Shown: positions 1-64,000 of the stretch, in pieces
How positions within the stretch are numbered: position 1 is the first letter of the stretch
How the letters are laid out: each line of letters starts with the position of its first letter
From: Chlamydiales bacterium
GTDB lineage: Bacteria > Chlamydiota > Chlamydiia > Chlamydiales > JAAZZY01
DNA length: 64,000 nucleotides
Assembly (NCBI GenBank): GCA_965206695.1
Contig: CBDBKM010000005.1
Location: forward strand, 73,244-137,243
Direction: 5' to 3'
Notes under the pieces: model-generated
Databases searched by the model: none
What the model saw: the letters and a program-made list of their open reading frames with translations, nothing else
What the model was told of the DNA's origin: nothing
Program-made: the position numbers and the translations under genes

Positions 1-1
1 A

Positions 2-352
2 GAATATGCTTATAAAAGAGGGTTAAATCTCATATTAGTAACCGCAGCTCCCTATAAGCTTGCCAAATGTTTTTTAAAAAGCCATAACATCATGCATTAC
101 TTTCAATCGATTCAAACCAATGACTGTTTAAAAATAGCAAAGCAAGATCCTGCCTTTTATAAACAGGTATTGTCAAAATATGCTCTTGCTGCAAATGAAG
201 TTCTTTTGATTGAAGATTCGATGAAAAATATTTTAGCTGCTAATTTGGCCGGAATGAAAAGTATGCTAATCGCTCATAGGGCTTTTTTTCATCCTCTGCC
301 CTCTCATAATAATTTTAAAACACTCAAACACTTATTAAGCTTGCAACCATGA
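2..352 (+). CDS. HAD-superfamily hydrolase, C-terminal portion (5' end outside window)
   Basis: Frame is open from the window edge into ORF 92..352. The stretch VLLIEDSMKNILAANLAGMKSMLI resembles the HAD motif IV region (D-S-x-x-[DN]-I-x-A-A-x-x-A-G-M). Confidence 0.55.
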   Translation, partial: EYAYKRGLNLILVTAAPYKLAKCFLKSHNIMHYFQSIQTNDCLKIAKQDPAFYKQVLSKYALAANEVLLIEDSMKNILAANLAGMKSMLIAHRAFFHPLPSHNNFKTLKHLLSLQP

Positions 353-1095
353 CATCAGACTTAAATCTTAAAACGTATCCCGTCACCGAAACGTTTTCTG
401 TCATCAATCAAGAGAAAAGTTTTTCCTATAATGATAAAGAATCTCATTTTATTGATGAGAATTGGAAAACCCTTTTAAAAACAAGCCACAAATCTTTATT
501 TAACGGTCAAATTTTTTGCATCGACACATTTGATTCTGAATTACTTATAGGATTCTATGTTGAATACAAACAATTCCTGGCTCATAGAATAAACCCTAAG
601 CTGAAAAAAAAATATCCCTTAATCTCCCTAGGCGTTAGCGGTATCACATTTTTTAAAGACCATCTTCTTTTTGGGACGCGTTCGAATCAAGTCTATTCAT
701 ATAATAAATATCTGGAGTTGGCTCCTTCCGGAAATGTGGATGACAGCTGCAAACAAGGTGATAATATACTTTATCGTAAGCAGCTATTATTAGAATTGGA
801 ACAAGAGACAACGATTGCATCGAAATATGTCACAACACTTACACCCTTTACGCTTCTTTATGATAGGCAAGAAGAGTATTATGATATTTGCATGCTCGTC
901 ATACTCGATGATAACTGCCCAATAAGTACAGAGCCTAATGACGAGTATGACTCTCTTTCTTTGCTTTCCTTAAAAGAGCTCCCTCGCTTTCTGGAATCGA
1001 AAAAAAATAATATTATACCCCCCTCCTTAGCTGTGCTAAAACTCTCTTATATTAAAGATACAATCGCAAAAATTTTACTTGCATACGGTGACTAA
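349..1095 (+). CDS. hypothetical protein, possibly a degenerate Nudix-like fold
   Basis: 248-aa ORF whose ATG overlaps the upstream stop (ATGA). LELAPSGNVD...RKQLLLELEQETTI loosely resembles a Nudix box. No confident family assignment. Confidence 0.45.
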   Translation: MTSDLNLKTYPVTETFSVINQEKSFSYNDKESHFIDENWKTLLKTSHKSLFNGQIFCIDTFDSELLIGFYVEYKQFLAHRINPKLKKKYPLISLGVSGITFFKDHLLFGTRSNQVYSYNKYLELAPSGNVDDSCKQGDNILYRKQLLLELEQETTIASKYVTTLTPFTLLYDRQEEYYDICMLVILDDNCPISTEPNDEYDSLSLLSLKELPRFLESKKNNIIPPSLAVLKLSYIKDTIAKILLAYGD

Positions 1096-1273
1096 CTGCC
1101 TTAAAAGGCATGTTGATTAAATTGGTTGATATCCAATGAGTTCACACATTTAATTATAAGTAACTGTTTTCTTCATTACTTTCTCACCTTACGCAAAGGT
1201 GACGTAAAGAAAGTTTTTTATTTTTATAATTTTTTCTCTAATTATGAGGAAAAAATATGGAGTTTATTCATTA

Positions 1274-2198
1274 TAGTGAATAAACTTTAATTTTTCTTTT
1301 ATATATGTTATTTTTTTGACATGGCATATTCAACTGATTTAAGACAAAAGGCTTTAGCCTATATAGAAGGAGGAGGCTCTCAGGTAGAGGCCGGGCGTAT
1401 TTTTGGTGTAACAACACGTACTTTATTGAATTGGATAAATAGAAAAAAAGCAGGTCGTTTAGCTGCCGCGACAACAAGAAAACGCAAACCTTATAAAATT
1501 GACGGAGATAAACTGAATCATTATATTGAAAAGCATCCTGACAGCTATTTGAGAGAAATAGCTGCTGTTTTCAGTGTATCCGTTAACGCCATATGCAAAG
1601 CATGTAAGCGCTTAAAGATCACTTTAAAAAAAAGACGCCCTTCTACAGGGAACGGGATGAGAAAAAAAGAGAGGTGTTTCAAAAAGAGTTAAAGCACATC
1701 CCTCCTGAAAATAGAGTCTATATTGATGAAAGCGGTATCAATGAATATCTCGATCGTCAACATGGCAGAGCTTTGAAGGGAAAATTGATTTATGGAGCCG
1801 TATCAGGTCATCGTTATCAGAGGGAAAGCTTTATAGCAGCAAAAAATGAATCACGTATTTTTGCTCCCTTTTGTTATACTGGTACTTGCAATACGCTATT
1901 ATTCAATACATGGCTTGAGCAGGTACTTATTCCTGAATTGAAGCCCGGGCAGGTTGTTATTATGGATAATGTAAGTTTTCACAAGTCTAAGGAAACCATA
2001 GACATTATCCAAAGCAAAGGGTGCCGTATTTTATTTCTGCCTCCTTATTCTCCTGATCTAAATCCAATTGAGCAATTTTGGGCAAATTTTAAAAGAAAAA
2101 TAAAAGAAACTCTTAAGCTCTATTCAGGGTTAGCAGAAGCTATCGATAGTGCTTTTGTTGAGGTGTGTAATATATGAAATATTAAAGTTTATTCACTA
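1274..2198 (+). mobile_element. IS630/Tc1-mariner family insertion sequence with complete ends
   Basis: Perfect 17-bp terminal inverted repeats TAGTGAATAAACTTTAA. TA target duplication at 1272-1273 and 2199-2200, with the uninterrupted target CATTATGATAC visible in the intact IS4 copy. 925 bp. Confidence 0.85.
1321..2177 (+). CDS. IS630-family transposase in two overlapping frames (HTH part 1321-1692, DDE part 1674-2177)
   Basis: HTH N-terminus (MAYSTDLRQKALAYIEGGGS). DDE part with YIDESG, VIMDNVSFHKS and PPYSPDLNPIEQFW. The frames fuse as ...LKKKTPFYRERDEKKREVFQKEL if the A8 tract 1626-1633 is read with a -1 shift. Confidence 0.75.
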
Positions 2199-2228
2199 TA
2201 TGATACAGATAAGAAATTTATTTTAGGC

Positions 2229-2619
2229 ATGAAGTCCAACAGACTCATCGCTTTCTCAGAAGAAGCAAGAAAAAAAGGTCAGTATCACAATCTTGAATCG
2301 GTTAATTTCAAGGATGGAGAAAAAAAGATAGTCCGGCTTAAAGATTTATCTTTTCCCGTTTCCTTAGTGAAAAAAGTCTTCAAAAACGAAGATAATTCCA
2401 CGGGGACTCTATACCTTGTGAGCAACGACTTAAACCATGATACTGACTCATTCTATGAGATCTACAAAAAACCATATTTTTGCATCTCTTATATCTTATT
2501 GCAAGCCGGAATTTTTAAAAATTAAAACCCATCTTAACCATTTTGCCCTAAAATACAAATTATTGATCAAAGCAAATCAGGCTACCTTTCATGAGCCGGA
2601 AAAATTATATGCTATTTGA
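2229..2619 (+). pseudogene. IS4-family transposase, C-terminal fragments
   Basis: MKSNRLIAFSEEARKKGQYHNLES... is near-identical to residues of ORF 58204..59253. It is frameshifted near the YREK motif region. Confidence 0.7.
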
Positions 2620-2639
2620 TTTTGCGTAACATAAGTTAC

Positions 2640-3412
2640 TTTCCAAAGCCTTATCTATTGTATTTAAATTTGGTGAATAGGGAAGAAGCAATAGAATGTG
2701 ACAACCTGCTTGTTTTATAAGTTGTTGTGAATATTGAGATTTATGAAAAGTTGCATTATCCATAATAACAACTTGACCGGGTTTAAGTTCCGGAATAAGA
2801 AAATCTTTTAACCATAGATTAAATAACTTAGTATCACATGTTCCCGTATAGCAAAAAGGAGCTAAGATTCGAGATTGATTCTTTGCTGCGATAAAACTTT
2901 CACGTGCATATCGCATTCCTAAAACGGCTCCGGATACTTGAATTAATCCCGCTCTCATCTACATAAACACGATTTTTCATGGGAATATTTTTTAGTGTTT
3001 TTTGAAACTCTTGTCGTTTTTTTTCATCTCTTTCTTTGTAGAACGGGATCTTTTTTTTAAGGTTAGTTTCAAACGTTTACAGGTATAAAAAATAGCCGGT
3101 ATCCTAACACTCGATTCTTGAGCAATGTCTTTAAGATAGGCATCCGGATATTGTTGAAGATATTGCTTAAGTTTATGATGATCAATTTTACTTGGGCTAG
3201 GGCGCCTTTTGTTAGGAGCTAAGATCTGCAGCCTTTCTCGAGAAAATCCGGTTCGATAAAGTGCGGGTTGTAACTGAAAAAATGATACTTGCCTCTTTTC
3301 GTATTCCCACATTTTTAATATATTTTAAAGCTTGTTTTCTTAAATCAAGTGAATATGTCATCCGGATATTTTACATGAATAAAATGAAAAATAAAATTTA
3401 ATTTACTATAAA
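2640..3412 (-). pseudogene. IS630-family transposase, degenerate copy (second lineage)
   Basis: ORFs 2992..3312 and 2605..2958 carry HTH and DDE pieces (VVIMDNATFHKS, LLPYSPNLNTI). The MTYSLDLRK N-terminus lies in another frame near 3360. Several frameshifts are present. Confidence 0.65.
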
Positions 3413-3893
3413 TGGCGTCTGTTTCTCTCAGTCAAGCCTACCGGGGCCATTAACAGGGTTTTTGAAAACAAAATGATGATGCTTTAGCCCGGATGTCATC
3501 TCTTCTGTGTTATAGGAAATGTTATAGTGTTTTAAGACAGACGCACATAGACTCTGAACCCTTCTATTAAGTGTATTGAGAAAGATATTGCACTCGTTCT
3601 TTCATTTGCCGTTTGGATCCTTTACCGGCTGATCCTCCTTTGGTATCATGCTAAGTTTTTCCTTCTGATTGACATCCCTTCAAATACCCATAAACACTCG
3701 AGCGGCTTAAGCGCAGAACATGAGCAATGTGATCAGGCTCTGACCGTCATCTCATGCAAGAAGCACACATAAACGATTACGTTCATTCATTCAAAAGTGC
3801 TTCTTTGATGTGGCGTTAATTGGTTCATACAAAACTAATATCATATTTATCCTTTTTTATGTACCTTATCAGTAGCGAAGAATATATACCTAA

Positions 3894-3996
3894 GGCAGTC
3901 GGTAATTTAAGCCTTTGGAGATCGTGTTAGACTAACACTTATTAGCAATGGTCGTTGAATGAGGAATCCCTTCATTTTAGGGTTGGACTCTGTCAG
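3894..3996 (+). repeat. IS200/IS605 right-end module (putative omegaRNA scaffold), solo copy 1, degenerate terminus
   Basis: GGCAGTCGGTAATTTAAGCCTTTGGAGATCGTGTTAGAC...TTTAGGGTTGGACTCTGTCAG aligns with the modules attached to the tnpB 3' ends at 23955, 38050, 43155 and 49103. No tnpB lies next to it. Confidence 0.6.
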
Positions 3997-4089
3997 ATTA
4001 TATAAAAAATTTGGTCTTTAATTTTTGATCTCAAAATAGTTTTTTGACCCTTTGTTAAAGGGTTTTATAACAAGAACGCCTACTAAGAT

Positions 4090-4632
4090 ATGCAACGCTA
4101 TTCTAAAACATTATTATTCATCGCCTTTCTCTTATCATGTCTACCTGCTGCATTAAGTCCTATTATCTTTCCTAATCTTAAAATAACTTATTTCGCTCCT
4201 TTTTTAGTTTTACTTTTCTATCAACGCTCTCTTTTGGCTACTTTATGGATCTCATCTTTAATCGGATTAAGCCTTGACTTAGTTTCATCGTACAGCTTGC
4301 TGGGTATGTATGCTGTGAATTATTGCGTAACAACACTTCTATTATATCATTTAAAACGGCTTCTTTTTCAGGATCAACTTTCTACCGTTCCACTTTTAAG
4401 CTTTTTATTTGGTATTATATCAACTCTCATAGAAGTTATAATCCTTACCCTATCACATGTGACTCTTTCACTTTCATTTGGATGGTTTATATCCGATCTT
4501 ATCATCATGCCTTTCTGTGATGCCTTATTTGCTTTCATTGGATTTGTTTTGCCCATATTTCTATTGAGCCATCTTCCCTTTGTAAAAATGCAGGTGAAAC
4601 GACCCAAAACACTCATATTAAAAACGCCATAA
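4090..4632 (+). CDS. polytopic membrane protein (MreD-like is only a guess)
   Basis: 180-aa ORF with about 5 hydrophobic segments, located upstream of folD. No diagnostic motif was recognised. Confidence 0.5.
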   Translation: MQRYSKTLLFIAFLLSCLPAALSPIIFPNLKITYFAPFLVLLFYQRSLLATLWISSLIGLSLDLVSSYSLLGMYAVNYCVTTLLLYHLKRLLFQDQLSTVPLLSFLFGIISTLIEVIILTLSHVTLSLSFGWFISDLIIMPFCDALFAFIGFVLPIFLLSHLPFVKMQVKRPKTLILKTP

Positions 4633-4701
4633 TTAACGAGACAAGTTGTCAAGAACCAAGATATACGAGTATACTTTTAATTTAATTTTTTTGGGACCAT
4701 A

Positions 4702-5547
4702 TTGATGATTATAGATGGAAAAAAAATAGCTAAAGAAATCCGTTTAGAAATGGCTTCTTTAATTAGTAAACATAAAACCCCTCCCGGCTTAGCTTTTATC
4801 TTAATAGGCGATAATCCTGCCTCTGAAGTATACGTTCGAATGAAAAAGAGGGCTTGCGAAGACGTCGGTATAAAATCTCAAGTTTTTACCCTACCCAAAA
4901 CCATTTCTCAAGATAAATTGATTATTATGATCGAAAAGATGAATCAAGATCCATCTATCGATGGTATTTTGGTTCAATTACCCTTACCTCACCATATTGA
5001 TTCACCTCAACTCATGCAATGTATTGACCCGAAAAAAGATGTCGATGGTTTCCATCCTATCAATATGGGAAAACTATTAACGGGCATACCGGGAGGCTTT
5101 GTCCCTTGTACTCCGTTAGGTATTCAAATGATTTTAACAAGATCACAAGTTAAAATTGAAGGTAAGCATGTTGTCATACTTGGTCGAAGCAACATCGTCG
5201 GTAAACCATTAGCCGCTCTTTTAATGCAAAAAAAAGAAGCGGCTAACGCTTCTGTCACCGTGCTTCATAGCCTAAGTGAAAATTTACATAGCATACTAAG
5301 AGAAGCGGATATATTGGTGGCAGCACTTGGAAGACCACATTTTGTTAAAAAGGATATGATTAAAGATAAGGCTGTAGTAATAGATGTCGGCATTAATCGA
5401 ATAGACAATCATTTAGTAGGAGATGCTGATTTTGATAATATTAAAGATAAATGTTCGTATATTACCCCCGTTCCCGGCGGAGTAGGCCCTATGACTATCG
5501 CCATGCTGCTTTCAAATACCCTTCTTAGTTATCAGAGAAAACAATGA
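4702..5547 (+). CDS. folD: bifunctional methylenetetrahydrofolate dehydrogenase/cyclohydrolase
   Basis: Motifs IIDGKKIAKEIR, YVRMKKRACEDVGI, DGILVQLPLP, VVILGRSNIVGKP and PVPGGVGPMT. TTG at 4702 or ATG at 4705 as start. Confidence 0.95.
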   Translation: MMIIDGKKIAKEIRLEMASLISKHKTPPGLAFILIGDNPASEVYVRMKKRACEDVGIKSQVFTLPKTISQDKLIIMIEKMNQDPSIDGILVQLPLPHHIDSPQLMQCIDPKKDVDGFHPINMGKLLTGIPGGFVPCTPLGIQMILTRSQVKIEGKHVVILGRSNIVGKPLAALLMQKKEAANASVTVLHSLSENLHSILREADILVAALGRPHFVKKDMIKDKAVVIDVGINRIDNHLVGDADFDNIKDKCSYITPVPGGVGPMTIAMLLSNTLLSYQRKQ

Positions 5548-6531
5548 AAAAGATTATGATTCTTTACCTGTTGTTATTCTCTTCCTGCAATCATCCGGAT
5601 TCAAAAAAACGTCAGGTTACTCACTTCGAAGGCATCGCTATGACCATCCCCTATCGCATGACGATAGGGAAAAATTTAAATGATCAAGAATGGCATCTTG
5701 TACAAGATACCGTTCTTACTGCATTTGACAATACTCATCAAACTTTTGACAATTGGAATCTTGATTCCGAAATCTCTTTATTAAACACACTATCTGCATA
5801 TGAAGTCGCTAACATCTCTGAAGAAATGTATCAGTTTTTATTAATGGTAAATCAAATGTATACCCTAACAGAAGGTCGTTTTGATCCTGCTATAGGAGCA
5901 TTGAAAGCCATCTGGAAGCAAACTGCTATTAATGGAGAAGAACCCTTTATTAATCTCAATACTAATTGGCACTCGATTCATTTTACTGAGTCTACTTTCT
6001 ATAAAGATAACACAGCTGTTCAATTAGATTTCTGTGGTATTGCTAAAGGATATACGATTGATCAAATCGTTATTGCCTTACAAGAAAAAGGCTTTGCCGA
6101 TCTCTTTATAGAATGGGGGGGGTGAAATTCGCGCTTCAGGCTCTTATCCGGATAATCGTCCCTGGCAAGTATCTCTTTATCCCAAAAATTCTCTTATGAA
6201 TAATCCGCCTAAAACCATACCCCTTATCAATCAGGCCATAGCAACTAGTGGAGATTATTTAGACCGGTGGCCGGATCAAAAAAACAATACCGTTTGTTTT
6301 CATATCATTAACCCCGGCAATCACCAACCCCTACAGGTTACCTCTCATTCCATAACATCTGTATCGGTATGTGCATCTAACTGCATGATAGCTGACGCAC
6401 TTGCAACCGCCGGCATGATTTTTGATTCTATAGATGATGCTGAAGATTGGGCAAGAGGTGTTCAACGTACATTGCCGGAAACGACATTCTATTTTTACCA
6501 AAGAAATCCTGATAAACTTGATTCACTTTAA
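5544..6531 (+). pseudogene. apbE: FAD:protein FMN transferase ApbE lipoprotein, interrupted by a +1 frameshift in a G8 tract (or a sequencing error)
   Basis: Lipobox-like LLLFSSC. ORFs 5544..6125 and 6196..6531 re-join as IEWGGEIRASGSYPDNRPWQVSL...AIATSGDY if one G is removed from the 6115-6122 run. Confidence 0.85.
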
Positions 6532-6588
6532 AAAAAAATTTAGTAATATATTTTCCTGCTTCCACATGATAACAAAGGGTGCTTCAAT

Positions 6589-7427
6589 ATGAAAAAAATT
6601 ATAATACCTATTCTTTTAATCGGAATAACTTTTAGCGGTATGTACGCTTATAAAAGATTTTCTAATCCTTATGTCACATGTGATTTTAGAGGGCAATTGG
6701 GTAATAACATGTTCCAAATAGCCACTGCTACAGCTCTTGCAATGGATAATAGAGCGACTCCTATTTTCCCAACTGTAAAAAAAAAGCAAGAATGGTCGTT
6801 TAAATAAAAAACATGTCTTTCATCGATTGCAAACAACAAAACATTTAGGCAAATGGACTGTCTTTGTCGAGGAAGAGGATTACTGTCACTATCATCCTAT
6901 CCCATACCAACCTAACCTTAAGATTTCCGGTTTTTTTCAAACAGAAAAATACTTTGTCCATCATAGAGAAACGATTCAAAAACTTTTCGGCTCCTAAGAC
7001 CAAGCTAAAAAAAGAGATCACCAAAAAATATGCTCCTCTTTTAAATCAACCCCATGTCGCCCTTCATGTCAGGACATTTTTAGGCGATAACCGCAACCCG
7101 GATGATGACCCTAATTTTTGGAATTACTTCTAAAAGCTCTTGGAACACTTTCCCAAAAACCACATGGTAATTGTTTTTCTGATTTTATGGACTGGACCAA
7201 AGAACACTTTCCTATAACCGAGCATAACGTCGTCTTTATTGAAGGAAATCCTCACTATTATGATTTTCACTTCATGACTATGTGTGATCATCAAATAACA
7301 TCTCCGGCTCTTCTTTTCATGGTGGGCCGGTTGGCTAAATACCTATCCGGATAAAAAAGTTGTAGCTCAAGCAGGATGGGGAGGTGTTGAAAGTGAGGCG
7401 ATTCCGGAATCTTGGATACAAATATGA
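6589..7427 (+). pseudogene. glycosyltransferase family 11 (alpha-1,2-fucosyltransferase-like), multi-lesion pseudogene
   Basis: GQLGNNMFQIATA, HVALHVRTFLGD, VFSDFMDW and SWWAGWLNTYPDKKVVA are spread over all three frames. Frameshifts lie at A9 6777-6785, GG 6989-6990, T5 7174-7178 and about 7300-7317. There is an in-frame TAA at 7131-7133. Confidence 0.75.
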
Positions 7428-7679
7428 TAAAATAATTGCCATATAATTACCTGTTTAGTAGTATTTTCACTTGCTTTCCACTCATCAGTCCGGTTTGAGT
7501 GGGTATAGCGGCCCCGGATTACTGTCTTGTCTTGCCTACTAATTTCATAAATACAACATACCTTACGCACGCCTTCCGGTAAGCAAGCTACAGAATCAAT
7601 CCCTACTTAGGAGGTTTCTTTAATCCTCTACCAACCCATTTTAAATTAAAGTAGGATTACTCTCGTTTTGTAGTAGTAT

Positions 7680-7839
7680 CAGTTTCCAAGGCTATGAGTT
7701 TTTATGAAACCCTTTCCGTATGCCCTACGGTAATTTTGAAAAACAACAGTATTGAAATAAAAAGAACTGTTTAATACAAGAGAAGAACGCTCTCATCCCA
7801 ATGCTAAAGCAAAGGGTTTTCTCGCTTGATTGTCATAAA
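7680..7839 (-). repeat. non-autonomous IS605-derived mini-element (LE hairpin plus degenerate RE-like part)
   Basis: TGCCCTACGGTA...GAAATAAAA...ACGCTCTCATCCCAATGCTAAAGCAAAGGGTTTTCTCGCTTGATTGTCATAAA is homologous to 21540-21665 and to the LE ends of the IS605 copies. It has no coding capacity. Confidence 0.45.
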
Positions 7840-8117
7840 GATACGAAACGAAAACAAAAAACGACCCGGTTTGGCTTGAGTGGATATTGAAGTGCAAGAG
7901 CTTCTAAAGGCCCTGGAGCTATCCTTTTTTTCTGTTTATTTAGATCCGGTAGGTCACAAAGAGCTGTTTCAATCCCTCCTTGTTTAGGAGGCGTGAGTGC
8001 AAAAAAATCTCCATTTTATGCCGGAAAATCTAAAGTCGGGCAATTTGATTTTTCTAAAGGAGTTTTTCCACCTAACTCTTTTAAACAAAAATCCGTTAAA
8101 CTGTGAATAACAGTAAC

Positions 8118-9314
8118 TTACGGATCAATTTTTTTTACCGAAAACTTGTCTGCCAGTAATATAATAATAAAACCAATTATTACCACTAGAATAATAGGTA
8201 AAAATTGGTATGAAAAATTTTTCGGCCAAATAGGCTCAATTAATTCAAGATGAATACCGTTAAAAGGATGAAGAGGATTCAGAACATAACGAGAAGACCA
8301 AAAAGGCCATATTGATTTTAAAGCTCCAATCATGATGCCACATAAAAAGGCAATAGTCACACTAGAATAATACTTTAAAAGCCAAAACAAAAAACGTGAA
8401 AATATCACTAATCCGATAACAATGCCAATTCCCATATTCAAGAGAGTCCAAAACGCATCCTCATAAATCCTCCCTTGAGTAAACCCCATGCTAAAATCTG
8501 CCAGGGAACCAATGATAAGAGAATACAATCCCAACATATGCATTAGATAGCTTCCTGAAATACCGGGCAGAAGCATCGCCGATACAGCCAAAATACCACA
8601 ACAGACTAACCAAGGGTTAAAATAATGAACTTCTTGAGCCTCAACAAAATCTCTTGCTACTTTGACTTCATTCAGTAAATAACTGTAAACGGGAGTGTCA
8701 TCAAAAATAATACCCTTACTTAACATAGCGCTCAATGTCGCTTCATTTACACCTGTTAACATCTGAGTATCTTCACGATAATTATGTGCTAAATCAAGAT
8801 TTTTTTGAGCCGTATACACCCCTAGAGATACATCATACACAGGCTCATTTTGAGTAGGTAATTTAATTGATAGAAGCAAAATAATTGTTCCGATACCCAA
8901 AGCTAGAGCTATAAACTCTTTTTTAGTCCAATTTCTAACTTCTTTGAAACACAAGAAAATAGAAGCTCCTACCAATCCAATAAAAAAAGCATAGAAATAC
9001 GTTCGTAATGGCTCTTGATTGAGAAGATAGCGAATAAGAGTAGAAAATATTACTAAACTTAATGAAATACCGATGACTATAGCCGTAATAAATTTCCAAG
9101 GAATTAAAGATGAAAAGGCTTTAAATTTTCCTCGAAAGAGTAAGAGAATCGTTTTTCTATTGAAACTACGAATAGCTTGTAATAAATCGGCATATATCCC
9201 ACTAAGAAAAGCAACGGTCCCACCTGATATCCCGGGTATTAAATCAGCTATTCCCATTAACATTCCAATGCCGCAAATGTTAAACCAACTTTTTGAAACA
9301 TCTTCTTTGGACAT
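8118..9314 (-). CDS. DUF368 family membrane protein (PopT-like polyprenyl-phosphate transporter candidate)
   Basis: Two DUF368 signatures (GIADLIPGISGGTVAFLSGIY and LLPGISGSYLMHMLGLY) and about 10 TM segments. An extra hydrophilic insert of about 80 aa (nt 8616-8861) is present. The start overlaps the rodZ stop (TAATG). Confidence 0.85.
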   Translation of the reverse strand: MSKEDVSKSWFNICGIGMLMGIADLIPGISGGTVAFLSGIYADLLQAIRSFNRKTILLLFRGKFKAFSSLIPWKFITAIVIGISLSLVIFSTLIRYLLNQEPLRTYFYAFFIGLVGASIFLCFKEVRNWTKKEFIALALGIGTIILLLSIKLPTQNEPVYDVSLGVYTAQKNLDLAHNYREDTQMLTGVNEATLSAMLSKGIIFDDTPVYSYLLNEVKVARDFVEAQEVHYFNPWLVCCGILAVSAMLLPGISGSYLMHMLGLYSLIIGSLADFSMGFTQGRIYEDAFWTLLNMGIGIVIGLVIFSRFLFWLLKYYSSVTIAFLCGIMIGALKSIWPFWSSRYVLNPLHPFNGIHLELIEPIWPKNFSYQFLPIILVVIIGFIIILLADKFSVKKIDP

Positions 9315-9736
9315 TAAAGGACGTCCATATATTTAGCAAATATCCAAAGCGCCAATAATCCCAAGAATGAAGCTCCGATCCAGAGCACATTTGGTAACCA
9401 TTTAACTCCTGAACCCGGAGCCCCTCTTACTTCAAGAGTGCCTAAGCCATAAGCAAATTCTTGTTTACATTGAGGGTCTTTTAAAGACTGTAAGTTTTCA
9501 TTAATCAACCTATCGCCATCCAAGCCAAGAAATTGGGCGTACTGCTTAATAAAGCCTTGAGCATATACAGGTGAAATTAAATTATTTAACCTCCCTTGTT
9601 CGATTGCTTGAAGATAATTAATTCGTATGGATGTACCGTTTTCAATTTCTTTTAGAGAAAAGTTTCTTTCTGTACGTCTTTCTTGTAATAAACCACCAAC
9701 ATGCTTCAATTGATCATTTAAACTCAGATCATTCAT
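9314..9736 (-). CDS. rodZ: RodZ-like cytoskeletal adaptor (HTH plus a single TM)
   Basis: XRE-type HTH FSLKEIENGTSIRINYLQAIEQGRL...PVYAQGFIKQYAQFLGLD followed by a C-terminal TM (VLWIGASFLGLLALWIFA). Its 140 aa matches the short chlamydial form. Confidence 0.75.
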   Translation of the reverse strand: MNDLSLNDQLKHVGGLLQERRTERNFSLKEIENGTSIRINYLQAIEQGRLNNLISPVYAQGFIKQYAQFLGLDGDRLINENLQSLKDPQCKQEFAYGLGTLEVRGAPGSGVKWLPNVLWIGASFLGLLALWIFAKYMDVL

Positions 9737-9944
9737 AATTACCTCAAAATTATACTGTCATCAAGTATCTGTAATATAGGATTTTCAAGAAAGTCTTTTT
9801 TTTAGAAATATTTTTATAGTCTTTACATTACGATTTGGTCTTTTGCCAAATTCTTGTGTAGTAAGAACTCTCGTGCTATGATTTATCTTTTACTCAATTG
9901 ATGGCAATAACATATTTATAAAATGACCGGAAGAGCACTCTTTT

Positions 9945-10865
9945 ATGACACAACCTACTAAAGAAAATAGCAAACCAACATGCTTTGTCACTAAACTGGA
10001 TCTGAATTTAACCGATAAGTTAAAACATGATTTAGAAAATCAAAGATTTACTTTTACACAACCCCCTTATTCTATCTTTTCTGCTAAAAAAAAAGGCCTT
10101 TCTGTTACTCTTTATGAATCCGGAAAATTAATGGTTCAAGGAAAAGCCATAGCTGAATTTATGGAATTTTATCTGGAACCTGAGATTCTTAATTCTTTTA
10201 ACTACAGCCACCCCGAAGCTTATGTAGATAAGCAACCGCGAATAGGGGTTGATGAGGCCGGTAAGGGAGATTTTTTTGGTCCTTTATGTGTTGCAAGTGC
10301 TTATGCCGATTCGGAGCAAGTAATAAAACTAGTTAAACTGGGTGTTAAAGATTCTAAGACCATGTCGGATAAAAAGGTTCTTGATATGGCTAAAATCATC
10401 CGATCATTATGTGTCCATCACACCATTCGTATCGGTCCTGAGAAATATAATGAGCTATACCAAAAATTCGGTAACCTCAATCACTTACTCGCTTGGGGAC
10501 ATGCAACCTGTATCAAAGAACTTGTCGAAAAAACGGCATGCACCAATGTGATCATTGATCAGTTTGCTTCAAAAACTATCGTCCCTCAAGCTTTGAAACG
10601 CTACCAACTAGAAGTAATGTTAACTCAAAGACACCGAGCTGAAGAAGATGTTGTCGTAGCAGCAGCAGCTTGTTTAGCAAGAGCTGCCTTTTTAGAGAGG
10701 CTTGCCGCATTAGGTAAACAATTTGAGATTGAATTACCAAAAGGTGCTTCTCAAAAAACTATCCAAACAGGTATTAAAATAGCACGTAAGCTAGGTCCTG
10801 ATGGACTGGCAAAAGTATCGAAAAAGCATTTCAAAACTTTTGATGATGTGATGCAACAATGCTAA
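9945..10865 (+). CDS. rnhC: ribonuclease HIII
   Basis: GVDEAGKGDFFGPLCVA catalytic motif, DSK motif, and an N-terminal extra domain of about 90 aa typical of RNase HIII. 306 aa. Confidence 0.9.
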   Translation: MTQPTKENSKPTCFVTKLDLNLTDKLKHDLENQRFTFTQPPYSIFSAKKKGLSVTLYESGKLMVQGKAIAEFMEFYLEPEILNSFNYSHPEAYVDKQPRIGVDEAGKGDFFGPLCVASAYADSEQVIKLVKLGVKDSKTMSDKKVLDMAKIIRSLCVHHTIRIGPEKYNELYQKFGNLNHLLAWGHATCIKELVEKTACTNVIIDQFASKTIVPQALKRYQLEVMLTQRHRAEEDVVVAAAACLARAAFLERLAALGKQFEIELPKGASQKTIQTGIKIARKLGPDGLAKVSKKHFKTFDDVMQQC

Positions 10866-10933
10866 AAGAACTTCGTATCAACAATATTATTCTCATTGAA
10901 AAAGTGATGATCCCTTTCGAAAAAGGATTCAAT
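10859..10933 (+). pseudogene. recN: recN, 5' fragment (25 codons) cut by an IS
   Basis: MLKELRINNIILIEKVMIPFEKGFN is the canonical RecN N-terminus. It is truncated exactly at the IS5-like inverted repeat AGACTTCTTTCGAAA. Confidence 0.7.
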
Positions 10934-11539
10934 AGACTTCTTTCGAAATGCATCATATGAATTCCAAATTATAAATTCCCGCAATAAGATTGAACCGCAA
11001 AGCAAACCTTTTTCGTCTATTTCGATAACGACCGGAAATGATTTTAAAGCGTTTGATCACTCCTGTCACATTGTCATTCAAAACACGTTCCCTTGATAAA
11101 TGTCTATTATTTTTCTTATCTTCTTTAGTTAGAGGCTTCTTCTTACTTTTCTTTTTTGGCATATTGGTATTAGCATGAAGCTTTTTTAATCCTTGATATC
11201 CCGTATCCGTTAATACGCTTATTCCCGGATGAATTTTTATTTTTGATTCCTTAAACAGTCTACAGTCATGTCTCCTACCATTAAAAAATGCAGTACAAAT
11301 AATCTGTCGTGTTTTTTTATCTACTATAACCTGAGTCTTTAAGGTATGCTTTTTCTTTTTCCCCGAGTAGAATTTTTTTTGGGCCTTTCAACGGCTGTTT
11401 CCGTGGCATCTATTAAAATAAGCTCATATACCGAATCGTTTTTTAAAAGTGCTTTACGACCGGGTAAAGCAAAATCAGAGTGCTTAATTAAGTGTACCTT
11501 CAACCCACTTTATACTTTTATAAGCACTGCTTTCACTTA
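10932..11539 (-). mobile_element. IS5-family element, copy 1 (truncated; continues at 12477-12514)
   Basis: Terminal IR (T)AGACTTCTTTCGAAA. ORF 10953..11162 (MPKKKSKKKPLTKEDKK...NRRKRFALRFNLIAGIYNLE) is homologous to 12532..12795. It is split by the IS630 at 11540-12474. Confidence 0.7.
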
Positions 11540-12474
11540 TAGTCATTTAATTTTACATTGATAAGATTGCTTGATCAATGGCGAATTTAAAATTCGTAAC
11601 TTTTCGTAATATCTCTCTAACTTTATTTTTCATATTAGCCCAATATTTTTCTATAGGATTTAAGTCCGGAGAATATGGAGGAAGAAACATAAGCTTACAA
11701 CCGGCAGATTCTACTATTTTCCTGCTTTCCGCTGACTTGTGAAAACCGGCATTGTCAAGAATAAGAACACTACCGGGTGTAAGCTGAGGAGTCAAAACTT
11801 CCTTAAGCCAAATATTGAATAACCCGGTATTACAAGTACCTTCAAAACACATTGGAGATAAAAACTGCCCTTTAGATAGGGCTGAAATAATATTTTGCCT
11901 TATAAAGCGGTTTCCTGAAACCGCTCCAAAAACTTTTTTGCCGCGTAAGCTTCTTCCGGACTCACGAAATAAAAATTGATGAATCCCGGTTTCATCGAGA
12001 TAAATTCTCTTGTCAAAGGGAATATTTTTTAAATTTTTCATAAAAGCTTCCCGTTTCTTTTCATCTCTTTCCTTATAGCGAGTAGTTTTTTTTTTCGTGT
12101 AATTTTTAATCTTTTAAGGGCATAAAAAATCGTTTGCGGAGTGACTGAAAAATAATCAGCAATTTCCGATAAAAAATAATCCGGATGTTTTTCTACATAT
12201 TTAGATAACAACTCATCATCTAATTTCTTATAAGCATATTTTCTGCGGATTGGCTTTAAATGTCCTTTTTGCTTTTTTTGCAAGATCCATCGATATATTG
12301 TTGCGATACCTACTTGAAAAATATGGCCGGCTGTTTTTTTATCATGATGTTTTTCTATATGTTGTAATACTTTCTCTCGAAGATCTACTGAATAGGCTCT
12401 AGGCATTGTTTTGTCCTTACTGTTTGTATAAAAAAAGAAGGATAACATATTATCAAATAAAAATTAAAATACTA
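11540..12474 (-). mobile_element. IS630-family IS (third lineage), copy 1
   Basis: Imperfect IRs TAGTCATTTAATTTTAC / TAGTATTTTAATTTTTA. It is flanked by TA on both sides and inserted into the IS5-like copy. It is near-identical to 13750-14685. Confidence 0.85.
11553..12406 (-). CDS. IS630-family transposase, two frames separated at an A10 tract
   Basis: HTH part (MPRAYSVDLREKVLQHIE...) ends 12038. DDE part 11553..12041 carries YLDETG, LILDNAGFHKS and PPYSPDLNPIEKYW. The coding-strand A10 run (12076-12085) needs a -1 shift or slippage to fuse the frames. Confidence 0.8.
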
Positions 12475-12514
12475 TATACCGGAACTTTGACTGATATGAA
12501 AATAGGTCCTATAT

Positions 12515-13420
12515 TAGACTTCTTTCGAAACTCATTGTGCCAACTCCAAATTGTAAATGCCGGCAATTAGATTAAAACGAAGAGCAAACCTTTTACGCCT
12601 ATTTCCGTAACGATCAGTTATAATCTTGAATCGCTTTAAACGGGCAATGACATGTTCATTGAGAACTCGTTCTTTGGAAAGCTGTCGATTGCGTTTCTTA
12701 TCATCTTTAGTCAATGGCTTCTTTTTACTTTTTTTCTTTGGCATTTGGGTCTTAGAGTGAATATCTTGTAGACCTTGATATCCGGTATCAGTCAATACAT
12801 TTATTTCCGGACGGATTTGTATTTTTGACTCTTTGAATAATCTGAAATCATGTAGCTTGCCATTCGAGAATGCCGTACAGATTACTTATTGCGTCTTCTT
12901 GTTCACAACAATCTGAGTTTTTAGCGTATATTTTTTCTTTTTTCCTGAGTAAAAATACTTCTGTTTCTTTTTGGCCTTTCAATACGCGTTTCTGTTGCAT
13001 CGATTAAAATAACGTCATATTCAACATCGCTCTTTAGAAGAGCTTTGCGTCCGGGCAAAAAGAAATCAGGGTGCTTGATTAATGTATCCTCGACCCACCT
13101 TACAGTTTTATAGGCAGTACTCTCACTAACACCGTAACTTTGACTCACATGGAAATAAGTCCCGTATTCTCGGATATATTCCGGAGTCATAAGCAGCATA
13201 TCCTTTATGCTTAGTTTGTTCTTCCTACCACCTTTAACTTTTTTGAGTTTGTTCGATTCTTCTAAAATCAACTGCATCCTATCAAATGTAGCTTTCTTAA
13301 TGCCCGTTAGCCGACGAAATTTTTCGTCGTCTAAACTTTTAACTGTTTCAAACTTCATGTTATCCTCACTTATTTTAACAAGAACATTATTATCAAAAAA
13401 TTAGTTTCGAAAGAAGTCTA
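12515..13420 (-). mobile_element. IS5-family element, copy 2 (both ends present, transposase frameshifted)
   Basis: Perfect IR of 16-19 bp (TATTAGACTTCTTTCGAAA). ORFs 12921..13358 (HTH, LIDATETRIERP) and 12532..12795 (TDTGYQG, NRRKRFALRFNL) lie in different frames. Confidence 0.8.
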
Positions 13421-13749
13421 ATAATCAAATGGCCCGGGTTACGCTATTACAAAAAATTGGTCCTTTATTGATTGATATGATAGCACAACATGCCAATCAG
13501 GATTTTACCCATGTCGATACTCATCGAGATATCCTTGATACATTTGCCAATCTCTCAGACCTTAAAAAACAAGTTCAAGATGAGTTTTTAAAAGAGAAGG
13601 TGTTATCCAAAGAATTATCTATCCTCATAGAAAAGAAAAAAGAAAGCCTTTTAAAAAAAGATATTCTAATCAAACAATTAAAAGAGCCGGAAAATGCCGG
13701 GTTAAAAAAGAATGAAGAAGAAACCCTATTTTCTGAATTTACCAAATTA
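13421..13749 (+). pseudogene. recN: recN, internal fragment
   Basis: RVTLLQKIGPLLIDMIAQHANQDFTHVDTHRDILDTFA matches the RecN region ...LVDIHGQHEHQxLL...LLD. It continues into coiled coil (LKKNEEETLFSEFTKL). It is bounded by IS5-like and IS630 insertions, and the Walker A part and C-terminal half are absent. Confidence 0.65.
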
Positions 13750-14685
13750 TAGTCATTTAATTTTACATTGATAAGATTGCTTGATCAATGGCGAATTTAA
13801 AATTCGTAACTTTTCGTAATATCTCTCTAACTTTATTTTTCATATTAGCCCAATATTTTTCTATAGGATTTAAGTCCGGAGAATATGGAGGAAGAAACAT
13901 AAGCTTACAACCGGCAGAGTCTACTGTTTTCCTGCTTTCCGCTGACTTGTAAAAACCGGCATTGTCAAGAATAAGAACACTACCGGGTGTAAGCTGAGGA
14001 GTCAAAACTTCCTTAAGCCAAATATTGAATAACCCGGTATTACAAGTACCTTCAAAACACATTGGAGATAAAAACTGCCCTTTAGATAGGGCTGAAATAA
14101 TATTTTGCCTTATAAAGCGGTTTCCTGAAACCGCTCCAAAAACTTTTTTGCCGCGTAAGCTTCTTCCGGACTCACGAAATAAAAATTGATAAATCCCGGT
14201 TTCATCGAGATAAATTCTCTTGTCAAAGGGAATATTTTTTAAATCTTTCATAAAAGCTTCCCGTTTCTTTTCATCTCTTTCCTTATAGCGAGTAGTTTTT
14301 TTTTTTCGTGTAATTTTTAATCTTTTAAGGGCATAAAAAATCGTTTGCGGAGTGACTGAAAAATAATCAGCAATTTCCGATAAAAAATAATCCGGATGTT
14401 TTTCTACATATTTAGATAACAACTCATCATCTAATTTCTTATAAGCATATTTTCTGCGGATTGGCTTTAAATGTCCTTTTTGCTTTTTTTGCAAGATCCA
14501 TCGATATATTGTTGCGATACCTACTTGAAAAATATGGCCGGCTGTTTTTTTATCATGATGTTTTTCTATATGTTGTCATACTTTCTCTCGAAGATCTACT
14601 GAATAGGCTCTAGGCATTGTTTTGTCCTTACTGTTTGTATAAAAAAAGAAGGATAACATATTATCAAATAAAAATTAAAATACTA
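13750..14685 (-). mobile_element. IS630-family IS (third lineage), copy 2
   Basis: Same ends as copy 1, with TA flanks at 13748-13749 and 14686-14687. It is one nt longer than copy 1 (A11 versus A10). Confidence 0.85.
13763..14617 (-). pseudogene. IS630-family transposase, frames fused by an A11 tract but with a premature TGA
   Basis: ORF 13763..14494 reads straight through ...ITRKKKTTRYKERDEKKREAFMKDLKNIP.... Upstream, codon 14576-14578 is TGA where copy 1 has TTA (Leu). Confidence 0.8.
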
Positions 14686-14687
14686 TA

Positions 14688-14793
14688 AGTTAAATGAACA
14701 TACCGTTAGAATCTATATACAGAATCAAAAAAACAAATAGACACTTTCATCCCGGTGCTAAAGCAAGGGGTTTTCTCGCTTTATTGTCATAAA
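14688..14793 (-). repeat. IS605 tnpA 3'-end plus LE hairpin scar
   Basis: Encodes ...LNEHTVRIYIQNQKNK* (the IS200 TnpA C-terminus), followed by CATCCCGGTGCTAAAGCAAGGGGTTTTCTCGCTTTATTGTCATAAA as in the LE of copies at 39616 and 44576. Confidence 0.65.
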
Positions 14794-15081
14794 GAAGATT
14801 GCTCTGCATTTGAATGTATTGATTTTTGCATCTTCTTTATAATTAACCATTTTTTTATTTTAATTGTATTATAGAAAAAATTTAATTAAAATCGGAATAA
14901 AAAACCTGTCACTAATAATCTATTAACATTAAAAAATTGAAATAATAACTATTATATTGTTAAGAGATTCAACACATTAGTTTATCTGCTTAATATTATC
15001 ATTCTTTTTAAATGTATTGGGTAAGGTATAGGTTGCAATTTTCCAATAATACCCTTAATAATAAAATTGGAGGCAGGTAAA

Positions 15082-17493
15082 ATGGAAAATAACGATCCCC
15101 CGGGACATCCGGGTATTACACCTAGATGGACATCTAGTCGTAAAAGTGGGATTGGTAAGACTATATCTTATAAAAACTCGATATGGTTTACCATTTCGCA
15201 TGGTATTTTAAATGAAGTCTATTATCCGACAGTCGATAATCCTAATATCAGAGATTTGGGTTTTTTGGTAACAAATGGAACTGATTTCTTTTCAGAAGAG
15301 AAAAGGGATACCGATCATGAAACCACTTATATTAAAACGGGTATACCTGCCTATAATTGTATCAATACCTGTAAGCAAGGGCGCTATCGAATACATAAAA
15401 CCATTTTCCTAAATCCTCATAATAATTCTTTAGTACAGGAAGTATTTTTCGAAACTCTTAAAGGAACGCTAAAAGATTATAAGCTTTATGCCCTACTGGC
15501 TCCTCATGTTCAAGGTCAAGGGAGTGGTAATGATGCTTGGATTACCGATTTCAAGGGACTGCCTATATTCTATGCTTCTAAATTTCATTCTTTTTTAGCT
15601 ATGGCTTGTGAACCTTACTTTATTGCGGGAAGTTGCGGGTATGTTGGCACCAGTGATGGTTATTTAGATATCCAAGCTAATAAAAAACTCACTAACTTTT
15701 ATTCCGAAGCACGAGATGGCAATGTTGCGATAACAAGTGAAGTAGACCTTCCGGCAAATGAAGGTAGATTCACTATCGCTCTTTCCTTTGGATCTACTTA
15801 TTCTGATGCAGGAAGACAAGCTAAAGGAACCTTAATTTGTAAAAACTATGATCTTCTTAAGCTCTATATGACCGAATGGGATAGAACTCTTGAAAAATAT
15901 AGAACCTTAGGTATTACAGATCCGGAAGTCGAACGACTGTATCGCACTTCTTTAATGGTTTTAAATGTTCACCGCGGCAAAAATGCTGATGGATGTGTCA
16001 TTGCCGGCTTATCTATTCCTTGGGGATCAAACAAAGGAGATAATGATCTGGGCGGCTACCATTTAATATGGCCAAGAGATTTAGTCGAAATAGCCGGTGG
16101 CTTTGTAGCTGTTGGTGATTTAGAAAATGCTCGCAAAATTTTATATTATTTATCCGGCATACAAGAAGCAGATGGTCATTTTGCACAATGTCTTTGGCAT
16201 GATGGATACCCATACTGGACCAATATCCAAATGGACGAAACAGCCCTGCCTATTCTTTTAGCAAATTGCCTTAAACATGCCGGTGCTCTGGATTGGATTG
16301 ATGCTTGGCCATTAGTATCAAAAGCTGCTGCTTATCTTGCCTGCAATGGTCCGGTAACACCACAAGACCGATGGGAAGAAGATGGAGGATATACTCCGTT
16401 TACGCTTGCAGCGGAGATTGCTGCCCTTTTAGCCGCTGCTGATTTTTTTGAAGATAAAGAGTTACACGATACGGCTACTTATTTAAAAGAGTTAGCCGAT
16501 AATTGGAATAGTAATATTGAAAAATGGACTTATAGAACCAATACGGAATTAACTAAACAAGCCGGAGTGGAAGGCTACTATGTCCGTATCACTCCGGACA
16601 AGAATCATTCGGTTGAATCCGCAGAAGATGAGATTATTGAAGTAAAAAATCGCCCTCCTGATCATCGATTTAACCCGGCTTCTGATATTATTAGCACAGA
16701 TGCTCTTGCCTTGGTTCGTTTTGGGTTAAGAAGAGCCGATGATCCTCACATGATCAATACCGTTAAAGTTATCGATACAGTACTAAAAACAGAAACCAAA
16801 AAAGGGGTTTCATGGCGTCGCTATAATGAAGATGGCTATGGTGAACATGAAGATGGAAGCCCTTTCGATGGAACAGGAATAGGTCGCAGTTGGCCTCTAT
16901 TAGTTGGCGAACGGGCTCATTATGAACTAGCCAAAGGAAACCCGGAGGAAACCAAACGTCTATTAGCAGTGATGACAAAACAGGCAGGTATGAACTCTTT
17001 AATTTCGGAACAAATTTGGGATACTGACGATATTGAAGAAAAATCATTAATAAATGGAGAACCTACTTTAGGGGCACAACCTCTTGTTTGGGCTCATGCC
17101 GAATATATCAAACTATTACGCTCCATTCAGCAAGGAAGTATTTTCGATACGCCAACTCAAACCACTCAACGTTATCTAATCGAAAAGACAGGGTCGGATA
17201 TCGCAATTTGGCGTTTTAATCATAAATGTCATTGTATAGCAGAAGGCAAGAAGTTACGCGTCGAGACGACTAATCCGGCCAAAGTTAAATGGTCTATTGA
17301 TGGTGGTAAAACGGAAAATGAACTCGATACAAAAGACACCCTTTTAGGGATTTACTACGTTGATTTGCCAACAGAAAACCTTAACAAGTCTCAAACATGT
17401 CAATTCACTTTTTATTGGATTGAAAGTAATAAATGGGACAAAGAAATATTTACTGTAACTATTCACTCCAAGGAGGATACAACATGCAATTAG
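15082..17493 (+). CDS. GH15 glucoamylase/glucodextranase-like glycoside hydrolase
   Basis: About 800 aa with an N-terminal beta-sandwich domain plus an (alpha/alpha)6 domain. Motifs YHLIWPRD, PQDRWEEDGGYTPFTLAAEIAAL and SEQIWD. RBS GGAGG lies upstream of ATG 15082. Confidence 0.88.
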   Translation: MENNDPPGHPGITPRWTSSRKSGIGKTISYKNSIWFTISHGILNEVYYPTVDNPNIRDLGFLVTNGTDFFSEEKRDTDHETTYIKTGIPAYNCINTCKQGRYRIHKTIFLNPHNNSLVQEVFFETLKGTLKDYKLYALLAPHVQGQGSGNDAWITDFKGLPIFYASKFHSFLAMACEPYFIAGSCGYVGTSDGYLDIQANKKLTNFYSEARDGNVAITSEVDLPANEGRFTIALSFGSTYSDAGRQAKGTLICKNYDLLKLYMTEWDRTLEKYRTLGITDPEVERLYRTSLMVLNVHRGKNADGCVIAGLSIPWGSNKGDNDLGGYHLIWPRDLVEIAGGFVAVGDLENARKILYYLSGIQEADGHFAQCLWHDGYPYWTNIQMDETALPILLANCLKHAGALDWIDAWPLVSKAAAYLACNGPVTPQDRWEEDGGYTPFTLAAEIAALLAAADFFEDKELHDTATYLKELADNWNSNIEKWTYRTNTELTKQAGVEGYYVRITPDKNHSVESAEDEIIEVKNRPPDHRFNPASDIISTDALALVRFGLRRADDPHMINTVKVIDTVLKTETKKGVSWRRYNEDGYGEHEDGSPFDGTGIGRSWPLLVGERAHYELAKGNPEETKRLLAVMTKQAGMNSLISEQIWDTDDIEEKSLINGEPTLGAQPLVWAHAEYIKLLRSIQQGSIFDTPTQTTQRYLIEKTGSDIAIWRFNHKCHCIAEGKKLRVETTNPAKVKWSIDGGKTENELDTKDTLLGIYYVDLPTENLNKSQTCQFTFYWIESNKWDKEIFTVTIHSKEDTTCN

Positions 17494-18501
17494 GGATGAT
17501 CGGCTTAGGCCGTATGGGCGCAAATATTGTAAGACGTCTAATAAAAAAACGGCCACACTTGTGTTGTCTTTGATACCAATGAAAAAATGAGAGAAGACTT
17601 AGCTAAAGAAGGCGCTATACCGGCGACTTCTATAAAAGATTTTGTCGGTAAATTAGAAAAGCCCAGAGCCGCTTGGATGATGATACCCGCAGCTCTTACA
17701 GAAGAGTTAGTAAAAGAGATTTCTCAATATTTAGAAGAAGGTGATATTCTCATTGATGGGGGTAATTCATATTTTAGAGATGATCGACGTCGATCAGAAT
17801 CATTAAAACCAAAAGGCATTCACTACATAGACTGTGGAACAAGTGGTGGAGTTTGGGGATTAGAACGCGGCTATTGCTTAATGATCGGCGGTAATAAAGA
17901 AGCAGTTGAACATTTAGATTCTATATTCAAAACCATTGCTCCCGGAAAAGGAGATGTGGCACTGACACCCGGACGAAAACAGCTCGGCGATACAGCAGAA
18001 GATGGCTATTTGCGCTGTGGGGAGTCCGGAGCGGGTCATTTTGTAAAAATGGTTCATAATGGTGTGGAATACGGGATCATGGAAGCTTTTGCTGAAGGAT
18101 TTGATATTTTAAGTAATGGTGATTGTGATATTCAGAAAAAGGAAGAGGATGCAGAAACAGCTCCTAGTCTTAATAAAGACTTAGATTACACCATTAATGT
18201 TGCAGATGTAGCTGAAGTATGGAGACGAGGTAGTGTAGTAGGAGCCTGGCTATTGGATTTAGCTGCGGAAGCTTTAGCTGAAAATCCGGATTTATCAAAT
18301 TATACAGGTCGAGTCTCGGATTCAGGAGAAGGTAGGTGGACAATCATGGCAGCGATAGAAGAGGCTGTCTCAGCCGAAGTACTAACAGCTGCGTTATATG
18401 CCAGATTCCGTTCACGAAAAGAACATACTTTTGCAGAAAAAATATGCTCTGCTATGCGATTCAAGTTTGGTGGGCATATTGAACGTGCGTCCGGTGGTTG
18501 A
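17484..18501 (+). pseudogene. gnd: 6-phosphogluconate dehydrogenase (short GntZ/YqeC-like form), single +1 frameshift in an A7 tract (or a sequencing error)
   Basis: AAGGAGGA RBS, then [21 protein letters not shown] (Rossmann fold). This joins ORF 17587..18501 ([17 protein letters not shown]..., [16 protein letters not shown]) if one A is removed from 17543-17549. The start overlaps the glucoamylase stop. Confidence 0.85.
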
Positions 18502-18530
18502 TTAATTTATACTTATCTAAGGTGATACTC

Positions 18531-20066
18531 ATGGCGAAAAAGGAAGAGAAAAAGAAAAAAATAATGGAAAACCCTGTGCATCGTCCTGAAGGACCATGTA
18601 TAATTGTTATATTCGGAGCATCAGGCGATCTAACCAAACGTCTTTTAATGCCGGCTATTTATAATTTATTTACTCATGAAGCACTTCCTGAACAGTATTT
18701 TATAATAGGCACCTCAATGGACAAAATGGATACCTCCTCGTTTAGAAAGAAAATCGGGGATAATTTAAATGAATACGGCACTCAAGAATTTGATAGTCAT
18801 GCTTACTCAGAATTTTCTAAAAACCTTTTTTACTATACTTCCAAATTTGATGAAAAAAGTTGTTACGATAATCTGAAAAAAAAGATCGACGAAATAGACA
18901 AACAAAATAACTGCAAATCGAAACTTCTTTTCTATTTAGCCATATCCCCTGCCATTTTTGAATTGGTATCGGATAATTTAAGTGATAATGGTTTTAGTAA
19001 AATGGAAGACCGAAACCCAAAATTAATTCTGGAGAAACCCTTTGGAAGAAATTTAGATAGTGCCCTAAAATTAAATGCTGCTCTTCATAATAATTGGGAA
19101 GAAAAACAAATTTGGCGCATTGATCATTATTTGGGAAAAGAGACCGTTCAAAATATTTTAGCTTTTCGATTTGGTAATGGGATCTTTGAGCCTCTCTGGA
19201 ATCGCAATTACATCGATCATGTTCAAATTACTGTTGCTGAAACAGTAGGAGTTGAAAAAAGAGGTAGCTATTATGACCATGCCGGTGCTTTGAGAGATAT
19301 GATACAAAATCACTTATTACAAGTGGTCAGTTATATTGCTATGGAACCTCCTAATGCTTTTAATGCCGAGACCATTCGCAATGCTAAAATAGAAGTACTA
19401 AATGCAATAAAGATAATGACACCTGAAGAGGTCTTCCAAAATACGGTCCGTGGACAATATGGACCGGGAAAAATAGGGAAAGAAAACAAGGTTGCTTATC
19501 GAGATGCAGATGATGTCGACAAGCAATCAATAACTGAAACATTTGTAGCTGCTAAACTTAATATCGATAATTGGCGTTGGTCGGGCGTGCCTTTCTTTTT
19601 ACGCACAGGCAAACACCTTTCTAAACGGTACGCTGAAGTGGTTATCAATTTTAAAAAAGCGCCTAAACAACTATTTGCAACATCTAAGTCAAAAGAAATC
19701 TATACAAATGAATTACGTTTTTTACTGCAACCCAAACAAGCTATTGAATTAGTACTAAAAGCAAAAGTCCCCGGTGAAAAGATGACTCTACAACCTGTTA
19801 AAATGCATTTTGACTATAAAGAAGCCTTTCACACTGAAAGAGGGACGGGGTACGAAGTCTTGCTCTATGATTGCCTTGTCGATGACCCAACACTTTTTTC
19901 TCGAAGCGATTTAGTCGAACAAGCCTGGAAAATTGCACAGCCTATGCTTGATATCTGGTCATCATTACCTCCGGGCGATTTTCCGAATTATGCATCCGGT
20001 TCGTGGGGCCCGGATGCAGCTAATGACTTGATTCAAAGAGAGGGAAGGGAGTGGAGACATCTATGA
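18531..20066 (+). CDS. zwf: glucose-6-phosphate 1-dehydrogenase
   Basis: Motifs FGASGDLTKR, EKPFG and RIDHYLGKE. The ATG at 18531 is preceded by AAGGTGA. Confidence 0.95.
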   Translation: MAKKEEKKKKIMENPVHRPEGPCIIVIFGASGDLTKRLLMPAIYNLFTHEALPEQYFIIGTSMDKMDTSSFRKKIGDNLNEYGTQEFDSHAYSEFSKNLFYYTSKFDEKSCYDNLKKKIDEIDKQNNCKSKLLFYLAISPAIFELVSDNLSDNGFSKMEDRNPKLILEKPFGRNLDSALKLNAALHNNWEEKQIWRIDHYLGKETVQNILAFRFGNGIFEPLWNRNYIDHVQITVAETVGVEKRGSYYDHAGALRDMIQNHLLQVVSYIAMEPPNAFNAETIRNAKIEVLNAIKIMTPEEVFQNTVRGQYGPGKIGKENKVAYRDADDVDKQSITETFVAAKLNIDNWRWSGVPFFLRTGKHLSKRYAEVVINFKKAPKQLFATSKSKEIYTNELRFLLQPKQAIELVLKAKVPGEKMTLQPVKMHFDYKEAFHTERGTGYEVLLYDCLVDDPTLFSRSDLVEQAWKIAQPMLDIWSSLPPGDFPNYASGSWGPDAANDLIQREGREWRHL

Positions 20067-21049
20067 TATTGGCAGGAGATATCGGAGGGACTAAAACTAA
20101 CTTAGCTATTTTTGATGTTAAAGATTCTAAATTGGTTTTAAAAGAAGAAAAAAAATACCCCGGCTCTGATTATGAAAGCCTCGATAAAATCGTTAATCTT
20201 TTTCTAAGTGAACATCCTACTAAAATCTTAAGTGCCTCTTTTGGCATTGCAGGCCCGGTAAAAGAAGGAAAAGCTAAAACAACTAACCTGCCTTGGGTTA
20301 TTGATGCCAAAACTCTTGCAAACGAAATAAAATGTGAGCATGTATCCTTACTCAATGATCTGGAAGCAAATGCTTATGGCATTGCAGTGCTGGAAACCAA
20401 AGACTTTTTTAATTTAAACAAGGGAGACACCTCTATAAAAGGCAATGCCGCATTAATTTCTGCAGGTACAGGCCTAGGAGAAGCCGGATTATATTGGGAT
20501 GGTAAAAACCATCTTCCATTTGCCTGTGAAGGCGGTCATGTAGATTTCGCAGCACGAAACGAACTGGAAATGCGTTTATTTCAATTCCTTAATAAAGAAG
20601 AAGAGCATGTTTCATATGAAAAGGTACTCTCCGGCATTGGAATACATAACATCTATCGATTTCTACTTCATGATCATCAAAGCCGTCCCGGTAATCAGTT
20701 GCAGAAAGATCTGAAAGAAAAAGACCCTGCTTATGTTATCTCAGAATATGCTCTAAACAATAAAGATTTAATCTGTGTCGAAGCACTTGAGCTTTTCATG
20801 ATGCTATATGGATCTGAAGCGGGTAATGTTGCGTTAAAATTTCTGGCAGTCGGCGGGCTTTATATTGGAGGCGGTATCGCACCCAAAATTTTAGAGAAAT
20901 TAAAAACCTCACAGTTCATGACGTGTTTTTGTAAAAAAGGCCGTATGGATACCCTCTTAAAGCCTATTCCGGTAAATGTCATTTTAAATGACAACGCAGC
21001 CCTTTTAGGAGCTGCTCGATTTGCAGCTCTACAGGTTGATTTAATATAG
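20063..21049 (+). CDS. glk: glucokinase
   Basis: Motifs MILAGDIGGTKTNLAIF, EGGHVDFA and GGGIAPK. ATGA overlap with the zwf stop (20063-20066). An alternative GTG start lies at 20051. Confidence 0.9.
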   Translation: MILAGDIGGTKTNLAIFDVKDSKLVLKEEKKYPGSDYESLDKIVNLFLSEHPTKILSASFGIAGPVKEGKAKTTNLPWVIDAKTLANEIKCEHVSLLNDLEANAYGIAVLETKDFFNLNKGDTSIKGNAALISAGTGLGEAGLYWDGKNHLPFACEGGHVDFAARNELEMRLFQFLNKEEEHVSYEKVLSGIGIHNIYRFLLHDHQSRPGNQLQKDLKEKDPAYVISEYALNNKDLICVEALELFMMLYGSEAGNVALKFLAVGGLYIGGGIAPKILEKLKTSQFMTCFCKKGRMDTLLKPIPVNVILNDNAALLGAARFAALQVDLI

Positions 21050-21074
21050 GCAGTCCCACAAAACAATCTCTTTC

Positions 21075-21461
21075 TTATCTTAAAAATCTCTGCCGGTTTG
21101 TTACAATCGCTTTCATCGCTACCTGTGTTGTCTCAACAATTGCTTTATCCATATCATGTGTGATTTCTATCATACCCCACCCTGAGATAACTCCCACAGC
21201 TAATCCGGATAGAAAAAAAATACTGTTTTCTGCATAAATACCTATACTAACAATGCTTACAGCTGTAAAGACACCAAATAATGAAACCGAAAGAGTAAAT
21301 TTGGCTATACCTTCTATAACATCTTGAGCAGATTGAATCCTCCTATCAGTGAATTCAATAATTGGATTAGTTGTTAATGCTTTCGATTCAATAGATTTTC
21401 CATCCAATATATCCCTCTTAAAAACATACGGTGACTCTGAAACGATGGTCATATTACTCAT
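21075..21461 (-). CDS. small membrane protein with a bilobed hydrophobic domain (Inc-like candidate)
   Basis: 128 aa. FTLSVSLFGVFTAVSIVSIGIY - AENS - IFFLSGLAVGVISGWGMIEI forms two adjacent TM segments with a short loop. No homolog was recognised. Confidence 0.55.
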   Translation of the reverse strand: MSNMTIVSESPYVFKRDILDGKSIESKALTTNPIIEFTDRRIQSAQDVIEGIAKFTLSVSLFGVFTAVSIVSIGIYAENSIFFLSGLAVGVISGWGMIEITHDMDKAIVETTQVAMKAIVTNRQRFLR

Positions 21462-21504
21462 AAATTAACCTCCTAAATACGGGATAGCTTACTAAATATC
21501 GACT

Positions 21505-21665
21505 TTGACAACTCATAACCCTCGGGGGAAGGGATTGCTCATTCCACGATCACTGCCCTACGGTAGATCTAAAAGATAGGGATAGTATACAAAATATGAG
21601 GATTAACAAAAATACGAAATAAAACTGTAATCGAAACGCTCTCATCCCAATACTAAAGCGTCTAT
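21505..21665 (-). repeat. non-autonomous IS605-derived mini-element (degenerate RE module 2 plus partial LE)
   Basis: TTGACAACTCATAACCCTCGGGGGAAGGGATTGCTCATTCCACGATCACTGC aligns to the reverse RE module. The TGCCCTACGGTA...ACGCTCTCATCCCAATACTAAAGC part is homologous to 7700-7810. Confidence 0.5.
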
Positions 21666-21687
21666 TTGTTTTTTTGATTTTGGATAT

Positions 21688-21912
21688 ACTCATTCACATT
21701 CGAAGCCGGACAGGATTGAGTTCCGGCACTTGAAATGTATCATTCATTCGTGTCTTAAGCTTGTCTCTTAAAATCGGGATTTTGTCTTTAAAAAACCCCT
21801 TACCTCTCATTTAAAATCAGTAAATGTCATAAGTAACCGTTTCCCTTATCACCTTCCAAAGACTTTCTATGGTATTTAAATTTGGAGAATTATGGGGTTA
21901 AAGAGACAAGCT
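21688..21912. repeat. segmental repeat copy 1: unclassified unit of about 140 bp plus the 3' terminus of a degenerate IS630-type element
   Basis: ACTCATTCACATTCGAAGCCGGACAGGA...CTTAAGCTTGTCTCTTAAAATCGGGATTTT...ATAAGTAACCG...CCAAAGACTTTCTATGG recurs at 26096-26330 with a few indels. Confidence 0.6.
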
Positions 21913-21913
21913 C

Positions 21914-23021
21914 TATACCCCTTATGAATCAAAGTGCCGATTCTAAGACTTGAAAATGATCATTGATTCGTTTCCTCATTGATTGAGCAATAGAGGGCCA
22001 AGTATTTTCAAAAAATCCGGTAATCGATCTCCGAAATTCTTTAGCAGAATTAAAAAACCGATTATTGCGACAATATTCATTCATCACTTTCCATAATCGT
22101 TCAATGGGATTGAGGTTAGGACTGTAAGAAGGTAAATAATAGAGAATAATACCTTGTTTTTCTGCTTCTTGTTTGGTCTGAATACTTGTATTATAAGGGC
22201 CTTGATCTAAAATAAGATGGATATTTGGAGCTGAGGGGTATTTTGACCGTAGCAAAGCAAAATGCTTTGCCATGGTACCGCTATTTAATGTTTCATAAGC
22301 ATCTATTGTTACCTTCATACTGTTTAAATTGATAGACCCCATAAGATTCATTCGAGTACGAGAAGCTGTTGTTGCAATCAATTTATCTGTTCCCGGTCGA
22401 ATCCAACCATAAGAAATTTTAGTTGCCATAGTTGGATGTACACCATCAGCAAATTCAACAGGCTCATTTTTAGGCAAAGATGCCATAAGCTTGGCGTAAA
22501 ATTGCATCCAAGCTTTTTGTTGATCAGAATTTGCCTTAGCCGGTGTACCTTTAGGCTTTTTATAGGAAAAACCATGTGAGTGTAGCCAAGAAGTCATCCC
22601 TGAAATCGTATAAACAATGCCATATTTCGCGAGAACATAAGAACAGATATCTTCTACTTTGACATAGGTATGAGTTGTTAAATGTTTAATGAATTCTTCT
22701 GACTGTGGCGCAAGAAGTTTACTGACTGAACCACCGCTTTCTATATGCAATTGCTGTTTATTTTGATATTCTTTAATGTGACGAGACACTGTTTCATCGT
22801 CTAAAAGCACAGCTTCAGCAATACGAGTATTACTCCAACCTTTATTCGACAATAGAACAGCCTTGATACGATCTCGTATACGACCATTCTTTTCTCGTTT
22901 ATGTTGCTGTCTGAGATGCTTTTCTTCTGATAGTGTTAAAAATGAATTCATACAAAACAATTTACACTATACGAATACAAAATATCCGGAGGTTTATTCG
23001 TGATGAGTATATACTTAGTAC
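21914..23021 (-). mobile_element. IS630-family IS (fourth lineage), apparently intact
   Basis: Imperfect terminal IRs beginning TATAC, with TA at both junctions. It carries the full-length ORF 21929..22960. Confidence 0.8.
21929..22960 (-). CDS. IS630-family transposase, full length
   Basis: 343 aa in a single frame. N-terminal HTH (WSNTRIAEAVLLDDETVSRHIKEY). DDE residues in FADGVH, LILDQGPYN and YSPNLNPIERLW. Confidence 0.9.
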   Translation of the reverse strand: MFCMNSFLTLSEEKHLRQQHKREKNGRIRDRIKAVLLSNKGWSNTRIAEAVLLDDETVSRHIKEYQNKQQLHIESGGSVSKLLAPQSEEFIKHLTTHTYVKVEDICSYVLAKYGIVYTISGMTSWLHSHGFSYKKPKGTPAKANSDQQKAWMQFYAKLMASLPKNEPVEFADGVHPTMATKISYGWIRPGTDKLIATTASRTRMNLMGSINLNSMKVTIDAYETLNSGTMAKHFALLRSKYPSAPNIHLILDQGPYNTSIQTKQEAEKQGIILYYLPSYSPNLNPIERLWKVMNEYCRNNRFFNSAKEFRRSITGFFENTWPSIAQSMRKRINDHFQVLESAL

Positions 23022-23117
23022 ACCAAATAATTAAGATGATTAAGATTAAAAATAGCTGTCTTTGCAGTTTGCCGTCTTTCCATGTGGACAATGTATATAG
23101 TAATACAACATATGACT

Positions 23118-23971
23118 ATGAAAAAAGCTTATAAATTTAGATGCTGCCCAATAAAAAAATAAAAAGAGCTTTTAGCTAAAAGCTTTGGTTGTTGTAGGGT
23201 AGTGTATAATCAAGCTTTAAATTTTAAGATTAAGAAATATCAAGAAGAAAAAGAGAGCACATTAAATATTGCAAAACCTAAATAACCATTAAAAATACGT
23301 TGGTCGAGGAGATTGATTGGAATTCCTTCAGGAGTAGCGGTTACTAAAGATACATGCGAAAAATATTTTATCAGTATCCCGGTGGAAGAGCAACCTATTC
23401 AACTTAAGCAATATAATTATGCTATTGGAATCGATATGGGCTCGGAAAGTTTTGTAACAACATCCAACGGTAAAAAGTTAATTTCTCCTAAGCCATTTAA
23501 GTATTTTAAAAAGAAATTAAAAAAAAAATCAAAAATGTTTAAGTAAATTTAAATCTACCGGCAAACACAGAAACAAAAGCAGAATCAAAGTCGCCAAGAT
23601 TCATTTTAAAAATATAAGACATGACTTTTATCATAAACTTTCTACACAATTGATTTATGAAAACCAAGCCATCATAATTGAAGGTTTAAATATCAGAAGT
23701 ATGTTAAAAAATAAAAGATATGCGGAAGGTCTATCAGATGCAGAATAGCGTCAATTGTTAATATTTTTAAAGTATACATGTGATTGGTACGGAAAAAACA
23801 TAGTCGAACTACCTCAGAATTTTCCCGGTATACAACGATGTTCCATATGCCGACACAATGTAGAAAAATTAGAGTGCAATATAAGATCTTGAAAATCCCA
23901 AATGCAATACTGAGCATGACAGAGATTGTAACGCAGCCTATAATATCTACCGAGGGCAGTCGGTAATTTAA
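23118..23971 (+). pseudogene. tnpB: TnpB (IS605 OrfB) RNA-guided nuclease homolog, multiply frameshifted and deleted
   Basis: The N-terminus KAYKFR...LLAKSFGCCRVVYNQAL, the mid part GIDMGSESFVTTSNGKKLISPKPFKYFKKKLKK and the Zn-finger region are spread over several frames. It is shorter than a full tnpB. Confidence 0.75.
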
Positions 23972-24057
23972 GCCTTTGGGGATCGTGTTAGACTAGCACT
24001 TGTTAGCAATGATCGTTGAATGAGGAATTCCCTCCCTTTAGGGTTGGGAGCTGTCAA
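23955..24057 (+). repeat. IS605 RE / putative omegaRNA module 3
   Basis: GGCAGTCGGTAATTTAAGCC...CCCTCCCTTTAGGGTTGGGAGCTGTCAA. It overlaps the tnpB stop and ends 26 nt before the TTG start of the ltaS-like gene. Confidence 0.7.
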
Positions 24058-24082
24058 TTGTTCTTCTAAAGGGGGGATACTT

Positions 24083-25960
24083 TTGAATAGATTCATCAAA
24101 CTCGCGTGGCATTTTTTTTTACTTATCATTATTTATGAAGGATTACGTCTTTTATTTTTAATCAACAATATCGATTTTTTTCAAGATTTTGCTACTAAAG
24201 ACCTTCTCAAAACATTTATCTCAGGCCTTCGTTTTGATCTAGCCGGTATTGGATTTATCAATTTCTTATATGTAATCCTTTATATGTTTCCCATAAAAGA
24301 TGAGTGGATGAATAAATCCTATCTCGCATTTTTAAAATGGTTATTCGTCATTAGTAATGGTATTTTTATTACAGCGAACATCTCCGATGCCGAATATTTT
24401 AAATTTTCCGGAACAAGGTTATCATTAAGTTCATTTAAAATTACGCAAGATTTAGCCGATCAATCTCTTCAATTGATCGGCTATTACTGGTATTTATCTC
24501 TTTTAATTATTTTTAATATCGGGTTTTTAGCCTACTTTTACGACAAACCTTTCTTAAAAAAATGGAACTTTAAATTTAATTTCTTCTCTCAAAATTTTCT
24601 TTTTCTTCTTATGATTTTTTTTATGGTCGTATTCGCAAGAGGTGGCTTACAACTTAAACCTGTCATACCGGCCAATGCCTTCGCTAACAATAAGCCTCGC
24701 TTAGCTCAGCTTGCCTTAAATAGCTCTTTTACTATTTTAAAATCTTCTACACAAGAACAACTCTCATCCCCTCATTATTTTAAAAATTGGAATGAAATAT
24801 TAAATATTCTCAATAAAGAATCATCTGTAAATAAGGGTATTGATCCCTTACCGGAAAACACTAATGTCGTTATTTTTATTTTAGAAAGCTTTGCATTGGA
24901 ATATATGGGTTTGCCTAATAGCTACGAAGGATACACCCCTTTTCTTGATGAAATTGCTAACAACGGACATTTTTTTTATAACCATTTTGCAAATGGACGT
25001 CGCTCTATTGATGCTCTGCCTTCGATTTTAGGTGGTTTACCTGCCTTGATGGATACCGCTTTTATCGTCTCTAGATACCAAACATGTTCTTTAAACGGAT
25101 TACCGGCAACATTAGATGAACGAGGATATTCAACAGCTTTTTTCCATGGAGGGAAAGAAGGGACAATGTATTTTGATGTTTTAACCAAAATGCTTGGCTT
25201 TCATCAATACTTCGGCGCTTCCGATTATCCCAATGAAAAGGACCATAGCGGTAGTTGGGGGATCCATGATCATTCTTTTTTTTCCTTTTCAATAGAACGG
25301 ATTAATGAAATGAAAAAACCCTGCTTTTGCACTATTTTTAGTTTGAGCTCTCACCATCCATATAATATTCCACCCGAACACGAAAATCATTTTCCTAAAG
25401 GAACTTTAGAAATTCATGAAAGCATTGGTTATGCTGATTATGCTTTAAGACAATTTTTTGAGAAAGCCAAAACACAAGATTGGTTTGATAATACCTTGTT
25501 CATATTCACCGCTGATCACACTTCTAAATCTGAATATCCCCAATACCAAACCAATATAGGACGTTTTCGGATTCCATTAATTTTTTATCACCCGCAGAAA
25601 TCATTACCTCTGGTATCAGAAAAGACTGTCGCTCAACATGTGGATATTACACCTACTATTTTAGATTTATTGGGTATCCTACAGACTAAAAAAGCGTTAT
25701 TTGGCAACTCGTTAATCAAAAAAGATAACAACCATTATGCCCTAATCTACAATTCTAATACCTATTGGCTTGTTAAAGATGATTTTCTCACCCAGATGAA
25801 TCCTGACGGTAGTATCGAATATTTCAACCGGGAACAAGACCCCCTTCAAACCAAGCAACTATCCATACATGCTCGGCAAAAAAATCCGTTAGACAACTTG
25901 TTAAAAGCCAACATCCAATATTATAAGGATGGCCTTAAAGAAAATAAGATATCTTGGTAA
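24083..25960 (+). CDS. LtaS-like sulfatase-family membrane enzyme (phosphoglycerol/phosphoethanolamine-transferase-like)
   Basis: N-terminal polytopic membrane region plus an alkaline-phosphatase/sulfatase domain (VVIFILESF, GRRSIDALPS, SSHHPY, FTADHTS). The start is set at TTG 24083, after AAAGGGGGG, because the longer ORF (24020) begins inside the RE repeat. Confidence 0.8.
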   Translation: MNRFIKLAWHFFLLIIIYEGLRLLFLINNIDFFQDFATKDLLKTFISGLRFDLAGIGFINFLYVILYMFPIKDEWMNKSYLAFLKWLFVISNGIFITANISDAEYFKFSGTRLSLSSFKITQDLADQSLQLIGYYWYLSLLIIFNIGFLAYFYDKPFLKKWNFKFNFFSQNFLFLLMIFFMVVFARGGLQLKPVIPANAFANNKPRLAQLALNSSFTILKSSTQEQLSSPHYFKNWNEILNILNKESSVNKGIDPLPENTNVVIFILESFALEYMGLPNSYEGYTPFLDEIANNGHFFYNHFANGRRSIDALPSILGGLPALMDTAFIVSRYQTCSLNGLPATLDERGYSTAFFHGGKEGTMYFDVLTKMLGFHQYFGASDYPNEKDHSGSWGIHDHSFFSFSIERINEMKKPCFCTIFSLSSHHPYNIPPEHENHFPKGTLEIHESIGYADYALRQFFEKAKTQDWFDNTLFIFTADHTSKSEYPQYQTNIGRFRIPLIFYHPQKSLPLVSEKTVAQHVDITPTILDLLGILQTKKALFGNSLIKKDNNHYALIYNSNTYWLVKDDFLTQMNPDGSIEYFNREQDPLQTKQLSIHARQKNPLDNLLKANIQYYKDGLKENKISW

Positions 25961-25981
25961 AGGAAGGCTATCATCACAAGG

Positions 25982-26083
25982 TTGACAGCTCCCAACCCTA
26001 CAGGGAAGGAATTCCTCATTCAATGACCATTGTAACAAGTCTTAGCCTAATATGATCTCCAAAAGCTTAAATTACCGACTGCC
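25982..26083 (-). repeat. IS605 RE / putative omegaRNA module 4 (only a tnpB scrap attached)
   Basis: TTGACAGCTCCCAACCCTACAGGGAAGGAATTCCTCATTCAATGACC...TTAAATTACCGACTGCC. It is convergent with module 3 across the ltaS-like gene. Confidence 0.7.
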
Positions 26084-26095
26084 CTTCAGATATAC

Positions 26096-26330
26096 ACTCA
26101 TCCACATTGGAAGCCGGACAGGAGCACTTGAAATGTATCATTCATTCGTGTCTTAAGCTTGTCTCTTAAAATCGGGATTTTTTCTTTAAAAAAGCCCCTT
26201 ACCTCTCATTTAAAATCAGTGAATGTATTATAAAATTTATTATAAGTAACCGCTTCCCTCATCATTTTCCAAAGCCTTATCTATTGCATTTAAATTTGGA
26301 GAATAATGTAGGGGTAAATAGACATGCTCT
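26096..26330. repeat. segmental repeat copy 2 (see 21688-21912)
   Basis: Alignable by eye to 21688-21912. It runs into the IS630-type remnant at 26241 onward. Confidence 0.6.
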
Positions 26331-26660
26331 ATACGTGAAGTTTTTAAATATTCTGTGAATCAGTTTGTTGTTATTGGCTCTTCCGTTATCTAAAATGACA
26401 TCTATTTTTGAAGCCTGTGAATGTTTTTCTAATCCTTTTAAGAAGTCAATAACCCCCTCTTCCTCCAATCATAGAATATTCTTTTGACCTGATTGTCATA
26501 CCCTCAAGTCGCAAAGCTCCAATAATTAGGCCTCCCGGTTTGCTTCTTTCCGGTCTTAATCGTTTTCTTAACCCCTTTTTGGATCCACCCACATACAGTT
26601 TAGAGGATGTACTGCATCAAAAAAATAGATCTCTTCAGAATTTTGAAGACCGGCTTTTAA
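26241..26660 (-). pseudogene. IS630-family transposase remnant (second lineage)
   Basis: ORF 26277..26468 (IDVILDNGRANNN...) plus frameshifted upstream pieces. The 3' end PNLNAIDKALE-like sequence matches 2640-2700. Confidence 0.55.
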
Positions 26661-26754
26661 TGCTTCCTATTCTTTAATAAATAAGTTTTTTGAGAAAAAG
26701 CTTAACATATTCATCAAATAATACGTATGAATTTATTTTATGGGATTGGTATTA

Positions 26755-29256
26755 CTAAAACCCTAAAGCATCTAAAACATCTTTCTCAACATATCGTTTT
26801 TCTCCTTTATTAGGATAACGATGCAAGAACAGGGCCGGATTAAAATTTAATTCGATAATGGAGTGATTTTTTGAGGTTTTCTTACTTGTAGGGTTTTTGA
26901 TGATGATATCAACACCACAAAAAGTGGCACGGACAATACGGGTAGCTTCAATCGCTAATTGACAATAGTCGTCATGAAGAAGATCAGTCATATCAACAGG
27001 ATCGCCTCCGGTAGAAACATTACTGTTTTTCCTTAAAAGAGCCTTTTCATTTTTTTTAGGGATGCTTTTAAAAGTAAAACCCTGTTCTTTTAATATAGAA
27101 CTCTCTTCATCTCCCATTTGAATCCGATACTTTGGAATTTTGAATTCATTGGGATCGAAATTTTTCTTATGAATTAATTGTCCTATAGTATGAATACCAT
27201 CCCCAACCACATGAGGAGGCTCTCTAAGGCAAACCGCTACGACTTTATAGTCGATTACCAAAACACGATATTCCTTTCCAATGCAAAAGTTCTCTACCAA
27301 AACATCGTCTGATAATTTAAATGCTTTCTCTAAAGCTAGAGTGTATTCTTTTTCAGAATTAGGATTTACAAAAGAAATGCCTAATCCATAATTCGTAGAG
27401 TTTGGTTTGACGACAATTTTTTTCTTAGAAAAGTATGAATAATCTTCAAAAGCCTTCTTTTGATCATAATAAATCCTTCCACATGGTACTTGCAGTCCTT
27501 TTTCTCTTAGAAGTTGTTTAGTCACTGATTTATTTTCCATTATCAGATAACTTATCAGGCTATCTTTTGATGTTTTAGTCCCTTGCTTGATTAGCTCCGT
27601 TTTAGATCCTCTTTTCAAACGGATAAAATTATCACCTCTATCTAAAACGGTAACATCTATGCCTCTATTTTGAACTTCGCGAATAATCATTTGAGTGGAA
27701 ATTTCCATATCTTCAAAACCCGATAAAAACATGTCATCATGATACTCCAGCTCTTGTTGTTTTCTATTGGAGTCTACCGCCCATTTTTCCATCTCCTTTT
27801 CAAAACTTGGTGGTATCGAATACTGTTTACTTGCTCTTTTGTGCTTTTTGGCTAACTTTAAACCGAATTCTTTAAAGCTAATTTTCTCCTTTTGAAGTTG
27901 TTGCATGATGCGATAAGACGGTGTTAGGCTAACATCATTAAGCTTCTCTTTTTGCTTTTTTAAAACACTTATGTACCTGTTATCAGTATGATTAAGGTCT
28001 AGAAGTTTAGCTGTTTTTTCAATTCTATTCATAATCTCCATAGCCCAAGTTCTGAAATTTATTGATTTACCATTTTTCTTTAATTTCAGTTTTGGATTTC
28101 TCCCTTCTAAAGTCACACGATTTTGATTGTAGCAGATTTCTTTTCGCTCAGTTTCTGTTATTGGAGAGCTTGTTTGAAAAAGACAGTCAATGATAAGTAC
28201 ATGTAAAAAATGTAACTGTTCTTCTGTTACCCCTACAGAATCAAACGGATCAAGATCAACAGCTCTGATTTCAATAAAACTAACCCCTTCATTTTTTAAA
28301 GCCTCAACCGAGCTAAGTTTAGAACCATAAGGTGCTTTCGGTCGAATACGTGAATAATGCTCCGCCTCAATTTGTAAAACGTTATGATTTAACTGCAGAT
28401 GTTTATTTTTTTTAAATAATCCAATCGTTTTAAAAGTAGAAGAAGAAGTAGATAGTGCCTTTTTCATATCCTGCAAATAAAAAGATAAGTCATTGAAGGA
28501 GATAGCATATTGGGCTTGAACACGACTATAATACCCTAATGCGCTCATTCTAATTGAAGTGGTATATTCTCCATAAAGTGTTCGATGCCGCATCAATGAA
28601 AGCTGTTTACAAGGTTTATCAAAATAAGAACGGTCAACAGCAGGAGAGGCGCCAAAAAAGTAGGCGTTGATCCATCCCCATCTTAAAAAATTACGCATTA
28701 TTTTGAAGTAACATTTATTAATAAACTCCTGCAAGGAAGTATCAGGATCAAAATTGTTATGAAGGAGCCGGAAAAAATCTTCAGAAAATGAAAAATTATA
28801 ATGAATTCCGGACATCGTCTGCATCTTTCTTCCATATCGAAAGCCGAGACCTCGACGATATATTTTTTTCTCTTCTCCTAACTTAGATGACCCATAGTCA
28901 GCTAAAGGGATGTCTTTTGCTTTAGGTAGTAAGCAAGGCGAACTAAAAGGCCACATCCATTCCTTTTTCATATGATCGAAGGTATACTTTTGAAGATTTT
29001 TAAGATGCTGAATGGCCTTCTTTTCATTATTGAAAGTAGAGGTGATAAATTCTAATTGAGCCTCTGAAAAATCTGTACTGATATAAGGGTGAGTTAGTGA
29101 AGAACCCATGAAGTTAGGGTGAGGTTGCTGAGATAACTCAGCTATATTATTTACCCTTAAACACTCTTTCTCTAATCCGTGTTTCGAATGAAGAAATAGT
29201 TCATGTTGCCTATTTTCTTCAAACAGCTTGAAGATTTGGGGATAATTCCAGCTCAT
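26755..29256 (-). CDS. gshF: bifunctional glutamate-cysteine ligase / glutathione synthetase
   Basis: 833 aa. The N-terminal ~480 aa are a GshA-type gamma-glutamylcysteine ligase. The C-terminal part is an ATP-grasp domain (KKIVVKPNSTNYGLGISFV, EYRVLVIDYKVVAV, IIELNFNPAL). Confidence 0.85.
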   Translation of the reverse strand: MSWNYPQIFKLFEENRQHELFLHSKHGLEKECLRVNNIAELSQQPHPNFMGSSLTHPYISTDFSEAQLEFITSTFNNEKKAIQHLKNLQKYTFDHMKKEWMWPFSSPCLLPKAKDIPLADYGSSKLGEEKKIYRRGLGFRYGRKMQTMSGIHYNFSFSEDFFRLLHNNFDPDTSLQEFINKCYFKIMRNFLRWGWINAYFFGASPAVDRSYFDKPCKQLSLMRHRTLYGEYTTSIRMSALGYYSRVQAQYAISFNDLSFYLQDMKKALSTSSSTFKTIGLFKKNKHLQLNHNVLQIEAEHYSRIRPKAPYGSKLSSVEALKNEGVSFIEIRAVDLDPFDSVGVTEEQLHFLHVLIIDCLFQTSSPITETERKEICYNQNRVTLEGRNPKLKLKKNGKSINFRTWAMEIMNRIEKTAKLLDLNHTDNRYISVLKKQKEKLNDVSLTPSYRIMQQLQKEKISFKEFGLKLAKKHKRASKQYSIPPSFEKEMEKWAVDSNRKQQELEYHDDMFLSGFEDMEISTQMIIREVQNRGIDVTVLDRGDNFIRLKRGSKTELIKQGTKTSKDSLISYLIMENKSVTKQLLREKGLQVPCGRIYYDQKKAFEDYSYFSKKKIVVKPNSTNYGLGISFVNPNSEKEYTLALEKAFKLSDDVLVENFCIGKEYRVLVIDYKVVAVCLREPPHVVGDGIHTIGQLIHKKNFDPNEFKIPKYRIQMGDEESSILKEQGFTFKSIPKKNEKALLRKNSNVSTGGDPVDMTDLLHDDYCQLAIEATRIVRATFCGVDIIIKNPTSKKTSKNHSIIELNFNPALFLHRYPNKGEKRYVEKDVLDALGF

Positions 29257-29455
29257 TTTAATACATTTAAATCTATAGAGTATATCATCTTGAGGTCACA
29301 GATCAGATCAGTAAAAAAGACCTTATTTATTCCTTATTCTTCTCATTTTTGATATAAGACCTAACATATTAAAAAGAAATGCCCTTTGTTAACAAGACTC
29401 TTGATTAGGAATAGAAAAAAAGATAAGGTGCAAATTTTGAAATAGCTTAAAAAAT

Positions 29456-30733
29456 ATGGACCGTGAACAAAACTTTATGAAGTGGTTGATTTGGTCATTA
29501 GCCGCTTTTTTCTATTTGTATGAATACTTTTTAAGAGTTTCACCTAGCGTTATGATCTCAGAGCTTATGGGAACATTTCATGTCAACGCGACTATTATCG
29601 GAACCATGTCAGCTTTTTATCTATATTCATACGCTTCGATGCAACTACCCGTCGGTCTTTTAATGGACCGCTTTGGTTCACGTAAGTTGTTAACCTTAGC
29701 CGCTTTTGTCTGTGGTCTTGGGGGTTTGTTTTTTGGCTTTTCTCAAGAAATTTGGACAGCTGGCTTGGGTCGGTTATTTATGGGTTTTGGCTCTGCCTTT
29801 GCCTTTGTTGCCATGATTTATGTCTGCTCACACTGGTTTCCTACTAAAAGACTTGCTCTTTTAGTAGGGTTAGCCAATTCACTCGGTATGCTGGGTGCCG
29901 TTGCAGGTCAAGGCCCTTTAAGTCTTATGGTAAGAATCTTCGGTTGGCGAGATACTTCTATTTATGGATTTGGAATTATTGGAATTCTTTTAGCGATAAT
30001 CATCTTTGTATTTGTTAGAAATGATCCTCCCAATATTCAAGAACATCAAAAAAGAACAGAGTCGGTTAAAGAATTACTAAGAGGCTTCAAAGACGTTTTT
30101 TTAAATTTCTTTACTTGGGTGAATGCTTTAGGAGCTTTACTTTTTTATCTAACGACTAGTGTTTTTGCCGGCCTTTGGGGTATCCCATTTCTCCATGTCG
30201 CTCACAAAATGGATATTAATACCGCTAGCTTCGCTACTTCCATGATCTTCGTTGGCTGGTTAGTTGGGGGTCCTCTTGTTGGCATTATCTCCGATAAGTT
30301 AAGATCAAGAAAATTAGTTATTTTGGTGTCTATCGTTTTCACGTTTATCCTTCTTTGCCCGGTTATTTATACGCAAGGAATGCATCCCTACCCGATTTTT
30401 ATCCTGCTATTTTTAGTCGGCTTATTCTCTTCTGCTGAACTGTTAAGTTTTAGCCTGGCTATTGAACTTAACCCACGGCTTGCTAAAGCCTCTTCCGTAG
30501 CCCTTACTAATTGCTTGATTGCATTCGCAGGATCGGGTCTTCAACCTCTGGTAGGGTATTTATTGGATACCGTTTGGGATGGTCATAGAATAAAAGGCAT
30601 CGCTATCTATACTGTAGATAATTACCTATACGCGATGAGTGTTTTCCCTATTACTTTGATACTGGCGTTTTTTGTCTATCTGTTCGTGAAAGAAAAAAAA
30701 CATCAATCGCATATTCACATCACGAACAACTAA
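29456..30733 (+). CDS. MFS transporter
   Basis: 425 aa with 12 predicted TM segments. MFS loop motif GLLMDRFGSRKLL. Confidence 0.85.
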   Translation: MDREQNFMKWLIWSLAAFFYLYEYFLRVSPSVMISELMGTFHVNATIIGTMSAFYLYSYASMQLPVGLLMDRFGSRKLLTLAAFVCGLGGLFFGFSQEIWTAGLGRLFMGFGSAFAFVAMIYVCSHWFPTKRLALLVGLANSLGMLGAVAGQGPLSLMVRIFGWRDTSIYGFGIIGILLAIIIFVFVRNDPPNIQEHQKRTESVKELLRGFKDVFLNFFTWVNALGALLFYLTTSVFAGLWGIPFLHVAHKMDINTASFATSMIFVGWLVGGPLVGIISDKLRSRKLVILVSIVFTFILLCPVIYTQGMHPYPIFILLFLVGLFSSAELLSFSLAIELNPRLAKASSVALTNCLIAFAGSGLQPLVGYLLDTVWDGHRIKGIAIYTVDNYLYAMSVFPITLILAFFVYLFVKEKKHQSHIHITNN

Positions 30734-30873
30734 TTTAATACAACTCATTTCTTCTTTTTACCTGCTTTTTTTGCTAACTATCTTTAGTTGATGATTAATG
30801 TTCTTTTATCATATAAATATTGTTATCATTTTTATATTTGATTTATAAAACTACAATATATGGGGTATACAAA

Positions 30874-31467
30874 ATGACTTTTAAACAGCCTGAACTTCCT
30901 TATTCACTAAATGCTTTGCAACCCTTTGTCTCCGAAGAGCAGATGCATTATCACTATAATAAGCATCATGCAGCTTATTTTAACAAGCTCAATGGGCTTG
31001 TCGACGGGAAACCTGTAAGTGACCTACCTATTAGAGATCTAGTCGTTCAATCATCGGGTGGTATTTTTAATAATGCTGCCCAAGCATGGAATCATACTTT
31101 TTTCTGGAATTGTATGTCTGCTTCCGGTGGAAGAATGCCTAAAGGCGACCTGAAAGCTGCAATCGAAAGAGATTTTGAAAGCATGGATAACTTTAAAAAG
31201 CAACTCTCGGACGCAGCTGCTGCTCTCTTCGGTTCAGGATGGGCATGGCTGGCTTGCGACAAGCAAGGTAAATTAGAGATTTTACCGTTAAGTAATGCCG
31301 ATACTCCTCTAAAACATGATAAAGAACCTATTCTTACATTAGATGTTTGGGAACATGCTTATTATATCGATTATCGAAATGAGCGCCCTCGTTTTATTGA
31401 AGGTTTTTGGGATGTTATCAATTGGGATTTTGCAGCTGAATGCTTTGCCGGTTCGCAGAAAAGCTAA
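30874..31467 (+). CDS. sodB: iron-type superoxide dismutase
   Basis: Motifs LPYSLNALQPF, HYNKHHAAYFNKLN, AAQAWNHTFFW and DVWEHAYYIDYRNERP. The internal ATG at 30874 fits the family N-terminus. Confidence 0.92.
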   Translation: MTFKQPELPYSLNALQPFVSEEQMHYHYNKHHAAYFNKLNGLVDGKPVSDLPIRDLVVQSSGGIFNNAAQAWNHTFFWNCMSASGGRMPKGDLKAAIERDFESMDNFKKQLSDAAAALFGSGWAWLACDKQGKLEILPLSNADTPLKHDKEPILTLDVWEHAYYIDYRNERPRFIEGFWDVINWDFAAECFAGSQKS

Positions 31468-31485
31468 TTTCCTTCATTACCTTTT

Positions 31486-31520
31486 CGAGATAAGAATATA
31501 TAGATTCTTATCTCGCCTTC
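31486..31520 (+). terminator. candidate intrinsic terminator after sodB
   Basis: Perfect 12-bp stem CGAGATAAGAAT / ATTCTTATCTCG with loop ATATAG, followed by a weak T-rich tail CCTTCTT. Confidence 0.5.
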
Positions 31521-31805
31521 TTAACGCGTCTAACTCACCCTAAATGGCCATGGAAAAGTCGCTTATTTTTCAGCAGCTTCTGCAGCTGTTGTCATCTTGT
31601 TTATCGATTATGGCTCGAAATCTATTTGACATTTAAAGAAGATCTAACCATAAAAAGCATACATGAAAATACATGTCAATTCGAGATGACACCGGCAAAA
31701 GACTTTCCAAAAGGTAAGATTTATATCACAGCGCATCAAAAGCCGGAAAAGCATACCGAAGCCTATCCGTTAGGACACCCTGAATTAATTAATATATCTT
31801 AGTAT

Positions 31806-33883
31806 ATGAAAGTCGTTTTAGCCGAAAAACCCAGCGTCGCAAGAGATATCGCATCCTTTTTAAAAGCTAATACTAAAGGCAATGGCTATTTTGAAGGTAA
31901 TGGTTATCAGGTTACATGGGCATTCGGACATTTAGTCACCTTAAAAGACCCGAATGAGTACGATCCCGGTTTAAAAAAATGGACCTTATCTACTCTCCCC
32001 TTTATTCCTAAAGATTTTGAATTGAAACTCGTCAATAATCAAGGGGTAAAAACCCGGTTTCAAGTAATTAAAAAGCTGTTTAAGGCAAGCGGATGAAATC
32101 ATCTGCGCTACAGATGCCGGAAGAGAGGGAGAGCTTATCTTTCGCTATATTCTGAAGATGAGTAATTGTGAAAAAAAGCCCTTTTGCCGTCTTTGGTTAA
32201 CTTCTTTAACCAATGAGGCAATTAAGTCGGGTTTTAAACAATTACAACCCGGAGAGGTCTATAACAACCTATATATGGCTGCTAAATGCAGAAGTGAATC
32301 TGATTGGGTAGTGGGAATAAATGGCACGCGAAATTTTACTGTGCGATATGGAAAAGGAACTCTTTGGAGCATCGGAAGGGTACAAACACCTGTTTTAGCT
32401 ATGATCGTTGCAAGAGATGATGAAATTCGAAACTTTGTCCTTCAAAATTTTTGGGAGCTTTTTTCCACTTTTAAAAACGTAGCTTTTAAATATACCGGTA
32501 AACGTTTTGATAAAAAAGAAAAAGCAGAAGTTGCAAAAGCCAAAGTTGCATCTCATCCTTTCAGCATAACAAAAATTCAAAGCAAACAGGAAAAGCAACA
32601 ACCCTCCTTCTTTTATATGACCTAACCGATTTACAGCGAGACATGAACCGTCGATATGCTATGAGTGCATCGGATACGTTAAAAATTGCTCAAACCCTAT
32701 ATGAAAGTAAAATTCTGACTTATCCCAGAACCGATTCACGTTTTTTAAGCAATGATATGAAAAAGGACATTATTCATACACTTCATAAATTAAAAGCCAT
32801 AAAATCAAATGAAATCGACGTGCTAAATTTGAATGCACTTCCTTTTACATCTCGCATTATCAATGATAAAAAAGTATCCGATCACCCATGCTATTATCCC
32901 TACCGGCAAAATCCCTTCAGGCCTTCCACTATCTCATCAACAGGTTTTTGATGCCGTTGTGTTACGCCTTATCTCCGGTTTTTATCCTAATTGCACTAAG
33001 CAGGTTAAAACAGTTGAGGGAGAGAGTAATGAATTAAAATTTCAAGCTAAAGGCATTCAAGTCATAGAGCCCGGTTGGACACGATTATATCCTAAAACTA
33101 AAAAAGATGATGAACAAGAATTGCCTGAATTTAAAGAAGGTGAAACGGGTCCTCATAATCCATATATCAAAGAAGGTAAAACCAAGCCCCCCTAAATATT
33201 ATTCTGAAAATTCACTACTTGGCTCCATGGAAACCGCAGGAAAGATGGTGGAAGATGAGACGTTAAGAGAAGCATTAAAACAAAGAGGCCTTGGAACACC
33301 GTCAACTAGAGCTGCTATTATTGAGACTTTACTCAAAAGAGGATACATCGAAAGAAAGAAAAAAACTCTTGTAGCTACTGCTAATGGTCGATATTTAATT
33401 ACGTTAGTACAAAACCCCAATTTAAAATCTCCGGAGCTTACCGGTATTTGGGAGTCCAAATTAAAAGAAATCGAACATGGTGGTTTAGATTCTAACCAAT
33501 TTATGAATGAAATTTACGGTTATACCAAGGAACTTATTGAAACGAGTAATCTAACTGAGATTGACCCAAATCAACTGGGTCCTTGCCCTCTTTGTAATAG
33601 CTCCGTTATTCAAGGAAAGAAGGGCTTCGGATGTTCTCAATGGAAAAAAGGCTGCACATTCGTTTTATGGAGAGAATACAAGGGAGTCACTCTTTCTACG
33701 AATCATATCCAAAAGCTATTGCAAAAAAGGGTCATTTTATCGCCCGTCAACGTACCTGAATTAGGAAATGTCATCTTAACACTTTCCGATTCAGGTATCG
33801 TTAAAGAACAACCCGTTCCAAATGAAGCGCCTGCCTTTAAGAAGCGGTATCCGAAAAAGGCCTATTCTAAGCGGCGACAATAA
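31806..33883 (+). pseudogene. topB: DNA topoisomerase III, four frameshifts
   Basis: Recognisable parts: Toprim MKVVLAEKPSVARDIA, ICATDAGREGELIFRYI, TYPRTDSRFLS, SDH-HAIIPTGK and the Zn ribbon CPLCNS...GCSQWKKGC. Frame changes lie at 32084-85 (GG), 32602-04 (CCC), 32885-87 (CCC) and 33187-92 (C6). Confidence 0.85.
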
Positions 33884-34688
33884 TCGTTGACGTATTCACA
33901 GGTAAAAAAATTTTATTGCCGGGGTTTTCCGAAATTTTTTCCATGCTCCGGCGAGATTTCTCAGCTTTTAAGATCTCTGTTGCATTTTCTATTCCTACTT
34001 GTAAAGCTAATGTTTGCAAGTATAGACTCTCTGATTCAGCTACCATTTTTAGTGCTCTAGTATTTGCTTCAGTTTCTATTATTAATGCTGTTGCTTTAGA
34101 CTCTGCTCTCATCACTTCCGCTAATGCAGATCCTTCAGCTTCTGTAATAACGGCTCGCTTTTCTCTTTCTGCAATCATTTCTTTCATCATAGCTTTTGCT
34201 GTTACATCTGAATAGGTCAATTCCTGTAATTCAACTCTAATCAATTTAACACCCCATTTATCTACAGTTGATGATAACTCATTTAAAATATTTTCATTGA
34301 GAAGAACACGTGATGATAATATTTCATCGAATTGCATAGTCCCTATGTTCGAGCGAAGAGCATTTAAAGCAATATCAGCAATAGTAGAGGGTAAGATATC
34401 AACTTCATAAGCTGCTTTGACCGGATCAATAATTCTCCATGATATGGATGTGTTAGCTTTAATCGTTACATTATCTTTGGTCTGACAGTGTCTAACAGAT
34501 GTATTCGTTTGTTGTTCTGTTAACTCGATATAACAACCTTCTTTATTAGCTACTCTCCCCCATGTATCAAGCTTTTTAACAGATTCGGTAAAAGGGTTGA
34601 GAACATTTAGCCCGGCAGTTAGGGTACGATCGAATTTGCCCCATCTCTCTACCAGAGCAACATGGCCTTGTGGCACAGTATAAAACAT
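33867..34688 (-). CDS. SPFH/band-7 (stomatin/HflC-like) protein
   Basis: 273 aa. VPQGHVALVERWGKF...WGVKLIRVELQEL followed by an Ala/Glu-rich coiled coil. The 3' end overlaps the topB 3' end by 17 nt. Confidence 0.8.
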   Translation of the reverse strand: MFYTVPQGHVALVERWGKFDRTLTAGLNVLNPFTESVKKLDTWGRVANKEGCYIELTEQQTNTSVRHCQTKDNVTIKANTSISWRIIDPVKAAYEVDILPSTIADIALNALRSNIGTMQFDEILSSRVLLNENILNELSSTVDKWGVKLIRVELQELTYSDVTAKAMMKEMIAEREKRAVITEAEGSALAEVMRAESKATALIIETEANTRALKMVAESESLYLQTLALQVGIENATEILKAEKSRRSMEKISENPGNKIFLPVNTSTIIVAA

Positions 34689-34835
34689 AGATAACCTACT
34701 GATTATAATTAAAGATTACATAAATATTATATTAAAATTATAAAAAAATCAAGATTGGAAATATTGTCTTATAAAAGAAATCGTTTATCCGGCAAGCTGG
34801 CAAATTATGAACTTTACTCGGGAAAAGACGCTGAA

Positions 34836-35462
34836 ATGGAAGAACTCGAATTCTATTTTAAAGGTATTTTAATCGGTTTTATTATAGCAGCTCCGATTGG
34901 TGCTATAGGAGCCCTTTGCGTTAGAAGAACTATTACGGAAGGTAGACGGGCAGGCCTTTTAACAGGTTTAGGAGCCGCTATGGCAGATGGTGTATATGGA
35001 GCTATCGCCGGTTTTGGTTTAACCTATATCTCTCATCTAATTTTACAATCTGAAGATTGGTTACGCCCAATAGCAGGAGTATTTCTGCTTGCTATAGGCA
35101 TTAAAATCTTTATCTCAAAGCCTGCAATTGATACACAACCGGTAAAAATCAGGCATTCGCTAGGTGATTTTTCTTCCGCTTTTTTTTTAGGATTGACCAA
35201 TCCATTAACCATTTTGGCATTCCTTGCCTTATTTTCAGCCCTTGGTCTTGATAAAGCGACACATACCTATCTTACAGCAACAGCTCTTGTAATAGGTGTT
35301 ATTTGTGGTTCTATTCTTTGCTGGTTACTTTTAATAGAAGCCGTTTCGTTTTTCCGAGAAAAGATCAACCATAACAGTATGACTTGGGTGAACAAAATTA
35401 CCGGGATGTTTCTCCTGGGATGCGGCGTCATAGCTATTATCAGCACATTTATTAAAGCTTAA
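34836..35462 (+). CDS. LysE/RhtB-family amino-acid exporter
   Basis: About 208 aa from the internal ATG. GILIGFIIAAPIGAIGALCV, LGLTNPLTILAF and 5-6 TM segments. Confidence 0.75.
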   Translation: MEELEFYFKGILIGFIIAAPIGAIGALCVRRTITEGRRAGLLTGLGAAMADGVYGAIAGFGLTYISHLILQSEDWLRPIAGVFLLAIGIKIFISKPAIDTQPVKIRHSLGDFSSAFFLGLTNPLTILAFLALFSALGLDKATHTYLTATALVIGVICGSILCWLLLIEAVSFFREKINHNSMTWVNKITGMFLLGCGVIAIISTFIKA

Positions 35463-36712
35463 AGGGGGCGAATTTGACCCTGTCCCCTTACAATCCATTT
35501 ATAACTCGTTAATTCAGGTAAAGACATAGGACCTCTAGCATGTAATTTTTGAGTGCTAATTCCTATTTCAGCTCCCATTTCAAATTGCGCTCCATCTGTA
35601 AACCCTGTTGAAGCATTCGCATAAACTACCGCAGCATCTACTTCTTTTAAAAATTGTTCGATATGATCACTATTATTCGACACAATCGCTTCACTATGCT
35701 TCGAACTAAAAAGAGAAATATGAACGATGGCCTCATTGATATTATTAACACTCTTGATTGCCATCTTATAAGATAAAAACTCATGACCGAATGAGTCAGA
35801 GGATGCCTTTTTTAAAAGTGATGAAGGATAATGACCATCTAGTGCAGCAAAAGCATCCGGATCGGCAAACAACTCAACATCCCGGTCTTTTAGATCTAGA
35901 ACCAATTCCTTTAAATGAGAGAGTATCTTTTTATTTACAATCAAAGTATCCAAAGCATTACAAACACTCACTCTTCCGGTTTTAGCATTCAGAATAATTT
36001 TTTTTGCCATATTGACATCAACCTCTTCATCAATATAAGTATGTACAATGCCGGCTCCCGTCTCTATTACAGGAATTTTAGAATGCTCTTTTACATAATC
36101 GATTAGAGCCTTACTCCCTCGTGGAATAATAACATCAATAAGCCCTGATGAGGTTAATAGTACATGGGTTGCTTTTCTATCCGGTGGTATAAGGGCTACT
36201 ATATTGGGATTGACTTTCTCTTCTTCTAAAATTTTATATATAAGATCGACAATAGCTCGGTTGGAGTGATGGGCATCACTACCCCCTTTTAGGACAAGAG
36301 CATTTCCCGATTTAAAGCATAAAGAAAAAACATCAAATGTCACATTCGGTCTTGCTTCATAAACAACGCCGACAACCCCTAAAGGAACGACTATTTTAGA
36401 AATTTGCAAGCCGTTATCTAATGTCCTACCTTCCAAAACATCCCCTAATGGATTTTTTAACAAAATAATATTACGAATATCCTGAGCAATAGCAAGAAGC
36501 CTCTCTTCATCAAGCAACAATCTATCATACTTTGGAGAGCTTCTCTCCATTTTACTTAAATCTTTTTGATTAGCCTCTAAAATAGTTTCGATGTTTTTTT
36601 CGATTGCATTGGCCAAATAAGTGAGAACTTGATTAATTTTTTCCTCATTGAGACTAATCAAAGAAGAGCTTGCCTCTTTAACCTTTTGTAGTGTTTTTGT
36701 AACTATTTCCAT
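35459..36712 (-). CDS. proA: gamma-glutamyl phosphate reductase
   Basis: 417 aa. Aldehyde-dehydrogenase fold with VPLGVVGVVYEARPNVT, the catalytic CNALDTLIV, and STQKLHARGPM. Confidence 0.93.
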   Translation of the reverse strand: MEIVTKTLQKVKEASSSLISLNEEKINQVLTYLANAIEKNIETILEANQKDLSKMERSSPKYDRLLLDEERLLAIAQDIRNIILLKNPLGDVLEGRTLDNGLQISKIVVPLGVVGVVYEARPNVTFDVFSLCFKSGNALVLKGGSDAHHSNRAIVDLIYKILEEEKVNPNIVALIPPDRKATHVLLTSSGLIDVIIPRGSKALIDYVKEHSKIPVIETGAGIVHTYIDEEVDVNMAKKIILNAKTGRVSVCNALDTLIVNKKILSHLKELVLDLKDRDVELFADPDAFAALDGHYPSSLLKKASSDSFGHEFLSYKMAIKSVNNINEAIVHISLFSSKHSEAIVSNNSDHIEQFLKEVDAAVVYANASTGFTDGAQFEMGAEIGISTQKLHARGPMSLPELTSYKWIVRGQGQIRPL

Positions 36713-36714
36713 AA

Positions 36715-37794
36715 TTAAATATTGCCTATAAAAAGGTAATCGTAGTGGATTAAAGCCCGTCCACCTTTTTTCCCTGCTAATTTTTTTGCTTCTTCTGAAG
36801 AATATTTTGCTATTCCAAGGCCTAAATTTTTACCTTTTTCATTGTTGATAATAATGATATCTCCCTTTAAAAAAGAACCTGAAACTTTTGTAATACCAAT
36901 CGGCAAAAGACTCCTTATTTCTGTTTTTGAAGTCAGTTGTTTTTCCAAACAGCGATTGATATAGATTTCTCCTTTTTCTCCCCCTTTTGCATGAGCTATC
37001 CATTTTTTTACATTGGATGCTTTTCTTTTTTCAATGAATCGCGTGCCCGCGACTTCCCCATTCAAAGCATTGATTATCACATCATCTTTTTTACCGTTCA
37101 AAATATAGACGGCGATCCCAAGACCCGCTAATCTAGCTGCAACGCGACATTTAGTGTGCATACCTCCTCTTCCAAATTCAGATTTCCGGGGTGAAATAAA
37201 ATGTTCGAATGATTCTTTAGATGGGTCTAACTCTGTAATCAGTTCAACATCTTGCTCATCAGGAGATCCCGTTAATAGGCCTTGAACGTTTGTTAGAATC
37301 ATTAACGCATCTGCATTCATCATTGCCGCAATGAGTCCTGCCAACTCATCATTATCAGTAAACATCAATTCATCTACAGACACAACATCATTCTCATTTA
37401 CAACCGGTATAACCTTTGACTTCCATAATGCGTTAAAACAATTTTTAATATTTAAGTAATGATGCCGATCTCTAAAATCTTCTTTTGTAGCTAACACTTG
37501 AGCGCAATGGACTCCTGCTCCGGTAAATAAGCGAGAATACGTCCCTATCAATTTAATTTGACCTAATGCAGCAAGAGTTTGACGCTCTTCAATGACATCA
37601 ACGCTCTTGCTAAGCTTCGTTATCCCTTTTCCGGCTGTTAAAGCACCGGAACTGACCAAAATCACTTCAATTGATTGCCTAAGCATGTGAACAATCTGGT
37701 CAACTATTTTAGCTAACCTTCTCCTGTCTAAGAGACCATTTGGTTTGGTAACTAAATTACTTCCGACTTTAACAATAATTTTTTTATACTGCAT
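36715..37794 (-). CDS. proB: glutamate 5-kinase with a PUA domain
   Basis: Motifs KIIVKVGSNLVT and FTDNDELAGLIA, with a C-terminal PUA (LLPIGITKVSGSFLKGDII). It lies directly upstream of proA. The start is chosen at MQYKK. Confidence 0.92.
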   Translation of the reverse strand: MQYKKIIVKVGSNLVTKPNGLLDRRRLAKIVDQIVHMLRQSIEVILVSSGALTAGKGITKLSKSVDVIEERQTLAALGQIKLIGTYSRLFTGAGVHCAQVLATKEDFRDRHHYLNIKNCFNALWKSKVIPVVNENDVVSVDELMFTDNDELAGLIAAMMNADALMILTNVQGLLTGSPDEQDVELITELDPSKESFEHFISPRKSEFGRGGMHTKCRVAARLAGLGIAVYILNGKKDDVIINALNGEVAGTRFIEKRKASNVKKWIAHAKGGEKGEIYINRCLEKQLTSKTEIRSLLPIGITKVSGSFLKGDIIIINNEKGKNLGLGIAKYSSEEAKKLAGKKGGRALIHYDYLFIGNI

Positions 37795-37945
37795 AAATTC
37801 GTATCGTCTTTTAATGCCTCTTGAGATTATCATATCTTCGATCTTTTTATTCTTTAATAAGCTTCATGAATACTTATATCAATATTATAATATTTACTGA
37901 AATATTACTTTGAAATAAAGAGAAAACCGGATAAGAAAAACACTT

Positions 37946-38050
37946 TTGACAGCTCCCAACCCTAAAGGGAAGGGATTCCTAATTCATTGACCACTGCTAA
38001 CAAACAAGCTAGTCTAACATGATCTCCAAAGGCTTAAATTACCGACTGCC
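37946..38050 (-). repeat. IS605 RE / putative omegaRNA module 5
   Basis: Reverse complement reads GGCAGTCGGTAATTTAAGCCTTTGGAGATCATGTTAGAC...CCCTTCCCTTTAGGGTTGGGAGCTGTCAA. It lies upstream of, and co-oriented with, proB. Confidence 0.7.
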
Positions 38051-39130
38051 CCTGCGGTATCGATATTAATAGATGCATTAAGATCTCTATCGTGTGTTAC
38101 TTTGCAGTTTGGACACTGCCAACTTCTCACACTTAAATCTAAAATTTCTATTTGGTACCGGCAGGCAGAGCATAGTTTTGAACCGGCAAAAAATTGATCT
38201 AATTCCACTATATTTCTTCCGTACCATTCACACTTATACTTTAAAAATGTTAAAAACCGGCTCCATCCTGCATCCGATATATGCTTGGAAAGTTTTTTAT
38301 TTTTTAACATCTTATTAATATTTAACCCTTCTATCGTGATCGTTTGGTTTTCACGAGCCAACTTTGTAGAAAGTTTATGATGAAAGTCCTGCCTTATATT
38401 TTTTATCTTCGAATGTATCGAAGCCACCGATCTTCTTTTTTTGAGTCTGTTTTTACCTTTGACTTTAGCTTTGCTAAGAGAACGTTGTTTTCTTTTTAGT
38501 CTTTTCTTATGAAATCTAAAAGGTTTAGGTGCCGTAATCTTTTTCCCTGTAGAAAGAGTTGCGAATGTCGTTAATCCTAAATCTATACCGACAGAATTAT
38601 TTCTCTTCTCAAAAGGGATCACTTCTTCTTCTACTATATAGGCTCACAAAATACCTGTCACAAGAGCCTTTTGTGATTGTTATACCTGTTGGTGTACCTA
38701 AAAAACACCTTGACCAATGTATTTTTAATCTGTCTTTAGATTTTGCAATCTTAAGATTAACCCCATCCCAACTAAATGCTGACTTAGTTAATCGTATTGC
38801 CTGCGTACTGTGTTTGTTTTTAAAGCGAGGGAAATTTGACCTTTTTTTAAAAAGTTTAAAAAAGCTCTATCAAGATCTCTAAGACTTTGTTGCAGACAAA
38901 CAGAAGAAACTTCGTTTAACCAAAGAAACTCTTTGTTTTGCTTAAGACTTGTCAAGAATGCCGATGTTTTAGAATAACTTACATTCTCTTTGTATTGCCT
39001 GATATTTCTTGATCTTAAAATTTAAAGCTTGATTATATACAACTCCGGAACATCCAAAGCTTTTTGTAAGCAACTCCTTTTGTTTTTTCGTTGGATAGAA
39101 TCTAAATTTATATGCTTTTTTGATCATCAT
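38014..39130 (-). pseudogene. tnpB: TnpB homolog, N-terminal half frameshifted
   Basis: N-terminus MMIKKAYKFRFYPTKKQKELLTKSFGC at 39130. The C-terminal ORF 38014..38622 carries GIDLGLTTFATLS, the Zn finger CSACRY...CPNCKVTHDRDLNASINI, and an extra G that shifts the last codons. Confidence 0.85.
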
Positions 39131-39149
39131 GTATTGCATTATATGTCCG

Positions 39150-39563
39150 GTACATATATATTGTCTATCCGGAAAGACGGAAAACCTCTAAAACAGCAGT
39201 TTTTAACCTTAGTTACCATGTTATTTGGTGTCCTAAATATAGGAGAAAGGTTCTTGAAGGTGATATTGTTGTTCGTTTAAAGGAATTATTAGAATTAAAA
39301 GCTCTACAACTAAATATAGAAATTAACGAACTGAATATTATGCCTGATCACGTACATATTTTTTAAATACCAAGCCTATATATTCGCCACAATTTTTCAT
39401 AGGACAACTTAAGGGATATACAAGCCGAATATTAAGGCAAGAATTTTCAAGCTTAAGATCCGGGTTACCCACACTGTGGACACGGTCTTATTATGTTGAT
39501 AGTGTTGGAAAATTAAATGAATATACAATCAGAAAGTATATACGGAATCAAAAAAACAAATAG
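39150..39563 (+). pseudogene. tnpA: IS200-type Y1 transposase TnpA, disrupted
   Basis: ...NELNIMPDHVHIF* (HUH motif region), then QLKGYTSRILRQEFSSL...LWTRSYYVDSVGKLNEYTIRKYIRNQKNK* in other frames. Confidence 0.8.
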
Positions 39564-39616
39564 ACACTTTCATCCCACCCTTAAAAAGGTGGGGTTTCTC
39601 GTTTAATTGTCATAAA

Positions 39617-40300
39617 TCAAATGAAATAACCGCTATCCCTGAATTATTAGATCTTTTAGACATAAAAGGCTTGATAATCACTATTGATGCTATGGGTTGT
39701 CAAAAGAATATAGCTAGAAACATTATCGATAAACAAGGAGATTATGTTTTAGCCCTCAAGGGCAATCAAGGACTTTTTGCTGAAGAAATTACAGAATTTC
39801 TAGCAGTAGCACCTTTCGATCCACAAACAACCTATTCTTTTGACAGCGACACGGAGTGTGATAAAGGTCATGGAAGAATAGAAGAAAGGACTTGTTATGC
39901 AACATCTGATATATCCCGGCTTCATGATAAAAAAAATGGAGTGGTTTAAAAACTATTTGTATCTTAGAATCGAAACGAATCATTCAAAATAAAACAAGCA
40001 TAGAGAGAAGATGTTTTATATCCGGTCTTCCTGCAAATGCCAAACAAATAACAGACGCTATTCGAAATCATTGAGGAATAGAAAATCAGCTCCATTGGAC
40101 TTTAGATGTCGTTTTTAATGAAGATCAATCACGAATAAGGAGTAAAAAATCCGCAGACAATATGGCTACAATTAGACACTGTGCAATAAACTTACTCCAA
40201 TAAGCTAAATCTTTTTTTAAAGGGGCTTAGAAAAAAAGCAGGTTGGGGGAGCCACGCTTTAGATTTAATCTTAATACAGAACAATTTTTAATGGGACAGC
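39617..40300 (+). pseudogene. ISAs1-family transposase, 5'-truncated and frameshifted
   Basis: SNEITAIPELLDLLDIKGLIITIDAMGCQKNIARNIIDKQGDYVLALKGNQ...HGRIEERTC, then ENQLHWTLDVVFNEDQSRIRSKK in another frame. It begins exactly at the IS605 LE boundary. Confidence 0.75.
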
Positions 40301-40384
40301 CTTGCCAATAGAGGTGTTTCTCTTTTTTTAAATCTAATAACCGGATATAATAACTTAATCTTAAATCAATTAATTTCTATTATT

Positions 40385-41116
40385 ATGAAAAAAATCCGTT
40401 TATCCAAAATTATGTCTGAGAGAGCCCTATGTTCTCGTAGAGAGGCTGATAATTATATTTATAAAGGATGGGTATCCGTTGATGGAGTAAAAGTTGATCA
40501 GTTGGGGTATCAATGTAGTAGTGATGTTGATATCCAATTAGACACAAAAGCCGATACCGCTCAGAATAAAAAAATGACTATCCTTTTAAATAAACCTCTT
40601 GGCTATATTTCCGGTCCAAGGCAAGATACGTACAAAGCCGCTAAAGAATTACTGATCTTAAATAACAAAGACCCTAAATGCCCTGTCCCCGTAAATCAGT
40701 TTAACGAAAACAACAATCTGGTTATCGCCGGTAGGCTCGATATTAACTCAAGTGGTTTAATGGCCTTCACAGAAGATGGTCGTGTTGCCAAACAACTTAT
40801 CGAAGATCATTCTCAAGTAGAAAAAGAATACCGCGTCATGTTCGATGGCTATCTTTCTCAAGAAAAATTATCTCTTTTGCAATGTGGACTAAGGCTTGAT
40901 GGTGTCCCCTTGAGACGAGCTCAAGTTACTCTCACAAAAAATAAAATGCTTAAAATGATCCTAAGGCAAGGACGAAAACGACAAATTCGACGTATGTTTG
41001 AGTTGATTGATCTTGATATCATCAGTTTAAAAAGAGTTCGTATTGGCAATATCAATCTGCGCGCTCTCCCTAAAGGGAAATGGCGCTACCTTCAAGAGAG
41101 TGAATCCTTTATTTAA
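40385..41116 (+). CDS. RsuA/RluB/RluF-family pseudouridine synthase
   Basis: N-terminal S4 domain (IRLSKIMSERALCSRREAD), catalytic GRLDINSSGLM, and GRKRQIRRMFE. Confidence 0.88.
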   Translation: MKKIRLSKIMSERALCSRREADNYIYKGWVSVDGVKVDQLGYQCSSDVDIQLDTKADTAQNKKMTILLNKPLGYISGPRQDTYKAAKELLILNNKDPKCPVPVNQFNENNNLVIAGRLDINSSGLMAFTEDGRVAKQLIEDHSQVEKEYRVMFDGYLSQEKLSLLQCGLRLDGVPLRRAQVTLTKNKMLKMILRQGRKRQIRRMFELIDLDIISLKRVRIGNINLRALPKGKWRYLQESESFI

Positions 41117-41187
41117 ACTCTTGCAAAGAAAGTCATAATTTCTCATCGTCTAACCATTCTTTAACTAAAAAGACACAGGGTATCTAT

Positions 41188-42013
41188 ATGAACAAACTTT
41201 TTTTATTTTTTGGATGCATTTTTATGCTTTTGCAAACACTGGGAGCAGATATCCACACAATAGAAAAATATCAATGATATTAATGATCAATTGCAAACGG
41301 CCGATTCTGAAACTCTTGTCATTTTTGATCTTGAACAAGTACTATTCCTTCCCGATGATCTCGTACTACGTCCTTGTTCAGAGGCTCTGTTAAAAGACCA
41401 AATCTCAATGATTCAAATGGGCTCTTTAGGAGATCATGACTTTGATCTTATCTTAAGCAAGATCTATCTCCAAAAAACCAATAATTTAGTTGATGCTAAT
41501 ATCATTCAAATTCTTGCAGAATTACAAGCAAAGCATATTCCGGCCATAGGCCTTACTAAAACAAATATCGGCTCTAAAGGGTATATGCAAAGTCAGGAAG
41601 ATGCTCGCTTAGTCGAACTTGAAGAATTAGGCATCTCTTTTTCAGAAACATTTCCGGATAAAAATGGCATGGTTTTAATGATCGACGAAGAAAAAAATCA
41701 ACCCATTTTTAAAGACGGTGTTCTTTTCTGTGATCGCTATAGCAAAGAAGAGGTATTATCTACTTTTATAAGCCGGCTTAACTTCAAGCCAAAAAACGTT
41801 CTCTTTATTGACGGTAAGCTAAAAAATGTAAAATCTGTAGAAGAAAAAATGGAGAAGCAAGGGATCGCTTTTCAAGGATACCACTACATTGCAGTCAAAA
41901 AAGACCTCGAAATTGATGATGAACTAGCTAAGTATCAGCTAAAGCATTTGCTCGAAACCGGTAAATGGCTAAATGATGAAGAGGCCGGGTCTCATCTATC
42001 TGCTGATGAATAA
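41188..42013 (+). pseudogene. secreted HAD-like protein (DUF2608-like), +1 frameshift after the signal peptide (or a sequencing error)
   Basis: Signal peptide MNKLFLFFGCIFMLLQTLGA at 41188. It joins ORF 41291..42013 (LVIFDLEQVLF...) if one A is removed from the A5 run 41264-41268. Confidence 0.6.
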
Positions 42014-42248
42014 TCCTCTTATTCTAAAGTAATAAATTTAATTTTGTTTTTCATTATGATGATGTACCATGCACGAATGACTTAATTCACTTGATTTAAG
42101 AAAAAAAACCCTCAAATATCTCGATAAGATTGGAGCCGGTTTTTAATTTTTTTAAAATATAAAAGCGAGTGCTACGGGAGAAATCCAGTAGAATTAGATC
42201 AATATTTTCCTAGTACACAAAAGTGTTCTACATACGGTTATAAACAAG

Positions 42249-42354
42249 GGCAGTCGGTAATTTAAGCCTTTGGATATCGTATTAGACCAGCTCTTTTGTT
42301 AGCTGTTGTCTGTGAATCAGGAACCCCTTCCCTTATAGGTTTGGGAGCTGTCAA
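42249..42354 (+). repeat. IS605 RE / putative omegaRNA module 6 (preceded only by a tnpB C-terminal scrap)
   Basis: GGCAGTCGGTAATTTAAGCCTTTGGATATCGTATTAGACC...CCCTTCCCTTATAGGTTTGGGAGCTGTCAA. Positions 42165-42248 encode a VELDQYFPSTQKCS-like TnpB scrap. Confidence 0.65.
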
Positions 42355-42555
42355 ATAAGCCCTAATTGCCGGTCCTGCCAAAAAGTTATGGCGTATCTTA
42401 ACTCTGAGAGTAAGCAAATACCTCACAAAGATGTAAAAAACCCTGAAAATAGACAGAAACTTATTGGCATAGGCGGAAAAGGGCAAGTATCTTGTCTTAT
42501 TATCAACGGTGTTCCTCTGCATGAATCTCTCGAGATTATTGCATTGCAACGAAGT

Positions 42556-43026
42556 CTAGTCGTCTTTAGAATAATCTCTCTGTTTATCATCAATCTCTTT
42601 ATTACGTTGGCGCTTCCAAGGGCTCCAACCGGGGATATTGGGAAGGGCAAGCAGCCCAAGGATGATGATAGTTCCGGCGATTCCAACTATGTACATACTA
42701 TTGGCAATAGATAGTCCGATAGATGCTGTTGCCCATAGAGTCGCAGCTGTTGTCATTCCTCTTACTCTACCATGATCACGTAAAATAACCCCGGCTCCTA
42801 AAAAACCAATTCCGCTAACTATTTGGGCTGCTATCCTGGAAGGATCAGCAGGGCCGTGTACATTAAAAGAAATAAGTCCAAAGAGGCACGCCCCTAAAGC
42901 TACAGCAGCATGAGTTCTAATGCCGGAAAGACCAACATGCTTTTCTCTTTCCAACCCGATTACACCACCTAAAATAGCGGCAAATAATAATTGGAAAACC
43001 ATTAATAACTGTTCTTCCCAAGTCAT
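42556..43026 (-). CDS. mgtC: MgtC/SapB-family membrane protein
   Basis: 156 aa. GGVIGLEREKHVGLSGIRTHAAVALGACLF and GIGFLGAGVIL. The start lies 27 nt after the RE end of module 7, preceded by AAGAGG. Confidence 0.88.
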   Translation of the reverse strand: MTWEEQLLMVFQLLFAAILGGVIGLEREKHVGLSGIRTHAAVALGACLFGLISFNVHGPADPSRIAAQIVSGIGFLGAGVILRDHGRVRGMTTAATLWATASIGLSIANSMYIVGIAGTIIILGLLALPNIPGWSPWKRQRNKEIDDKQRDYSKDD

Positions 43027-43052
43027 GTGAGCACCTCTTATTAAGCCACTAA

Positions 43053-43155
43053 TTGACAGCTCCCAATCCTAAAGGGAAGGGATTCCTCATTCAACGACCC
43101 TTGCTAACAAGGGTTAGTCTAATACGATATCCAAAGGCTTAAATTACCGACTGCC
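43053..43155 (-). repeat. IS605 RE / putative omegaRNA module 7
   Basis: Reverse complement GGCAGTCGGTAATTTAAGCC...CCCTTCCCTTTAGGATTGGGAGCTGTCAA. It overlaps the tnpB stop (..NIDTEGQSVI*). Confidence 0.7.
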
Positions 43156-44097
43156 CTTCGGTATCTATATTATAGGCTGCGTTAAAATCTCTGTCATGCA
43201 AAGTATTACATTTGGGACATTTCCAAGATCTTATATCGCAATCCAATTTTCCTATATTGTGCCGGCACATGGAGCATCGTTGTGTACCGGGAAAATTCTG
43301 AGGTAATTCTACTATGTTCCTTCCGTACCAATCACATGTATACTTTAAACATGGTAACAATTGACGCCATCCTGCATCTGATATACCTTTCGCATATCTT
43401 TTATTTTTTAACATACTTTTGATATCTAAACCTTTAATTATGATTGCTTGGTTTTCATAAATCAATTGTGTAGAAAGTATATGATAAAAGTCATGTCTTA
43501 TATTTTTAGAATGAATCTTGGCAACTTCGATTCTGCTTTTGTTTCTGTTTGAGCTGTTAGATTTAAATTTACTTAAACGTTTTTGATTTTTTTTTAATTT
43601 CTTTTTAAAATGCTTAAATGGCTGAGGGGAAAGTAACTTTTTACCGTTGGATGTTGTTAGACAACTTTCCGAACCCGGATCTATTTCGGTAGAATGATCC
43701 GGTTCTTTAGACTTTGCAATATATAAATGCATTTCCAGCCCATCTAAACGCGGAATTGGTAAACGAAATTGATTAGGTAGTGTTTTTAGTTTTGAATGTA
43801 GGAAAATGAACCCTCTTTTTAAAACAATTTGAATACGCTCTATCAAGGTTCCTAAGGCTTTGCCGTAGACAAATAGAGATGCTTCCTTTAACCAAAGAAA
43901 CTCTTTATTTTAAGATCTGTCAAGAATGCTGATATCACAGAGTTAGGAGATACTTTCTTTTTCTTCTTGATATTTCTTAACCTTAAAATTTAAAGCTTGA
44001 TTATACACTATCCTGCAACAACCGGAGCTTTTAGCTAAGAGCTCTTTTCGTTTTTTTGTTGGGTAGAATCTAAATTTATAACGTTTTTAATAGTCAT
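43139..44097 (-). pseudogene. tnpB: TnpB homolog, N-terminal part degenerate
   Basis: ORF 43139..43846 carries the RuvC/Zn-finger part (CSMCRHN...CPKCNTLHDRDFNAAYNI). The N-terminal KAYKFRFYPT region is frameshifted and shortened. Confidence 0.85.
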
Positions 44098-44099
44098 AC

Positions 44100-44523
44100 A
44101 TTGTGTTATACTATTGGTATATATATTGTCCAGATGGAAAACTGTCAAAGGCAGCTATTTTTAATCTTAGTTATCATGTATTTGGTGTACTAAGTATAGA
44201 AGCAAAATTTTCGAGGAAAATCTTGAAAAAAAGACTAAGAGAGTTATGAAATGAGAAAGCCCATCAACTATCTATGGCAATTAAAGCACCTGATATTATG
44301 CCCGACCATGTACATATGTTTATCAAAACTCAACCCATTCAATCTTCACAGTTTATAATTGGTCAACTTAAAGGATACGGCAGTCGCTTGTTAAGGCAAG
44401 CATCCTCAAGTTTAAAATCTCGAGTGTCTACATTAATGAACAAGATCGTATTATGTTGATAGTGTGGGAGGACTAAATGAATATACAATTAAGGAGTATA
44501 TCCAAAATCAAAAAAACAAATAG
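44100..44523 (+). pseudogene. tnpA: IS200-type TnpA, disrupted
   Basis: ORF 44274..44459 (APDIMPDHVHMFIKTQPIQSSQFIIGQLKGYGSRLLRQ). The 5' and 3' parts lie in other frames and the protein ends ...YIQNQKNK*. Confidence 0.8.
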
Positions 44524-44816
44524 ACGCTTTCATCCCAATGATAAAACAAGAGGTTTTCTCGTTTAATTGTCATAAAAAATATTGTTTAATATTGTATTAA
44601 TCGTATTGTAGTAATAAAAAAGTATGTTTTTAAGAGTGAGATCGAATGCCTAAAAATTCATGAGACTTTATAAAAAACCTCACAGTATCCGAGACGGAAA
44701 AGCCGTAACAGAATATTTGGAAAATCAGCGAGGTATTCCGGAAAGAAAAAAACGATTAGTAATCCTCTCTTAATTTTAAAAAATCAGTCAATCAGGAGTA
44801 ACTCAATTTATCGATT

Positions 44817-46238
44817 ATGAAACGATTTAATTTTCTTTTTCTTATATGCATTATTTTTTCGGCTTCTTCTATTTATTCTTATGATCTTTTAAACGAACCG
44901 CTTGCTTTCGAAGATCGTAAGATATCAGATAGTTATGAATTAGGTCACGCTGATCAAATTAAAATCCCCCAACCGACAGAGAAAGTCATGAGGTATTACC
45001 ATACAGGGAATATCCTATGGTTTGTCTCGCAGTTTTGGAACTTAATCATCCCCGCCTTATTTCTTTTTACCGGTTTTTCTGCAAAGCTCCGAACTTGGGC
45101 AAGGATCATTTCCGATAGGTGGTACTTCACCCTTCTCTTTTACTTTTCTTTTTATTTTATCATCTATCAAGTCATCTCCATACCTCTTTCACTTTATGCC
45201 ACTTATCTCCGCCCTCATGATTACGGATTGTCAACTCAACCTTTAGGAGCTTGGTATGTTCAGTATCTATTAAATACAGTGATTGTTTTAATGATCGGAG
45301 CTCTCTTTCTTTGGATCCCTTATATATTAATTAAAAAATATCCTACGCTATGCTGGTTCTACGCTGCGATCCTTTCCATACCTACCACCATTTTTTTTAT
45401 ACTTATCTACCCTATTTGGATACAACCAATCTTTAACGAATTCAAACCTTTTCCTGCCGGGCCGCTAAGAAGTAGAATCGAAAATTTAGCGGAAAGGACC
45501 GGTATTGATAGTAAGCGCATCTATATAGTAAACAAAAGCAAGGAAACGAATCGAATTAATGCTTATGTTGTCGGATGGGGACGCACCCAACGCATTGTTA
45601 TATGGGATACGGCTATTAAAGAGCTAAGTAACGATGAATTGATGTTTGTCCTGGCTCATGAAATGGGTCATTATAAACTTGGACATATTTGGATCAGCTT
45701 ACTTTACTTTAGTTTGACAAATTTTTTAATCTTTTTTCTGATTTATAAGGTTGGACATTATTTAATCAATCGTTTTCGATATCATTTCCATTTTCAAAAA
45801 ATGGATGATGTTGCTTCTTTTCCTCTTTTAATACTCTTATTTAATCTCTTTTCTTTTATTACAGAACCCATAGACAATGCCTTCTCTCAATATAGGGAGC
45901 ATGAAGCAGATCGCTTTGGACTGGAACTGACTCAAAATAATAGAGCCGCCGCTGAAGCATTTGTTGTTTTACAACGAGAAAATTTAATCAACCCATCTCC
46001 CGGCCTATTTTACCGATTATGGATTGCACACCATCCGCCTTTACAAGAAAGAATCAACTTTTCTAATAACTATCACCCTTGGGATCAACAGATACCTCTT
46101 TTCTATCAATCGCTTTTTAAAGAAGATTTATCTAAAAAGGTAGATTCCAAACAGGATTCCCCAAAGCACCATCACCGAAATTCAAACCAATCTAAACGAG
46201 GTAACCATGGAAAGAATAAATCCCATCAAATTAATTAA
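44817..46238 (+). CDS. M48-family (Ste24/HtpX-like) zinc metalloprotease
   Basis: Multi-TM N-terminal half, HEMGHYKLGH (HExxH), EHEADRFG, and a basic His-rich tail. Confidence 0.85.
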   Translation: MKRFNFLFLICIIFSASSIYSYDLLNEPLAFEDRKISDSYELGHADQIKIPQPTEKVMRYYHTGNILWFVSQFWNLIIPALFLFTGFSAKLRTWARIISDRWYFTLLFYFSFYFIIYQVISIPLSLYATYLRPHDYGLSTQPLGAWYVQYLLNTVIVLMIGALFLWIPYILIKKYPTLCWFYAAILSIPTTIFFILIYPIWIQPIFNEFKPFPAGPLRSRIENLAERTGIDSKRIYIVNKSKETNRINAYVVGWGRTQRIVIWDTAIKELSNDELMFVLAHEMGHYKLGHIWISLLYFSLTNFLIFFLIYKVGHYLINRFRYHFHFQKMDDVASFPLLILLFNLFSFITEPIDNAFSQYREHEADRFGLELTQNNRAAAEAFVVLQRENLINPSPGLFYRLWIAHHPPLQERINFSNNYHPWDQQIPLFYQSLFKEDLSKKVDSKQDSPKHHHRNSNQSKRGNHGKNKSHQIN

Positions 46239-46482
46239 AGAAAAAAGGAATAGGTTTTTTGTCACTTGTTTTGTGATTTTAATTGCTGCTTGTATCGGAA
46301 TTATTTCTATTTTTTTCTTCGGGGAGGACAATTCTATAGAAGAATATTCCGAGCATATAATTAAATCTTTTTCAGGTATAGATATGGACTTATCCTATCA
46401 ATCTGAAGAAGAGAATTCTAATTTAGACAAAAACATTAAAACTCTTTTGCTGCGTGAAGATCTCCAAACCATTTTGAAATAG
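46207..46482 (+). CDS. small single-TM hypothetical protein
   Basis: 91-aa ORF overlapping the M48 gene end. Has one TM (FFVTCFVILIAACIGIISIFFF). No family was recognised. Confidence 0.4.
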   Translation: MERINPIKLIKEKRNRFFVTCFVILIAACIGIISIFFFGEDNSIEEYSEHIIKSFSGIDMDLSYQSEEENSNLDKNIKTLLLREDLQTILK

Positions 46483-46492
46483 TTAGGTGGTC

Positions 46493-48592
46493 TTATTCCT
46501 GATTGGGAGGATACATATGTTGGATACCCAAATCTTGAAAAAAAGCTTTTTGATCCGGTTCGCGACCCAAAAATGATCGTAACATACGATTAGGGTCTTC
46601 GCTTCCTCCTTTTCCGATAATTTCATTAACATATTTTTCCCCAACTTCCGGATTTAGCAATCCGTATCTTTTAATCTCTTGAAAAATATCTAATGCAAAT
46701 ACTTTTGACCAAAGATAACCGTAGTATCTAGATCCATAACCATCTAAATGACCGAAAGACAATTGAAAATGTGTATCTTTAGTATGTAGGTAATGAGGAC
46801 AAATAGATTGTTTTAAATGACGAACGATTCCATCAGCATCTTTTGTTTCACCTTCTTTAAAATAATTCAAAGCAATCATTGAGTATAGGCATTGTCTTTG
46901 AACCCACATTCCCGAAGAATAATTTTTAGCAGCAAACATCTTATCAATGAGTTCATCCGGTAATGGTTTTTTAGTTTGATAATGCCCACTAAGCTTATGT
47001 AGAATATCTCTATCCCATAACCATTCTTCCAGAATCTGTGAAGGTAGTTCAACAAAATCTCTTTTGACCCGCGTACCGCATGTTTGAATCATCTTAGTAC
47101 GTCCTAAAACATCATGAATGGCATGGCCGAATTCATGAAAGAAAGTCTGCACTTCTCTATGTTCTAATAATGAAGGCCTATCACTCGTCGCTTTAGGAAA
47201 GTTCATTATTAATAAACTAACAGCAGGATAATCCCTTCCATCCAAACCTTTTAATGCAGGAATAAGTGGACAATCACAAGCATGCGAATATTTACTCTCC
47301 CTTGGAAAGAGATCTAAAATAATAAAAGCTAAAAGTTTTAAATGATGATTTTCAATTTTTAGTAATCTGGCCTCATTATGCCACAGTTCTTTGATAGGCA
47401 TTTCTGTAATTTTTAGATTAAAAAACTGTTCATATATTCCTATTAAGCCTCGAATCGTGACATCCATAGGGAAATATTGCGCTATCACTTCATCATCAAG
47501 ATTATAATACTTCTTCTTATACCGGTCATGAATATAAGCCACATCCCAGGGTTTAATTTTTTTTTCATTGGATAAGGTAACCCCATCAGGTAAATTCTTA
47601 GTGATGGAAATAAACTCTTCCTCTTCCTTGATCAAAGAATTTTTGATCAATCCATTTAAGAAAAGTTCTGCATTTTCCGGCGTTTGAACCATTTGTCTAT
47701 TTAATTCATATTGAGCATAACTTTCATAACCAAGCTCTTTAGCTAAGCGATCTCTTTGAGAAATCATGTCATTTAAAATAGGTACATTTTGTGGATAGGC
47801 TCGATTAGAAAACATCTCATAAAGTTTTCTTCTCGTCTCTTCTATGACACAAGTACTCATTATCGGGATATATACCGGATAATCACAGGTCACTTTATAC
47901 AAACCCTGATCATCTCTTGACAGGACGTTCAAGAGATCCGGATTTACGCCTGATAATGCGTTTTCAGATACAAATATAAAACGATTATCATCACGAATAT
48001 TTTTACTAAAAGACTGTGATAACTTTGTTAATTTTTGCAGGATTTGTTTGACTTTTTCTCTTTTTTCTACCTCTAATGCTAACCCAAAGTCCTCAAAATC
48101 GCTGATTAATTCAGTTAAATAATACCATTGCTGATCGGTCAAAGAATACTGTTCATTTTCGGCTTTTAAAGTATAATTTTTAACCGTCCGATAAAGGATT
48201 TCATTATTAGAAATGCATTCGATATAAATCGCTTCCATTTCTTGAGAGATATTCGATGCTTTTTCTCGCATTGCCTTTTCCGGACTAACCATACTAAGAC
48301 TATGTAAAAGCGAAACTTGAATTTCCAGCGCTCCGGAAGCTCTATCCCACGCTATAATCGTATTTTCAAAAGTTCTTTCATCTTCTTCGATAGCAAGAAT
48401 GGATCGAATAGCAACTCGAAATTGGTTTAAGCTCTTATCTTTTCTCTCATCTATTTCCTTAATACTTTTAGGGAAAAGAGCGACTATATCTGCAGGGGTA
48501 GTGACATAAGGGACGGTTTCTTGAAATGAAAATAAAAGGGTAAAAGAATAAAGAAAAAAAAGAGTGCCAATGGTCACACCTCTCATAATCAT
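46493..48592 (-). CDS. M3-family oligopeptidase (thimet oligopeptidase / Dcp-like), with a signal peptide
   Basis: 699 aa. FHEFGHAIH zinc motif and downstream ELPSQILEEW. Hydrophobic N-terminus. Confidence 0.88.
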   Translation of the reverse strand: MIMRGVTIGTLFFLYSFTLLFSFQETVPYVTTPADIVALFPKSIKEIDERKDKSLNQFRVAIRSILAIEEDERTFENTIIAWDRASGALEIQVSLLHSLSMVSPEKAMREKASNISQEMEAIYIECISNNEILYRTVKNYTLKAENEQYSLTDQQWYYLTELISDFEDFGLALEVEKREKVKQILQKLTKLSQSFSKNIRDDNRFIFVSENALSGVNPDLLNVLSRDDQGLYKVTCDYPVYIPIMSTCVIEETRRKLYEMFSNRAYPQNVPILNDMISQRDRLAKELGYESYAQYELNRQMVQTPENAELFLNGLIKNSLIKEEEEFISITKNLPDGVTLSNEKKIKPWDVAYIHDRYKKKYYNLDDEVIAQYFPMDVTIRGLIGIYEQFFNLKITEMPIKELWHNEARLLKIENHHLKLLAFIILDLFPRESKYSHACDCPLIPALKGLDGRDYPAVSLLIMNFPKATSDRPSLLEHREVQTFFHEFGHAIHDVLGRTKMIQTCGTRVKRDFVELPSQILEEWLWDRDILHKLSGHYQTKKPLPDELIDKMFAAKNYSSGMWVQRQCLYSMIALNYFKEGETKDADGIVRHLKQSICPHYLHTKDTHFQLSFGHLDGYGSRYYGYLWSKVFALDIFQEIKRYGLLNPEVGEKYVNEIIGKGGSEDPNRMLRSFLGREPDQKAFFQDLGIQHMYPPNQE

Positions 48593-48618
48593 CTCCTAAT
48601 TAAATTTGAAAAAATTAT

Positions 48619-49206
48619 TTTATGACAATTAAACAAGAAAATCTTTTGCTTTAGCATTAGGATGAAAGCGTCTATTTGTTTTTTTTGATTTTGGATATAC
48701 TTCCTAATTGTATATTCATTTAGTTTTCCCACATTATCAACATACTACGATCTTATCCATAATGTAGGCAATCGAGATTTTAAACTTGAGAATGCTTGCC
48801 TTAACAAGCGACCGGTGTATCCTTTCAGTTGACCAATTGCAAACTGTGAAGATTGAGTGGGTTGAGTTTTGATAAATATATGTACATGGTCAGGCATAAT
48901 AACCTCCATAGAGAGTTGATTGGCTTTCGCATTTTAATCACTTTCTTAGTCTTTTCTCAGTATTTTCTTAGTACACAACAATGCTCCATATGCCGGTACA
49001 ATGTAGGAAAATTAGATTACGATATAAGATCTTGAAAATGCCCCAAATGCAATACTTTGCATGACAGAGACTTTAACGCAACCTATAATATAGACACCGA
49101 AGGGCAGTCGGTAATTTAAGCCTTTGGAGATCGTGTTAGACTAGCATTTGTTAGCAATGATCGTTTGAATAAGGCATCCATTCTCTTTAGGGTTGGGAGC
49201 TGTTAA
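48619..49206 (+). mobile_element. IS200/IS605-family element, copy D (internal-deletion derivative)
   Basis: From left to right it carries the LE TTTATGACAATTAAACAAG, a reverse tnpA 3' half (to about 48900), a tnpB C-terminal scrap (CSICRYNVGKLDYDIRS.KCPKCNTLHDRDFNATYNIDTEGQSVI) and an RE. 588 bp. Confidence 0.8.
49103..49206 (+). repeat. IS605 RE / putative omegaRNA module 8 (terminus variant TGTTAA)
   Basis: GGCAGTCGGTAATTTAAGCCTTTGGAGATCGTGTTAGACTAGC...TCTCTTTAGGGTTGGGAGCTGTTAA. It abuts the stop codon of the minus-strand ORF 49203..49676. Confidence 0.65.
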
Positions 49207-49676
49207 GCTAATCGTTCTGATTGTAAACGTTCTATAGAGGCATTTTTTCTTCCTTCAGTATAGATAACGGCTTGATAAAACTTATATGACAACCAAAGCC
49301 AAAATATTCTACCAACAATACCAACAGAATCAACTAAGACTACCTTAATGTGCATTACTAAAATAAACTGAGTTAGAATTTCAATACAAAGCCCTAAAAA
49401 GTATGGAACAGAGAGTAACAAAATACAATAGTATCTAAACTTTGCTGCAAAACAATTTCCTCTTACATAAGCATAATAAAGAGGTATTAATAAAAACATA
49501 GTTACTAATAAGAAGTTAAGAAAAACAAAAAGGTATTTATAATGAAAAAAAGCTTGAAATCCAAGCTTCATGAGATACGGTATGATTGTTCCAAAAGCAT
49601 AAAGGACTGCAATTAACCAAATAATGGATGCTCCAAAATAAATATGTCTAACCCACTTAGCGTTTTTTAAAGTCAT
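49203..49676 (-). CDS. hypothetical polytopic membrane protein
   Basis: 157 aa with about 4 TM segments. No family was recognised. Confidence 0.5.
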   Translation of the reverse strand: MTLKNAKWVRHIYFGASIIWLIAVLYAFGTIIPYLMKLGFQAFFHYKYLFVFLNFLLVTMFLLIPLYYAYVRGNCFAAKFRYYCILLLSVPYFLGLCIEILTQFILVMHIKVVLVDSVGIVGRIFWLWLSYKFYQAVIYTEGRKNASIERLQSERLA

Positions 49677-49812
49677 GAGATCCCCTTAAAATTTTCTTTT
49701 TATTCAAACTTGTTTAGTAAAATCTTTTTATTTGATATGCTAAAAGTTTCCATGTCAGTATATCAAATAAACTCTTTTTCAACCTACATAATTTCAATGA
49801 GGCTTACCTATT

Positions 49813-52476
49813 ATGAATGGAATTACTTTGCTAAACGAAACAAAACCTAAAAAGATTTTGTTAAAAGATTATAAGAAACCGAACTTTCTCATCCCATCAT
49901 GTGAACTCTCATTCCAATTAGCTGATGAAAATACCATTGTTTCAAGCAAACTCAATATTGTTCGTAATTCGGATGAAAACAACAAAAATGCTCCCCTTGT
50001 ATTAAATGGGGAACATATGAAATTATTATCTGTTACTTTAGATGGAGTATTACTGGATTCTTCAAAGTATGAAGTTGATAACAAATTCTTAACAATTCCG
50101 AATGTCCCAAATCAATTCTTATTAGAAATTTCTAACGAGATCAATCCAAAGAATAATACGGCTTTAGATGGCTTGTATAAATCGGGCGATATCTTTTGCA
50201 CACAAAATGAGCCGCTTGGATTCAGACGCATCTCTTATTCTCTTGATCGTTCAGATGTTATGTCAAAATATACAACCACTGTTATTGCTGACAAAAAGCT
50301 CTATCCCATACTTCTTTCAAATGGTAATGCAATCGATCGAGGTGATTTAGATGACGGTAAGCATTTTGTAACTTGGAAAGACCCCTTTCCTAAACCCAGT
50401 TACCTTTTTGCTTTAGTAGCAGGCGACTTAGGAATGATACAAGATTCCTTTACGACCCGTTCCAAAAAGGAAGTGTCCTTGCAAATTTTTTGCGATAAAG
50501 GGAATGAAGAAAAATGTGGCCATGCTATGGAGTCATTAAAAAAGTCAATGAAGTGGGATGAAGAGGTCTTTGGACTTGAATACGATCTTGATATTTTTAT
50601 GATCGTGGCAGTCGATGCATTCAATATGGGAGCCATGGAAAATAAGGGCCTAAATATATTTAATACCGGCTGTATTTTGGCAAATCCGAAAACAGCTACA
50701 GATGCCAATTTTGAACGAATCGAAAAAGTTGTTGCTCATGAATACTTTCATAACTGGACAGGCAATCGAGTAACATGTAGAGATTGGTTTCAGTTAACTT
50801 TAAAAGAAGGTCTTACTGTTTTTAGAGATCAAGAATTTTCAGCTGATATGAACGTTCGTTCAGTGCAGCGCATACAAGATGTCATAAATTTAAGATCCGA
50901 ACAATTCCCGGAAGATGCAGGTCCCATGTCCCATCCTATTAAACCCGACTCCTATATACAGATTAATAATTTCTATACTTCAACTGTTTATTGTAAAGGG
51001 GCGGAAGTGATCAGAATGATCCACACGCTTATAGGCAAAGAGGCTTTTCGAAAAGGGATCGATACCTATTTTGAACTCTACGACGGACAGGCGGTGACAA
51101 CAGAAGACTTTGTTCATACAATGGAACTTGCTTCTAAAAAGGATTTATCCCTGTTTAAAAATTGGTATTCTCAATCAGGAACACCCTTAGTGACTATCCA
51201 TTTTAATTATCATCATAAAAAGCAAACCTTAGAAATTACAGTTGAACAAAAATGTCCCCCTACACCGGATCAAAACACTAAACAGCCTTTCCATTTTCCT
51301 TTATCCATAGGCCTTTTAGATCAAAAAGGAAAGGATATGGCAATTCAGCTAAATGAACAAAAAGGGACGACTATTTGTCTTAATGTGACACAGAAAAAAG
51401 AAATCTTTGAAATTTCAAATGTTTATGAACAGCCGATTGCATCAGTTAACAGAAATTTTTCTGCTCCCGTAAAAATTCAAGCTCCATATACTCGTAAAGA
51501 TTATATGTTTCTAATGGCGCATGATAGTGATGATTTTAATCGTTTCGAAGCCTCCCGAGAACTTGCAAAATCGATTATGAATGAACTAATTGAAAAAGAA
51601 GAAGACAAAACCTTACTAAAAATAGATGAAGGTTATTTGGATACATTTAAGACCCTATTGGAAAATAAGAATCTTGACCATGCACTAAAAGCTAAAGCGA
51701 TGATCCTTCCCGATGAAGCTTCTCTGATAAATGAACAACAAGTCATTGACTTTCATGCAACTCATGAAGCTAGAGAGTTTGTCTATCGGCAAATTGCCCA
51801 AAAGTATCAAGATCAACTTCTTTCATTATATGAAGAATTGCATGACACCGGTGATTATCGAATTGATCCCGAGTCTATTGGTAAAAGAAGTCTTAAAAAC
51901 GCTTGTTTAAATTACTTGGTAAAAAGCAAAGAAAAACAAATGATCGCACTGGCTTTTAAACAATTTCAAGAAGCTAATAATATGACAGATGAGTTTGCTG
52001 CTCTTTTTATACTTGCCAACATAGACTGTGAAGAAAAGGATAAGGCTTTGGTTCTTTTCTATGACAAATGGAAAGAAGATACGTTAGTGATGAATAAATG
52101 GCTTGCTGTCCAAGCCATATCCAAGCTTTCCAATACTCTTGAAAGAGTTAGGTCTCTTATGTGCGATCCTATCTTTGATATCAGCATTCCTAATTTAGTC
52201 AAAGCTCTTCTCGGAAGCTTTATCAGTAATCTGATTGTATTCCATAATAAAAATGGCAAAGGCTATTCTTTCATTGCCGATAAAATTATTGAGCTCGATA
52301 CTCTCAACCCGCAAATAGCCTCGGGACTTTGTAGTGCTTTTAAATATTACGCTAAAGTTGATGCGATGAGAAAAACGATGATGAATAAAGAAATGGTGAA
52401 AATTCTCGGAAAAAAGGATTTATCCAACAATGTTTACGAAATCATTTCGAAAACAATTCATCCTGATGGAAGGTAA
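49813..52476 (+). CDS. pepN: aminopeptidase N (M1 family)
   Basis: 887 aa with GAMEN and HEYFHNWTGNRVT...WFQLTLKEGLTVF. Confidence 0.95.
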   Translation: MNGITLLNETKPKKILLKDYKKPNFLIPSCELSFQLADENTIVSSKLNIVRNSDENNKNAPLVLNGEHMKLLSVTLDGVLLDSSKYEVDNKFLTIPNVPNQFLLEISNEINPKNNTALDGLYKSGDIFCTQNEPLGFRRISYSLDRSDVMSKYTTTVIADKKLYPILLSNGNAIDRGDLDDGKHFVTWKDPFPKPSYLFALVAGDLGMIQDSFTTRSKKEVSLQIFCDKGNEEKCGHAMESLKKSMKWDEEVFGLEYDLDIFMIVAVDAFNMGAMENKGLNIFNTGCILANPKTATDANFERIEKVVAHEYFHNWTGNRVTCRDWFQLTLKEGLTVFRDQEFSADMNVRSVQRIQDVINLRSEQFPEDAGPMSHPIKPDSYIQINNFYTSTVYCKGAEVIRMIHTLIGKEAFRKGIDTYFELYDGQAVTTEDFVHTMELASKKDLSLFKNWYSQSGTPLVTIHFNYHHKKQTLEITVEQKCPPTPDQNTKQPFHFPLSIGLLDQKGKDMAIQLNEQKGTTICLNVTQKKEIFEISNVYEQPIASVNRNFSAPVKIQAPYTRKDYMFLMAHDSDDFNRFEASRELAKSIMNELIEKEEDKTLLKIDEGYLDTFKTLLENKNLDHALKAKAMILPDEASLINEQQVIDFHATHEAREFVYRQIAQKYQDQLLSLYEELHDTGDYRIDPESIGKRSLKNACLNYLVKSKEKQMIALAFKQFQEANNMTDEFAALFILANIDCEEKDKALVLFYDKWKEDTLVMNKWLAVQAISKLSNTLERVRSLMCDPIFDISIPNLVKALLGSFISNLIVFHNKNGKGYSFIADKIIELDTLNPQIASGLCSAFKYYAKVDAMRKTMMNKEMVKILGKKDLSNNVYEIISKTIHPDGR

Positions 52477-52484
52477 GCTATTTT

Positions 52485-53696
52485 ATGGAAGAAAAAAAGA
52501 AGCACCCGCCGTTTAAAACATTTTTTCCCGGTGTTATTATGTTATCAACCGTTGGTTTTTTTGCAACCGACGCGTATATACCCTCTTTTCCATATATAGT
52601 AATAGACCTGGCCACTACTAAAAGCTTAGTACAGCTAACCCTTAGCTTCTATTTCTTATCTTTTGCTCTTTCCCAAATTTATTATGGCCCTTTATCCGAA
52701 AAATATGGTCGCCGTAAGATTGCTGTTTTTGGAATACTTTTCAGTCTGGTAGGCAATTTCGTATGTATATTTGCCCCGGATATTACTACATTAATTATTG
52801 GACGTTTTTTACAGGGACTTGCTTTCGGTGCAGGATCCACTGTATTTAGAGCTATTTTAAGAGATGCTTATTCCGGAAAAGAGCTCGCCTTTTATGGTTC
52901 CTTTATAGCAATAGGGACAGCATTCATGATGGCTATAGCACCGGCAATAGGAGGATATATTCAACATTATTTCAACTGGAGAATCAACTTTGTAGCAGCT
53001 TTAATCTATAGCCTTATCACGCTTGTTTGGATATGGAAATGGCTTCCTGAAACAAATGCGCATTTTAATCCGGATGCTATGAAAATTAAAACTTTTATAG
53101 GAAATTATCTTCATATTTTAAAAAACCCTATCTTTATTGGATATAGTTTTTGCTCCTGGCTTGCTTTAGCCGGAATTGAAGCTTTTTATGCCGTCAGTCC
53201 CTTTCTTTTAGAAGATGTGGTAGGATTAACTCCTATTCAATTTGGATGGCTTGCTTTCATAACCGGGGGAGGAATTGGTATAGGAGGAGTCCTGAATAGT
53301 TTTCTTGTAAAAGTAATTGGAAGGCATCGTATGTTACTTATAGGAATTGCCCTTGTTGTGCTATCCGGAGTCATAATGCTTCTATTCGGATATTTAGGCT
53401 ACCTCAATACATATGTTGTTATGGGCCCAATACTCATCTATATGATAGGATCGGCTCCTATTTTTGCGGGTGCTTTTGCCGGGGCTTTTCAACCATTTGC
53501 TAAGATGGCCGGTTTTGCCGGGGCTTTGTATAGTGGCTTTCAAATGTTAGGTGGAGCAATCGTAACCGCTATTGTTTCGGGATTCCACACACAAAATCAA
53601 ATTCCTTTGGGCTATATCCTTCTCATTCTTGGTATTCTTGCCTATTTCGCTCAGGTAGTAGCATTTCGTTATAGTAAAAAAGCAAATATGATATAA
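52485..53696 (+). CDS. MFS transporter, Bcr/CflA-like drug-efflux subfamily
   Basis: 403 aa with 12 TM segments. GPLSEKYGRRKI loop and N-terminal pattern typical of Bcr/CflA. Confidence 0.8.
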   Translation: MEEKKKHPPFKTFFPGVIMLSTVGFFATDAYIPSFPYIVIDLATTKSLVQLTLSFYFLSFALSQIYYGPLSEKYGRRKIAVFGILFSLVGNFVCIFAPDITTLIIGRFLQGLAFGAGSTVFRAILRDAYSGKELAFYGSFIAIGTAFMMAIAPAIGGYIQHYFNWRINFVAALIYSLITLVWIWKWLPETNAHFNPDAMKIKTFIGNYLHILKNPIFIGYSFCSWLALAGIEAFYAVSPFLLEDVVGLTPIQFGWLAFITGGGIGIGGVLNSFLVKVIGRHRMLLIGIALVVLSGVIMLLFGYLGYLNTYVVMGPILIYMIGSAPIFAGAFAGAFQPFAKMAGFAGALYSGFQMLGGAIVTAIVSGFHTQNQIPLGYILLILGILAYFAQVVAFRYSKKANMI

Positions 53697-53731
53697 GGTG
53701 TTATTTAACATGTTATGCTAGTCCTAATGCG

Positions 53732-53793
53732 TTAAATGAGTAAAAAAAATCCCAATGCTAAAGATAAAGAGTTTTCTTGCTTAATTGTTATAA
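53732..53793 (-). repeat. IS605 tnpA-3'/LE scar
   Basis: AAATGAG..AAAAAAAATCCCAATGCTAAAGATAAAGAGTTTTCTTGCTTAATTGTTATAA aligns to the LE of copies A and B with deletions. It contains the PPTase stop codon. Confidence 0.55.
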
Positions 53794-54452
53794 CAAATTG
53801 CTAGTGTATGTTCTTTTAGTTTGTTTGTAAAAACATAGATGTGATGACCATTTCCATGAAGAATTACCTCTTCGGAATTCTTTACCGGTAATTTTTCCAG
53901 TAAGGGAATCTCATTAGTTTTAAAACCTGTCCCTAAAGCTTTTAATAAAGCTTCTTTAGCACACCAAAATTGATAGAAAGTATCTAATGGATCTTTAGAA
54001 TTTAATATGTAATTTCTTTCTTTATCATGCAAAATAGACGATTTTATAAAGTTGTCATAATCACGTCTCTTCTCAATATCAACACCAATTGAAAGTTCTG
54101 AATGAAAACCGATGAATGCATAGGCTTTAGTGTGTGACAAATTAAAATGTATGGGCAAGCCTTCAATAAAAGGCTTGCCGACGGGATTTAGCTTTATTTC
54201 AATTTGTAAGGGTAAGCAATCTAAAAGCTGCGCTAAATGAAATCTTAGAAGTGCATGAGTAATAATAGATTTATGCTGATGTTCTTCATACACATATTGC
54301 TGTGATCTATCTAAGGAAGCTTTATCTAGCAACTTTATCGCTTGTAAAACTTCATGTTTTTGAATCAACTTGAGATCAAGTAGATAAAAAATACCTTTAT
54401 CAGAATGAAGAGAAAGAGGTTTTGATCGCTTAAGTAAATCGAATTGTTTCAT
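53781..54452 (-). CDS. Sfp-type 4'-phosphopantetheinyl transferase
   Basis: 223 aa with GKPF, FNLSHTKAYAFIG, GVDIE and FWCAKEALLKALGTG. Confidence 0.88.
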   Translation of the reverse strand: MKQFDLLKRSKPLSLHSDKGIFYLLDLKLIQKHEVLQAIKLLDKASLDRSQQYVYEEHQHKSIITHALLRFHLAQLLDCLPLQIEIKLNPVGKPFIEGLPIHFNLSHTKAYAFIGFHSELSIGVDIEKRRDYDNFIKSSILHDKERNYILNSKDPLDTFYQFWCAKEALLKALGTGFKTNEIPLLEKLPVKNSEEVILHGNGHHIYVFTNKLKEHTLAICYNN

Positions 54453-54471
54453 TATACATATTTCTTTTATC

Positions 54472-57400
54472 TTAAGTCTCTAATTTTGAGTGCAGCTTAG
54501 TCTGATAATTTTTTAAATAAACATTTAATCGTTTAGCTAAATCAGTAATATTAGGTTGCATGAGCATACTGATATGATTACCTGCTACCTCATGATTTTC
54601 AATACTTCCTTCTATGAGATGATGCCAAGTAGATGAAACGGTAATATCCGCTATTGAAGATAATCTGTCCTCTGCCTCAAAAAATAGCACATCACCAAAA
54701 TATTTTTTTGGCTTGTAGTTATCAAAGGCAAGCCAATGAACTTTCATCTTTTCAAAGAGTTTTTCCTTTTCAGAAAAGGATGAAGGTTCAAAGTGCATAC
54801 TTTTCATCAATATTTCTATTTGGTCATGTCTTGAAAGACCTTTAAGCTCTTCTGCTAGTTTGGGATTAGCAGAAAAAAGTTCAGCTAAGGTCGTTATCAT
54901 TTCAGTTTCAGTATCTACCTGTACCTTGTGAGGCAATTTCTCAGGGCAAATAATATCCAACATTGCCAGTAAAGAAATATCTTCAGATTCTTCTTTTAAC
55001 CGTATCGCCATTTCATAAGCTATAAGGCCTCCAAAAGACGTTCCTAGTAATTGGTAAGGCCCTTTAGGTTGTATCTTGCGAATTAACTGAATATACTTAG
55101 CAGCGATCTTTTCAATTGATATATGATCTCCAATTTCATAATCCGGACTCTCTAAACCATAAATAGCACTATCGTGTTTCAAAGCCTCAACTAAATCTTT
55201 ATAACAAAAGACGGAACCACTAATAGGATGCATGCAGAATAAGGGTTGATTTGTATTACCGTCTTTTAATTTTACAACTAAATGTGTTGAATCTTTTACC
55301 TGAATTTGTTGATGAATCGCTTTACCTAGTTTTTCTATTGTCGAATATTCCAATAGCATATTAGAACGAATTGAAATTTGGAATAATTCTTGAATTTTAG
55401 AAGTAATTTGAATAGCTAATAATGAGTCTCCTCCTAAATGAAAGAAATCATCGTGAATACCAATCGACTCTAACGCTAAAGCCTCTTGCCAAATAGATCT
55501 CAATGATCGTTCCAAATGATTTAAACTATGGTTTATCTCTTTGTGTACCTTCGGAGTATTTGTAGTAGAAGAATCCTTCGTAGGTGGGTAGATCCAGAAC
55601 TCTTTTTTCTTAAAAGGATAAGTGGGCAAGGAGATTCTATGAGATTGATTATTAACACAAAGCCTACCCCAATCTATATCAAGACCACGCGACCAAAGCT
55701 TACCTAATAATGAAAGATGAAATTTTGAACTGTCCTTTTCTACTGTAGGTAGTGATGGAGAAATAATATTTTCACGGTGAGTTAATTGATTTGTTTTGAT
55801 GAAACGGCAAACACTAGAGCCCGGGCCAACTTCAATGATTGCTTGATTCGGTCTTTTTAAAAGATCTTGAAAAACTGATAAATGCTTATTTAACGGGATC
55901 GAAGAATTGGAATAGGTCATCACTTTTTCCATTGTCTCTTTTAAGATGCCGGGATTCTCAATATAGCCTTCTAAATAGCGACCTATACCCCATGTAATGA
56001 TTCTATCCGGAAAGAGACCCCGGCTTTTCCATAACAAAAATAACGAATATGATATGATGAAATATGATAGATTCACCACCTCTTTTTTCTGATCTTGAAG
56101 AGAAGGATTTTTTATATCTAATGCCTCGCAGCAAAGAAAAGGTCGAAGGTTAATATCGAAATACTTTTTCGATAACTCAATAAGGTGATCGATACTGTCT
56201 CTAAAACAAGGCTCCTTTTCATAGAGATATTGTGAGGTATTAGTCCACTCATCTTGAATATCGGGAAGAATAAAAATAACATCGGGCTTTAAATCAACAG
56301 ATTCGAAAGTCTGATGATCATATGATAGCCTTGCAAGTAACTCCTCTTTATTGGAACACATAATCGCCTCTCTATAAGAAAAGCTTTTTCGACCGACTTG
56401 CAAGGTATAGGATATATCTCTTAAAGAGAACTCCGGATTCTTAAGCAAATGGTTTTTTAAACGAGAAAACATCTGATTAAGTGCCCATTCTGATTTGGCA
56501 GACAAAATAATTAACTCATCTCTATTCTTATTTTGAATAGTCGGTAAGATCGGCGCTTCTTCTAAAAGAATACAAGCATTTGTCCCTCCAAAACCTAAAG
56601 AAGACACTAATGCTCTTCTTGGATGAGATTTTTTCTCCCAATTTTTTAACTCTGTATTCACGTAAAATGGAGTTTTAGCAAAGTCGATAGTTGGATTAGG
56701 AGTATCAAAGTGCAAACTAGGAGGCAACATTTGATGGTTTAAAGCTAATGAGCATTTAATAAAGCCTGCTACTCCGGCCGCTTCCATCAAATGACCAATA
56801 TTACTTTTAATAGAACCTATAGCACAATAACCCGTTCTTTGAGTCTGTGCTTTAAAAGCTCGGTCTAAAGCATGAATTTCAATCGGGTCTCCCAGAGGCG
56901 TAGCAGTGCCATGAGTTTCAATATAGCCTATTGTTTCCGGATGAATGTCAGCTTTCTTAATAGCAAGGGAAACGGCTTCAACTTGCCCTTCAATACCGGG
57001 AGCTGTAAATCCAATTTTTTCTCCCCCATCATTGTTCATGCCATATCCGGAGATAACCGAATAAATATGATCGTTATCTTTCAAGGCTTGATCTAAAGGT
57101 TTTAAAACAACCACTCCAACACCACTTCCCGGTACTGTACCTTCAGCCTTTTTATCAAAAGATCTGCAATGACCATCCGGTGAAAAAATCATCCCATTTT
57201 GATAGAGATAACCTCGCTTTTGAGGGATTGAGAGGGATACTCCTCCTGCTATAGCAATATCACACTGATTGCTAAAAAGATGATCGCATGCAACGCAAAT
57301 AGATACCAAAGAGCTCGAACAAGCTGTTTGAATAGCAAGACTAGGCCCTTTGAGATTAAGCTTATATGAGACTCTTGTGGTTAAATAATCTTTTTCGTTA

Positions 57401-57855
57401 CCGATATGAGAAAGATATTCATCTGAATCATTTCGAAAGTCTTTATTAGGATATAGGTTATGTAAGTAATACAAACTATTACTACTTCCTGCAAATACCC
57501 CAATAGGTTGAGAGCTGTCCTTAGAATATCCGGCATCTTCTAATGCTTCATAACAGGATTCTAAAAACAGTCGATGCTGCGGATCCATTAATTTCGCTTC
57601 TTTAGAACTGATACCAAAAAAATTAGCATCAAAAGAAGCTATATCATCGACTATCCCTCTTGCAGGTACATAATTGGCATTATCTATCTGTTCATCAGAT
57701 ATTCCCGATATATGTAAATCGTGTTCAGAAAATTTTGAAATAGATTCCCTTTTTTTAGAAATATTATCCCAAAAGGCATCCGGATTATTAGCGCCCGGAA
57801 AGCGGCTTATCATTCCTATAATAGCAATCTTATGATCCTTTTTATTAGGAATCAT
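54472..57855 (-). CDS. single-module polyketide synthase: KS - degenerate AT - carrier protein - thioesterase
   Basis: KS motifs TACSSS, ETHGTATPLGDP and NIGHLMEAAG. The KS-AT linker is followed by an AT relic with TWGIG instead of GHSxG. The carrier domain has FFHLGGDSLLAIQ, and the TE has GTSFGG ... GNHISM. Confidence 0.9.
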   Translation of the reverse strand: MIPNKKDHKIAIIGMISRFPGANNPDAFWDNISKKRESISKFSEHDLHISGISDEQIDNANYVPARGIVDDIASFDANFFGISSKEAKLMDPQHRLFLESCYEALEDAGYSKDSSQPIGVFAGSSNSLYYLHNLYPNKDFRNDSDEYLSHIGNEKDYLTTRVSYKLNLKGPSLAIQTACSSSLVSICVACDHLFSNQCDIAIAGGVSLSIPQKRGYLYQNGMIFSPDGHCRSFDKKAEGTVPGSGVGVVVLKPLDQALKDNDHIYSVISGYGMNNDGGEKIGFTAPGIEGQVEAVSLAIKKADIHPETIGYIETHGTATPLGDPIEIHALDRAFKAQTQRTGYCAIGSIKSNIGHLMEAAGVAGFIKCSLALNHQMLPPSLHFDTPNPTIDFAKTPFYVNTELKNWEKKSHPRRALVSSLGFGGTNACILLEEAPILPTIQNKNRDELIILSAKSEWALNQMFSRLKNHLLKNPEFSLRDISYTLQVGRKSFSYREAIMCSNKEELLARLSYDHQTFESVDLKPDVIFILPDIQDEWTNTSQYLYEKEPCFRDSIDHLIELSKKYFDINLRPFLCCEALDIKNPSLQDQKKEVVNLSYFIISYSLFLLWKSRGLFPDRIITWGIGRYLEGYIENPGILKETMEKVMTYSNSSIPLNKHLSVFQDLLKRPNQAIIEVGPGSSVCRFIKTNQLTHRENIISPSLPTVEKDSSKFHLSLLGKLWSRGLDIDWGRLCVNNQSHRISLPTYPFKKKEFWIYPPTKDSSTTNTPKVHKEINHSLNHLERSLRSIWQEALALESIGIHDDFFHLGGDSLLAIQITSKIQELFQISIRSNMLLEYSTIEKLGKAIHQQIQVKDSTHLVVKLKDGNTNQPLFCMHPISGSVFCYKDLVEALKHDSAIYGLESPDYEIGDHISIEKIAAKYIQLIRKIQPKGPYQLLGTSFGGLIAYEMAIRLKEESEDISLLAMLDIICPEKLPHKVQVDTETEMITTLAELFSANPKLAEELKGLSRHDQIEILMKSMHFEPSSFSEKEKLFEKMKVHWLAFDNYKPKKYFGDVLFFEAEDRLSSIADITVSSTWHHLIEGSIENHEVAGNHISMLMQPNITDLAKRLNVYLKNYQTKLHSKLET

Positions 57856-58169
57856 TTTTTTCTCCTATTAGTTAAGTGAACTAAAATTTTTAATTACGAT
57901 TTGATTCTTTTAAAACTCATATTTTCAAATAATTCAGAAAAATTAAAATAAATATTCAATATTAGTTAAGTACTAGCTGTTTTCTTTTGAGATGCGGTAT
58001 TAAATCATATAATAAAATTATTAATTGTCATTCAGATCAGTGCAAAATTAATTAACATTAAACAAACATTCGATTGAATATTCGATGTTCCTTATTAAAA
58101 AATCAATAATTAAAAAAAATATTTAATAAATAAATTCATTAAAATCCTCAAATCAATTAAAGATCATTT

Positions 58170-59335
58170 GAATAACTCATGTTACGCAAAATCAAATAGC
58201 ATATCATTTTTCCGGCTCATGAAAGGTAGCCTGATTTGCTTTGATCAATAATTTGTATTTTAGGGCAAAATGGTTAAGATGGGTTTTAATTTTTAAAAAT
58301 TCCGGCTTGCAATAAGATAGGAGAGATGCAAAAATATGGTTTTTTTGAGATTTTTCAACCTTGGTAGGCGATTTTGCAAGGCTTGCATTTTGCTTAATAG
58401 ATTTGTGATACTCTTCTATTCTCCACCGTTTTTTGTAGATCTCATAGAGTGAGTCAGCATCATGGTTTAAGTCGTTGCTCACAAGGTATAGAGTCCCCGT
58501 GGAATTATCTTCGTTTTTGAAGACTTTTTTCACTAAGGAAACGGGAAAAGATAAATCTTTAAGCCGGACTATCTTTTTTTCTCCATCCTTGAAATTAATC
58601 GATTCAAGATTGTGATACTGACCTTTTTTTCTTGCTTCTTCTGAGAAAGCGATGAGTCTGTTGGACTTCATGCCTAAAATAAATTTCTTATCTGTATCAT
58701 AATGAATAAACTCCCTATTTTTTTTAGCTCCAAACCAATTATCTGCAAGAATATAATCAAACTTGACCTGATTCCGTATAGCTTGCTTTATTTGTTTTTG
58801 AAATAATTCATTTTTAGTGACATCGGATTTTCTTGTTTCCTTTTTGGTTTTGATATCACAAAAATGTACTGTTTTAGATATGACTTCATATCCGATAGGA
58901 AATACAATGTCATCATAATGAACAAGAGTAGATAAAATGTTAACCCCTTTGATACACCGACCTTTAGCATGAGAAAAATGCCATGCAATAATATCATTTT
59001 CATCCGTGTAAGGCTTCTCTTCGATAGAATCATCTATAATCAAAACACCGGCTTTACCTCCTGAATATTTTTTCAGCGTGTCTTTTACATAGCACCATAA
59101 ATCTTTTCCTGAAAATTCTCTCTTATTGAGAAAACGAGTAATTTTATCATGGCTGATCTCACCATCTAATAAAGCTGACAGTCCGGTAGCCGTAGCATAT
59201 TGGTTTTGGCTGATAAGGTAATCTGTATATATATCCGGGAGCTGTTTTGACATATTTTTTCCTCATAATTAGAGAAAAAATTATAAAAATAAAAAACTTT
59301 CTTTACATCACCTTTGCGGTAAGGTGAGTGAATAA
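58170..59335 (-). mobile_element. IS4-family insertion sequence, apparently intact (boundaries +/-15 bp)
   Basis: Imperfect IRs containing ACTCAnnTTAC(C)GCAAA. It carries ORF 58204..59253 and sits in the AT-rich divergent region between the PKS and NRPS genes. A second, broken copy lies at 1172-2638. Confidence 0.75.
58204..59253 (-). CDS. IS4-family DDE transposase
   Basis: 349 aa with LIIDDS, LADNWFG and the Y-2-R-3-E-6-K signature in YKKRWRIEEYHKSIK. Confidence 0.88.
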   Translation of the reverse strand: MSKQLPDIYTDYLISQNQYATATGLSALLDGEISHDKITRFLNKREFSGKDLWCYVKDTLKKYSGGKAGVLIIDDSIEEKPYTDENDIIAWHFSHAKGRCIKGVNILSTLVHYDDIVFPIGYEVISKTVHFCDIKTKKETRKSDVTKNELFQKQIKQAIRNQVKFDYILADNWFGAKKNREFIHYDTDKKFILGMKSNRLIAFSEEARKKGQYHNLESINFKDGEKKIVRLKDLSFPVSLVKKVFKNEDNSTGTLYLVSNDLNHDADSLYEIYKKRWRIEEYHKSIKQNASLAKSPTKVEKSQKNHIFASLLSYCKPEFLKIKTHLNHFALKYKLLIKANQATFHEPEK

Positions 59336-59395
59336 GTGCCTATATCAGATGGCCCCAAATATAGAATTGAATATAAATCCAATTTGTTTTAACAT

Positions 59396-59434
59396 GAACA
59401 ATCAAAACAAATATAATATTTGTTTTGATTGTTC
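59396..59434. promoter_or_regulatory. 39-bp palindrome (19-bp perfect arms, 1-nt spacer) upstream of the NRPS gene
   Basis: GAACAATCAAAACAAATAT-A-ATATTTGTTTTGATTGTTC followed by TTTTTT, ending 54 nt before ATG 59488. Confidence 0.45.
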
Positions 59435-59487
59435 TTTTTTGATTATTAAGATTTAAATAGAATAAGGAGTAATTAAGAAGTAATGAT

Positions 59488-61878
59488 ATGCTTGATCTAG
59501 GATTTGAACGACCCATTACTTGCGATCGTAGCAAGGATAGGATTAGTTATTCTTCTTTTTTTTCCAAAGAACTGACAAAAAATCTTCGTCATTTTTCTTT
59601 AGAATGGAAAATTCCGGCAGCTCTAATTTTATTAGGAGCATATCAGGTGCTCCTTTACCGCTACTGCAGCAAAAATGAGTTTGTAATAGGAATCCGGGAT
59701 TCTAACAAAAATCAGACGGCTCACTTAAATTGTCAAGGACAGGATACATTCCAAAAGCTATTAACTAGTTTACAGCTTTGCAAAACTGTTAATTGCACCC
59801 CGATTAAACCTAACTTCTTTTTTTCTACAGAAAAAAACGCCACATCTTTGCTTGACAATGCTTCTATAGATTTACATTTTTCAATACTTCAAAAAAATGA
59901 ATCATATTTAGTCACAGCCGATGCCTTAACTAAAGCATTCTATCCTGATACTATTGAGAATATGGTAAATCATTACTCACGTTTATTAGAAAACTTATTA
60001 AAGTACCCGCATGAAGTATTAGAGCATGTTCCTTTTTTATCACCTAAAGAAGAAGACTTATTACTCAACACATTAGCAAGGACAACAACAGAAAGCTACC
60101 CTGATAATATCTTAGATACTTTTACTGATTTCGCAAAACATCTCCCAAATAAAATAGCCGTTAAAGGCGATATGGATTCTTTAACTTATAGTGATCTTGA
60201 TATTCAATCTAATCAGCTAGCATCGTATTTAACAAAAATGAAAATTGGAGCTGATGATGTGGTTGCTGTTAGCACCTCACATTGTCCTAAGTTGATAATA
60301 GCCCTTTTGGCAATTATCAAAATAGGGGCTACTTACCTGCCTTTAGATCCTAGTTATCCTGAAATTCGTTTGCAAGAGATGCTCAAAGATGCCAAACCAA
60401 AAATTTTATTAACGCAATCTAAATGGGTCGTTAAGTTTAACAAATATTCGGTATCTATTTTACAAATAGATACCGAATGGAATCAAATCCAAACATCCGG
60501 TAAAGAGTTCGTATATGCTAAACCGGACCCTTTTTCAACAGCTTATATTATATATACATCAGGTTCTACAGGAAAACCTAAAGGAATCATGATTGCATAT
60601 CGAAGCCTTTCCCACCTATCATTAGAACGAAAAATGTTTTATCCTGAGGAAACGATACCCCTACTATTAGGATCAATAGCTTTTGATATCAGCTTGTTAA
60701 TGATATTTCATACTTTAATGACTGGTGGAACGCTATGTATTCCTGAGCACAGCAAGTATGTAGATGGAGAAGCATTAATTCAATTTATGGAGCAGCATTG
60801 TGTGAATTATCTCATGTGTGTTCCTTCATTTTATGCTATGCTCCTTGAAAAATCTATCCCTTTACCTGCTCATTTGTTGATGGTGAGTCTTGTAGGTGAA
60901 GTCATTCCCAACTCGTTACCTATTTTGCACCAACAATTAGCTCCTGAAGCAATTTTAAATAATGAATATGGGCCTTGTGAAATAGCAATAGGGAGCAATC
61001 ATGCTATAGTTTATGATTCAAAATCAAAAAAAATCAACCGGATGACAATTGGTAAACCTCTTCCAAATACAGATGTATTTATTCTCACACCTAATCTTTC
61101 GCCTGCTTTGTTAGGAACAAAAGGAGAAATTTGTATCGGAGGTATTGGATTAGCCAAAGGATACTTAAATAATAAGAAATTAACAGAAGAAAAATTTGTT
61201 GATGTTTCTTTTAATAGAAAAACGCCTAATAAGCTCTATCGTACCGGAGACTTTGGACGTCTGCATCCAGATGGTAATTTTGAATTTTTAGGACGTATGG
61301 ATACCCAAATAAAATTGCGTGGGCATCGAATAGAACTTGATGAAATAGAACGCAAGCTTATGCAACATATTGACATTGATGAAGCCGTTATTCTTCTTGA
61401 TAAGAATAACGAAACTCAAGGGTATCTTGTAGCTTATTTTACCACAATGTCAGGTAATGAGTTATCTATTGACGCAGTGCGAGACTTTCTCAAGCAAAAT
61501 CTTCCAAAATTTATGATCCCTACTCATTTTCTTCAACTTAAAAACTTTCCTCGAACCTTAATTAAAAAGATTGATCGGAAAGCTTTGCCAAAAATTTTAA
61601 ATTCCATTCCAATTAAGAATACCCCAGAAACAAGCTCTGAAATAAAATCTAAGCTATTGAGCATTTGGAAAGATGTTTTAGGTAATCAAGAAATCAATCA
61701 AAATAAGAACTTCTTTGACCTTGGTGGAAATTCTTTATTGCTTGCAACCGTCCAAACAAAAGTAAAAGGCGTTTTTGGTGTTAACATTCCTATGATTGAG
61801 TTCTTCAATTTTCCAACACTTGATAAACTTGCAGTACATTTGAAAAAATCATTAACTCTCATCAAATTAAATTCATAA
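59488..61878 (+). CDS. non-ribosomal peptide synthetase module: partial C - A - T
   Basis: The first ~190 aa correspond to the C-terminal subdomain of a condensation domain, with no HHxxxDG. A-domain motifs are YIIYTSGSTGKPKG, NEYGPCE, YRTGD, GRMDTQIKLRGHRIELDEIE and IDRKAL. The T domain has FFDLGGNSLL. Confidence 0.9.
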   Translation: MLDLGFERPITCDRSKDRISYSSFFSKELTKNLRHFSLEWKIPAALILLGAYQVLLYRYCSKNEFVIGIRDSNKNQTAHLNCQGQDTFQKLLTSLQLCKTVNCTPIKPNFFFSTEKNATSLLDNASIDLHFSILQKNESYLVTADALTKAFYPDTIENMVNHYSRLLENLLKYPHEVLEHVPFLSPKEEDLLLNTLARTTTESYPDNILDTFTDFAKHLPNKIAVKGDMDSLTYSDLDIQSNQLASYLTKMKIGADDVVAVSTSHCPKLIIALLAIIKIGATYLPLDPSYPEIRLQEMLKDAKPKILLTQSKWVVKFNKYSVSILQIDTEWNQIQTSGKEFVYAKPDPFSTAYIIYTSGSTGKPKGIMIAYRSLSHLSLERKMFYPEETIPLLLGSIAFDISLLMIFHTLMTGGTLCIPEHSKYVDGEALIQFMEQHCVNYLMCVPSFYAMLLEKSIPLPAHLLMVSLVGEVIPNSLPILHQQLAPEAILNNEYGPCEIAIGSNHAIVYDSKSKKINRMTIGKPLPNTDVFILTPNLSPALLGTKGEICIGGIGLAKGYLNNKKLTEEKFVDVSFNRKTPNKLYRTGDFGRLHPDGNFEFLGRMDTQIKLRGHRIELDEIERKLMQHIDIDEAVILLDKNNETQGYLVAYFTTMSGNELSIDAVRDFLKQNLPKFMIPTHFLQLKNFPRTLIKKIDRKALPKILNSIPIKNTPETSSEIKSKLLSIWKDVLGNQEINQNKNFFDLGGNSLLLATVQTKVKGVFGVNIPMIEFFNFPTLDKLAVHLKKSLTLIKLNS

Positions 61879-61899
61879 CATTTAAGCTTTATAACGGCG

Positions 61900-63096
61900 T
61901 TATGTATGTAACTCTTTTGGCCTTATTTTTTCATATTTAATAAATGGAAACCAAGAAACTATAATGAGGCTCAATGAGAAAGTTATAACGTACATTATAT
62001 GAAGCTGAAAAAAGTTATGAAACAAAACAATAAATATTGAAATGAGCAAAGCAATAGTATCAGTCGATTCAATCAAACCATAAACTCTACCTTGCTCATG
62101 ATAAGCGGCTCCTTTAGCAAGCATCGAAAATAAAGTTGCAGGAAGAATAGCTATACCGATTGTATAGAAATAAAAACAACCTGCCAATAGAGAGAAATTT
62201 GGGATGTGTGAAAATAAAAAATCTACATAAAATGGCAATAGAGATACGGACCCAAAAAGAAAACCAATTCTACTCATCATGCTATCAGAAACTCGATTAC
62301 AAAATTTCAGTGCCAAAATCCCGGTTAAATACCCCACCGATATTGTTATTGCAACCCAAAAAAATTGTTGAATTTTGAAATCAACGTATAACAAGAGAAT
62401 GCAATAAATCGCAATTTCCCACAAAAGAAATGCAAAAATCGCACTTAACATATAAGTCTTTTTAAGATCATTTATTAATAGCTTTATCTCTTTAATGATT
62501 AGATCTAAAAAACGACTATTCTTCAATGTACCACGGCTGTTCTTATCGCGGATATCTGTAAAGGCCTTAATACAAAAATAAATAATCAGAATATAAAATA
62601 CTATCATTATTGCAATGGCAATCTGTTCTTTAATATAAAATTCCTGAAAAACTAATAACGCATAAGCTACTGCATAAGAAGCAGTTGAGAGTCCAAATGA
62701 AAAGCGATAATTGCTATTTTGAGTATCTGCAATCGCGGCCCATGAAAGAGGGATTGTATTCCCGAAGCCTCCTTTAATAAAGCTTAATATGATTAATATT
62801 GGTAAAAACTTTACAATTGTCAAATTCAATAAAAACAATAGAATAATAGTTATCGAGGTGGCTGATAATGAAAAGACTAAGCTTTTTTTTCTACAATATA
62901 AATCCGAAAAAGATGCTTGGATAGGAGCTGCAAGACTTTGCAAAGTAAGAACACCTACAAAAAGTGCCATTTGCAACGACAATATTTGCTCATTGAAAGC
63001 ACGAAAGATGTAGTTTTCACAAATAACATCTCCAAAAATAAATAACAGTATCAATAAGAGAGAGTTAGTCGGTTTTGAGACATTATTTTTAAACAT
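61900..63096 (-). CDS. MFS-type transporter (candidate exporter of the NRPS-PKS product)
   Basis: 398 aa with about 12 TM segments, convergent with the NRPS gene. Family assignment rests on topology only. Confidence 0.65.
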   Translation of the reverse strand: MFKNNVSKPTNSLLLILLFIFGDVICENYIFRAFNEQILSLQMALFVGVLTLQSLAAPIQASFSDLYCRKKSLVFSLSATSITIILLFLLNLTIVKFLPILIILSFIKGGFGNTIPLSWAAIADTQNSNYRFSFGLSTASYAVAYALLVFQEFYIKEQIAIAIMIVFYILIIYFCIKAFTDIRDKNSRGTLKNSRFLDLIIKEIKLLINDLKKTYMLSAIFAFLLWEIAIYCILLLYVDFKIQQFFWVAITISVGYLTGILALKFCNRVSDSMMSRIGFLFGSVSLLPFYVDFLFSHIPNFSLLAGCFYFYTIGIAILPATLFSMLAKGAAYHEQGRVYGLIESTDTIALLISIFIVLFHNFFQLHIMYVITFSLSLIIVSWFPFIKYEKIRPKELHT

Positions 63097-63192
63097 AAAA
63101 ATTTCCTAAATACCCATACTGAGAGTATCGAGATTCGCATAATACAAAAGGATCAAATAACACACACCCAACCAAGAGTAAATTAATGTGAT

Positions 63193-63649
63193 TTATATTG
63201 TTCGTTTCCATAGAAGCTTGGAATGTCTTTCTTGAAGATTAGTACAAGTTAATATTAATTGATTTCCCAAAAGAGTTGGATATCTTATTTCTGGCATTTG
63301 GATCAGGTTTATGAATCCAGATAGTTCAGGATGATGAATAATAAGATTTTCCTTAATTTCATATCGTCCGATATACCCAGCGTAATTTTCTGCAACCTCT
63401 ATTTTCCCCTTATCAGTACCTTCTTGAAATTGAAACTGACTTGATTTTAGAGCGATTAGAAGACATAATTATGTACGGAGACAATGTCACATAACCTAAT
63501 GCATTTTGGCCATAAGGATGTGTTATCTTGTCATTCTTATCGATTATAACATACGAAAAAAGTTGCCAGGCTCCTTCAAGATCCGACTTTTGCATATAAA
63601 ATTTCCAAACAATTACTTGAATACATTTAATCAAGTAGTAATTTAACAT
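63193..63649 (-). pseudogene. lipocalin-like domain protein, frameshifted
   Basis: DLEGAWQLFSYVIIDKNDKITHPYGQNALGYVTLSP, then in another frame GKIEVAENYAGYIGRYEIKENLIIHHPELS...GNQLILTC. This is the pattern of lipocalin-like beta-barrel domain proteins. Confidence 0.5.
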
Positions 63650-63792
63650 ACTTTCAAATTATTTAATACTATTTTAAAGTAAACATTAAACCAACGCCCT
63701 TTCAACATCGAAGTGCAACAAATAGAAGAAATTTGAAAATAGCCAAATGCCGATAAAATCTCTATAGTAAATTTTTGCAAAAAACAAGACTA

Positions 63793-64000
63793 ATGGAGGA
63801 GTTTTTTATACCTAAAGTCTATCGGTATTTAACCTATGAACAAAGATGCCAAATATATACTTTAAAAAAAAGAGAAGATTCTATTGAGGACATTTCTCAA
63901 GAATTAAATATTAATAAGATTACTATTTATCGAGAATTAAAAAGAAACAGCTATAAGGGCAAATATATTTATATTGTGGCACAAATCAAAGCTATAGTAC
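63793..64000 (+). CDS. IS30-family transposase, N-terminal part (runs off the window)
   Basis: LTYEQRCQIYTLKKREDSIEDISQELNINKITIYRELKRNS is the IS30 HTH signature (LTxxERxxI...STIxRELxRN). Confidence 0.75.
   Translation, partial: MEEFFIPKVYRYLTYEQRCQIYTLKKREDSIEDISQELNINKITIYRELKRNSYKGKYIYIVAQIKAIV

Follow-up and report, generated by a model that had tools for sequence, protein, structure and literature searches.

The window, which is the whole 64-kb stretch of DNA that was analysed, contains four copies (A to D) of an IS605-like element, which fall into two subfamilies (B and A/C/D), and eight copies of a module of about 105 nt, seven of them full and one a degenerate half copy (Table 1). 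The module consists of the final five tnpB codons and the right end of the element. Exactly eight copies were found, at the same sites, by BLAST and by a covariance-model scan with the filters off, and each half of the module recurs with three or fewer mismatches, with no match in 100 dinucleotide-preserving shuffles. All eight module positions given in the original prediction were recovered in this way, that at 21505 as a half copy only. A check of the sequence and its translation showed that the module starts in the final tnpB codons (NIDTEGQSVI*) and terminates in an imperfect hairpin (CCCTTCCC-TTTA-GGGTTGGG) followed by AGCTGTCAA, and that a similar hairpin with ...TTGTCATAAA lies at the other end of the element, all as had been claimed. 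An exact-pattern scan of species-representative genomes yielded no match.

Table 1. Positions of IS605-like element copies, modules, solo ends and IS630-family sequences in the window.
Feature	Position	Strand	Remarks
Solo module m1	3882-3996	+	56.9 bits with covariance model
Solo left-end fragment	7787-7834	-	With hairpin; TTTAT at 7835-7839
Solo left-end fragment, about 100 nt	14687-14788	-	Includes last tnpA codons; TTTAT at 14789-14793
m2, degenerate module 3' half	21505-21556	-	77-80% identical; 17.4 bits; 9 broken pairs
Left-end internal fragment	21655-21694	+	C coordinates 61-100, by sequence comparison
IS630-family element within copy A	21695-23009	-	Intact 343-aa DDE_3 ORF (21929-22960)
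Copy A, main part	23010-24057	+	tnpB pseudogene with internal deletions, and module
Module of copy A	23954-24057	+	Covariance model and BLAST
Solo module m4	25982-26087	-	61.2 bits; 5' edge abuts end of IS630-like fragment
IS630-like fragment	26092-26334	-	Transposase 3' end and terminal repeat; 82% identical to 21684-21918
Copy B, complete IS605-like element, 1666 nt	37946-39611	-	TTTAT flank at 39612-39616
Module of copy B	37946-38054	-	Covariance model and BLAST
Copy B tnpB pseudogene	about 38050-39127	-	Adjoined by right end/omegaRNA module
Copy B divergent tnpA pseudogene	39172-39560	+	One frameshift at about 39360
Copy B left end	about 39510-39611		Hairpin CCCACC/GGTGGG
Remnant m6	42098-42354	+	tnpB fragment, aa 277-325 (42098-42244), and module (42245-42354)
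Copy C (A/C/D subfamily)	43053-44571	-	Both ends complete; TTTAT at 44572-44576
Module of copy C	43053-43159	-	Covariance model and BLAST
Copy D, internally deleted PATE-like derivative	48624-49206	+	TTTAT at 48619-48623
Module of copy D	49100-49206	+	Covariance model and BLAST
Solo left-end fragment, degenerate	53749-53789	-	Flank GTTAT

Decay of the element copies and the solo ends

The TnpB fragments matched Pfam OrfB_IS605 and Cas12f1-like_TNB, and the TnpA remnants of copies B, C and D retain an HVH motif and an RSYYVDS tyrosine region. It was found that tnpB is broken in four of four copies and tnpA in three of three within the 64-kb window, in agreement with the original prediction. The tnpB gene of copy B has three frame switches and a one-base insertion near the stop, that of copy C has several frameshifts and stops, that of copy A is interrupted and partly deleted, and only the last 250 nt or so are left in copy D; the tnpA genes of C and D contain stops, frameshifts and deletions. 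Copy D has its final 250 nt, including the module, joined to a left end with part of tnpA (C coordinates 4-375), and its right cleavage site is mutated to TTAA.

Part of this fragmentation was caused by IS630-family insertions, ends of which are located inside copy A and at the m4 junction. The left-end internal fragment next to the IS630-family element probably represents the left portion of copy A, split off by that insertion, with C coordinates 101-392 missing between it and the rest of the copy, and the second IS630-like fragment truncates the element that once held m4. No tRNA or tmRNA genes were found in the window.

The module also occurs without any tnpB, as originally noted: m1, m2 and m4 consist of the right end only, whereas m6 keeps a tnpB fragment, to which the module is fused by a 101-nt deletion (53.5 bits, six broken pairs). 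In m1, a CCC to CAT change destroys the right-end hairpin, GGGAGC is replaced by GGACTC, and TCAA by TCAG, such that the hairpin, the TCAA site and the guide-adjacent bases are all lost, and in m2 the right end is still readable as GTCAA. Upstream of m1 and of m4, there was no residual element homology (p > 0.28 versus shuffles in both cases) and no cryptic TnpB remnant detectable by tblastn. The 5' edges of the solo copies differ by 10 to 14 nt and coincide with the IS630 junction in m4 and with the 101-nt deletion in m6. An origin of the solo copies by retro-copying was set aside, there being no reverse transcriptase and no common 5' end.

Several copies lacking tnpB, the likeness of the left-end and right-end hairpins, and copy D, which shows that internal-deletion derivatives with both ends arise, might together suggest that the module is itself a miniature mobile element (MITE- or PATE-like) spread by TnpA without tnpB. 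We consider this very unlikely. The solo copies are without the left hairpin and cleavage site needed for peel-and-paste transposition (PMC3201880), their 5' edges are not shared and have differing causes, and m6 still contains part of tnpB. A PATE is gene-less with both hairpins, whereas m1, m2 and m4 have one end, m6 has one end plus the tnpB fragment, and copy D, the sole PATE-like copy, has both ends but also gene remnants and the TCAA to TTAA change.

Structure of the module and of the element ends

The consensus fold of the module has 25 pairs, with compensatory changes in 20 of them. In the alignment, 91.2% of cells were paired, compared to 73.1% in shuffles (none of 500 reached 91.2%) and 40 to 53% with slid partners. 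In each of the 80 related metagenome loci that include the flank, 57 of them outside the seed, the covariance model, R1, found exactly one site, which always lay on the same strand as tnpB and overlapped its 3' end. Single-sequence RNA folds were indistinguishable from those of shuffles (z from -1.6 to +0.8), and only comparative analysis was informative. Rfam gave nothing at gathering thresholds for the window and nothing at E up to 10 for copy B. Two loci from unrelated metagenomes, L001 and L002, encode TnpBs 64 to 65% identical to that of copy B (its 96% identical relative P0001), and their modules are near-identical; the L001 right-end hairpin contains compensatory changes. Judged by these sequence comparisons, the module is the TnpB omegaRNA scaffold as well as the transposon right end, as the original prediction had it from the position at the tnpB 3' end, and RNA is presumably transcribed from it.

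The left-end hairpin is CCCTTTGC-TTTA-GCATTGGG, with the compensatory variant CCCACC/GGTGGG in copy B, and the right-end hairpin segment of the covariance model weakly matched the left-end hairpins too. As in other IS200/IS605 elements, imperfect subterminal palindromes are present at both ends on the same strand, and terminal inverted repeats are absent. The motif TTAT was found 5' of six of six left ends and TTTAT 5' of five of the six, which bears out the predicted conservation of TTTAT next to the left end. The spacing from TTTAT to the left hairpin is 18 nt, and the 9-nt AGCTGTCAA 3' of the right hairpin ends in TCAA; the corresponding IS608 spacings are 19 nt from TTAC to the foot of the left hairpin and 10 nt from the foot of the right hairpin to TCAA (PMC3201880). 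The distances from the hairpins to the predicted cleavage sites therefore fit those of IS200/IS605 elements, and of IS608 in particular, in which the right end is likewise at a TCAA 9 to 10 nt past the hairpin and the left cleavage point about 18 to 19 nt before it.

By analogy, TTTAT would be the TAM, and the flank just past TCAA would be the guide. When the eight putative guides were compared with the window, the only second-site match was a chance AT-rich one that does not extend (the m1 flank versus 14868).

Conservation of the module and decay of the solo copies

Identity within the A/C/D subfamily is 87.5 to 91% for the module and 84 to 89% for the tnpB part; pooled, 280 of 312 module positions are identical versus 727 of 824 in the adjacent tnpB pseudogene. 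Between B and A/C/D, the corresponding values are 88.5 to 89.4% for the module and 64 to 67% for tnpB. Therefore, the description of the module as the best-conserved part of the element holds between subfamilies (89% versus 64 to 67%) and not within one (about 90% versus 88%). Because the excess is confined to the comparison between subfamilies, it dates from the period when the elements were active. The comparison of right end and tnpB that had been proposed as a check, run within A/C/D, thus gave no excess for the module, and the suggestion that the right ends are retained for another reason did not survive it.

The between-subfamily figures could be read differently: the B and A/C/D modules would be near-identical without long-term purifying selection if transposon ends had recently recombined or undergone gene conversion within this genome, and indeed the module is as similar between subfamilies as within one while the tnpB parts differ by a third or more. 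We regard this as unlikely: L001 and L002 carry the same module sequence in unrelated metagenomes, next to equally divergent TnpBs, and slow evolution under constraint therefore suffices for the between-subfamily pattern.

With the covariance model, the solo copies scored 61, 57, 53 and 17 bits, compared to 90, 81, 72 and 63 bits for the tnpB-linked copies, and the solo copies have three to nine broken helix pairs and mutated near-invariant bases. The within-subfamily divergence and this decay contradict preservation of the module after the death of the element. They also bear on the proposal that the solo modules are under selection as stand-alone guide-RNA genes, loaded in trans by an intact TnpB elsewhere, where they would protect or restore insertion sites or regulate neighbouring genes. 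Gene-less PATE elements encoding omegaRNAs that depend on TnpB in trans have been described (PMC10055086), and full-length TnpBs are very probably present in this genome. Furthermore, three truncation points cluster within about 15 nt of the scaffold 5' edge, as selection against deletions entering the scaffold would give; such clustering would not be expected from purely random decay, and IS630 accounts for m4 only. However, it is the solo copies that are the most decayed, the hairpin and the guide-adjacent bases are gone from m1, module conservation within the subfamily is no higher than that of the pseudogene body, and no putative guide matches a second site in the window. Solo left ends survive too, and these code for no guide RNA; indeed, the four left-end fragments found alone (Table 1) mean that the right end is not the sole persisting piece. 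Selection for solo guides thus seems to us quite improbable.

Full-length relatives and comparison with known systems

The 202-aa ORF of copy B belongs to the P0001 protein cluster of 28 members. At least seven of these are full-length TnpBs encoded on other large contigs, among them TnpBs of 363 and 367 aa (contigs of 473044, 189329 and 579096 bp). A contig of 207729 bp carries the window's own ORF and housekeeping proteins, and five other window proteins (four housekeeping proteins and the copy C TnpB fragment) are each the sole member of their cluster. The host could not be placed from PepN, which among the matches listed was no more than 52% identical to any protein of the species set, or from ProA, for which identity reached at most 65% and the best named hits were in Bacteroidota. 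P0001 matched the ISDra2 TnpB structures 8exa and 8h1j over residues 3-356 (E = 7e-67), the stitched copy B TnpB is 96% identical to it, and both contain the motifs GIDLG, TIEGL and HDRD of the RuvC-like D-E-D triad and CxxC...CxxC of the zinc finger. An intact TnpA with a Y1_Tnp domain (PF01797), P0143, is encoded on the same 207729-bp contig as the window and matched the ISHp608 TnpA structure 2a6m (E = 1.7e-30); a full-length B-type TnpA was not among the top hits. These structure matches and the Pfam OrfB_IS605 match agree with the family assignment originally made.

It is thus very probable that the same assembly encodes full-length B-type TnpBs and at least one intact TnpA elsewhere, the same-genome assignment of the TnpBs being based on protein-cluster membership. 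The original prediction that all nucleases are dead applies to the 64-kb window and not beyond it, and its suggestion of an intact TnpB or TnpA elsewhere in the genome fits these data.

In keeping with the observed anatomy, homology, covariation, decay pattern and existence of full-length proteins, we think it highly likely that the module is an ordinary IS605-family end that is decaying here, that the debris is neutral, and that full-length genes very probably exist elsewhere. Remains of two subfamilies of a single IS200/IS605-family insertion sequence are found in the window. An intact element is about 1.67 kb long, with a left end carrying a subterminal imperfect hairpin 3' of TTAT/TTTAT, then tnpA (encoding a Y1 HUH transposase), a divergent tnpB (encoding a 363-aa RNA-guided nuclease), and a right end with a similar hairpin, terminating in TCAA. 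As single-stranded DNA, the module would be the substrate bound and cleaved by TnpA, and as RNA, it would be the omegaRNA scaffold bound by TnpB, and the guide would be taken from the flank past TCAA. Such a double constraint may have kept the module near-identical between the subfamilies while they were active, and it would thus be the most recognisable part today; that the nuclease gene changes much faster than the RNA/DNA end would indicate how strong the constraint is. The local copies have since been inactivated by frameshifts, deletions and IS630-family insertions, and the solo right and left ends would be debris of this process that is drifting neutrally. The family is probably not extinct, as full-length B-type TnpBs and at least one TnpA very probably persist in the assembly.

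The biology is that of textbook IS200/IS605 elements, and the chief value of the analysis is corrective: seen within 64 kb alone, the nuclease family looked dead and its guide-RNA genes mysteriously preserved, whereas the wider data point to a family that very probably retains full-length genes, with neutral debris. The analysis also provides a covariation-supported omegaRNA/right-end model for a large TnpB clade that has no family in Rfam 15.

The TAM of ISDra2 is TTGAT, compared to the putative TTTAT here. The Deinococcus radiodurans ISDra2 TnpB is homologous over the full length and shares the D-E-D RuvC residues, and its guide-RNA scaffold also comes from the tnpB 3' end and right end, with the guide taken here, by inference, to be the 3' flank. 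The scaffold of about 105 nt is unlike that of ISDra2 in sequence, and the TnpB is shorter (363 versus 408 aa) because the stop codon lies inside the C-terminal coding sequence of its relatives. The compact TnpB, short scaffold and putative TAM of the element make it a candidate for trial as an editing tool.

The PATE-like and tnpA-less ISGst elements of Geobacillus stearothermophilus (Meers et al. 2023; PMC10055086) are likewise numerous non-autonomous derivatives with conserved ends, and here too the omegaRNAs would depend on a TnpB encoded elsewhere, with TnpA likewise provided in trans by one locus or a few. PATEs retain both ends and mobility, whereas the solo copies here are one-ended and decaying.

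With IS608, IS605 and IS606 of Helicobacter pylori, the element shares a Y1 HUH TnpA, same-strand subterminal imperfect hairpins at both ends and a predicted T-rich tetranucleotide target adjoining the left end. The host differs, and most copies here are dead. The divergent tnpA and tnpB resemble those of IS605 and IS606, those of IS608 being co-directional, and the left flank is TTAT/TTTAT, compared to TTAC in IS608. The right ends of relatives (e.g., L016, GGAATCCCCTTGCTTTAGCTATGGGGAGCGGTCAA) closely resemble that of IS608. Under the IS608 guide/cleavage pairing rule (GL AAAG with CL TTAC), the hairpin foot of copy B is ambiguous, and the fit of AAAA with TTAT in the A/C/D-type left ends is therefore not counted as evidence here.

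Module copies, elements and DNA ends in the window

The prediction of eight copies of the module, a ~105-nt repeat of the last tnpB codons and the right end (RE), was confirmed. Both module halves were found repeatedly in a window scan at up to 3 mismatches, 100 dinucleotide-preserving shuffles gave 0 matches, and BLAST with one copy and a covariance-model scan with the filters off returned the identical eight sites and none besides. The module starts within the final tnpB codons (GQSVI*) and finishes with an imperfect hairpin and AGCTGTCAA after it. The two longest copies served as references for mapping the window, which gave the element map in the table. Four copies retain tnpB sequence; A, C and D form one subfamily and B represents the other.

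Module copies (m1 to m8), IS605-like elements (copies A to D) and solo left-end fragments in the window
Feature	Positions	Strand	Remark
m1	3882-3996	+	solo
m2	21505-21556	-	3' half only, 77-80% identical
m3	23954-24057	+	within copy A
m4	25982-26087	-	solo
m5	37946-38054	-	within copy B
m6	42245-42354	+	accompanied by tnpB fragment
m7	43053-43159	-	within copy C
m8	49100-49206	+	within copy D
Copy A	23010-24057	+	left part probably 21655-21694
Copy B	37946-39611	-	complete
Copy C	43053-44571	-	both ends present
Copy D	48624-49206	+	internal deletion: left end and part of tnpA fused to last 250 nt
Solo left-end fragment	7787-7834		
Solo left-end fragment	14687-14788		
Solo left-end fragment	53749-53789		

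It was found that tnpB is broken in every copy in the window, by three frame switches plus an additional G ahead of the stop in copy B, by multiple frameshifts and stops in copy C, and by deletions in copy A. The tnpA gene lies between the left end and tnpB in divergent orientation, and has a single frameshift in copy B (gene at 39172-39560, frameshift between HVHIF and LNTKP) and several lesions in copies C and D. The RE module does persist without tnpB, as the solo modules show, but it is not alone in this: solo left-end fragments persist too, and therefore both ends remain as debris.

The left hairpin CCCTTTGC-TTTA-GCATTGGG is similar to the right hairpin CCCTTCCC-TTTA-GGGTTGGG, and copy B has a compensatory variant of the left hairpin (CCCACC/GGTGGG). 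The left boundary is 18 nt ahead of its hairpin and TCAA finishes 9 nt beyond the right hairpin, close to the 19 and 10 nt of IS608 (PMC3201880). Left ends are preceded by TTAT in 6/6 cases and by TTTAT in 5/6, and TTTAT/TTAT would be a reasonable candidate TAM.

The window is rich in IS630-family elements, which appear to be the main agents breaking up the IS605-like copies. One of them (21695-23009), with an intact DDE_3 ORF, separates the probable left part of copy A from the remainder, with 292 nt lost, which fits either two insertions and then recombination, or an insertion and then a deletion. The 5' edge of m4 adjoins the terminal repeat of another IS630-family element, m6 has a 101-nt deletion stopping at the module, and the region upstream of m1 is of no recognisable origin. 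At least six IS630-family copies or fragments (DDE_3, HTH_Tnp_IS630) were located, at 1321-2177, 2605-3408, 10933-14687, 21695-23009, 26092-26334 and 42030-42119; the stretches 11537-12476 and 13747-14687 are 99.3% identical, and the intact ORF inside copy A (21929-22960) encodes 343 aa.

The interval 21557-21654, flanked by m2 and the left-end fragment of copy A, contains internal left-end sequence duplicated in inverted form, CAAATAGACGCTTT then TTGGGATGAGAGCG in the opposite sense; this points to a snap-back rearrangement or to a second element that is very degenerate. A sulfatase/LTA-synthase-like gene (24020-25960) sits between the inward-facing modules m3 and m4, the former ending 37 nt within the longest ORF call and the latter 22 nt past the stop, so that putative guides would read into the two ends of this gene; the bracketing is probably a coincidence.

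The module as a putative omegaRNA scaffold

A protein search with the stitched copy B TnpB, which also matched thousands of other TnpBs, found a full-length 363-aa TnpB (P0001) of 96% identity, and P0001 matched ISDra2 TnpB structures over its whole length (E=7e-67). The TnpBs of two metagenome contigs (L001 and L002) are only 64-65% identical to the stitched protein, and the modules of these contigs are nearly identical to those in the window, with compensatory changes in the L001 terminal hairpin. All of 80 more distant relatives, with TnpBs 44-52% identical, have 100-140 nt past tnpB, ending GGGAG..GTCAA.

A consensus fold derived from an alignment of four closely and 22 distantly related sequences has five helices with 25 pairs in all, and 20 of these pairs show compensatory changes. 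The paired cells amounted to 91.2% compared to 73.1% in column shuffles, of which 0/500 reached the observed value, and a partner-sliding control paired 40-53% of cells. A covariance model built from the module alignment (R1) gave exactly one match in each of the 80/80 related loci with flank present (57 of them outside the seed), on the tnpB strand and starting ~15 nt before the tnpB end. No family matching the module was present in Rfam 15. On the basis of the covarying fold and the R1 matches across relatives, the module is read as the putative omegaRNA scaffold and RE shared by a large clade of TnpBs. The predicted omegaRNA would be ~105-125 nt long, start near GGGCAGUCGG and reach ~16-20 nt past TCAA.

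The tnpB stop of this subfamily falls within sequence that relatives translate (GQSVI*AFGDRV, compared to GQAVSAFGENV in P0004, a related TnpB with a longer C-terminus), which confirms that it is retained as RNA or DNA rather than as protein. The GQSVI* stop, at 38035-38054 in copy B, thus falls where relatives read on into a longer C-terminal tail (GQAVSAFGENVSLV...), and the nucleotides are conserved despite the closed reading frame. In L001, the 5' part of the scaffold has a 39-nt perfect hairpin (CCTCACACCACGATCC...GGTCGGGTGTGCGG; 1270-1308) inserted behind GGTAATGT, and so the position of insertion is a tolerated loop.

Conservation and decay of the module

The original prediction held that the RE is the best-conserved part of the element and might be retained for another reason after inactivation. 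Between subfamilies (copy B compared to A, C and D), the module is indeed better conserved, at 88.5-89.4% identity as opposed to 64-67% for the tnpB part. Within the A/C/D subfamily, however, the module shows no excess, with pairwise values of 87.5-91% as opposed to 84-89% for tnpB, and pooled values of 280/312 (89.7%) and 727/824 (88.2%), respectively. Because the excess is found only between subfamilies, it arose before inactivation and is a mark of constraint from the time when the elements were active, and the proposed retention for another reason is not supported by the prediction's own test.

In copy B, the youngest, the sole flaw in the fold is a family-wide T-T mismatch, and in the other module copies between 1 and 9 pairs are broken and near-invariant bases have mutated; m1 has lost the terminal hairpin and TCAA, and in m8 TCAA has become TTAA. 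The tnpB-linked copies scored 90, 81, 72 and 63 bits with the model, the first three being in the model seed and hence somewhat favoured, and the solo copies 61, 57, 53 and 17 bits. Rather than protected genes, the solo copies represent the oldest debris.

Three truncation points (1423, 1432 and 1433 along copy C) lie within ~15 nt of the scaffold 5' edge, and uniform breakage over ~1430 nt would not give such a cluster. Selection that keeps the scaffold intact would account for it; the comparison of conservation and decay, however, speaks against this. A local hotspot is possible, with the AT-rich ATAATATAGATA and a TA used by IS630 just upstream, and stalling beside structured DNA is possible as well; three cases are too few to decide.

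Gene-less derivatives that carry omegaRNAs and depend on TnpB in trans, called PATEs, have already been described (PMC10055086). Copy D resembles them. The solo copies lack a left end and so do not qualify as PATEs, and it is very unlikely that the orphan modules are guide genes used in trans. The IS605-like copies are instead an ordinary, decaying population of a new IS200/IS605 family member which, judged at the level of sequence, would belong with IS608/IS605 in its transposition and with ISDra2 in its RNA-guided nuclease.

Full-length genes outside the window and other features of the genome

Exact look-ups placed the ProA, PepN and two transporters of the window on a 207729-bp contig, each being the sole member of its own 90% cluster. 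The 202-aa TnpB fragment of the window belongs to the 28-member P0001 cluster, and among its 15 members listed are five 363-aa proteins encoded on a 473044-bp contig, 367-aa proteins on 189329- and 579096-bp contigs, and truncated forms on 207729-, 231960- and 180012-bp contigs. Since the sequence collection searched contained no second genome of the host lineage, we infer that these contigs are very probably one assembly of at least 1.86 Mb. Therefore, the statement that all nucleases are dead is correct within the window, but full-length TnpBs are very probably present elsewhere in the same genome.

The stitched TnpA query found an intact 134-aa TnpA (P0143) outside the window on the same 207729-bp contig, in agreement with the suggestion of intact genes elsewhere. 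P0143 matches ISHp608 TnpA (E=1.7e-30) and is nearer to the A/C/D type. The top matches included no full-length TnpA of the B type. At least seven full-length TnpBs of the B type appear to be encoded in the assembly, and the sole intact TnpA seen is of the other subfamily, which suggests trans-mobilisation.

Judging by the IS load and the pseudogenes, selection on the genome may be relaxed. The GC content of the window is 31-41%. PepN is at most 52% identical to the matches listed and fits a proteobacterial-type model, and ProA is at most 65% identical to any match, the best named ones being from Bacteroidota. A DUF2608 protein is encoded at 41291-42013. A secondary-metabolite cluster (53781-61878) comprises a phosphopantetheinyl transferase (53781-54452), a type I PKS that has a thioesterase-like end (54472-57855) and the adenylation module of an NRPS (59488-61878), and is interrupted by a DDE transposase (58204-59253). 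This ORF matches DDE_5 and DDE_Tnp_1 and is part of another transposon, to which inverted repeats near the two ends of the window belong (1183-1259 and 2186-2638, the latter a partial copy, 97-98% identical to 58173-59328); bracketing ~56 kb, these repeats could mediate inversion.

Follow-up and report, generated by a model that had tools for sequence, protein, structure and literature searches.

Two convergent right ends of an extinct IS605-type element flank a sulfatase-family gene in an environmental chlamydial genome

In an environmental chlamydia without a close sequenced relative, a single sulfatase-family gene lies between two right ends of the same IS605-type transposon family, which face each other across the gene. 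We consider this bracket most probably (at roughly three chances in four) a by-product of transposon history and not a functional unit, produced by two independent TTTAT-directed insertions that flanked a resident gene and then decayed. The window that we analysed is a continuous stretch of 64,000 nucleotides, and all positions refer to it (Table 1).

An extinct IS605-type family

The window contains 8 copies of a module of approximately 105 nt, which is composed of the last 7 tnpB codons and an IS605-type right end. Four modules lie on the plus strand (at 3892, 23953, 42247, and 49101) and 4 on the minus strand (at 21505, 25982, 37946, and 43051). Their pairwise identity ranges from 78% to 91%, and the right-end terminus GTCAA is present in 6 of the 8 copies. 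Like the right end of IS608, the right end here finishes with TCAA. The right-end palindrome CCCTTCCC-TTTA-GGGTTGGG and the left-end palindrome CCCnTTGC-TTTA-GCAnTGGG are visible in the sequence; the DNA fold energies of the ends were no better than those of shuffled sequences (z −0.7 to +0.05). TTTAT precedes GACAAT at all 5 left-end copies, the sequence further upstream being unrelated, and no TTTAT repeat was found after the right ends.

Table 1. Positions of the transposon-derived features and host genes in the window.
Feature	Position	Strand	Remarks
Element E, solo right-end module	3881..3995	+	94 nt upstream of ORF 4090-4632
Element G, degraded right end of a small IS605-type derivative	21505..21600	-	ends TGTCAA at 21505
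Head-to-head junction of two IS605 left-end fragments	21636..21677		G on -, C on +; within the left-end hairpin
IS630-type element with terminal inverted repeats	21678..23014	-	inside IS605 element C
Element C, tnpB pseudogene	23015..23952	+	HTH_OrfB_IS605, OrfB_IS605, and TNB domains; in-frame stops, frameshifts
Candidate sigma-70-like promoter, ATGACA-17-TATAAT	23916..23944	+	11/12 match; ends 8-9 nt before module 3
Module 3, last 7 tnpB codons (..EGQSVI), then non-coding right end	23953..24057	+	terminal TCAA
Native 5' UTR remaining between right end and start codon	24058..24082	+	25 nt
Sulfatase-fold/'LTA synthase family' gene, membrane-anchored enzyme	24083..25960	+	625 aa; TTG start; intact; family-invariant residues present
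Module 4 (element H), solo tnpB-3'-end/right-end module	25982..26087	-	terminal TCAA at 25982
Decayed IS630-type element, DDE_3 remnants with stops	26092..26735	-	right boundary approximate; ends beside gshF stop
gshF, bifunctional glutamate-cysteine ligase/glutathione synthetase	26755..29256	-	next host gene
Element A, longest IS605-type copy: left end with TTTAT, opposite-strand tnpA relic, broken tnpB, right end	37946..39623	-	
Element F, short tnpB 3' relic and right end	42098..42354	+	
Element B: left end with TTTAT, Y1_Tnp relic, broken tnpB, promoter-like motif, right end	43051..44578	-	
Element D, internally deleted: left end (TTTAT), tnpA relic, tnpB 3' end, right end	48618..49206	+	

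The tnpB gene is broken by stops or frameshifts in every copy of the window, and its relics keep D/E/D-type motifs (GIDLG, IEGLN, and HDRD) despite the frameshifts. OrfB_IS605 and Cas12f1-like_TNB domains were detected in elements A and B and in the stitched relic of element C, the last of which also contains HTH_OrfB_IS605. The tnpA motifs HVH and SYY are visible in elements A, B, and D, and the stitched relic of element B matches positions 43–121 of the 121 positions of Pfam Y1_Tnp (E 4e-20). The Y1 transposase is present as a pseudogene only, and in neither of the 2 bracket copies. With a Y1 TnpA, a TnpB, and TTTAT at the left end, the element is, on its sequence features, a member of the IS605 group of the IS200/IS605 family.

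Comparison with IS605, IS608, and ISDra2, which are single-strand 'peel and paste' transposons of the IS200/IS605 family, revealed that (i) the element has Y1_Tnp and TnpB genes, tnpA and tnpB being divergently oriented as they are in IS605; (ii) its ends look asymmetric in the sequence, with apparent subterminal imperfect palindromes, and the TTTAT pentanucleotide adjoins the left end; and (iii) the 3' end of tnpB overlaps the conserved right-end/guide-RNA scaffold region. By contrast, the copies described here are all dead or truncated, the host is a chlamydia, and the bracket copies keep the right end alone (element H) or the right end together with a broken tnpB (element C). Elements D and G, with a left and a right end and little or no coding sequence, and elements E and H, which are right ends alone, are reminiscent of non-autonomous IS200/IS605 derivatives (PATEs) and solo ends. 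Unlike PATEs, the copies look like individual decay products (9–22% divergent), not like an amplified uniform MITE-like family.

No intact cognate TnpB was found in the window or among the database matches. In a database that includes this genome's proteins (P0001, P0121), full-length TnpBs did not exceed 55% identity with the TnpB fragment of element A; the closest TnpB matches were fragments of at most 62% identity, and foreign TnpBs were approximately 50–55% identical. A metagenome scan with the TnpB fragment yielded one distant partial locus, the right end of which is unrelated, and a 19-mer of the module was absent from the genome-contig and metagenome-contig collections searched. No name for this IS605-type element was found in the sources searched.

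The bracketed gene and its flanks

Modules 3 and 4 are convergent (23953–24057 on the plus strand versus 25982–26087 on the minus strand) and form inverted copies with 87–89% identity over 105 nt (blastn E 2e-32). The sequence GCTGTCAA is the terminus of both, at 24057 in module 3 and at 25982 in module 4. An earlier note on this DNA had described two facing right ends with a single gene between them, the ribosome-binding site and TTG start of which lie 14–26 nt after the first right end and the stop 22 nt before the second. Each of these points was borne out. The TCAA ends are at the two positions given; the sole credible ORF between the modules is the sulfatase-family gene, which runs from TTG 24083 to the stop codon at 25958–25960; the Shine-Dalgarno sequence AAAGGGGGG occupies 24069–24077, and the TTG is 26 nt past the right end; and the 21 nt between the stop and module 4 are 25961–25981. 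The note had also placed tnpB remnants on both outer sides, which holds on the left, where the tnpB pseudogene adjoins module 3, and fails on the right, where the flanking sequence from 26092 is a decayed IS630-type element. The earlier observation is thus partly confirmed, being real but in part mis-described.

The annotated start of the gene, an ATG at 24020, falls inside the IS605 right end and gives a product of 646 aa. Because the N-termini of 6 homologs align to TTG 24083, we assign the gene to 24083–25960, and the resulting product of 625 aa is full length compared with its homologs. It matches Pfam Sulfatase (PF00884, E 8e-38). The LtaS equivalog model of NCBIfam (LptchSynLtaSGpos) gave 100 bits against a cut-off of 970, LtaS chains in the PDB match over the catalytic domain only (E 1e-14 to 1e-20), and the best PDB match is the uncharacterised VP1736. 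We rejected an identity as lipoteichoic acid synthase LtaS, given an equivalog score far below the cut-off and no close similarity to solved LtaS. Judged by its sequence, the protein belongs to the Sulfatase fold, and the name 'LTA synthase family' derives only from homolog annotation.

On the left side, a fragment of the element C left end remains at about 21655–21677. The IS630-type element inside element C carries an intact 343-aa DDE_3 transposase ORF (21929–22960); its region 21684–21918 is 82% identical to the relic at 26092–26334, and the element appears from its sequence to be a hybrid. In module 3, the tnpB stop TAA (23971–23973) lies inside GGTAATTTAAGCC, and the imperfect palindrome reads CCCTCCC-TTTA-GGGTTGGG. 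On the right side, the IS630-type relic was inserted at a TA approximately 10 nt upstream of module 4 and has taken the place of all sequence upstream of this module, tnpB and the promoter-like motif included. In both bracket copies, the left end is lost or rearranged. The gshF gene is convergent with the sulfatase-family gene. No terminator-like site was found for module 4, and its fold energy was no better than that of shuffles; a role as terminator was rejected for want of such a site.

These features are consistent with the following history. An IS605-type element with opposite-strand tnpA and tnpB, inserting 3' of TTTAT, would have spread in the chlamydial genome and then died. Copy C would have entered 25 nt ahead of the start codon, its right end facing the gene, and copy H 21 nt past the stop codon on the opposite strand. 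Both copies have decayed; IS630-type elements would have entered both at TA sites later, and deletions would have taken most of H and part of C. The gene would thereby have lost its own promoter, its mRNA starting in or passing through the C relic, most likely from ATGACA-17-TATAAT, which would give a leader of about 130 nt including the whole of module 3. Module 4 would be inert.

Independent insertions versus rearrangement

In simulations with 8 randomly placed and oriented copies and 33–55 genes, one or more single-gene convergent brackets arose with a probability of 0.2–0.3; therefore, the bracket around the sulfatase-family gene is not in excess of chance. Elements F and B are convergent across mgtC and form a second bracket (42354 to 43051). 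Two single-gene convergent brackets in the window have a probability of 0.01–0.03 under the uniform null, so either the insertions are clustered or something favours the arrangement, and this counts against the explanation that we prefer. From the identity matrix, we rejected a local duplication of one module into the other: module 3 and module 4 are 87% identical, and module 3 is closest to element D (91%) and module 4 to element B (89%). Of the three readings that the earlier note had offered, independent insertions at both flanks of the gene is the best supported, given the exact TCAA junctions, the lack of any special similarity between modules 3 and 4, and the chance expectation.

The layout resembles a composite transposon in that one gene lies between two inverted copies of the same IS family. 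However, IS200/IS605 transposition needs a left and a right end on the same strand, so that opposite-strand right ends are not co-excisable, and neither bracket copy is complete. We rejected this explanation since the ends facing the gene are two right ends, one on each strand, and the segment has no flanking left end; the earlier note was correct in stating that a composite transposon cannot be built from two right ends.

An alternative, which we regard as unlikely, is that IS recombination (inversion, translocation, or IS630-mediated mobilisation) brought the gene here, with IS605 copies either present at its flanks beforehand or gained in the process, and that the bracket marks the breakpoints. 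In 3 chlamydial relatives, the gene order is glucoamylase-6PGD-zwf-glk, followed by ychF and sctU/sctV. No homologs of the sulfatase, gshF, MFS, and sod genes were found within 10 kb in these relatives, and synteny therefore stops exactly at the IS nest. This nest holds the left-end-to-left-end junction and the hybrid IS630, and IS630-type sequences of the same orientation lie outside both IS605 relics (21678–23014 and 26092–26735). The sulfatase protein forms a singleton cluster, its next homolog being only 45% identical, and the named closest homologs belong to Oligoflexia or Pontibacter, in genomic contexts that are not chlamydial-looking. Against a rearrangement, the exact TCAA termini followed by unique gene-proximal DNA are the product of transposition and not of recombination inside the elements, the IS630 copies are just 82% alike and one of them is a relic, and gene and genome do not differ in GC content. 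Moreover, loss of synteny is common at 53–68% protein identity and need not involve this gene. The argument from synteny, on which the recombination reading of the earlier note can still draw, bears on the wider region and does not conflict with independent insertions at both junctions, which themselves resemble transposition. The genome-contig collection contained no relative of gshF, and exact-protein look-ups with window proteins and with TnpB fragments probably from the same assembly matched no record. A small ORF that follows glk in one relative was compared with the 128-aa ORF at 21075–21461 (minus strand) and rejected as its homolog, as no homology was found.

Transcription across the relics and the question of exaptation

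The 1 kb upstream of the sulfatase-family gene consists entirely of same-strand IS605 relic, which is preceded by the opposite-strand IS630 element; therefore, the transcript of the gene must start in or cross module 3. The candidate promoter is the best match within 23000–26800, and elements B and D contain this motif too, as their best match or tied for it. The motif sits in the RuvC-III codons HDRD..NAAYNI, so that its conservation does not count independently in favour of a promoter. Other right ends lie 24 nt upstream of the mgtC ATG (element B), 43 nt upstream of the ATG of the 128-aa ORF (element G), 94 nt upstream of ORF 4090 (element E), and 112 nt upstream of proB (element A). The gaps of 24–25 nt at mgtC and the sulfatase-family gene leave no room for a native promoter, and the 43-nt gap at the 128-aa ORF is barely enough. 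At least three intact host genes are thus preceded by a right end at 24–43 nt, and, judging from these distances, the sulfatase-family gene, mgtC, and the 128-aa ORF probably depend on transcription out of dead transposons. In the IS-rich intracellular symbiont Amoebophilus asiaticus, IS elements of other families were found by RT-PCR to be co-transcribed with downstream host genes (PMC3196728). The two cases share a co-oriented IS relic directly upstream of an intact host gene and a genome full of inactive IS copies; they differ in that the evidence there is RT-PCR, whereas here transcription is deduced from the layout.

The modules might also have been exapted as regulators, with module 3 supplying a promoter and a leader that masks the Shine-Dalgarno sequence and module 4 acting as an antisense or omegaRNA-like RNA, possibly for a TnpB-derived protein encoded elsewhere. 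We give this little credence, and scarcely more to the narrower proposal of a dead right end turned expression module, which would combine the promoter in the RuvC-III codons, the leader of about 130 nt, and sequestration of the Shine-Dalgarno sequence at a predicted −25 kcal/mol. The promoter-like motif ends 8–9 nt ahead of module 3, the right ends point into the starts of mgtC, the 128-aa ORF, proB, and ORF 4090, and conservation is much higher in the module than in the tnpB sequence next to it. Constraint during the active life of the IS is expected to leave such conservation. The closeness of right ends to start codons does not exceed chance: in 5 of the 8 cases, the right end faces a same-strand start no more than 112 nt away, with a probability of 0.05–0.15 measured against real intergenic TTTAT sites, and we rejected this bias as evidence. 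The C-rich right-end arm is predicted to pair with the Shine-Dalgarno region of the gene; this duplex (−25.1 kcal/mol) is the strongest among 33 gene 5' UTRs and was reached by 1 of 2000 shuffles. However, consensus right ends from the other copies pair with the same UTR equally well (−24 to −25.6), which rules out a co-adaptation of module 3 with the Shine-Dalgarno sequence.

Evidence for a conserved RNA fold was likewise sought in the modules themselves. RNAalifold predicted 28 pairs from 7 copies, which are few and very similar, with 0 compensatory changes; single-sequence RNA fold z-scores ranged from −1.4 to +0.9; and Rfam gave no match at the gathering thresholds and noise only at E values up to 10. 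For module 4, the promoter-like motif was lost to the IS630-type relic. An omegaRNA locus is improbable, as all tnpB copies in the window are broken and no intact cognate TnpB was found there or among the database matches. TldRs (PMC10705468), which are nuclease-dead TnpB-like repressors encoded with guide RNAs beside the genes that they target, offer a likeness in layout only, in that a TnpB-type guide-RNA scaffold adjoins a host gene, with the flanking host sequence as the would-be guide. Here, by contrast, no TnpB-like protein is intact, the relics of tnpB are broken and not selectively inactivated, and no TAM-plus-guide target occurs elsewhere in the window. The guide-like flanks had no match with fewer than 3 mismatches in 16 nt in the window, and none of the matches was preceded by TTTAT. 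On these grounds, a TldR system was rejected, and regulation by an omegaRNA or an antisense RNA found no support. The remark of the earlier note that the guide segments would be the gene's own flanks is true by construction of every IS605 copy and implies nothing special. Its third reading survives in that the upstream relic must, by anatomy alone, carry the promoter and the 5' leader, and fails in the antisense or 3'-hairpin roles proposed for module 4. As a whole, its interpretation is partly supported.

Repeat-induced mis-joining in the assembly is the least credible origin of the bracket: the region is repeat-dense and comes from a draft contig of 207,729 bp, but the modules are only about 105 nt long, each differs by 9–22% from all other copies, and both junctions enter the unique sequence of one continuous intact ORF.

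The preferred reading, independent insertions followed by decay, puts on record an extinct and hitherto undescribed IS605-type element in the genome of an environmental chlamydia, together with later IS630 activity, and the start codon of the sulfatase-family gene is corrected to TTG 24083, the annotated 646-aa product beginning within a transposon end. Beyond annotation, this matters little. If RNA data confirmed transcription out of the relics, IS remnants would supply promoters and leaders to genes of a decaying symbiont genome, as is already known for other IS families. Should the improbable exaptation of module 3 prove true, it would mean conditional translation of an envelope-modifying enzyme, and the same layout at mgtC and the 128-aa ORF would point to genome-wide gene control by IS605 relics in this chlamydia.

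The IS605-type element and its eight modules

A module of approximately 105 nt, spanning GGGCAGTCGGTAATTTAAGCC to GGGAGCTGTCAA, occurs eight times in the window (see the table). Two of its copies, modules 3 and 4 (87–89% identity; blastn E 2e-32), face each other with one gene between them, as the earlier note had described. The first 21 nt of the module encode the TnpB C-terminus (..EGQSVI) and its stop codon, as in related database fragments, and in the longer copies the module is preceded by ORF fragments matching OrfB_IS605 and Cas12f1-like_TNB. The left end at the far side of these copies is conserved and begins with TTTAT/GACAATTAAACGAG and then a palindrome, beyond which a Y1 transposase relic lies on the opposite strand (Pfam Y1_Tnp, E 4e-20, with the sequence stitched over one frameshift). 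Owing to the divergent tnpA and tnpB, the asymmetric ends, the target TTTAT, and the right end closing in TCAA, we assign the element to the IS605 type of the IS200/IS605 family.

The tnpB gene is interrupted in every copy within the window, and the copies diverge by 9–22% within the module and more strongly in their coding sequence. Among 5.8 billion proteins searched, a set that includes proteins of this same genome (P0001 and P0121), no full-length TnpB was more than 55% identical to the TnpB fragment of element A; the closest matches were fragments with at most 62% identity. In this genome, the family appears to have died out long ago. Between IS605 subfamilies, the right-end module is conserved at 78–91% versus 49–86% for the 3′ coding sequence of tnpB (upstream 140 nt), a difference that would follow if constraint on the active element was strongest at its right end and guide-RNA scaffold. 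In element D, the left end lies 25–30 nt upstream of the start of an M3 peptidase gene, toward which the tnpA relic reads (48590–48623), and the right end (49203–49206) supplies the stop codon of a reverse-strand ORF.

Coordinates of the modules and associated features
Feature	Position	Strand	Basis
Module copies	3892, 23953, 42247, 49101	+	sequence comparison
Module copies	21505 (degraded), 25982, 37946, 43051	−	sequence comparison
Module 3	23953–24057	+	sequence comparison
Module 4	25982–26087	−	sequence comparison
tnpB pseudogene, element C (ends in module 3)	23015–23952	+	
Left-end fragments, elements G and C	21636–21677	− (G), + (C)	
Left IS630-type element	21678–23014	−	
Ribosome site AAAGGGGGG	24069–24077	+	
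Candidate promoter, element C	23916–23944	+	
Equivalent motif, element B	43197–43169	−	
Equivalent motif, element D	49061–49089	+	
Second bracket	42098–43159		
mgtC	42556–43026	−	
Direct IS630-type pair	11537–12385, 13747–14596		
Inverted IS630-type pair	2199–2638, 58173–58701		
M3 peptidase gene	46493–48592	−	
Left-end TTTAT, element D	48618–48622	+	
ORF ending in element D	49203–49676	−	
Type I PKS module (KS, ACP, TE)	54472–57855	−	
NRPS-like A-PCP protein	59488–61878	+	

The gene between modules 3 and 4

Direct reading of the region and the ORF list gave one long ORF between the two modules. The ORF list starts it at ATG 24020 (646 aa), and the database product (P0001, 646 aa) begins at an ATG within the transposon right end. 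Because this ATG lies inside module 3, whereas six homologs align from TTG 24083 and AAAGGGGGG lies just upstream of that codon, the gene is placed from the TTG onward and spans 24083–25960 (625 aa). The ribosome site and TTG start that had been read just past the first right end are thus retained (the TTG is 26 nt beyond the last base of module 3), and the stop codon indeed falls just short of the second, with a gap of 21 nt.

The 625-aa product matches Pfam Sulfatase (E 8e-38), and its homologs are annotated as “LTA synthase family” or “MdoB-like phosphoglycerol transferase.” Among solved structures, the uncharacterised VP1736 is the best match, followed by LtaS catalytic domains (E 1e-14 to 1e-20). 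With the NCBIfam LtaS equivalog model, it reaches 100 bits, below the cut-off of 970; the product is a membrane-anchored alkaline-phosphatase-superfamily transferase rather than an established LtaS. It is full length and retains the invariant residues of the family in the homolog alignment, in a window with disrupted tnpB copies, apbE, and topoisomerase gene. The gene is probably still in use. The split of apbE into two ORFs and the fragmentation of the topoisomerase gene (5544–6531 and 32158–33883) make these host pseudogenes, consistent with genome decay.

Origin of the bracket

We regard the bracket as real sequence that forms no unit: at a probability of roughly 0.75, two independent, old IS605-type insertions flanked a resident gene and were later eroded and struck by IS630-type elements. 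Independent insertion, one of the explanations offered in the earlier note, is favored by the exact element termini and by the module identities. Modules 3 and 4 are 87% identical, and their nearest copies are those of element D (91% to module 3) and element B (89% to module 4); being no closer mutually than to other copies, they do not indicate local duplication of one into the other.

Remnants of tnpB had been described on both outer sides, and this holds only for the left, where the tnpB pseudogene retains HTH_OrfB_IS605, OrfB_IS605, and TNB domains and is interrupted by in-frame stops. Within this copy (element C), which is short of about 295 nt relative to element B, an IS630-type element with an intact 343-aa transposase ORF separates the left-end fragment from the tnpB promoter region. 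The right side from 26092 is instead 82% identical to 21684–21918, the end of an IS630-type element, and decayed DDE_3 motifs reach about 26640–26735, adjoining the gshF stop at 26755. Comparison with element B places this insertion at a TA ~10 nt upstream of the GGGCAG of module 4, and the remainder of that IS605 copy is gone. With IS630-type sequence on both sides, the bracketed gene lies inside an IS nest.

At least three TA-site insertions of IS630-type elements into IS605 copies are visible. The left IS630-type element looks hybrid: its segment 21684–21918 shares 82% identity with the right relic (26092–26735), yet the intact ORF beside this segment belongs to another type of IS630. Next to it, the left-end fragments of element C and of G, a degraded derivative, meet head to head within the left-end hairpin, a junction that points to a recombination event or a nested insertion at this palindrome. 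Two pairs of IS630-type copies, one direct (2.2 kb apart) and one inverted (56 kb apart), are 97–100% identical, which indicates that IS630 elements, in contrast to the IS605 family, have moved recently; the inverted pair has the potential to flip most of the window.

When 8 elements were placed with random position and orientation in the intergenic slots of 33–55 genes, 20–30% of trials had at least one gene between inward-pointing right ends. A second single-gene convergent bracket encloses mgtC between the right ends of elements F (42354, +) and B (43051, −), the latter 24 nt upstream of the mgtC ATG, a layout like that at the sulfatase-family gene. Two brackets have P 0.01–0.03 under a uniform null that ignores the visible clustering of modules. 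Five of the 8 right ends are directed at a start codon on their own strand no more than 112 nt away, and for 3 of these the distance is at most 43 nt (P 0.05–0.15 with the actual intergenic TTTAT sites as the null). We take neither as an established pattern.

Zwf, encoded 4 kb upstream, has “Chlamydiae bacterium” as its best named match (63%; further best matches 61–68%), and type III secretion genes are present on contigs of the matched relatives; the host is an environmental chlamydia that lacks close relatives among sequenced genomes. This apparently chlamydial genome also encodes a type I PKS module and an NRPS-like protein. The order glucoamylase–6PGD–zwf–glk is conserved in 3 relatives, where it runs on to ychF and sctU/sctV, and within 10 kb tblastn detected nothing homologous to the sulfatase-family gene, the 128-aa ORF, gshF, MFS, or sod; synteny accordingly stops at the IS nest. 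The nearest homologs of the sulfatase-family product are 45% identical, the named ones being from Oligoflexia and Pontibacter, and two of the homologs' contigs are not chlamydial in appearance. This leaves room for a wider segment having been rearranged or acquired long ago; however, both right-end junctions are exact element termini, and the context is silent against simple insertion there.

Transcription and the right ends

The gene retains 25 nt of native 5′ region. Upstream of it come ~1 kb of IS605 relic on the same strand and, farther out, the opposite-strand IS630 element. Since 25 nt is too short for a promoter, the mRNA would, on this anatomy, start in or read through the relic, and the promoter or leader role proposed earlier for the right ends survives to this extent. 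In another IS-laden amoeba symbiont, IS elements are co-transcribed with downstream genes (PMC3196728). The best sigma-70-like match in 23000–26800, ATGACA-17-TATAAT (11/12), is a candidate promoter ending 8–9 nt before module 3; the equivalent motif in elements B and D ranks first or joint first among matches in 37900–49300, and the spacing is the same in all three copies. The motif might serve specifically as the promoter of the guide-RNA region; because it overlaps the codons for HDRD..NAAYNI, the TnpB RuvC-III motif, its conservation does not count as separate evidence for promoter function. In module 4, the motif was lost to IS630, and neither a terminator-like feature nor, by fold analysis, an unusual fold was found; we regard module 4 as inert.

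The proposed 3′ hairpin, antisense, and guide-RNA roles were unsupported. As transcribed TnpB guide RNAs, the modules would have the flanks of the gene for guides, just as any IS605 copy would by virtue of its layout. Neither the window nor the database matches contained an intact TnpB, the guide-like flanks have no second match within the window, the module has no Rfam match, and no compensatory base-pair changes occur across the 7 alignable copies. The C-rich arm of the right-end palindrome (UCCCUCCCUUUAGG) is predicted to pair with the Shine-Dalgarno region (UCUAAAGGGGGGA) in a duplex of −25.1 kcal/mol (window 24022–24082), the strongest among 33 gene 5′ UTRs and matched in 1 of 2000 shuffles. 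Nevertheless, consensus right ends of other copies pair equally well, which gives no sign of co-adaptation, and the pairing is probably chance. It is very unlikely that the right-end relics were kept for acting on the gene. What is new here is an apparently extinct IS605-type element that belongs to a known family and comes from a poorly sampled host.

Follow-up and report, generated by a model that had tools for sequence, protein, structure and literature searches.

What does it mean when a single gene lies between two insertion sequence ends that point toward it from both sides? In the 64,000-nt (64-kb) stretch of DNA analyzed here (the window; G+C, 35%), mgtC is enclosed by two right-end (RE) modules of IS200/IS605 elements that converge on it from opposite strands. 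A sequence-only reading of the window had pointed to this arrangement and to a second one like it around a gene resembling LtaS, and had offered three explanations, namely that such cassettes capture or mobilize single genes, that gene boundaries are hotspots of insertion, or that the IS ends have been co-opted for regulation. We now put forward a simpler account: the bracket is likely the residue of two independent IS200/IS605 insertions, followed by decay and by IS-associated rearrangement, and not a functional cassette.

Anatomy of the brackets and of the IS605 lineage

The features around mgtC and those of the second bracket are the following.

42131–42241, plus strand: tnpB scrap of the downstream IS remnant, corresponding approximately to TnpB residues 291–327
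42246–42354, plus strand: right-end module M5 (RE and putative omega-RNA scaffold), which ends GTCAA at 42354 and faces the mgtC 3' end
42355–42555, no strand: unique spacer of 201 nt between the RE end of M5 and the mgtC stop
42556–43026, minus strand: mgtC (mgtC/sapB/yhiD family), an intact ORF of 156 aa, membrane domain only
43027–43052, minus strand: native leader of mgtC, 26 nt, TTAGTGGCTTAATAAGAGGTGCTCAC, with the Shine-Dalgarno sequence AAGAGG
43158–43053, minus strand: right-end module M6 of IS copy B, which ends GTCAA at 43053 and is co-oriented with mgtC
43197–43169, minus strand: sigma-70-like candidate promoter, ATGACA-17-TATAAT (11/12), inside the 3' coding end of tnpB
43139–44098, minus strand: tnpB pseudogene of copy B, with no start, three in-frame stops and approximately 80 codons missing
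44274–44459, plus strand: tnpA (Y1 HUH transposase) remnant of copy B (Pfam Y1_Tnp, E=5e-9; HVHMF)
44470–44576, minus strand: left end (LE) of copy B, TTTAT followed by GACAATTAAACGAG and then a putative subterminal hairpin
23953–24057, plus strand: right-end module M2 of copy C, which reads into the LtaS-like gene
26087–25982, minus strand: right-end module M3, 21 nt beyond the stop of the LtaS-like gene

The sequence-only reading had placed a plus-strand module with its TCAA at 42354 and a minus-strand RE end at 43053 with nothing but mgtC between them, and these coordinates are exact. It was equally right that mgtC starts 27 nt after the minus-strand module (from the last base of M6 to the A of the ATG) with AAGAGG in between (7 nt before the ATG), that the tnpB of copy B is dead and co-oriented with mgtC, and that the plus-strand module, which retains only a tnpB scrap, lies approximately 200 nt (201 nt by our count) from the mgtC 3' end. 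M5 and M6 share the terminal sequence ...GGGAGCTGTCAA, i.e., both are TCAA ends. M6 belongs, as its right end, to copy B (44576–43053), an IS that is dead but of full length, and M5 is a stump in which the scrap is joined to the RE by deletion of the approximately 117 nt that normally separate them; nothing but the scrap precedes this RE, and no LE accompanies it. In omega-RNA terms, the 26-nt leader of mgtC occupies the 'guide' position of the adjacent RE.

The ends of these elements are sharply defined. A 40-mer shared by the right ends occurs six times in the 64-kb window at ≤3 mismatches versus 0 expected, and BLAST within the window finds seven right-end modules and one fragment. When these are aligned with their flanks, homology stops directly after GTCAA in 8/8 right ends, and in six copies the left-end homology starts at TTTAT followed by GACAATTAAACGAG (TTTAT-GACAAT), the sequence before it being unrelated. 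The right- and left-end boundaries are fixed and asymmetric, and the flanks are otherwise unrelated and without target duplication. The tnpA remnant of copy B diverges from tnpB, as in IS605 proper, and has homologous remnants in copies A and D, while the TnpB remnants match OrfB_IS605 (E=1e-13 to 1e-27), HTH_OrfB_IS605 (E=2e-18), and the Cas12f1-like TNB (zinc-finger) domain (E=5e-18 to 2e-22). On the strength of these ends and domains, we assign the elements to the IS605 group of the IS200/IS605 family.

No intact tnpA or tnpB is present in the 64-kb window, and every IS605 copy is dead. The tnpB of copy A is riddled with stop codons, and that of copy B has, in an alignment by eye to two TnpB proteins, a Lys at the position of the RuvC-II Glu of its relatives. 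The copies are heavily decayed and share 72–89% identity among themselves; in a library of 1.8 billion proteins, the full-length TnpB closest to them is approximately 45% identical, all closer matches being fragments. The right-end module is better conserved (80–90%) than tnpB (72–76%), and it includes the stop codon of tnpB, which is what an omega-RNA scaffold would predict. The module allows a consensus fold, in which 0 pairs show a compensatory change; a search of Rfam with the right-end RNA gave no match that passes the gathering threshold, nor any relevant family at E≤1, and the 25-nt core of the right end has no exact match in the collections of genome and metagenome contigs. Hairpins of the form CCC..TTTAG..GGG can be drawn approximately 20 nt inside the left end and approximately 8 nt inside the right end, at energies no better than those of shuffled sequences, and the left-end hairpin shows compensating differences between copies A and B. 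The lineage is new and extinct-looking, its family is known, and so is its behavior.

By their alignments, the two modules at mgtC come from different IS subfamilies and have independent origins. Specifically, a recent inverted duplication of one RE is rejected because the tnpB scrap of M5 is closer to copy A (83% identity) than to copy B (76%), because M5 has a 2-nt hairpin insertion in common with the copy A module (M4), and because M5 and M6, although 95.6% identical over their first 45 columns, are 77.8% identical over the rest, the 3' two-thirds. The two modules also have in common a perfect stretch of 42 nt that carries two variants private to the pair, a hint that sequence has been exchanged to some degree between the two.

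As the sequence-only reading had said, another convergent pair flanks the LtaS-like gene. This gene starts either with a TTG at approximately 24083 or, as annotated, with an ATG at 24020 that falls within the RE of M2, and its nearest relatives are non-chlamydial, with identities of about 45% or less. On its inner side, M3 is bounded by a terminal repeat that belongs to an IS630-like element (26092–26334) with a TA junction, and a full IS630-like copy (DDE_3 transposase, TA junctions) has inserted in IS605 copy C at 21695–23008. We read M3 from this boundary as truncated by an IS630-like insertion, and the LtaS-like bracket as accidental in its construction. Such a truncation, like the solo left ends elsewhere in the window, speaks for decay that was haphazard and without a pattern. 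The M2/M3 pair has no exchange signature comparable to that of M5/M6.

The mgtC gene and its former neighborhood

The 156-aa ORF matches Pfam MgtC (PF02308) with E=4e-34 and 118 bits versus a cut-off of 31.4. A Salmonella-type MgtC is taken as a protein of approximately 230 aa with an N-terminal membrane domain and a C-terminal cytoplasmic domain that scores above the equivalog cut-off. The protein here scores 103 bits versus a cut-off of 255 with the NCBIfam equivalog model for MgtC (NF011912), covers only positions 11–124 of the 231 in that model, and leaves the C-terminal cytoplasmic domain unmatched, so that at 156 aa a virulence factor of the Salmonella type is rejected. By its profile matches it is a membrane-domain-only protein of the MgtC/SapB/YhiD type. 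The sequence-only reading had started from the premise that MgtC is a virulence factor that is often horizontally acquired. The first half of this premise is not transferable to the present protein because it has the membrane domain only and falls below the equivalog cut-off, and the second half fails on the gene's relatives. The closest of these (57–75% identity) belong to the Chlamydiota wherever the source is named, and they include Simkania negevensis, Simkaniaceae, and Neptunochlamydia; the first named non-chlamydial match follows at 53% identity. Because its nearest relatives are chlamydial wherever named, mgtC is on this evidence a chlamydial gene, vertically inherited and with no recent acquisition, and as its GC3 (0.33 versus 0.29 ± 0.03 for the genes of the window) is within 1.4 sd, we reject the view of mgtC as a horizontally acquired island gene. 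The same homologs indicate that the host is an environmental chlamydia close to the Simkaniaceae. The ORF is of full length and its product keeps 61/61 of the family-invariant residues.

The surroundings of the gene have a different history. In 8/8 other, independent chlamydial lineages that we compared, nusB-murB-PHP(-folC) lies divergently next to mgtC and a convergent ferritin gene is usually found on its other side, and a profile-based scan for mgtC loci gave at least four further chlamydial loci, with none closer than 68% among the matches listed. The only gene common to the 64-kb window and the mgtC loci of relatives is mgtC itself, even at permissive thresholds, and no ferritin remnant was found in the 201-nt spacer downstream of it. 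The present neighbors of mgtC include a DUF2608 gene and an M48 peptidase gene; the nearest relatives of the peptidase are outside the Chlamydiota, at approximately 50% identity, and a close chlamydial ortholog was not found. Linkage is thus broken on both sides of mgtC and the breaks coincide with IS605 remnants. Since the ancestral neighbors are absent and the breaks are at IS, we take the IS copies to mark rearrangement breakpoints, and recombination among dispersed IS copies would be the most parsimonious cause of the loss of synteny. The sequence-only reading had named, as evidence against itself, an mgtC that is inherited vertically at a conserved locus. Inheritance is vertical, judging by the nearest relatives, and the locus is not conserved, because mgtC has been separated from its nusB neighborhood.

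Origin and possible functions of the bracket

Of the 11 IS605 remnants in the window, four have both ends and three a right end only; one is a fragment of a right end, and three are solo left ends (at 7839, 14801, and 53798). One copy, D (48619–49206), is an internally deleted LE+RE derivative of approximately 590 bp. Together with at least four copies of the IS630 family, an IS4-like copy, and an ISAs1-like fragment, IS-derived DNA makes up approximately 23% of the window. All 11 of the IS605 remnants are intergenic, but the proposed hotspot at gene boundaries is only apparent. The candidate target, TTTAT, occurs 6.5 times per kb in genes versus 8.6 times per kb between genes, and 75% of the TTTAT sites outside IS-derived DNA are genic. 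As the target is frequent in genes and yet no remnant lies in one, the position of the remnants at gene boundaries would reflect the survival of non-disruptive insertions and not targeting.

Orientation, as read from the map, is unbiased, with three RE and two LE at gene 3' ends and five RE and three LE at gene 5' ends. A divergent pair of left ends (44576 and 48619) brackets the genes for an M48 and an M3 peptidase as LE-genes-LE, and mixed brackets are also present in the window. When eight right ends are placed at random and in random orientation in the 35–55 intergenic gaps of the 64-kb window, at least one convergent single-gene bracket arises with P=0.22–0.32 and at least two with P=0.015–0.033, the latter being a post hoc value for ISs that are clustered. 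The excess of two brackets over chance is weak. Three other configurations would have been equally striking, and the bracket pattern was chosen after seeing the data. A caution follows for similar loci: where insertion sequences make up a quarter of the DNA, brackets that look symmetric will readily form around single genes, and for single-strand transposons right ends that converge are the very layout from which transposition is impossible.

We therefore prefer the following sequence of events for mgtC. A complete IS (LE, tnpA, tnpB, and RE) would have inserted 26 nt before the mgtC start with its RE toward the gene, and would later have died as copy B. Downstream, an IS of the other subfamily would have inserted with its RE toward the mgtC 3' end and later been reduced to a scrap and an RE. 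Recombination among IS copies would then have replaced both flanks, nusB-murB upstream and what is usually ferritin downstream, so that a single ancestral gene, mgtC, would now stand as an island in surroundings that are rich in IS and partly foreign. The gene would most likely be transcribed from a promoter in the 3' end of tnpB, and its mRNA would have acquired an omega-RNA scaffold as 5' leader. Among the observations that run against this account are the nominally low probability of two brackets and the 42-nt stretch common to M5 and M6.

The last of these steps follows from the position of the gene. The 26-nt leader is too short for a promoter and the gene is intact, so the mgtC transcript would have to start in copy B or pass through it. 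The candidate promoter in the tnpB 3' end is the best site between 41900 and 44900; transcription from it is predicted to begin near 43162, immediately ahead of the RE module, and no terminator-like site is predicted between it and mgtC. The ATGACA-17-TATAAT motif is kept in the IS copies at 23916 (toward the LtaS-like gene) and 49061. There are five sites of equal quality in the whole window, three of them being the IS motif and a fourth the presumed promoter of the copy A tnpB, and such matches are not more numerous than in shuffled sequences; the motif also codes for the conserved TnpB residues HDRDFNAAYNI and is thus constrained. Taken together, we propose that the tnpB 3' end of copy B probably supplies the mgtC promoter. 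For regulatory co-option, the third suggestion of the sequence-only reading, this means that it is plausible for the upstream module, as promoter donation, and does not extend to the downstream one, as M5, like M3, has no visible promoter because the tnpB 3' segment has been lost. A hybrid promoter across the junction of the RE and the leader was considered and rejected, as TGTCAA and TAATAA are only approximately 9 nt apart, and so was a role of the downstream RE as an intrinsic terminator on the mgtC strand, where no hairpin with a T-run was found. The fold energy of the leader is no better than that of shuffled sequences. The starts of mgtC, of the LtaS-like gene, and of an ORF at 21461 all lie 25–45 nt beyond a right end.

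Several other readings must be weighed against residue and decay. First, mgtC may have been cut off from any promoter and be silent or becoming a pseudogene, with the IS contributing nothing. The candidate promoter is a match to a consensus and no more, and the region is rich in pseudogenes, among them topoisomerase fragments (32158–33883) and the dead IS genes. However, the flanking IS copies are old, as judged from their divergence and decay, and an unexpressed mgtC would have had time to accumulate lesions, while the ORF is of full length with every family-invariant residue kept. We consider a silent gene unlikely. Second, decayed right ends may be retained as 5' leaders of host genes, each comprising a promoter and an omega-RNA scaffold, with the inverted RE at the 3' side closing a duplex of approximately 100 bp or allowing the segment to flip. 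If true, an omega-RNA module would have been domesticated without TnpB, but in this full form, with a function at both ends, the idea is decidedly unlikely.

The two uses of the 3' RE can also be judged on their own. The inverted pair might recombine and flip the mgtC segment, acting as a crude on/off switch relative to the copy B promoter, which an inversion would turn toward the mgtC 3' end. The 42-nt perfect match with its two pair-private variants lies in the promoter-proximal part of the modules, and the split in identity between the two parts of the M5/M6 alignment is the expected signature of gene conversion or crossover. However, the exchange is backed by two shared sites only, RecA-dependent recombination would have to work with 42 bp, close to its lower limit, no gene for a site-specific recombinase is nearby, M2/M3 lack a comparable signature, and the sequence presents a single orientation, all of which makes a switch of this kind very unlikely. 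Alternatively, the role could be at the RNA level, where the RE and the antisense RE would close the mgtC mRNA as a duplex, or the downstream RE would drive an antisense RNA. The closing duplex of approximately 100 bp could serve for stability or as a target of RNase III. The predicted duplex has −160 kcal/mol versus −39 ± 5 for shuffled sequences in the mgtC pair and in the LtaS pair alike, the minimum-energy fold of a hypothetical 917-nt transcript pairs its first and last 114 nt through 99 pairs, and the minus strand beyond the mgtC stop has no predicted terminator-like site. However, such a duplex is automatic for any inverted repeat, M5 and M3 are without the promoter-bearing tnpB segment from which an antisense RNA would start, and the arrangement was not found in any related genome compared. 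A role of this kind is, to our judgment, just as improbable as the switch.

Finally, capture of single genes, in which RE-gene-RE would be a mobile cassette moved by TnpA or by TnpB-guided cleavage and repair, is the least probable of all. It could appeal to the displacement of mgtC from a locus conserved in 8/8 relatives with both breakpoints at IS605 ends, to the same architecture at an LtaS-like gene with non-chlamydial homologs, and to the nominal significance of two brackets. However, TnpA of the IS200/IS605 family recognizes and cleaves the top strand only and excises the DNA between LE and RE on that strand (PMC5027513). The convergent REs are on opposite strands and M5 has no LE, so that no strand carries LE, gene, and RE in this order and the enclosed gene cannot be transposed; a composite transposon able to move mgtC is rejected on the same grounds. 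Only direct repeats of an IS could place LE, gene, and RE on one strand. M5 and M6 are, moreover, of different subfamilies, the truncation of M3 is explained by the unrelated IS630-like insertion, no intact tnpA or tnpB is at hand in the window, and LE-genes-LE and mixed brackets are found equally. Nor does any guide-like flank match another site in the window: the 20-nt flanks of the eight REs have 0 window matches with ≤4 mismatches beside TTTAT, and trans-targeting by orphan guides is rejected.

Relation to known systems

The elements resemble IS605, IS606, and IS608 of H. pylori and ISDra2 in having a Y1 HUH tnpA divergent from tnpB, and distinct ends with putative subterminal hairpins and without terminal inverted repeats or target duplication. 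As in members of the IS605 type, a short conserved motif, in this case TTTAT, adjoins the left end. The target of IS606 is TTTAT and that of IS608 is TTAC, and the right end of IS608 finishes in TCAA. Unlike these relatives, all copies in the window are dead, their TnpB is approximately 45% identical to the nearest full-length protein, and their RNA has no Rfam match. Copy D, a short non-autonomous remnant that keeps the cis-acting ends, is like the solo ends, PATEs, and MITE-like derivatives of the IS200/IS605 family. Unlike PATEs and MITE-like derivatives, M5, M3, and a third module, M1, keep the right end only and for this reason are not movable by TnpA, and, unlike regular miniaturization, at least M3 appears to have been made by the unrelated IS630-like insertion.

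Copy B is also reminiscent of TldR, a TnpB relative that is without a RuvC catalytic residue, lies beside a host gene, and has its guide position over the leader. TldRs, however, are intact and conserved proteins, while the tnpB of copy B is startless, with three stops and a large deletion. It cannot yield a protein, and an RNA-guided repressor of the TldR type is rejected.

A closer parallel is offered by ISAba1 upstream of bla and the activation of bgl by IS1 and IS5, where, likewise, an intact gene is preceded directly by an IS in its own orientation, the IS has displaced the native promoter, and a strong outward promoter-like site is near the IS end. Unlike the ISAba1-type cases, the candidate promoter here is within the 3' coding sequence of tnpB, and the leader would be a whole omega-RNA scaffold. 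The point of interest is the possibility that, after the loss of TnpB, an omega-RNA scaffold may serve a host mRNA as its 5' leader.

If our main reading is right, the locus is a textbook case in which an IS605 lineage bloomed, died, scrambled the deeply conserved nusB-mgtC region, and left a gene dependent on IS transcription. As at the IS-mediated synteny breakpoints of IS-rich intracellular bacteria, the breaks in gene order fall exactly on IS copies amid several IS families and pseudogenes, and from these breakpoints the present ones differ in no essential way.

Solo ends, possible gene conversion and a deletion derivative

The IS605 remnants in the window include the following:
21505-21549, minus strand: right-end fragment, 3' half only
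48619-49206: copy D, an internally deleted IS605 derivative of about 590 bp

The fragment at 21505-21549 stops 43 nt short of the ATG of an ORF (21461-21075) whose start carries an AGGAGG Shine-Dalgarno sequence, and is the third instance of a right end lying directly 5' of a co-oriented start codon. The two convergent right ends around mgtC, M5 and M6, match perfectly over 42 nt (42247-42290 vs 43157-43114), a stretch with two variants that occur together in no other module. Over the rest of the module they are only 78% identical, and gene conversion may have taken place between these inverted neighbours. A 90-nt inverted repeat of 78% identity (3320-3408 vs 42030-42119) is found 5' of both M1 and M5, which are solo right ends.

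Copy D keeps its left end, a tnpA fragment, the 3' end of tnpB with the promoter motif, and its right end. This makes it a PATE/MITE-like element. An ORF without a family match (49203-49676) has its stop codon within the overlap with the copy D right end. The left end of copy D (at 48619) and that of the decayed copy B (at 44576) are divergent and flank two peptidase genes, of the M48 and M3 types, in an LE-genes-LE bracket (LE, left end). The distance from the M3 peptidase ATG (48592) to the copy D left end is 26 nt, which parallels the 26-nt gap between right end and mgtC.

IS630-family elements and long-range repeats

The window also contains IS630-family sequences, some of which are in contact with IS605 remnants:
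21695-23008: IS630-family element with a DDE_3 transposase (21929-22960), terminal repeats CTCATYCAC... and TA junctions
11537-12476 and 13747-14687: 941-bp direct repeat, 99% identity, with an IS630-family transposase in two ORFs

The first of these has inserted into IS605 copy C, in its left part, and a separate 243-nt fragment of the same kind of element (26092-26334) abuts and truncates M3, the right-end-only module on the far side of the LtaS-like gene. The second copy of the direct repeat adjoins a solo IS605 left end (14687-14801). This repeat is far younger than the IS605 copies, and its IS630 family may therefore still be active.

At a larger scale, three adjacent blocks of 78, 287 and 179 bp (97-98% identity) form an inverted repeat between 1183-2638 and 58173-59328, separated by 56 kb. 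The left blocks lie beside and inside IS630-family ORFs (1321-2177), and the right blocks overlap a DDE_5/IS4-like ORF (58204-59253). Recombination between the two sets could invert most of the window.

Accessory genes and a probable pseudogene

The LtaS-like (sulfatase-family) gene lies at 24020-25960. The closest non-self homologues of its product are at most 45% identical and come from Oligoflexia/Bdellovibrionota and Bacteroidota (Pontibacter) rather than Chlamydiota, which suggests that the gene was acquired horizontally, long ago. The database model of the protein (646 aa) begins at an ATG within the IS right end; a TTG near position 24083, served by the Shine-Dalgarno sequence GGGGGG, could be the start instead.

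The M48/Ste24-type peptidase gene (44817-46238) adjoins copy B. It lacks a close chlamydial orthologue, and its top matches, at about 50% identity, are scattered across KSB1, Verrucomicrobia, Acidobacteria and others. A DNA topoisomerase (Topoisom_bac, 32158-33883) is broken into at least two ORFs matching N- and C-terminal domain parts and is probably a pseudogene. Finally, in 54472-61878 a PKS-like gene with KS, ACP and TE domains occurs together with genes for a phosphopantetheinyl transferase and an NRPS-like protein (C-A-PCP). This group is interrupted by the IS4-like copy, and as accessory content it is unusual in a chlamydia.

Follow-up and report, generated by a model that had tools for sequence, protein, structure and literature searches.

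A minimal NRPS–PKS cassette in an IS-rich chlamydial genome: probably the rearranged form of an operon that environmental Chlamydiota share

The 64-kb stretch of Chlamydiales DNA analysed here (the window) carries, between 53.7 and 63.6 kb, a group of genes that profile searches resolve into a Sfp-type phosphopantetheinyl transferase (PPTase), a synthase made up of KS, dead AT remnant, T and TE, a partial-C/A/T module, an MFS transporter and a lipocalin-like gene. We consider it probable, at roughly 0.7, that this region represents, in rearranged order, a small biosynthetic operon that is conserved among environmental Chlamydiota and would convert one amino acid and one malonyl unit into a small molecule. 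The domain content supports a minimal hybrid NRPS–PKS provided with its own PPTase and MFS transporter. Four of the five genes are intact and all catalytic motifs are present; the lipocalin-like gene is the broken one. The genes and their domains are as follows.

53781–54452, minus strand: Sfp-type 4'-phosphopantetheinyl transferase, 223 aa (Pfam ACPS 3.2e-15, AASDHPPT_N 2.6e-07)
54472–57855, minus strand: single-module type I PKS, 1127 aa, with KS, KS–AT linker, vestigial AT, T and TE (profiles, alignments, motifs)
54541–55248, minus strand: PKS thioesterase domain, aa 870–1105 (PF00975; GTSFG Ser940, conserved Asp ~967, GNH His1094)
55315–55506, minus strand: PKS carrier (T/ACP) domain, aa 784–847 (PP-binding; GGDS, Ser811)
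55507–56319, minus strand: AT remnant and post-AT linker, aa 513–783 (TWGIG in place of GHSxG; C-terminal ~160 aa of a normal AT, HAFH included, absent)
56704–57831, minus strand: KS domain, aa 9–384 (PF00109 and PF02801; TACSSS Cys179, HGTAT His315, NIGH His355)
59488–61878, plus strand: NRPS loading module, 796 aa, with C' at aa 1–207, A at aa 213–690 and T at aa 722–784 (GGNS Ser749; profiles, motifs, alignments)
59488–60108, plus strand: C', the last ~40% of a condensation domain (N-terminal lobe and HHxxxDG absent)
61900–63096, minus strand: cluster-associated MFS transporter, 398 aa, presumed exporter (MFS_1 1.4e-11)
63202–63595, minus strand: Lipocalin_5-family pseudogene (one frameshift near 63440–63450 and a small deletion)

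The NRPS module matches AMP-binding (1e-67), TIGR01733 (370 bits against a cut-off of 317) and PP-binding (3.9e-13). Motifs A1–A9 were found by pattern and A10 by alignment, the equivalents of Asp235 and Lys517 are present, and the closest solved relatives of the A domain are NRPS modules such as LgrA. Read against the GrsA positions, its specificity code is DILCSVEIGK, and the pattern D[IV]LCS[VA]E[IL]GK is shared by the window and at least 12 homologues. The code is not known to match a substrate, and a literature search for it gave no match. Preceding the A domain, C' aligns with the Condensation profile at 40 bits over positions 386–455 only, and a motif search found no HHxxxD in the NRPS. 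When C' was searched against 1.8 billion representatives, the matches were for the most part C domains from the interior of giant NRPSs, aligned at about 290–361 and 412–490, which placed C' within the C fold. The closest NRPS homologues (788–830 aa, 99% query coverage) start at the equivalent point, indicating that the truncation is common to the family; since it is found across the family, we do not regard it as recent decay.

The PKS shows a comparable combination of intact and reduced parts. Pfam matches were obtained for ketoacyl-synt (PF00109, 1.9e-73), Ketoacyl-synt_C (PF02801, 3.6e-41), PP-binding (6e-15) and Thioesterase (PF00975, 2.5e-26), as well as for KS–AT linker families, and the Ser-Asp-His residues of the TE line up with those of homologues and of a MucE-like TE. 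The 1127-aa protein gave no match to Acyl_transf_1 at threshold; when residues 495–765 were scanned alone, 15.5 bits were obtained against a cut-off of 32.7, covering profile positions 16–122 of 319. When the PKS was aligned with 15 family members and with P0031, a homologue whose cis-AT is complete, the GHSxG serine proved to be lost in every family member examined, and the window PKS has neither this serine nor HAFH, the marks of a functional cis acyltransferase. These observations support a non-functional cis-AT. The defect is common to the whole chlamydial family and is thus not a sign of recent decay.

The PPTase displays the motifs GKP, FNLSH, GVDIE and WCAKEALLK and is 45% identical to the PPTase of a related chlamydial operon (L008). 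Its gene adjoins the PKS gene, and the carriers of both synthases retain the phosphopantetheine serine (Ser811 in the PKS, Ser749 in the NRPS). Along its entire length, the MFS protein shares 43% identity with its Ca. Acheromyda (L001) counterpart, whose gene immediately precedes the A-T gene. For the lipocalin-like gene, tblastn recovered two frames, 63595–63452 and 63438–63202, each 45–47% identical to the intact L008 orthologue. This frameshift is the sole gene-destroying change specific to the source genome.

All the parts named in the original prediction (PPTase, PKS, NRPS, MFS and frameshifted lipocalin) were recovered by profile search at the coordinates it gave. Its intact KS triad, carrier and TE in the 1127-aa PKS correspond to Cys179/His315/His355, Ser811 and Ser940, and the complete A-domain motifs and T domain that it described for the divergent 796-aa NRPS to A1–A10 and Ser749. 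While the gene parts are thus real, a complete IS701 element between the PKS and NRPS genes had been overlooked. Its view that several parts look damaged is overstated: the lipocalin frameshift stands, but the AT serine loss and C truncation are family-wide and the IS701 element is intergenic.

Homologues of the five families found linked here (MFS, [C']A-T, KS-(AT remnant)-T-TE, lipocalin-like and PPTase) make up a conserved chlamydial operon with the order (methyltransferase) – MFS – [C']A-T – KS-(AT remnant)-T-TE – lipocalin – PPTase. Loci L008 and L012 have co-directional NRPS, PKS, lipocalin and PPTase genes, as does the P0012 locus, with the MFS gene upstream. In all three, the lipocalin gene is intact and translationally coupled. 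Loci L001 and L014 are arranged as MT-MFS-A-T-PKS, and in L009 and L011 the MFS and MT genes diverge from A-T-PKS; relatives of the MT-MFS-A-T-PKS type have no linked lipocalin gene. Compared with L008, the window NRPS is 49% and the PKS 42% identical, and the KS domain is 56% identical to that of the Ca. Acheromyda (L001) PKS. All named close homologues are chlamydial (Rhabdochlamydiaceae, Chlamydiia, Simkania), and in a rough NJ tree the window KS falls within a monophyletic chlamydia-type clade. The copies of the cluster in related genomes occupy varied genomic contexts, often beside RHS toxin genes.

The tight co-directional order of L008, L012 and the P0012 locus, which are collinear, is not kept in the window. 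Here the NRPS gene is on the strand opposite to the PKS–PPTase pair, with a shared intergenic region between them, and the lipocalin gene is found upstream of MFS instead of between the PKS and PPTase genes. Misassembly of an IS-rich draft genome may account for part of this unusual order. The mobile elements and a regulatory candidate in and around the cluster are the following.

53749–53788, no strand assigned: 40-nt fragment of a multi-copy IS605-associated repeat, overlapping the PPTase stop codon (87.5% over 40 nt, E 0.001, to 7795–7833 and 48625–48663)
58169–58175, no strand assigned: left copy of the 7-bp target-site duplication TGAATAA
58176–59328, minus strand: IS701-family insertion sequence with imperfect terminal inverted repeats (full-length transposase, target duplication, second copy)
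59329–59335, no strand assigned: right copy of TGAATAA, 7 bp
59389–59434, plus strand: promoter-like site TTAACA-17-TATAAT (11/12) overlapping a 39-nt palindrome, ~70 nt upstream of the NRPS start and the best of the region
63811–64000, plus strand: N-terminus of an IS30-type transposase running off the window (HTH_38 8.8e-11; 63 aa visible)

The IS701 element has the ends CTCATGTTACGCAAA and TTTGCGGTAAGGTGAG and encodes a full-length transposase of 349 aa (58204–59253; NF049921, 316 bits against a cut-off of 250). A second copy at 1183–2638 has its own 7-bp duplication, AAAGTAA, so that a DDE transposase, inverted repeats, target duplication and multiple copies, the features of the family, are all found. 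The element sits between the PKS and NRPS genes without interrupting an ORF, and it is flanked by two divergent promoter-like sites, which remain beside both genes. By these features it is a simple and harmless insertion in the divergent PKS/NRPS intergenic region, since its own 7-bp target duplication is intact. For the same reason, we ruled out that IS701 caused the gene inversion; truncation of the NRPS N-terminus by the element was likewise ruled out, as its closest homologues have the same start. The site at 59389–59434 is a possible promoter and operator; promoter and terminator scans were no richer than shuffled sequence, and the number of consensus sites did not exceed the shuffled expectation. 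The window also contains a fragment of topoisomerase III and IS elements nested within each other.

Much of what sets the window apart from its relatives could also be read as erosion, the cluster then being a non-functional relic in an IS-ridden, degrading genome. We regard this as the less probable reading, though a serious one. The lipocalin gene is frameshifted here, whereas three related operons have it intact with translational coupling, the operon order is broken relative to relatives, an IS701 element lies inside the cluster, and the window shows IS proliferation with the nested elements and topoisomerase III fragment noted above. However, four ORFs of 223–1127 codons remain unbroken in DNA of 35% GC, all catalytic motifs are intact with the specificity code conserved, and IS701 is intergenic with promoter-like sites next to both genes. 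The lipocalin may even be dispensable, because MT-MFS-A-T-PKS-type relatives lack a linked copy; if it were essential, the pathway would be dead in this genome. A rearranged but otherwise preserved operon copy remains our preferred explanation.

The original prediction had instead proposed a horizontally acquired island of ~10 kb; recent acquisition, with mobilisation by the flanking IS elements, is a reading that we judge improbable. At the right edge, the HTH_38-containing N-terminus of an IS30 transposase is indeed found, whereas the IS605 LE scar claimed for the left edge is only weakly confirmed, as just 53749–53788 matches other copies of a repeat family (D5, I17, I19) that adjoins tnpB fragments at 38014–38622 and 43139–43846. 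This bracketing is not distinctive. The 64-kb window is IS-dense throughout, with at least 10 IS-related ORFs (among them four of IS630, two IS605 tnpB, two IS701 and one IS30), and at this density IS elements are expected on both sides of any 10 kb. The two flanking elements also belong to different families and hence do not form a composite transposon. The varied contexts of the relatives' copies suggest mobility within the phylum, yet the cluster genes have a GC content of 0.31–0.36, a GC3 of 0.23–0.27 and a codon-usage distance within the range of the window's housekeeping genes. This comparison of composition and codon usage, which the original prediction had itself proposed, together with the IS density and the chlamydial homologues forming a monophyletic KS clade in the rough NJ tree, leaves recent horizontal acquisition unsupported. 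Far less probable still is a system of the FadD32/Pks13 type, in which a fatty acid is activated and condensed with a second acyl unit to give a lipid. Among the NCBIfam matches of the KS region, mycolic-acid Pks13 ranks second, and its carrier-KS-AT-carrier-TE order with a separate adenylating enzyme (FadD32) bears a resemblance to the window; the score of 481 bits, though, is far below the model cut-off of 2100, and the AT that Pks13 needs is dead in the window PKS. Such a lipid pathway is disfavoured by an A domain of the amino-acid type, which passes TIGR01733, retains counterparts of Asp235 and Lys517 for binding of the alpha-amino and carboxylate groups, and has NRPS modules such as LgrA as its closest solved relatives.

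For the rearranged operon, the original prediction had outlined incorporation of one amino acid and one C2 unit followed by TE release, a logic with which the domain content agrees. In the scheme that we propose, the PPTase would prime both carrier domains and the A domain would activate one alpha-amino acid and load it onto its own T domain. The vestigial C' lobe is predicted to have no catalytic role, leaving the amine free. Because the serine and half of the fold are missing from the cis-AT, the PKS carrier would be malonylated in trans, most likely by FabD of fatty-acid synthase; no malonyl transferase was found among the window ORFs scanned, which were a part of all ORFs. One decarboxylative Claisen condensation by the KS would then yield a 4-amino-3-oxoacyl thioester. 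The TE could release it by lactam closure as a 5-substituted pyrrolidine-2,4-dione (tetramic acid), as experiments have demonstrated for MucE, or by hydrolysis, in which case the resulting beta-keto acid would decarboxylate and leave an alpha-aminoketone; the MFS protein would export the product. To assume lactam closure with a free amine is to go beyond the MucE precedent, because MucE did not accept unacylated Leu-SNAC (PMC10161427).

On a broader view, the cassette approximates the smallest possible NRPS–PKS line, with two synthase genes and a PPTase, and dozens of genomes and metagenome contigs from chlamydiae carry it, with a conserved substrate code. Its minimal size, wide recurrence and conserved code make it a tractable target for heterologous expression. 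As far as our literature searches went, no chlamydia is known as the source of a chemically identified secondary metabolite. What PMC9666466 and PMC13229535 contain are predictions from genomes; antiSMASH surveys of Chlamydiota describe widespread BGCs and point to NRPS homologues with relatives in Simkania negevensis (PMC9666466), and for the present cluster our searches of chlamydial genome papers gave generic antiSMASH statements only. We speculate, as a rather unlikely scenario, that the cassette is a widespread conserved pathway of environmental chlamydiae producing an N-unsubstituted tetramic acid, or an alpha-aminoketone/pyrazine-type compound, from one unusual amino acid for interactions with hosts or competitors. 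The lipocalin-like protein would then be a new accessory (cyclase, chaperone or carrier) of minimal NRPS–PKS lines and the window a natural lipocalin-minus variant. A role towards hosts or competitors would fit the recurrence of RHS/YD-shell toxin genes as neighbours. For the window itself, the finding is an ordinary, tidy example of an accessory operon reshuffled during IS proliferation. For annotation, it illustrates that an AT that looks 'degenerate' or a C domain that looks 'truncated' may be a stable trait of its family and no sign of decay, and that little can be concluded on horizontal transfer from IS flanks where IS elements saturate the genome.

Among characterised systems, the nearest analogue is the mutanocyclin/reutericyclin synthase pair MucD/MucE (RtcN/RtcK), known from Streptococcus mutans and Limosilactobacillus reuteri; for direct comparison, a muc-like cluster on the L. 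plantarum plasmid pLQ801 (L015) was used. As in the window, an NRPS module ending in a carrier is followed by KS-carrier-TE without a working AT, and in L015 a dedicated PPTase and an MFS gene likewise adjoin the synthase genes. MucD (C-A-PCP) and MucE (KS-ACP-TE) need a malonyl transferase in trans, and the TE closes a five-membered tetramate by lactam formation (PMC10161427); use of one amino acid and one malonyl loaded in trans is predicted for the window too, and its TE may form a tetramate by analogy. Identity between L015 and the window is 44% over KS and linker, 25% over T-TE and 30% over A-T. Unlike the window NRPS, which keeps the last ~40%, MucD has a full starter C domain (Pfam 5–427 in L015), shown by H135/D139 mutants to be catalytically required (PMC10161427). 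With a reduced C domain that is missing HHxxxDG, N-acylation is not expected in the window. The HMGS-like, thiolase and DUF35 trio (MucABC) of L015 was found neither in 53.7–63.7 kb nor in related chlamydial loci, the MucE-like KS branches outside the clade of chlamydial and cyanobacterial enzymes in the rough NJ tree, and the AT vestige and lipocalin-like partner are features of the chlamydial family. On its gene content and KS placement, the window cluster is not a member of the Muc/Rtc family.

In the same rough NJ tree, the sister clade of the chlamydial KS consists of cyanobacterial and Chloroflexi single-module KS-AT-(KR)-T-TE PKSs (such as Argonema and Microcoleus proteins of ~1280 aa). 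These share 45–50% identity over the KS, linker and AT start, as well as the KS-AT-T-TE order, but have a complete AT with GHSIG and HAFH (P0031), from which the chlamydial proteins have lost the serine and 160–350 aa. In lacking a functional cis-AT and in having a KS followed by a KS-AT-linker/docking remnant, the window PKS resembles trans-AT PKSs. The top solved-structure match of its KS is 7zma, from a trans-AT bimodule core (PMC9491710), and further top matches include chains of 6mhl and 5elp, deposited as hybrid NRPS/PKS. It differs from trans-AT systems in having a single module and a KS clade that is sister to cis-AT enzymes; no dedicated free-standing AT gene was found in the cluster, the scanned window ORFs or seven related loci. 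The nearest counterparts remain the uncharacterised chlamydial NRPS/PKS clusters. The window differs from them in its rearranged order, inserted IS701 and frameshifted lipocalin gene, and in a host lineage without a close sequenced relative (for PepN, the best homologue reaches no more than 60% identity and sits in a neighbourhood without synteny to the window). It shares with them the same five linked gene families, 41–56% identity to the cluster proteins found in Ca. Acheromyda pituitae (Rhabdochlamydiaceae) and in a Chlamydiia MAG, and 51% identity to the NRPS of Simkania.

An ORF map and profile searches bore out the hybrid NRPS–PKS cluster genes that the original prediction had listed for 53.7–64.0 kb, but that list lacked a full-length IS701-family transposase (58204–59253, 349 aa, NF049921 316 bits) between the PKS and NRPS genes. 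Genes for PepN and a Bcr/CflA efflux protein precede the cluster, which is laid out as follows:

53781–54452, minus strand: Sfp-type PPTase (profile matches ACPS and AASDHPPT_N)
54472–57855, minus strand: PKS, 1127 aa (ORF map and profile searches)
58176–59328: IS701 element; its terminal inverted repeats are imperfect, and it is flanked by a 7-bp direct repeat (TGAATAA)
59488–61878, plus strand: NRPS, 796 aa (ORF map and profile searches)
61900–63096, minus strand: MFS gene (profile match weak but significant)
63413–63649, minus strand: Lipocalin_5 fragment (profile match)
63811 to window end, plus strand: N-terminus of an IS30-type transposase (HTH_38; sequence and profile)

According to the profile searches, the PKS consists of a KS (aa 9–384), KS-AT linker families (386–512), a PP-binding domain (784–847) and a Thioesterase domain (870–1105); the 270-aa stretch between linker and PP-binding domain had no Pfam match at threshold. 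In the NRPS, the condensation domain is represented by its tail alone (aa 123–192, matching Condensation profile positions 386–455 of 456), followed by an adenylation domain of the amino-acid type (TIGR01733, 370 bits; cut-off 317) and a PP-binding domain (aa 722–784). A motif check of the KS, carriers, TE, A domain and PPTase recovered a complete set of catalytic signatures: the KS active site (Cys179, His315, His355), both carrier serines (Ser811 in the PKS, Ser749 in the NRPS), the TE triad residues (Ser940 in GTSFG, the conserved Asp and His1094 in GNH), adenylation motifs A1–A10 and the PPTase motifs GKP, FNLSH, GVDIE and WCAKEALLK.

Judged by alignment, the AT region of the PKS is a vestige. 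Compared with the complete cis-AT homologue P0031 from Argonema, the window PKS has TWGIG in place of GHSIG and lacks the C-terminal ∼160 aa, including HAFH. Scanned alone, the region reached just 15.5 bits with Acyl_transf_1 (profile positions 16–122 of 319). The AT serine is kept in none of the 15 aligned family members, in which the remnant ranges from ∼0 to 350 aa. The N-terminus of the NRPS (C') is likewise reduced: since aa 1–207 align, as two blocks (∼290–361 and ∼412–490), with C domains inside large NRPSs, they correspond to the last ∼40% of a C domain, and the motif check found no HHxxxD there. The closest NRPS homologues (788–830 aa, 99% query coverage) also begin at this position of the C domain.

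Of the mechanism, the sequence directly shows which domains are present and that their motifs are intact; the steps themselves follow established NRPS/PKS logic, which for hybrid systems is textbook. Both carriers would be primed by the PPTase and one alpha-amino acid would be loaded by the A domain, with C' presumably playing no catalytic role. The PKS carrier would be malonylated in trans, and because none of the seven related loci examined encodes a cluster AT, FabD is the likely malonyl donor. The KS would make a 4-amino-3-oxoacyl thioester, to be released by the TE via lactam formation or hydrolysis, and the MFS protein would export the product. Overall, we assign a probability of roughly 0.7 to this account of the locus and its chemistry. 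The ten-residue specificity code of the A domain, read off against a GrsA ruler, is DILCSVEIGK; it is kept as D[IV]LCS[VA]E[IL]GK in at least 12 homologues and had no match in the searchable literature.

The best species-representative match of the PKS is Ca. Acheromyda pituitae (Rhabdochlamydiaceae; KS region 56% identical), and other named homologues come from Rhabdochlamydiaceae, Chlamydiia and Simkania. Since no protein in a collection of 5.8 billion sequences exceeds 60% identity to PepN (49813–52476), whose named matches are in Parachlamydiaceae/Chlamydiales, the window represents a chlamydial lineage of which no close relative has been sequenced. In a rough NJ tree, the window KS groups with KSs that partner C'-A-T proteins (P0017, P0026, P0079), nested in a monophyletic chlamydia-type clade whose sister comprises cyanobacterial and Chloroflexi KS-AT-(KR)-T-TE enzymes.

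The gene neighbourhoods of relatives form a conserved co-directional operon. Its order is NRPS–PKS–Lipocalin_5–PPTase in the related chlamydial loci L008 and L012, and the P0012 locus has the same series preceded by an MFS gene. In L001 (Ca. Acheromyda) and L014 the order is MT–MFS–A-T–PKS; in L009, L010 and L011, A-T–PKS is transcribed divergently from the MFS and MT genes, and fused A-T-KS-T-TE proteins of ∼1470–1520 aa also occur. Over its full length, the MFS protein of the window shares 43% identity with the cluster-linked one of L001, and the PPTase and lipocalin are 45–47% identical to their L008 counterparts. In L012 (8274–11379) the PKS is encoded by two ORFs with a 29-nt overlap, one for the KS (435 aa) and one for linker, T and TE (608 aa), reflecting either a frameshift or a truly split enzyme. 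Rhabdochlamydiaceae-type loci carry several SAM methyltransferases, a GNAT acetyltransferase and aromatic ammonia-lyase/aminomutase-family genes beside the cassette (L010, 1–351 and 645–7906; L014, 20220–23070; L001, 4026–6770), and a methyltransferase domain is embedded in one NRPS homologue (P0125, 1183 aa). Together, these features hint at methylated or aromatic-amino-acid-derived products.

The cluster had been read as fitting a horizontally acquired island bracketed by IS elements, a view that the analysis does not support. Its composition matches that of the window housekeeping genes: GC is 0.31–0.36 in cluster genes versus 0.34–0.42 in other window genes, GC3 is 0.23–0.27 versus 0.26–0.36, and codon-usage distances are comparable. 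IS elements (IS630 x4, IS605 tnpB x2, IS701 x2, IS30) are interspersed among folD, rnhC, zwf, gnd, glk, gshAB, sodB, proAB and pepN, so that IS on the cluster flanks are expected by chance, and the two flanks carry different IS families. The proposed left IS605 LE scar does match the repeat family adjoining the tnpB fragments, but over 40 nt only (87.5%). The analysis lends no support to a recent acquisition from another phylum. The operon may have moved within Chlamydiota, since its contexts vary and often adjoin RHS/YD-shell toxin genes; large genes of this kind directly adjoin the A-T/KS-T-TE cassette in four of seven related loci examined (L008, 6880–11490; L011, 15152–20440; L014, 14241–19613; P0012 locus, 1–4229).

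Elsewhere in the window, two IS630-family copies 2.2 kb apart (11537–12385 and 13747–14596; repeat families D1, D2) are 99–100% identical, pointing to transposition in the very recent past; another IS630 transposase lies at 21929–22960. Two truncated IS605-family tnpB ORFs (OrfB_IS605 and Cas12f1-like TNB; 38014–38622 and 43139–43846) are accompanied by diverged direct and inverted repeats (D3, D5, D7, I1–I17) at 23.1–24.1, 38–39.6, 42.1–44.6 and 48.6–49.2 kb. The second IS701-family copy (1183–2638) has its own 7-bp repeat, AAAGTAA, and its centre is replaced by an IS630 element (∼1260–2185; ORFs 1321–1692 and 1674–2177), a nested insertion. The chlamydial genome also encodes a GshAB-type bifunctional glutamate-cysteine ligase/glutathione synthetase (26755–29256, 708 bits), a fusion best known from Firmicutes and a few other groups.

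We also considered that the IS701 element within the cluster had truncated the NRPS or caused an inversion. This was rejected, as the intact target duplication indicates simple transposition into an intergenic region, originally ∼472 bp long; the divergent PKS/NRPS arrangement is therefore older than the insertion. Promoter-like sites remain attached to both genes despite IS701: the best in the region (59389–59417, 11/12 matches) lies ∼70 nt upstream of the NRPS start, and another (58031–58004, minus strand, 10/12) lies upstream of the PKS, although such sites are weak evidence, their number equalling the shuffled expectation. Between IS701 and the NRPS start, a near-perfect 39-nt AT-rich palindrome (59396–59434) followed by a T-run overlaps the best sigma-70-like match and could be an operator or a terminator.

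We consider the odds that the cluster functions today to be about even. That it is a relic appears rather unlikely: four long ORFs are unbroken in AT-rich DNA, the motifs and specificity code are conserved and IS701 interrupts no ORF. On the other hand, the operon has lost its gene order, the genome is full of IS elements and contains other gene fragments, and the lipocalin partner is frameshifted. The intact L008 orthologue aligns to the latter in two frames (63595–63452 and 63438–63202, 45–47% identity) separated by one frameshift and a small deletion, by which the gene is classed as a pseudogene. Among the other fragments, a 258-aa ORF at 33107–33883 matches just positions 469–673 of the 863-aa DNA topoisomerase III model and is probably a gene remnant, consistent with ongoing gene decay.

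Biosynthetic gene clusters are reported to be widespread in non-Chlamydiaceae chlamydiae (PMC9666466, PMC13229535). The closest characterised precedent for the window cluster is MucD (C-A-PCP) with MucE (KS-ACP-TE) of the tetramic acid makers Muc/Rtc (PMC10161427). A muc-like cluster on the L. plantarum plasmid pLQ801 contains TetR genes, an HMGS-like gene, a thiolase, a DUF35-type zinc ribbon, a C-A-T NRPS, a KS-T-TE PKS and a PPTase. Its KS plus linker is 44% identical to that of the window, whereas identity falls to 25% for T-TE and 30% for A-T, C' does not align, and its MucE-like KS is an outgroup in the rough NJ tree; the window cluster thus follows the general scheme of Muc/Rtc without belonging to that group. 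Unlike Muc/Rtc, it has neither an active starter C domain nor the acetylation trio, and its AT was lost independently. The cassette itself is uncharacterised, and its dead AT vestige, C' stub, lipocalin partner and conserved substrate code set it apart from Muc/Rtc.
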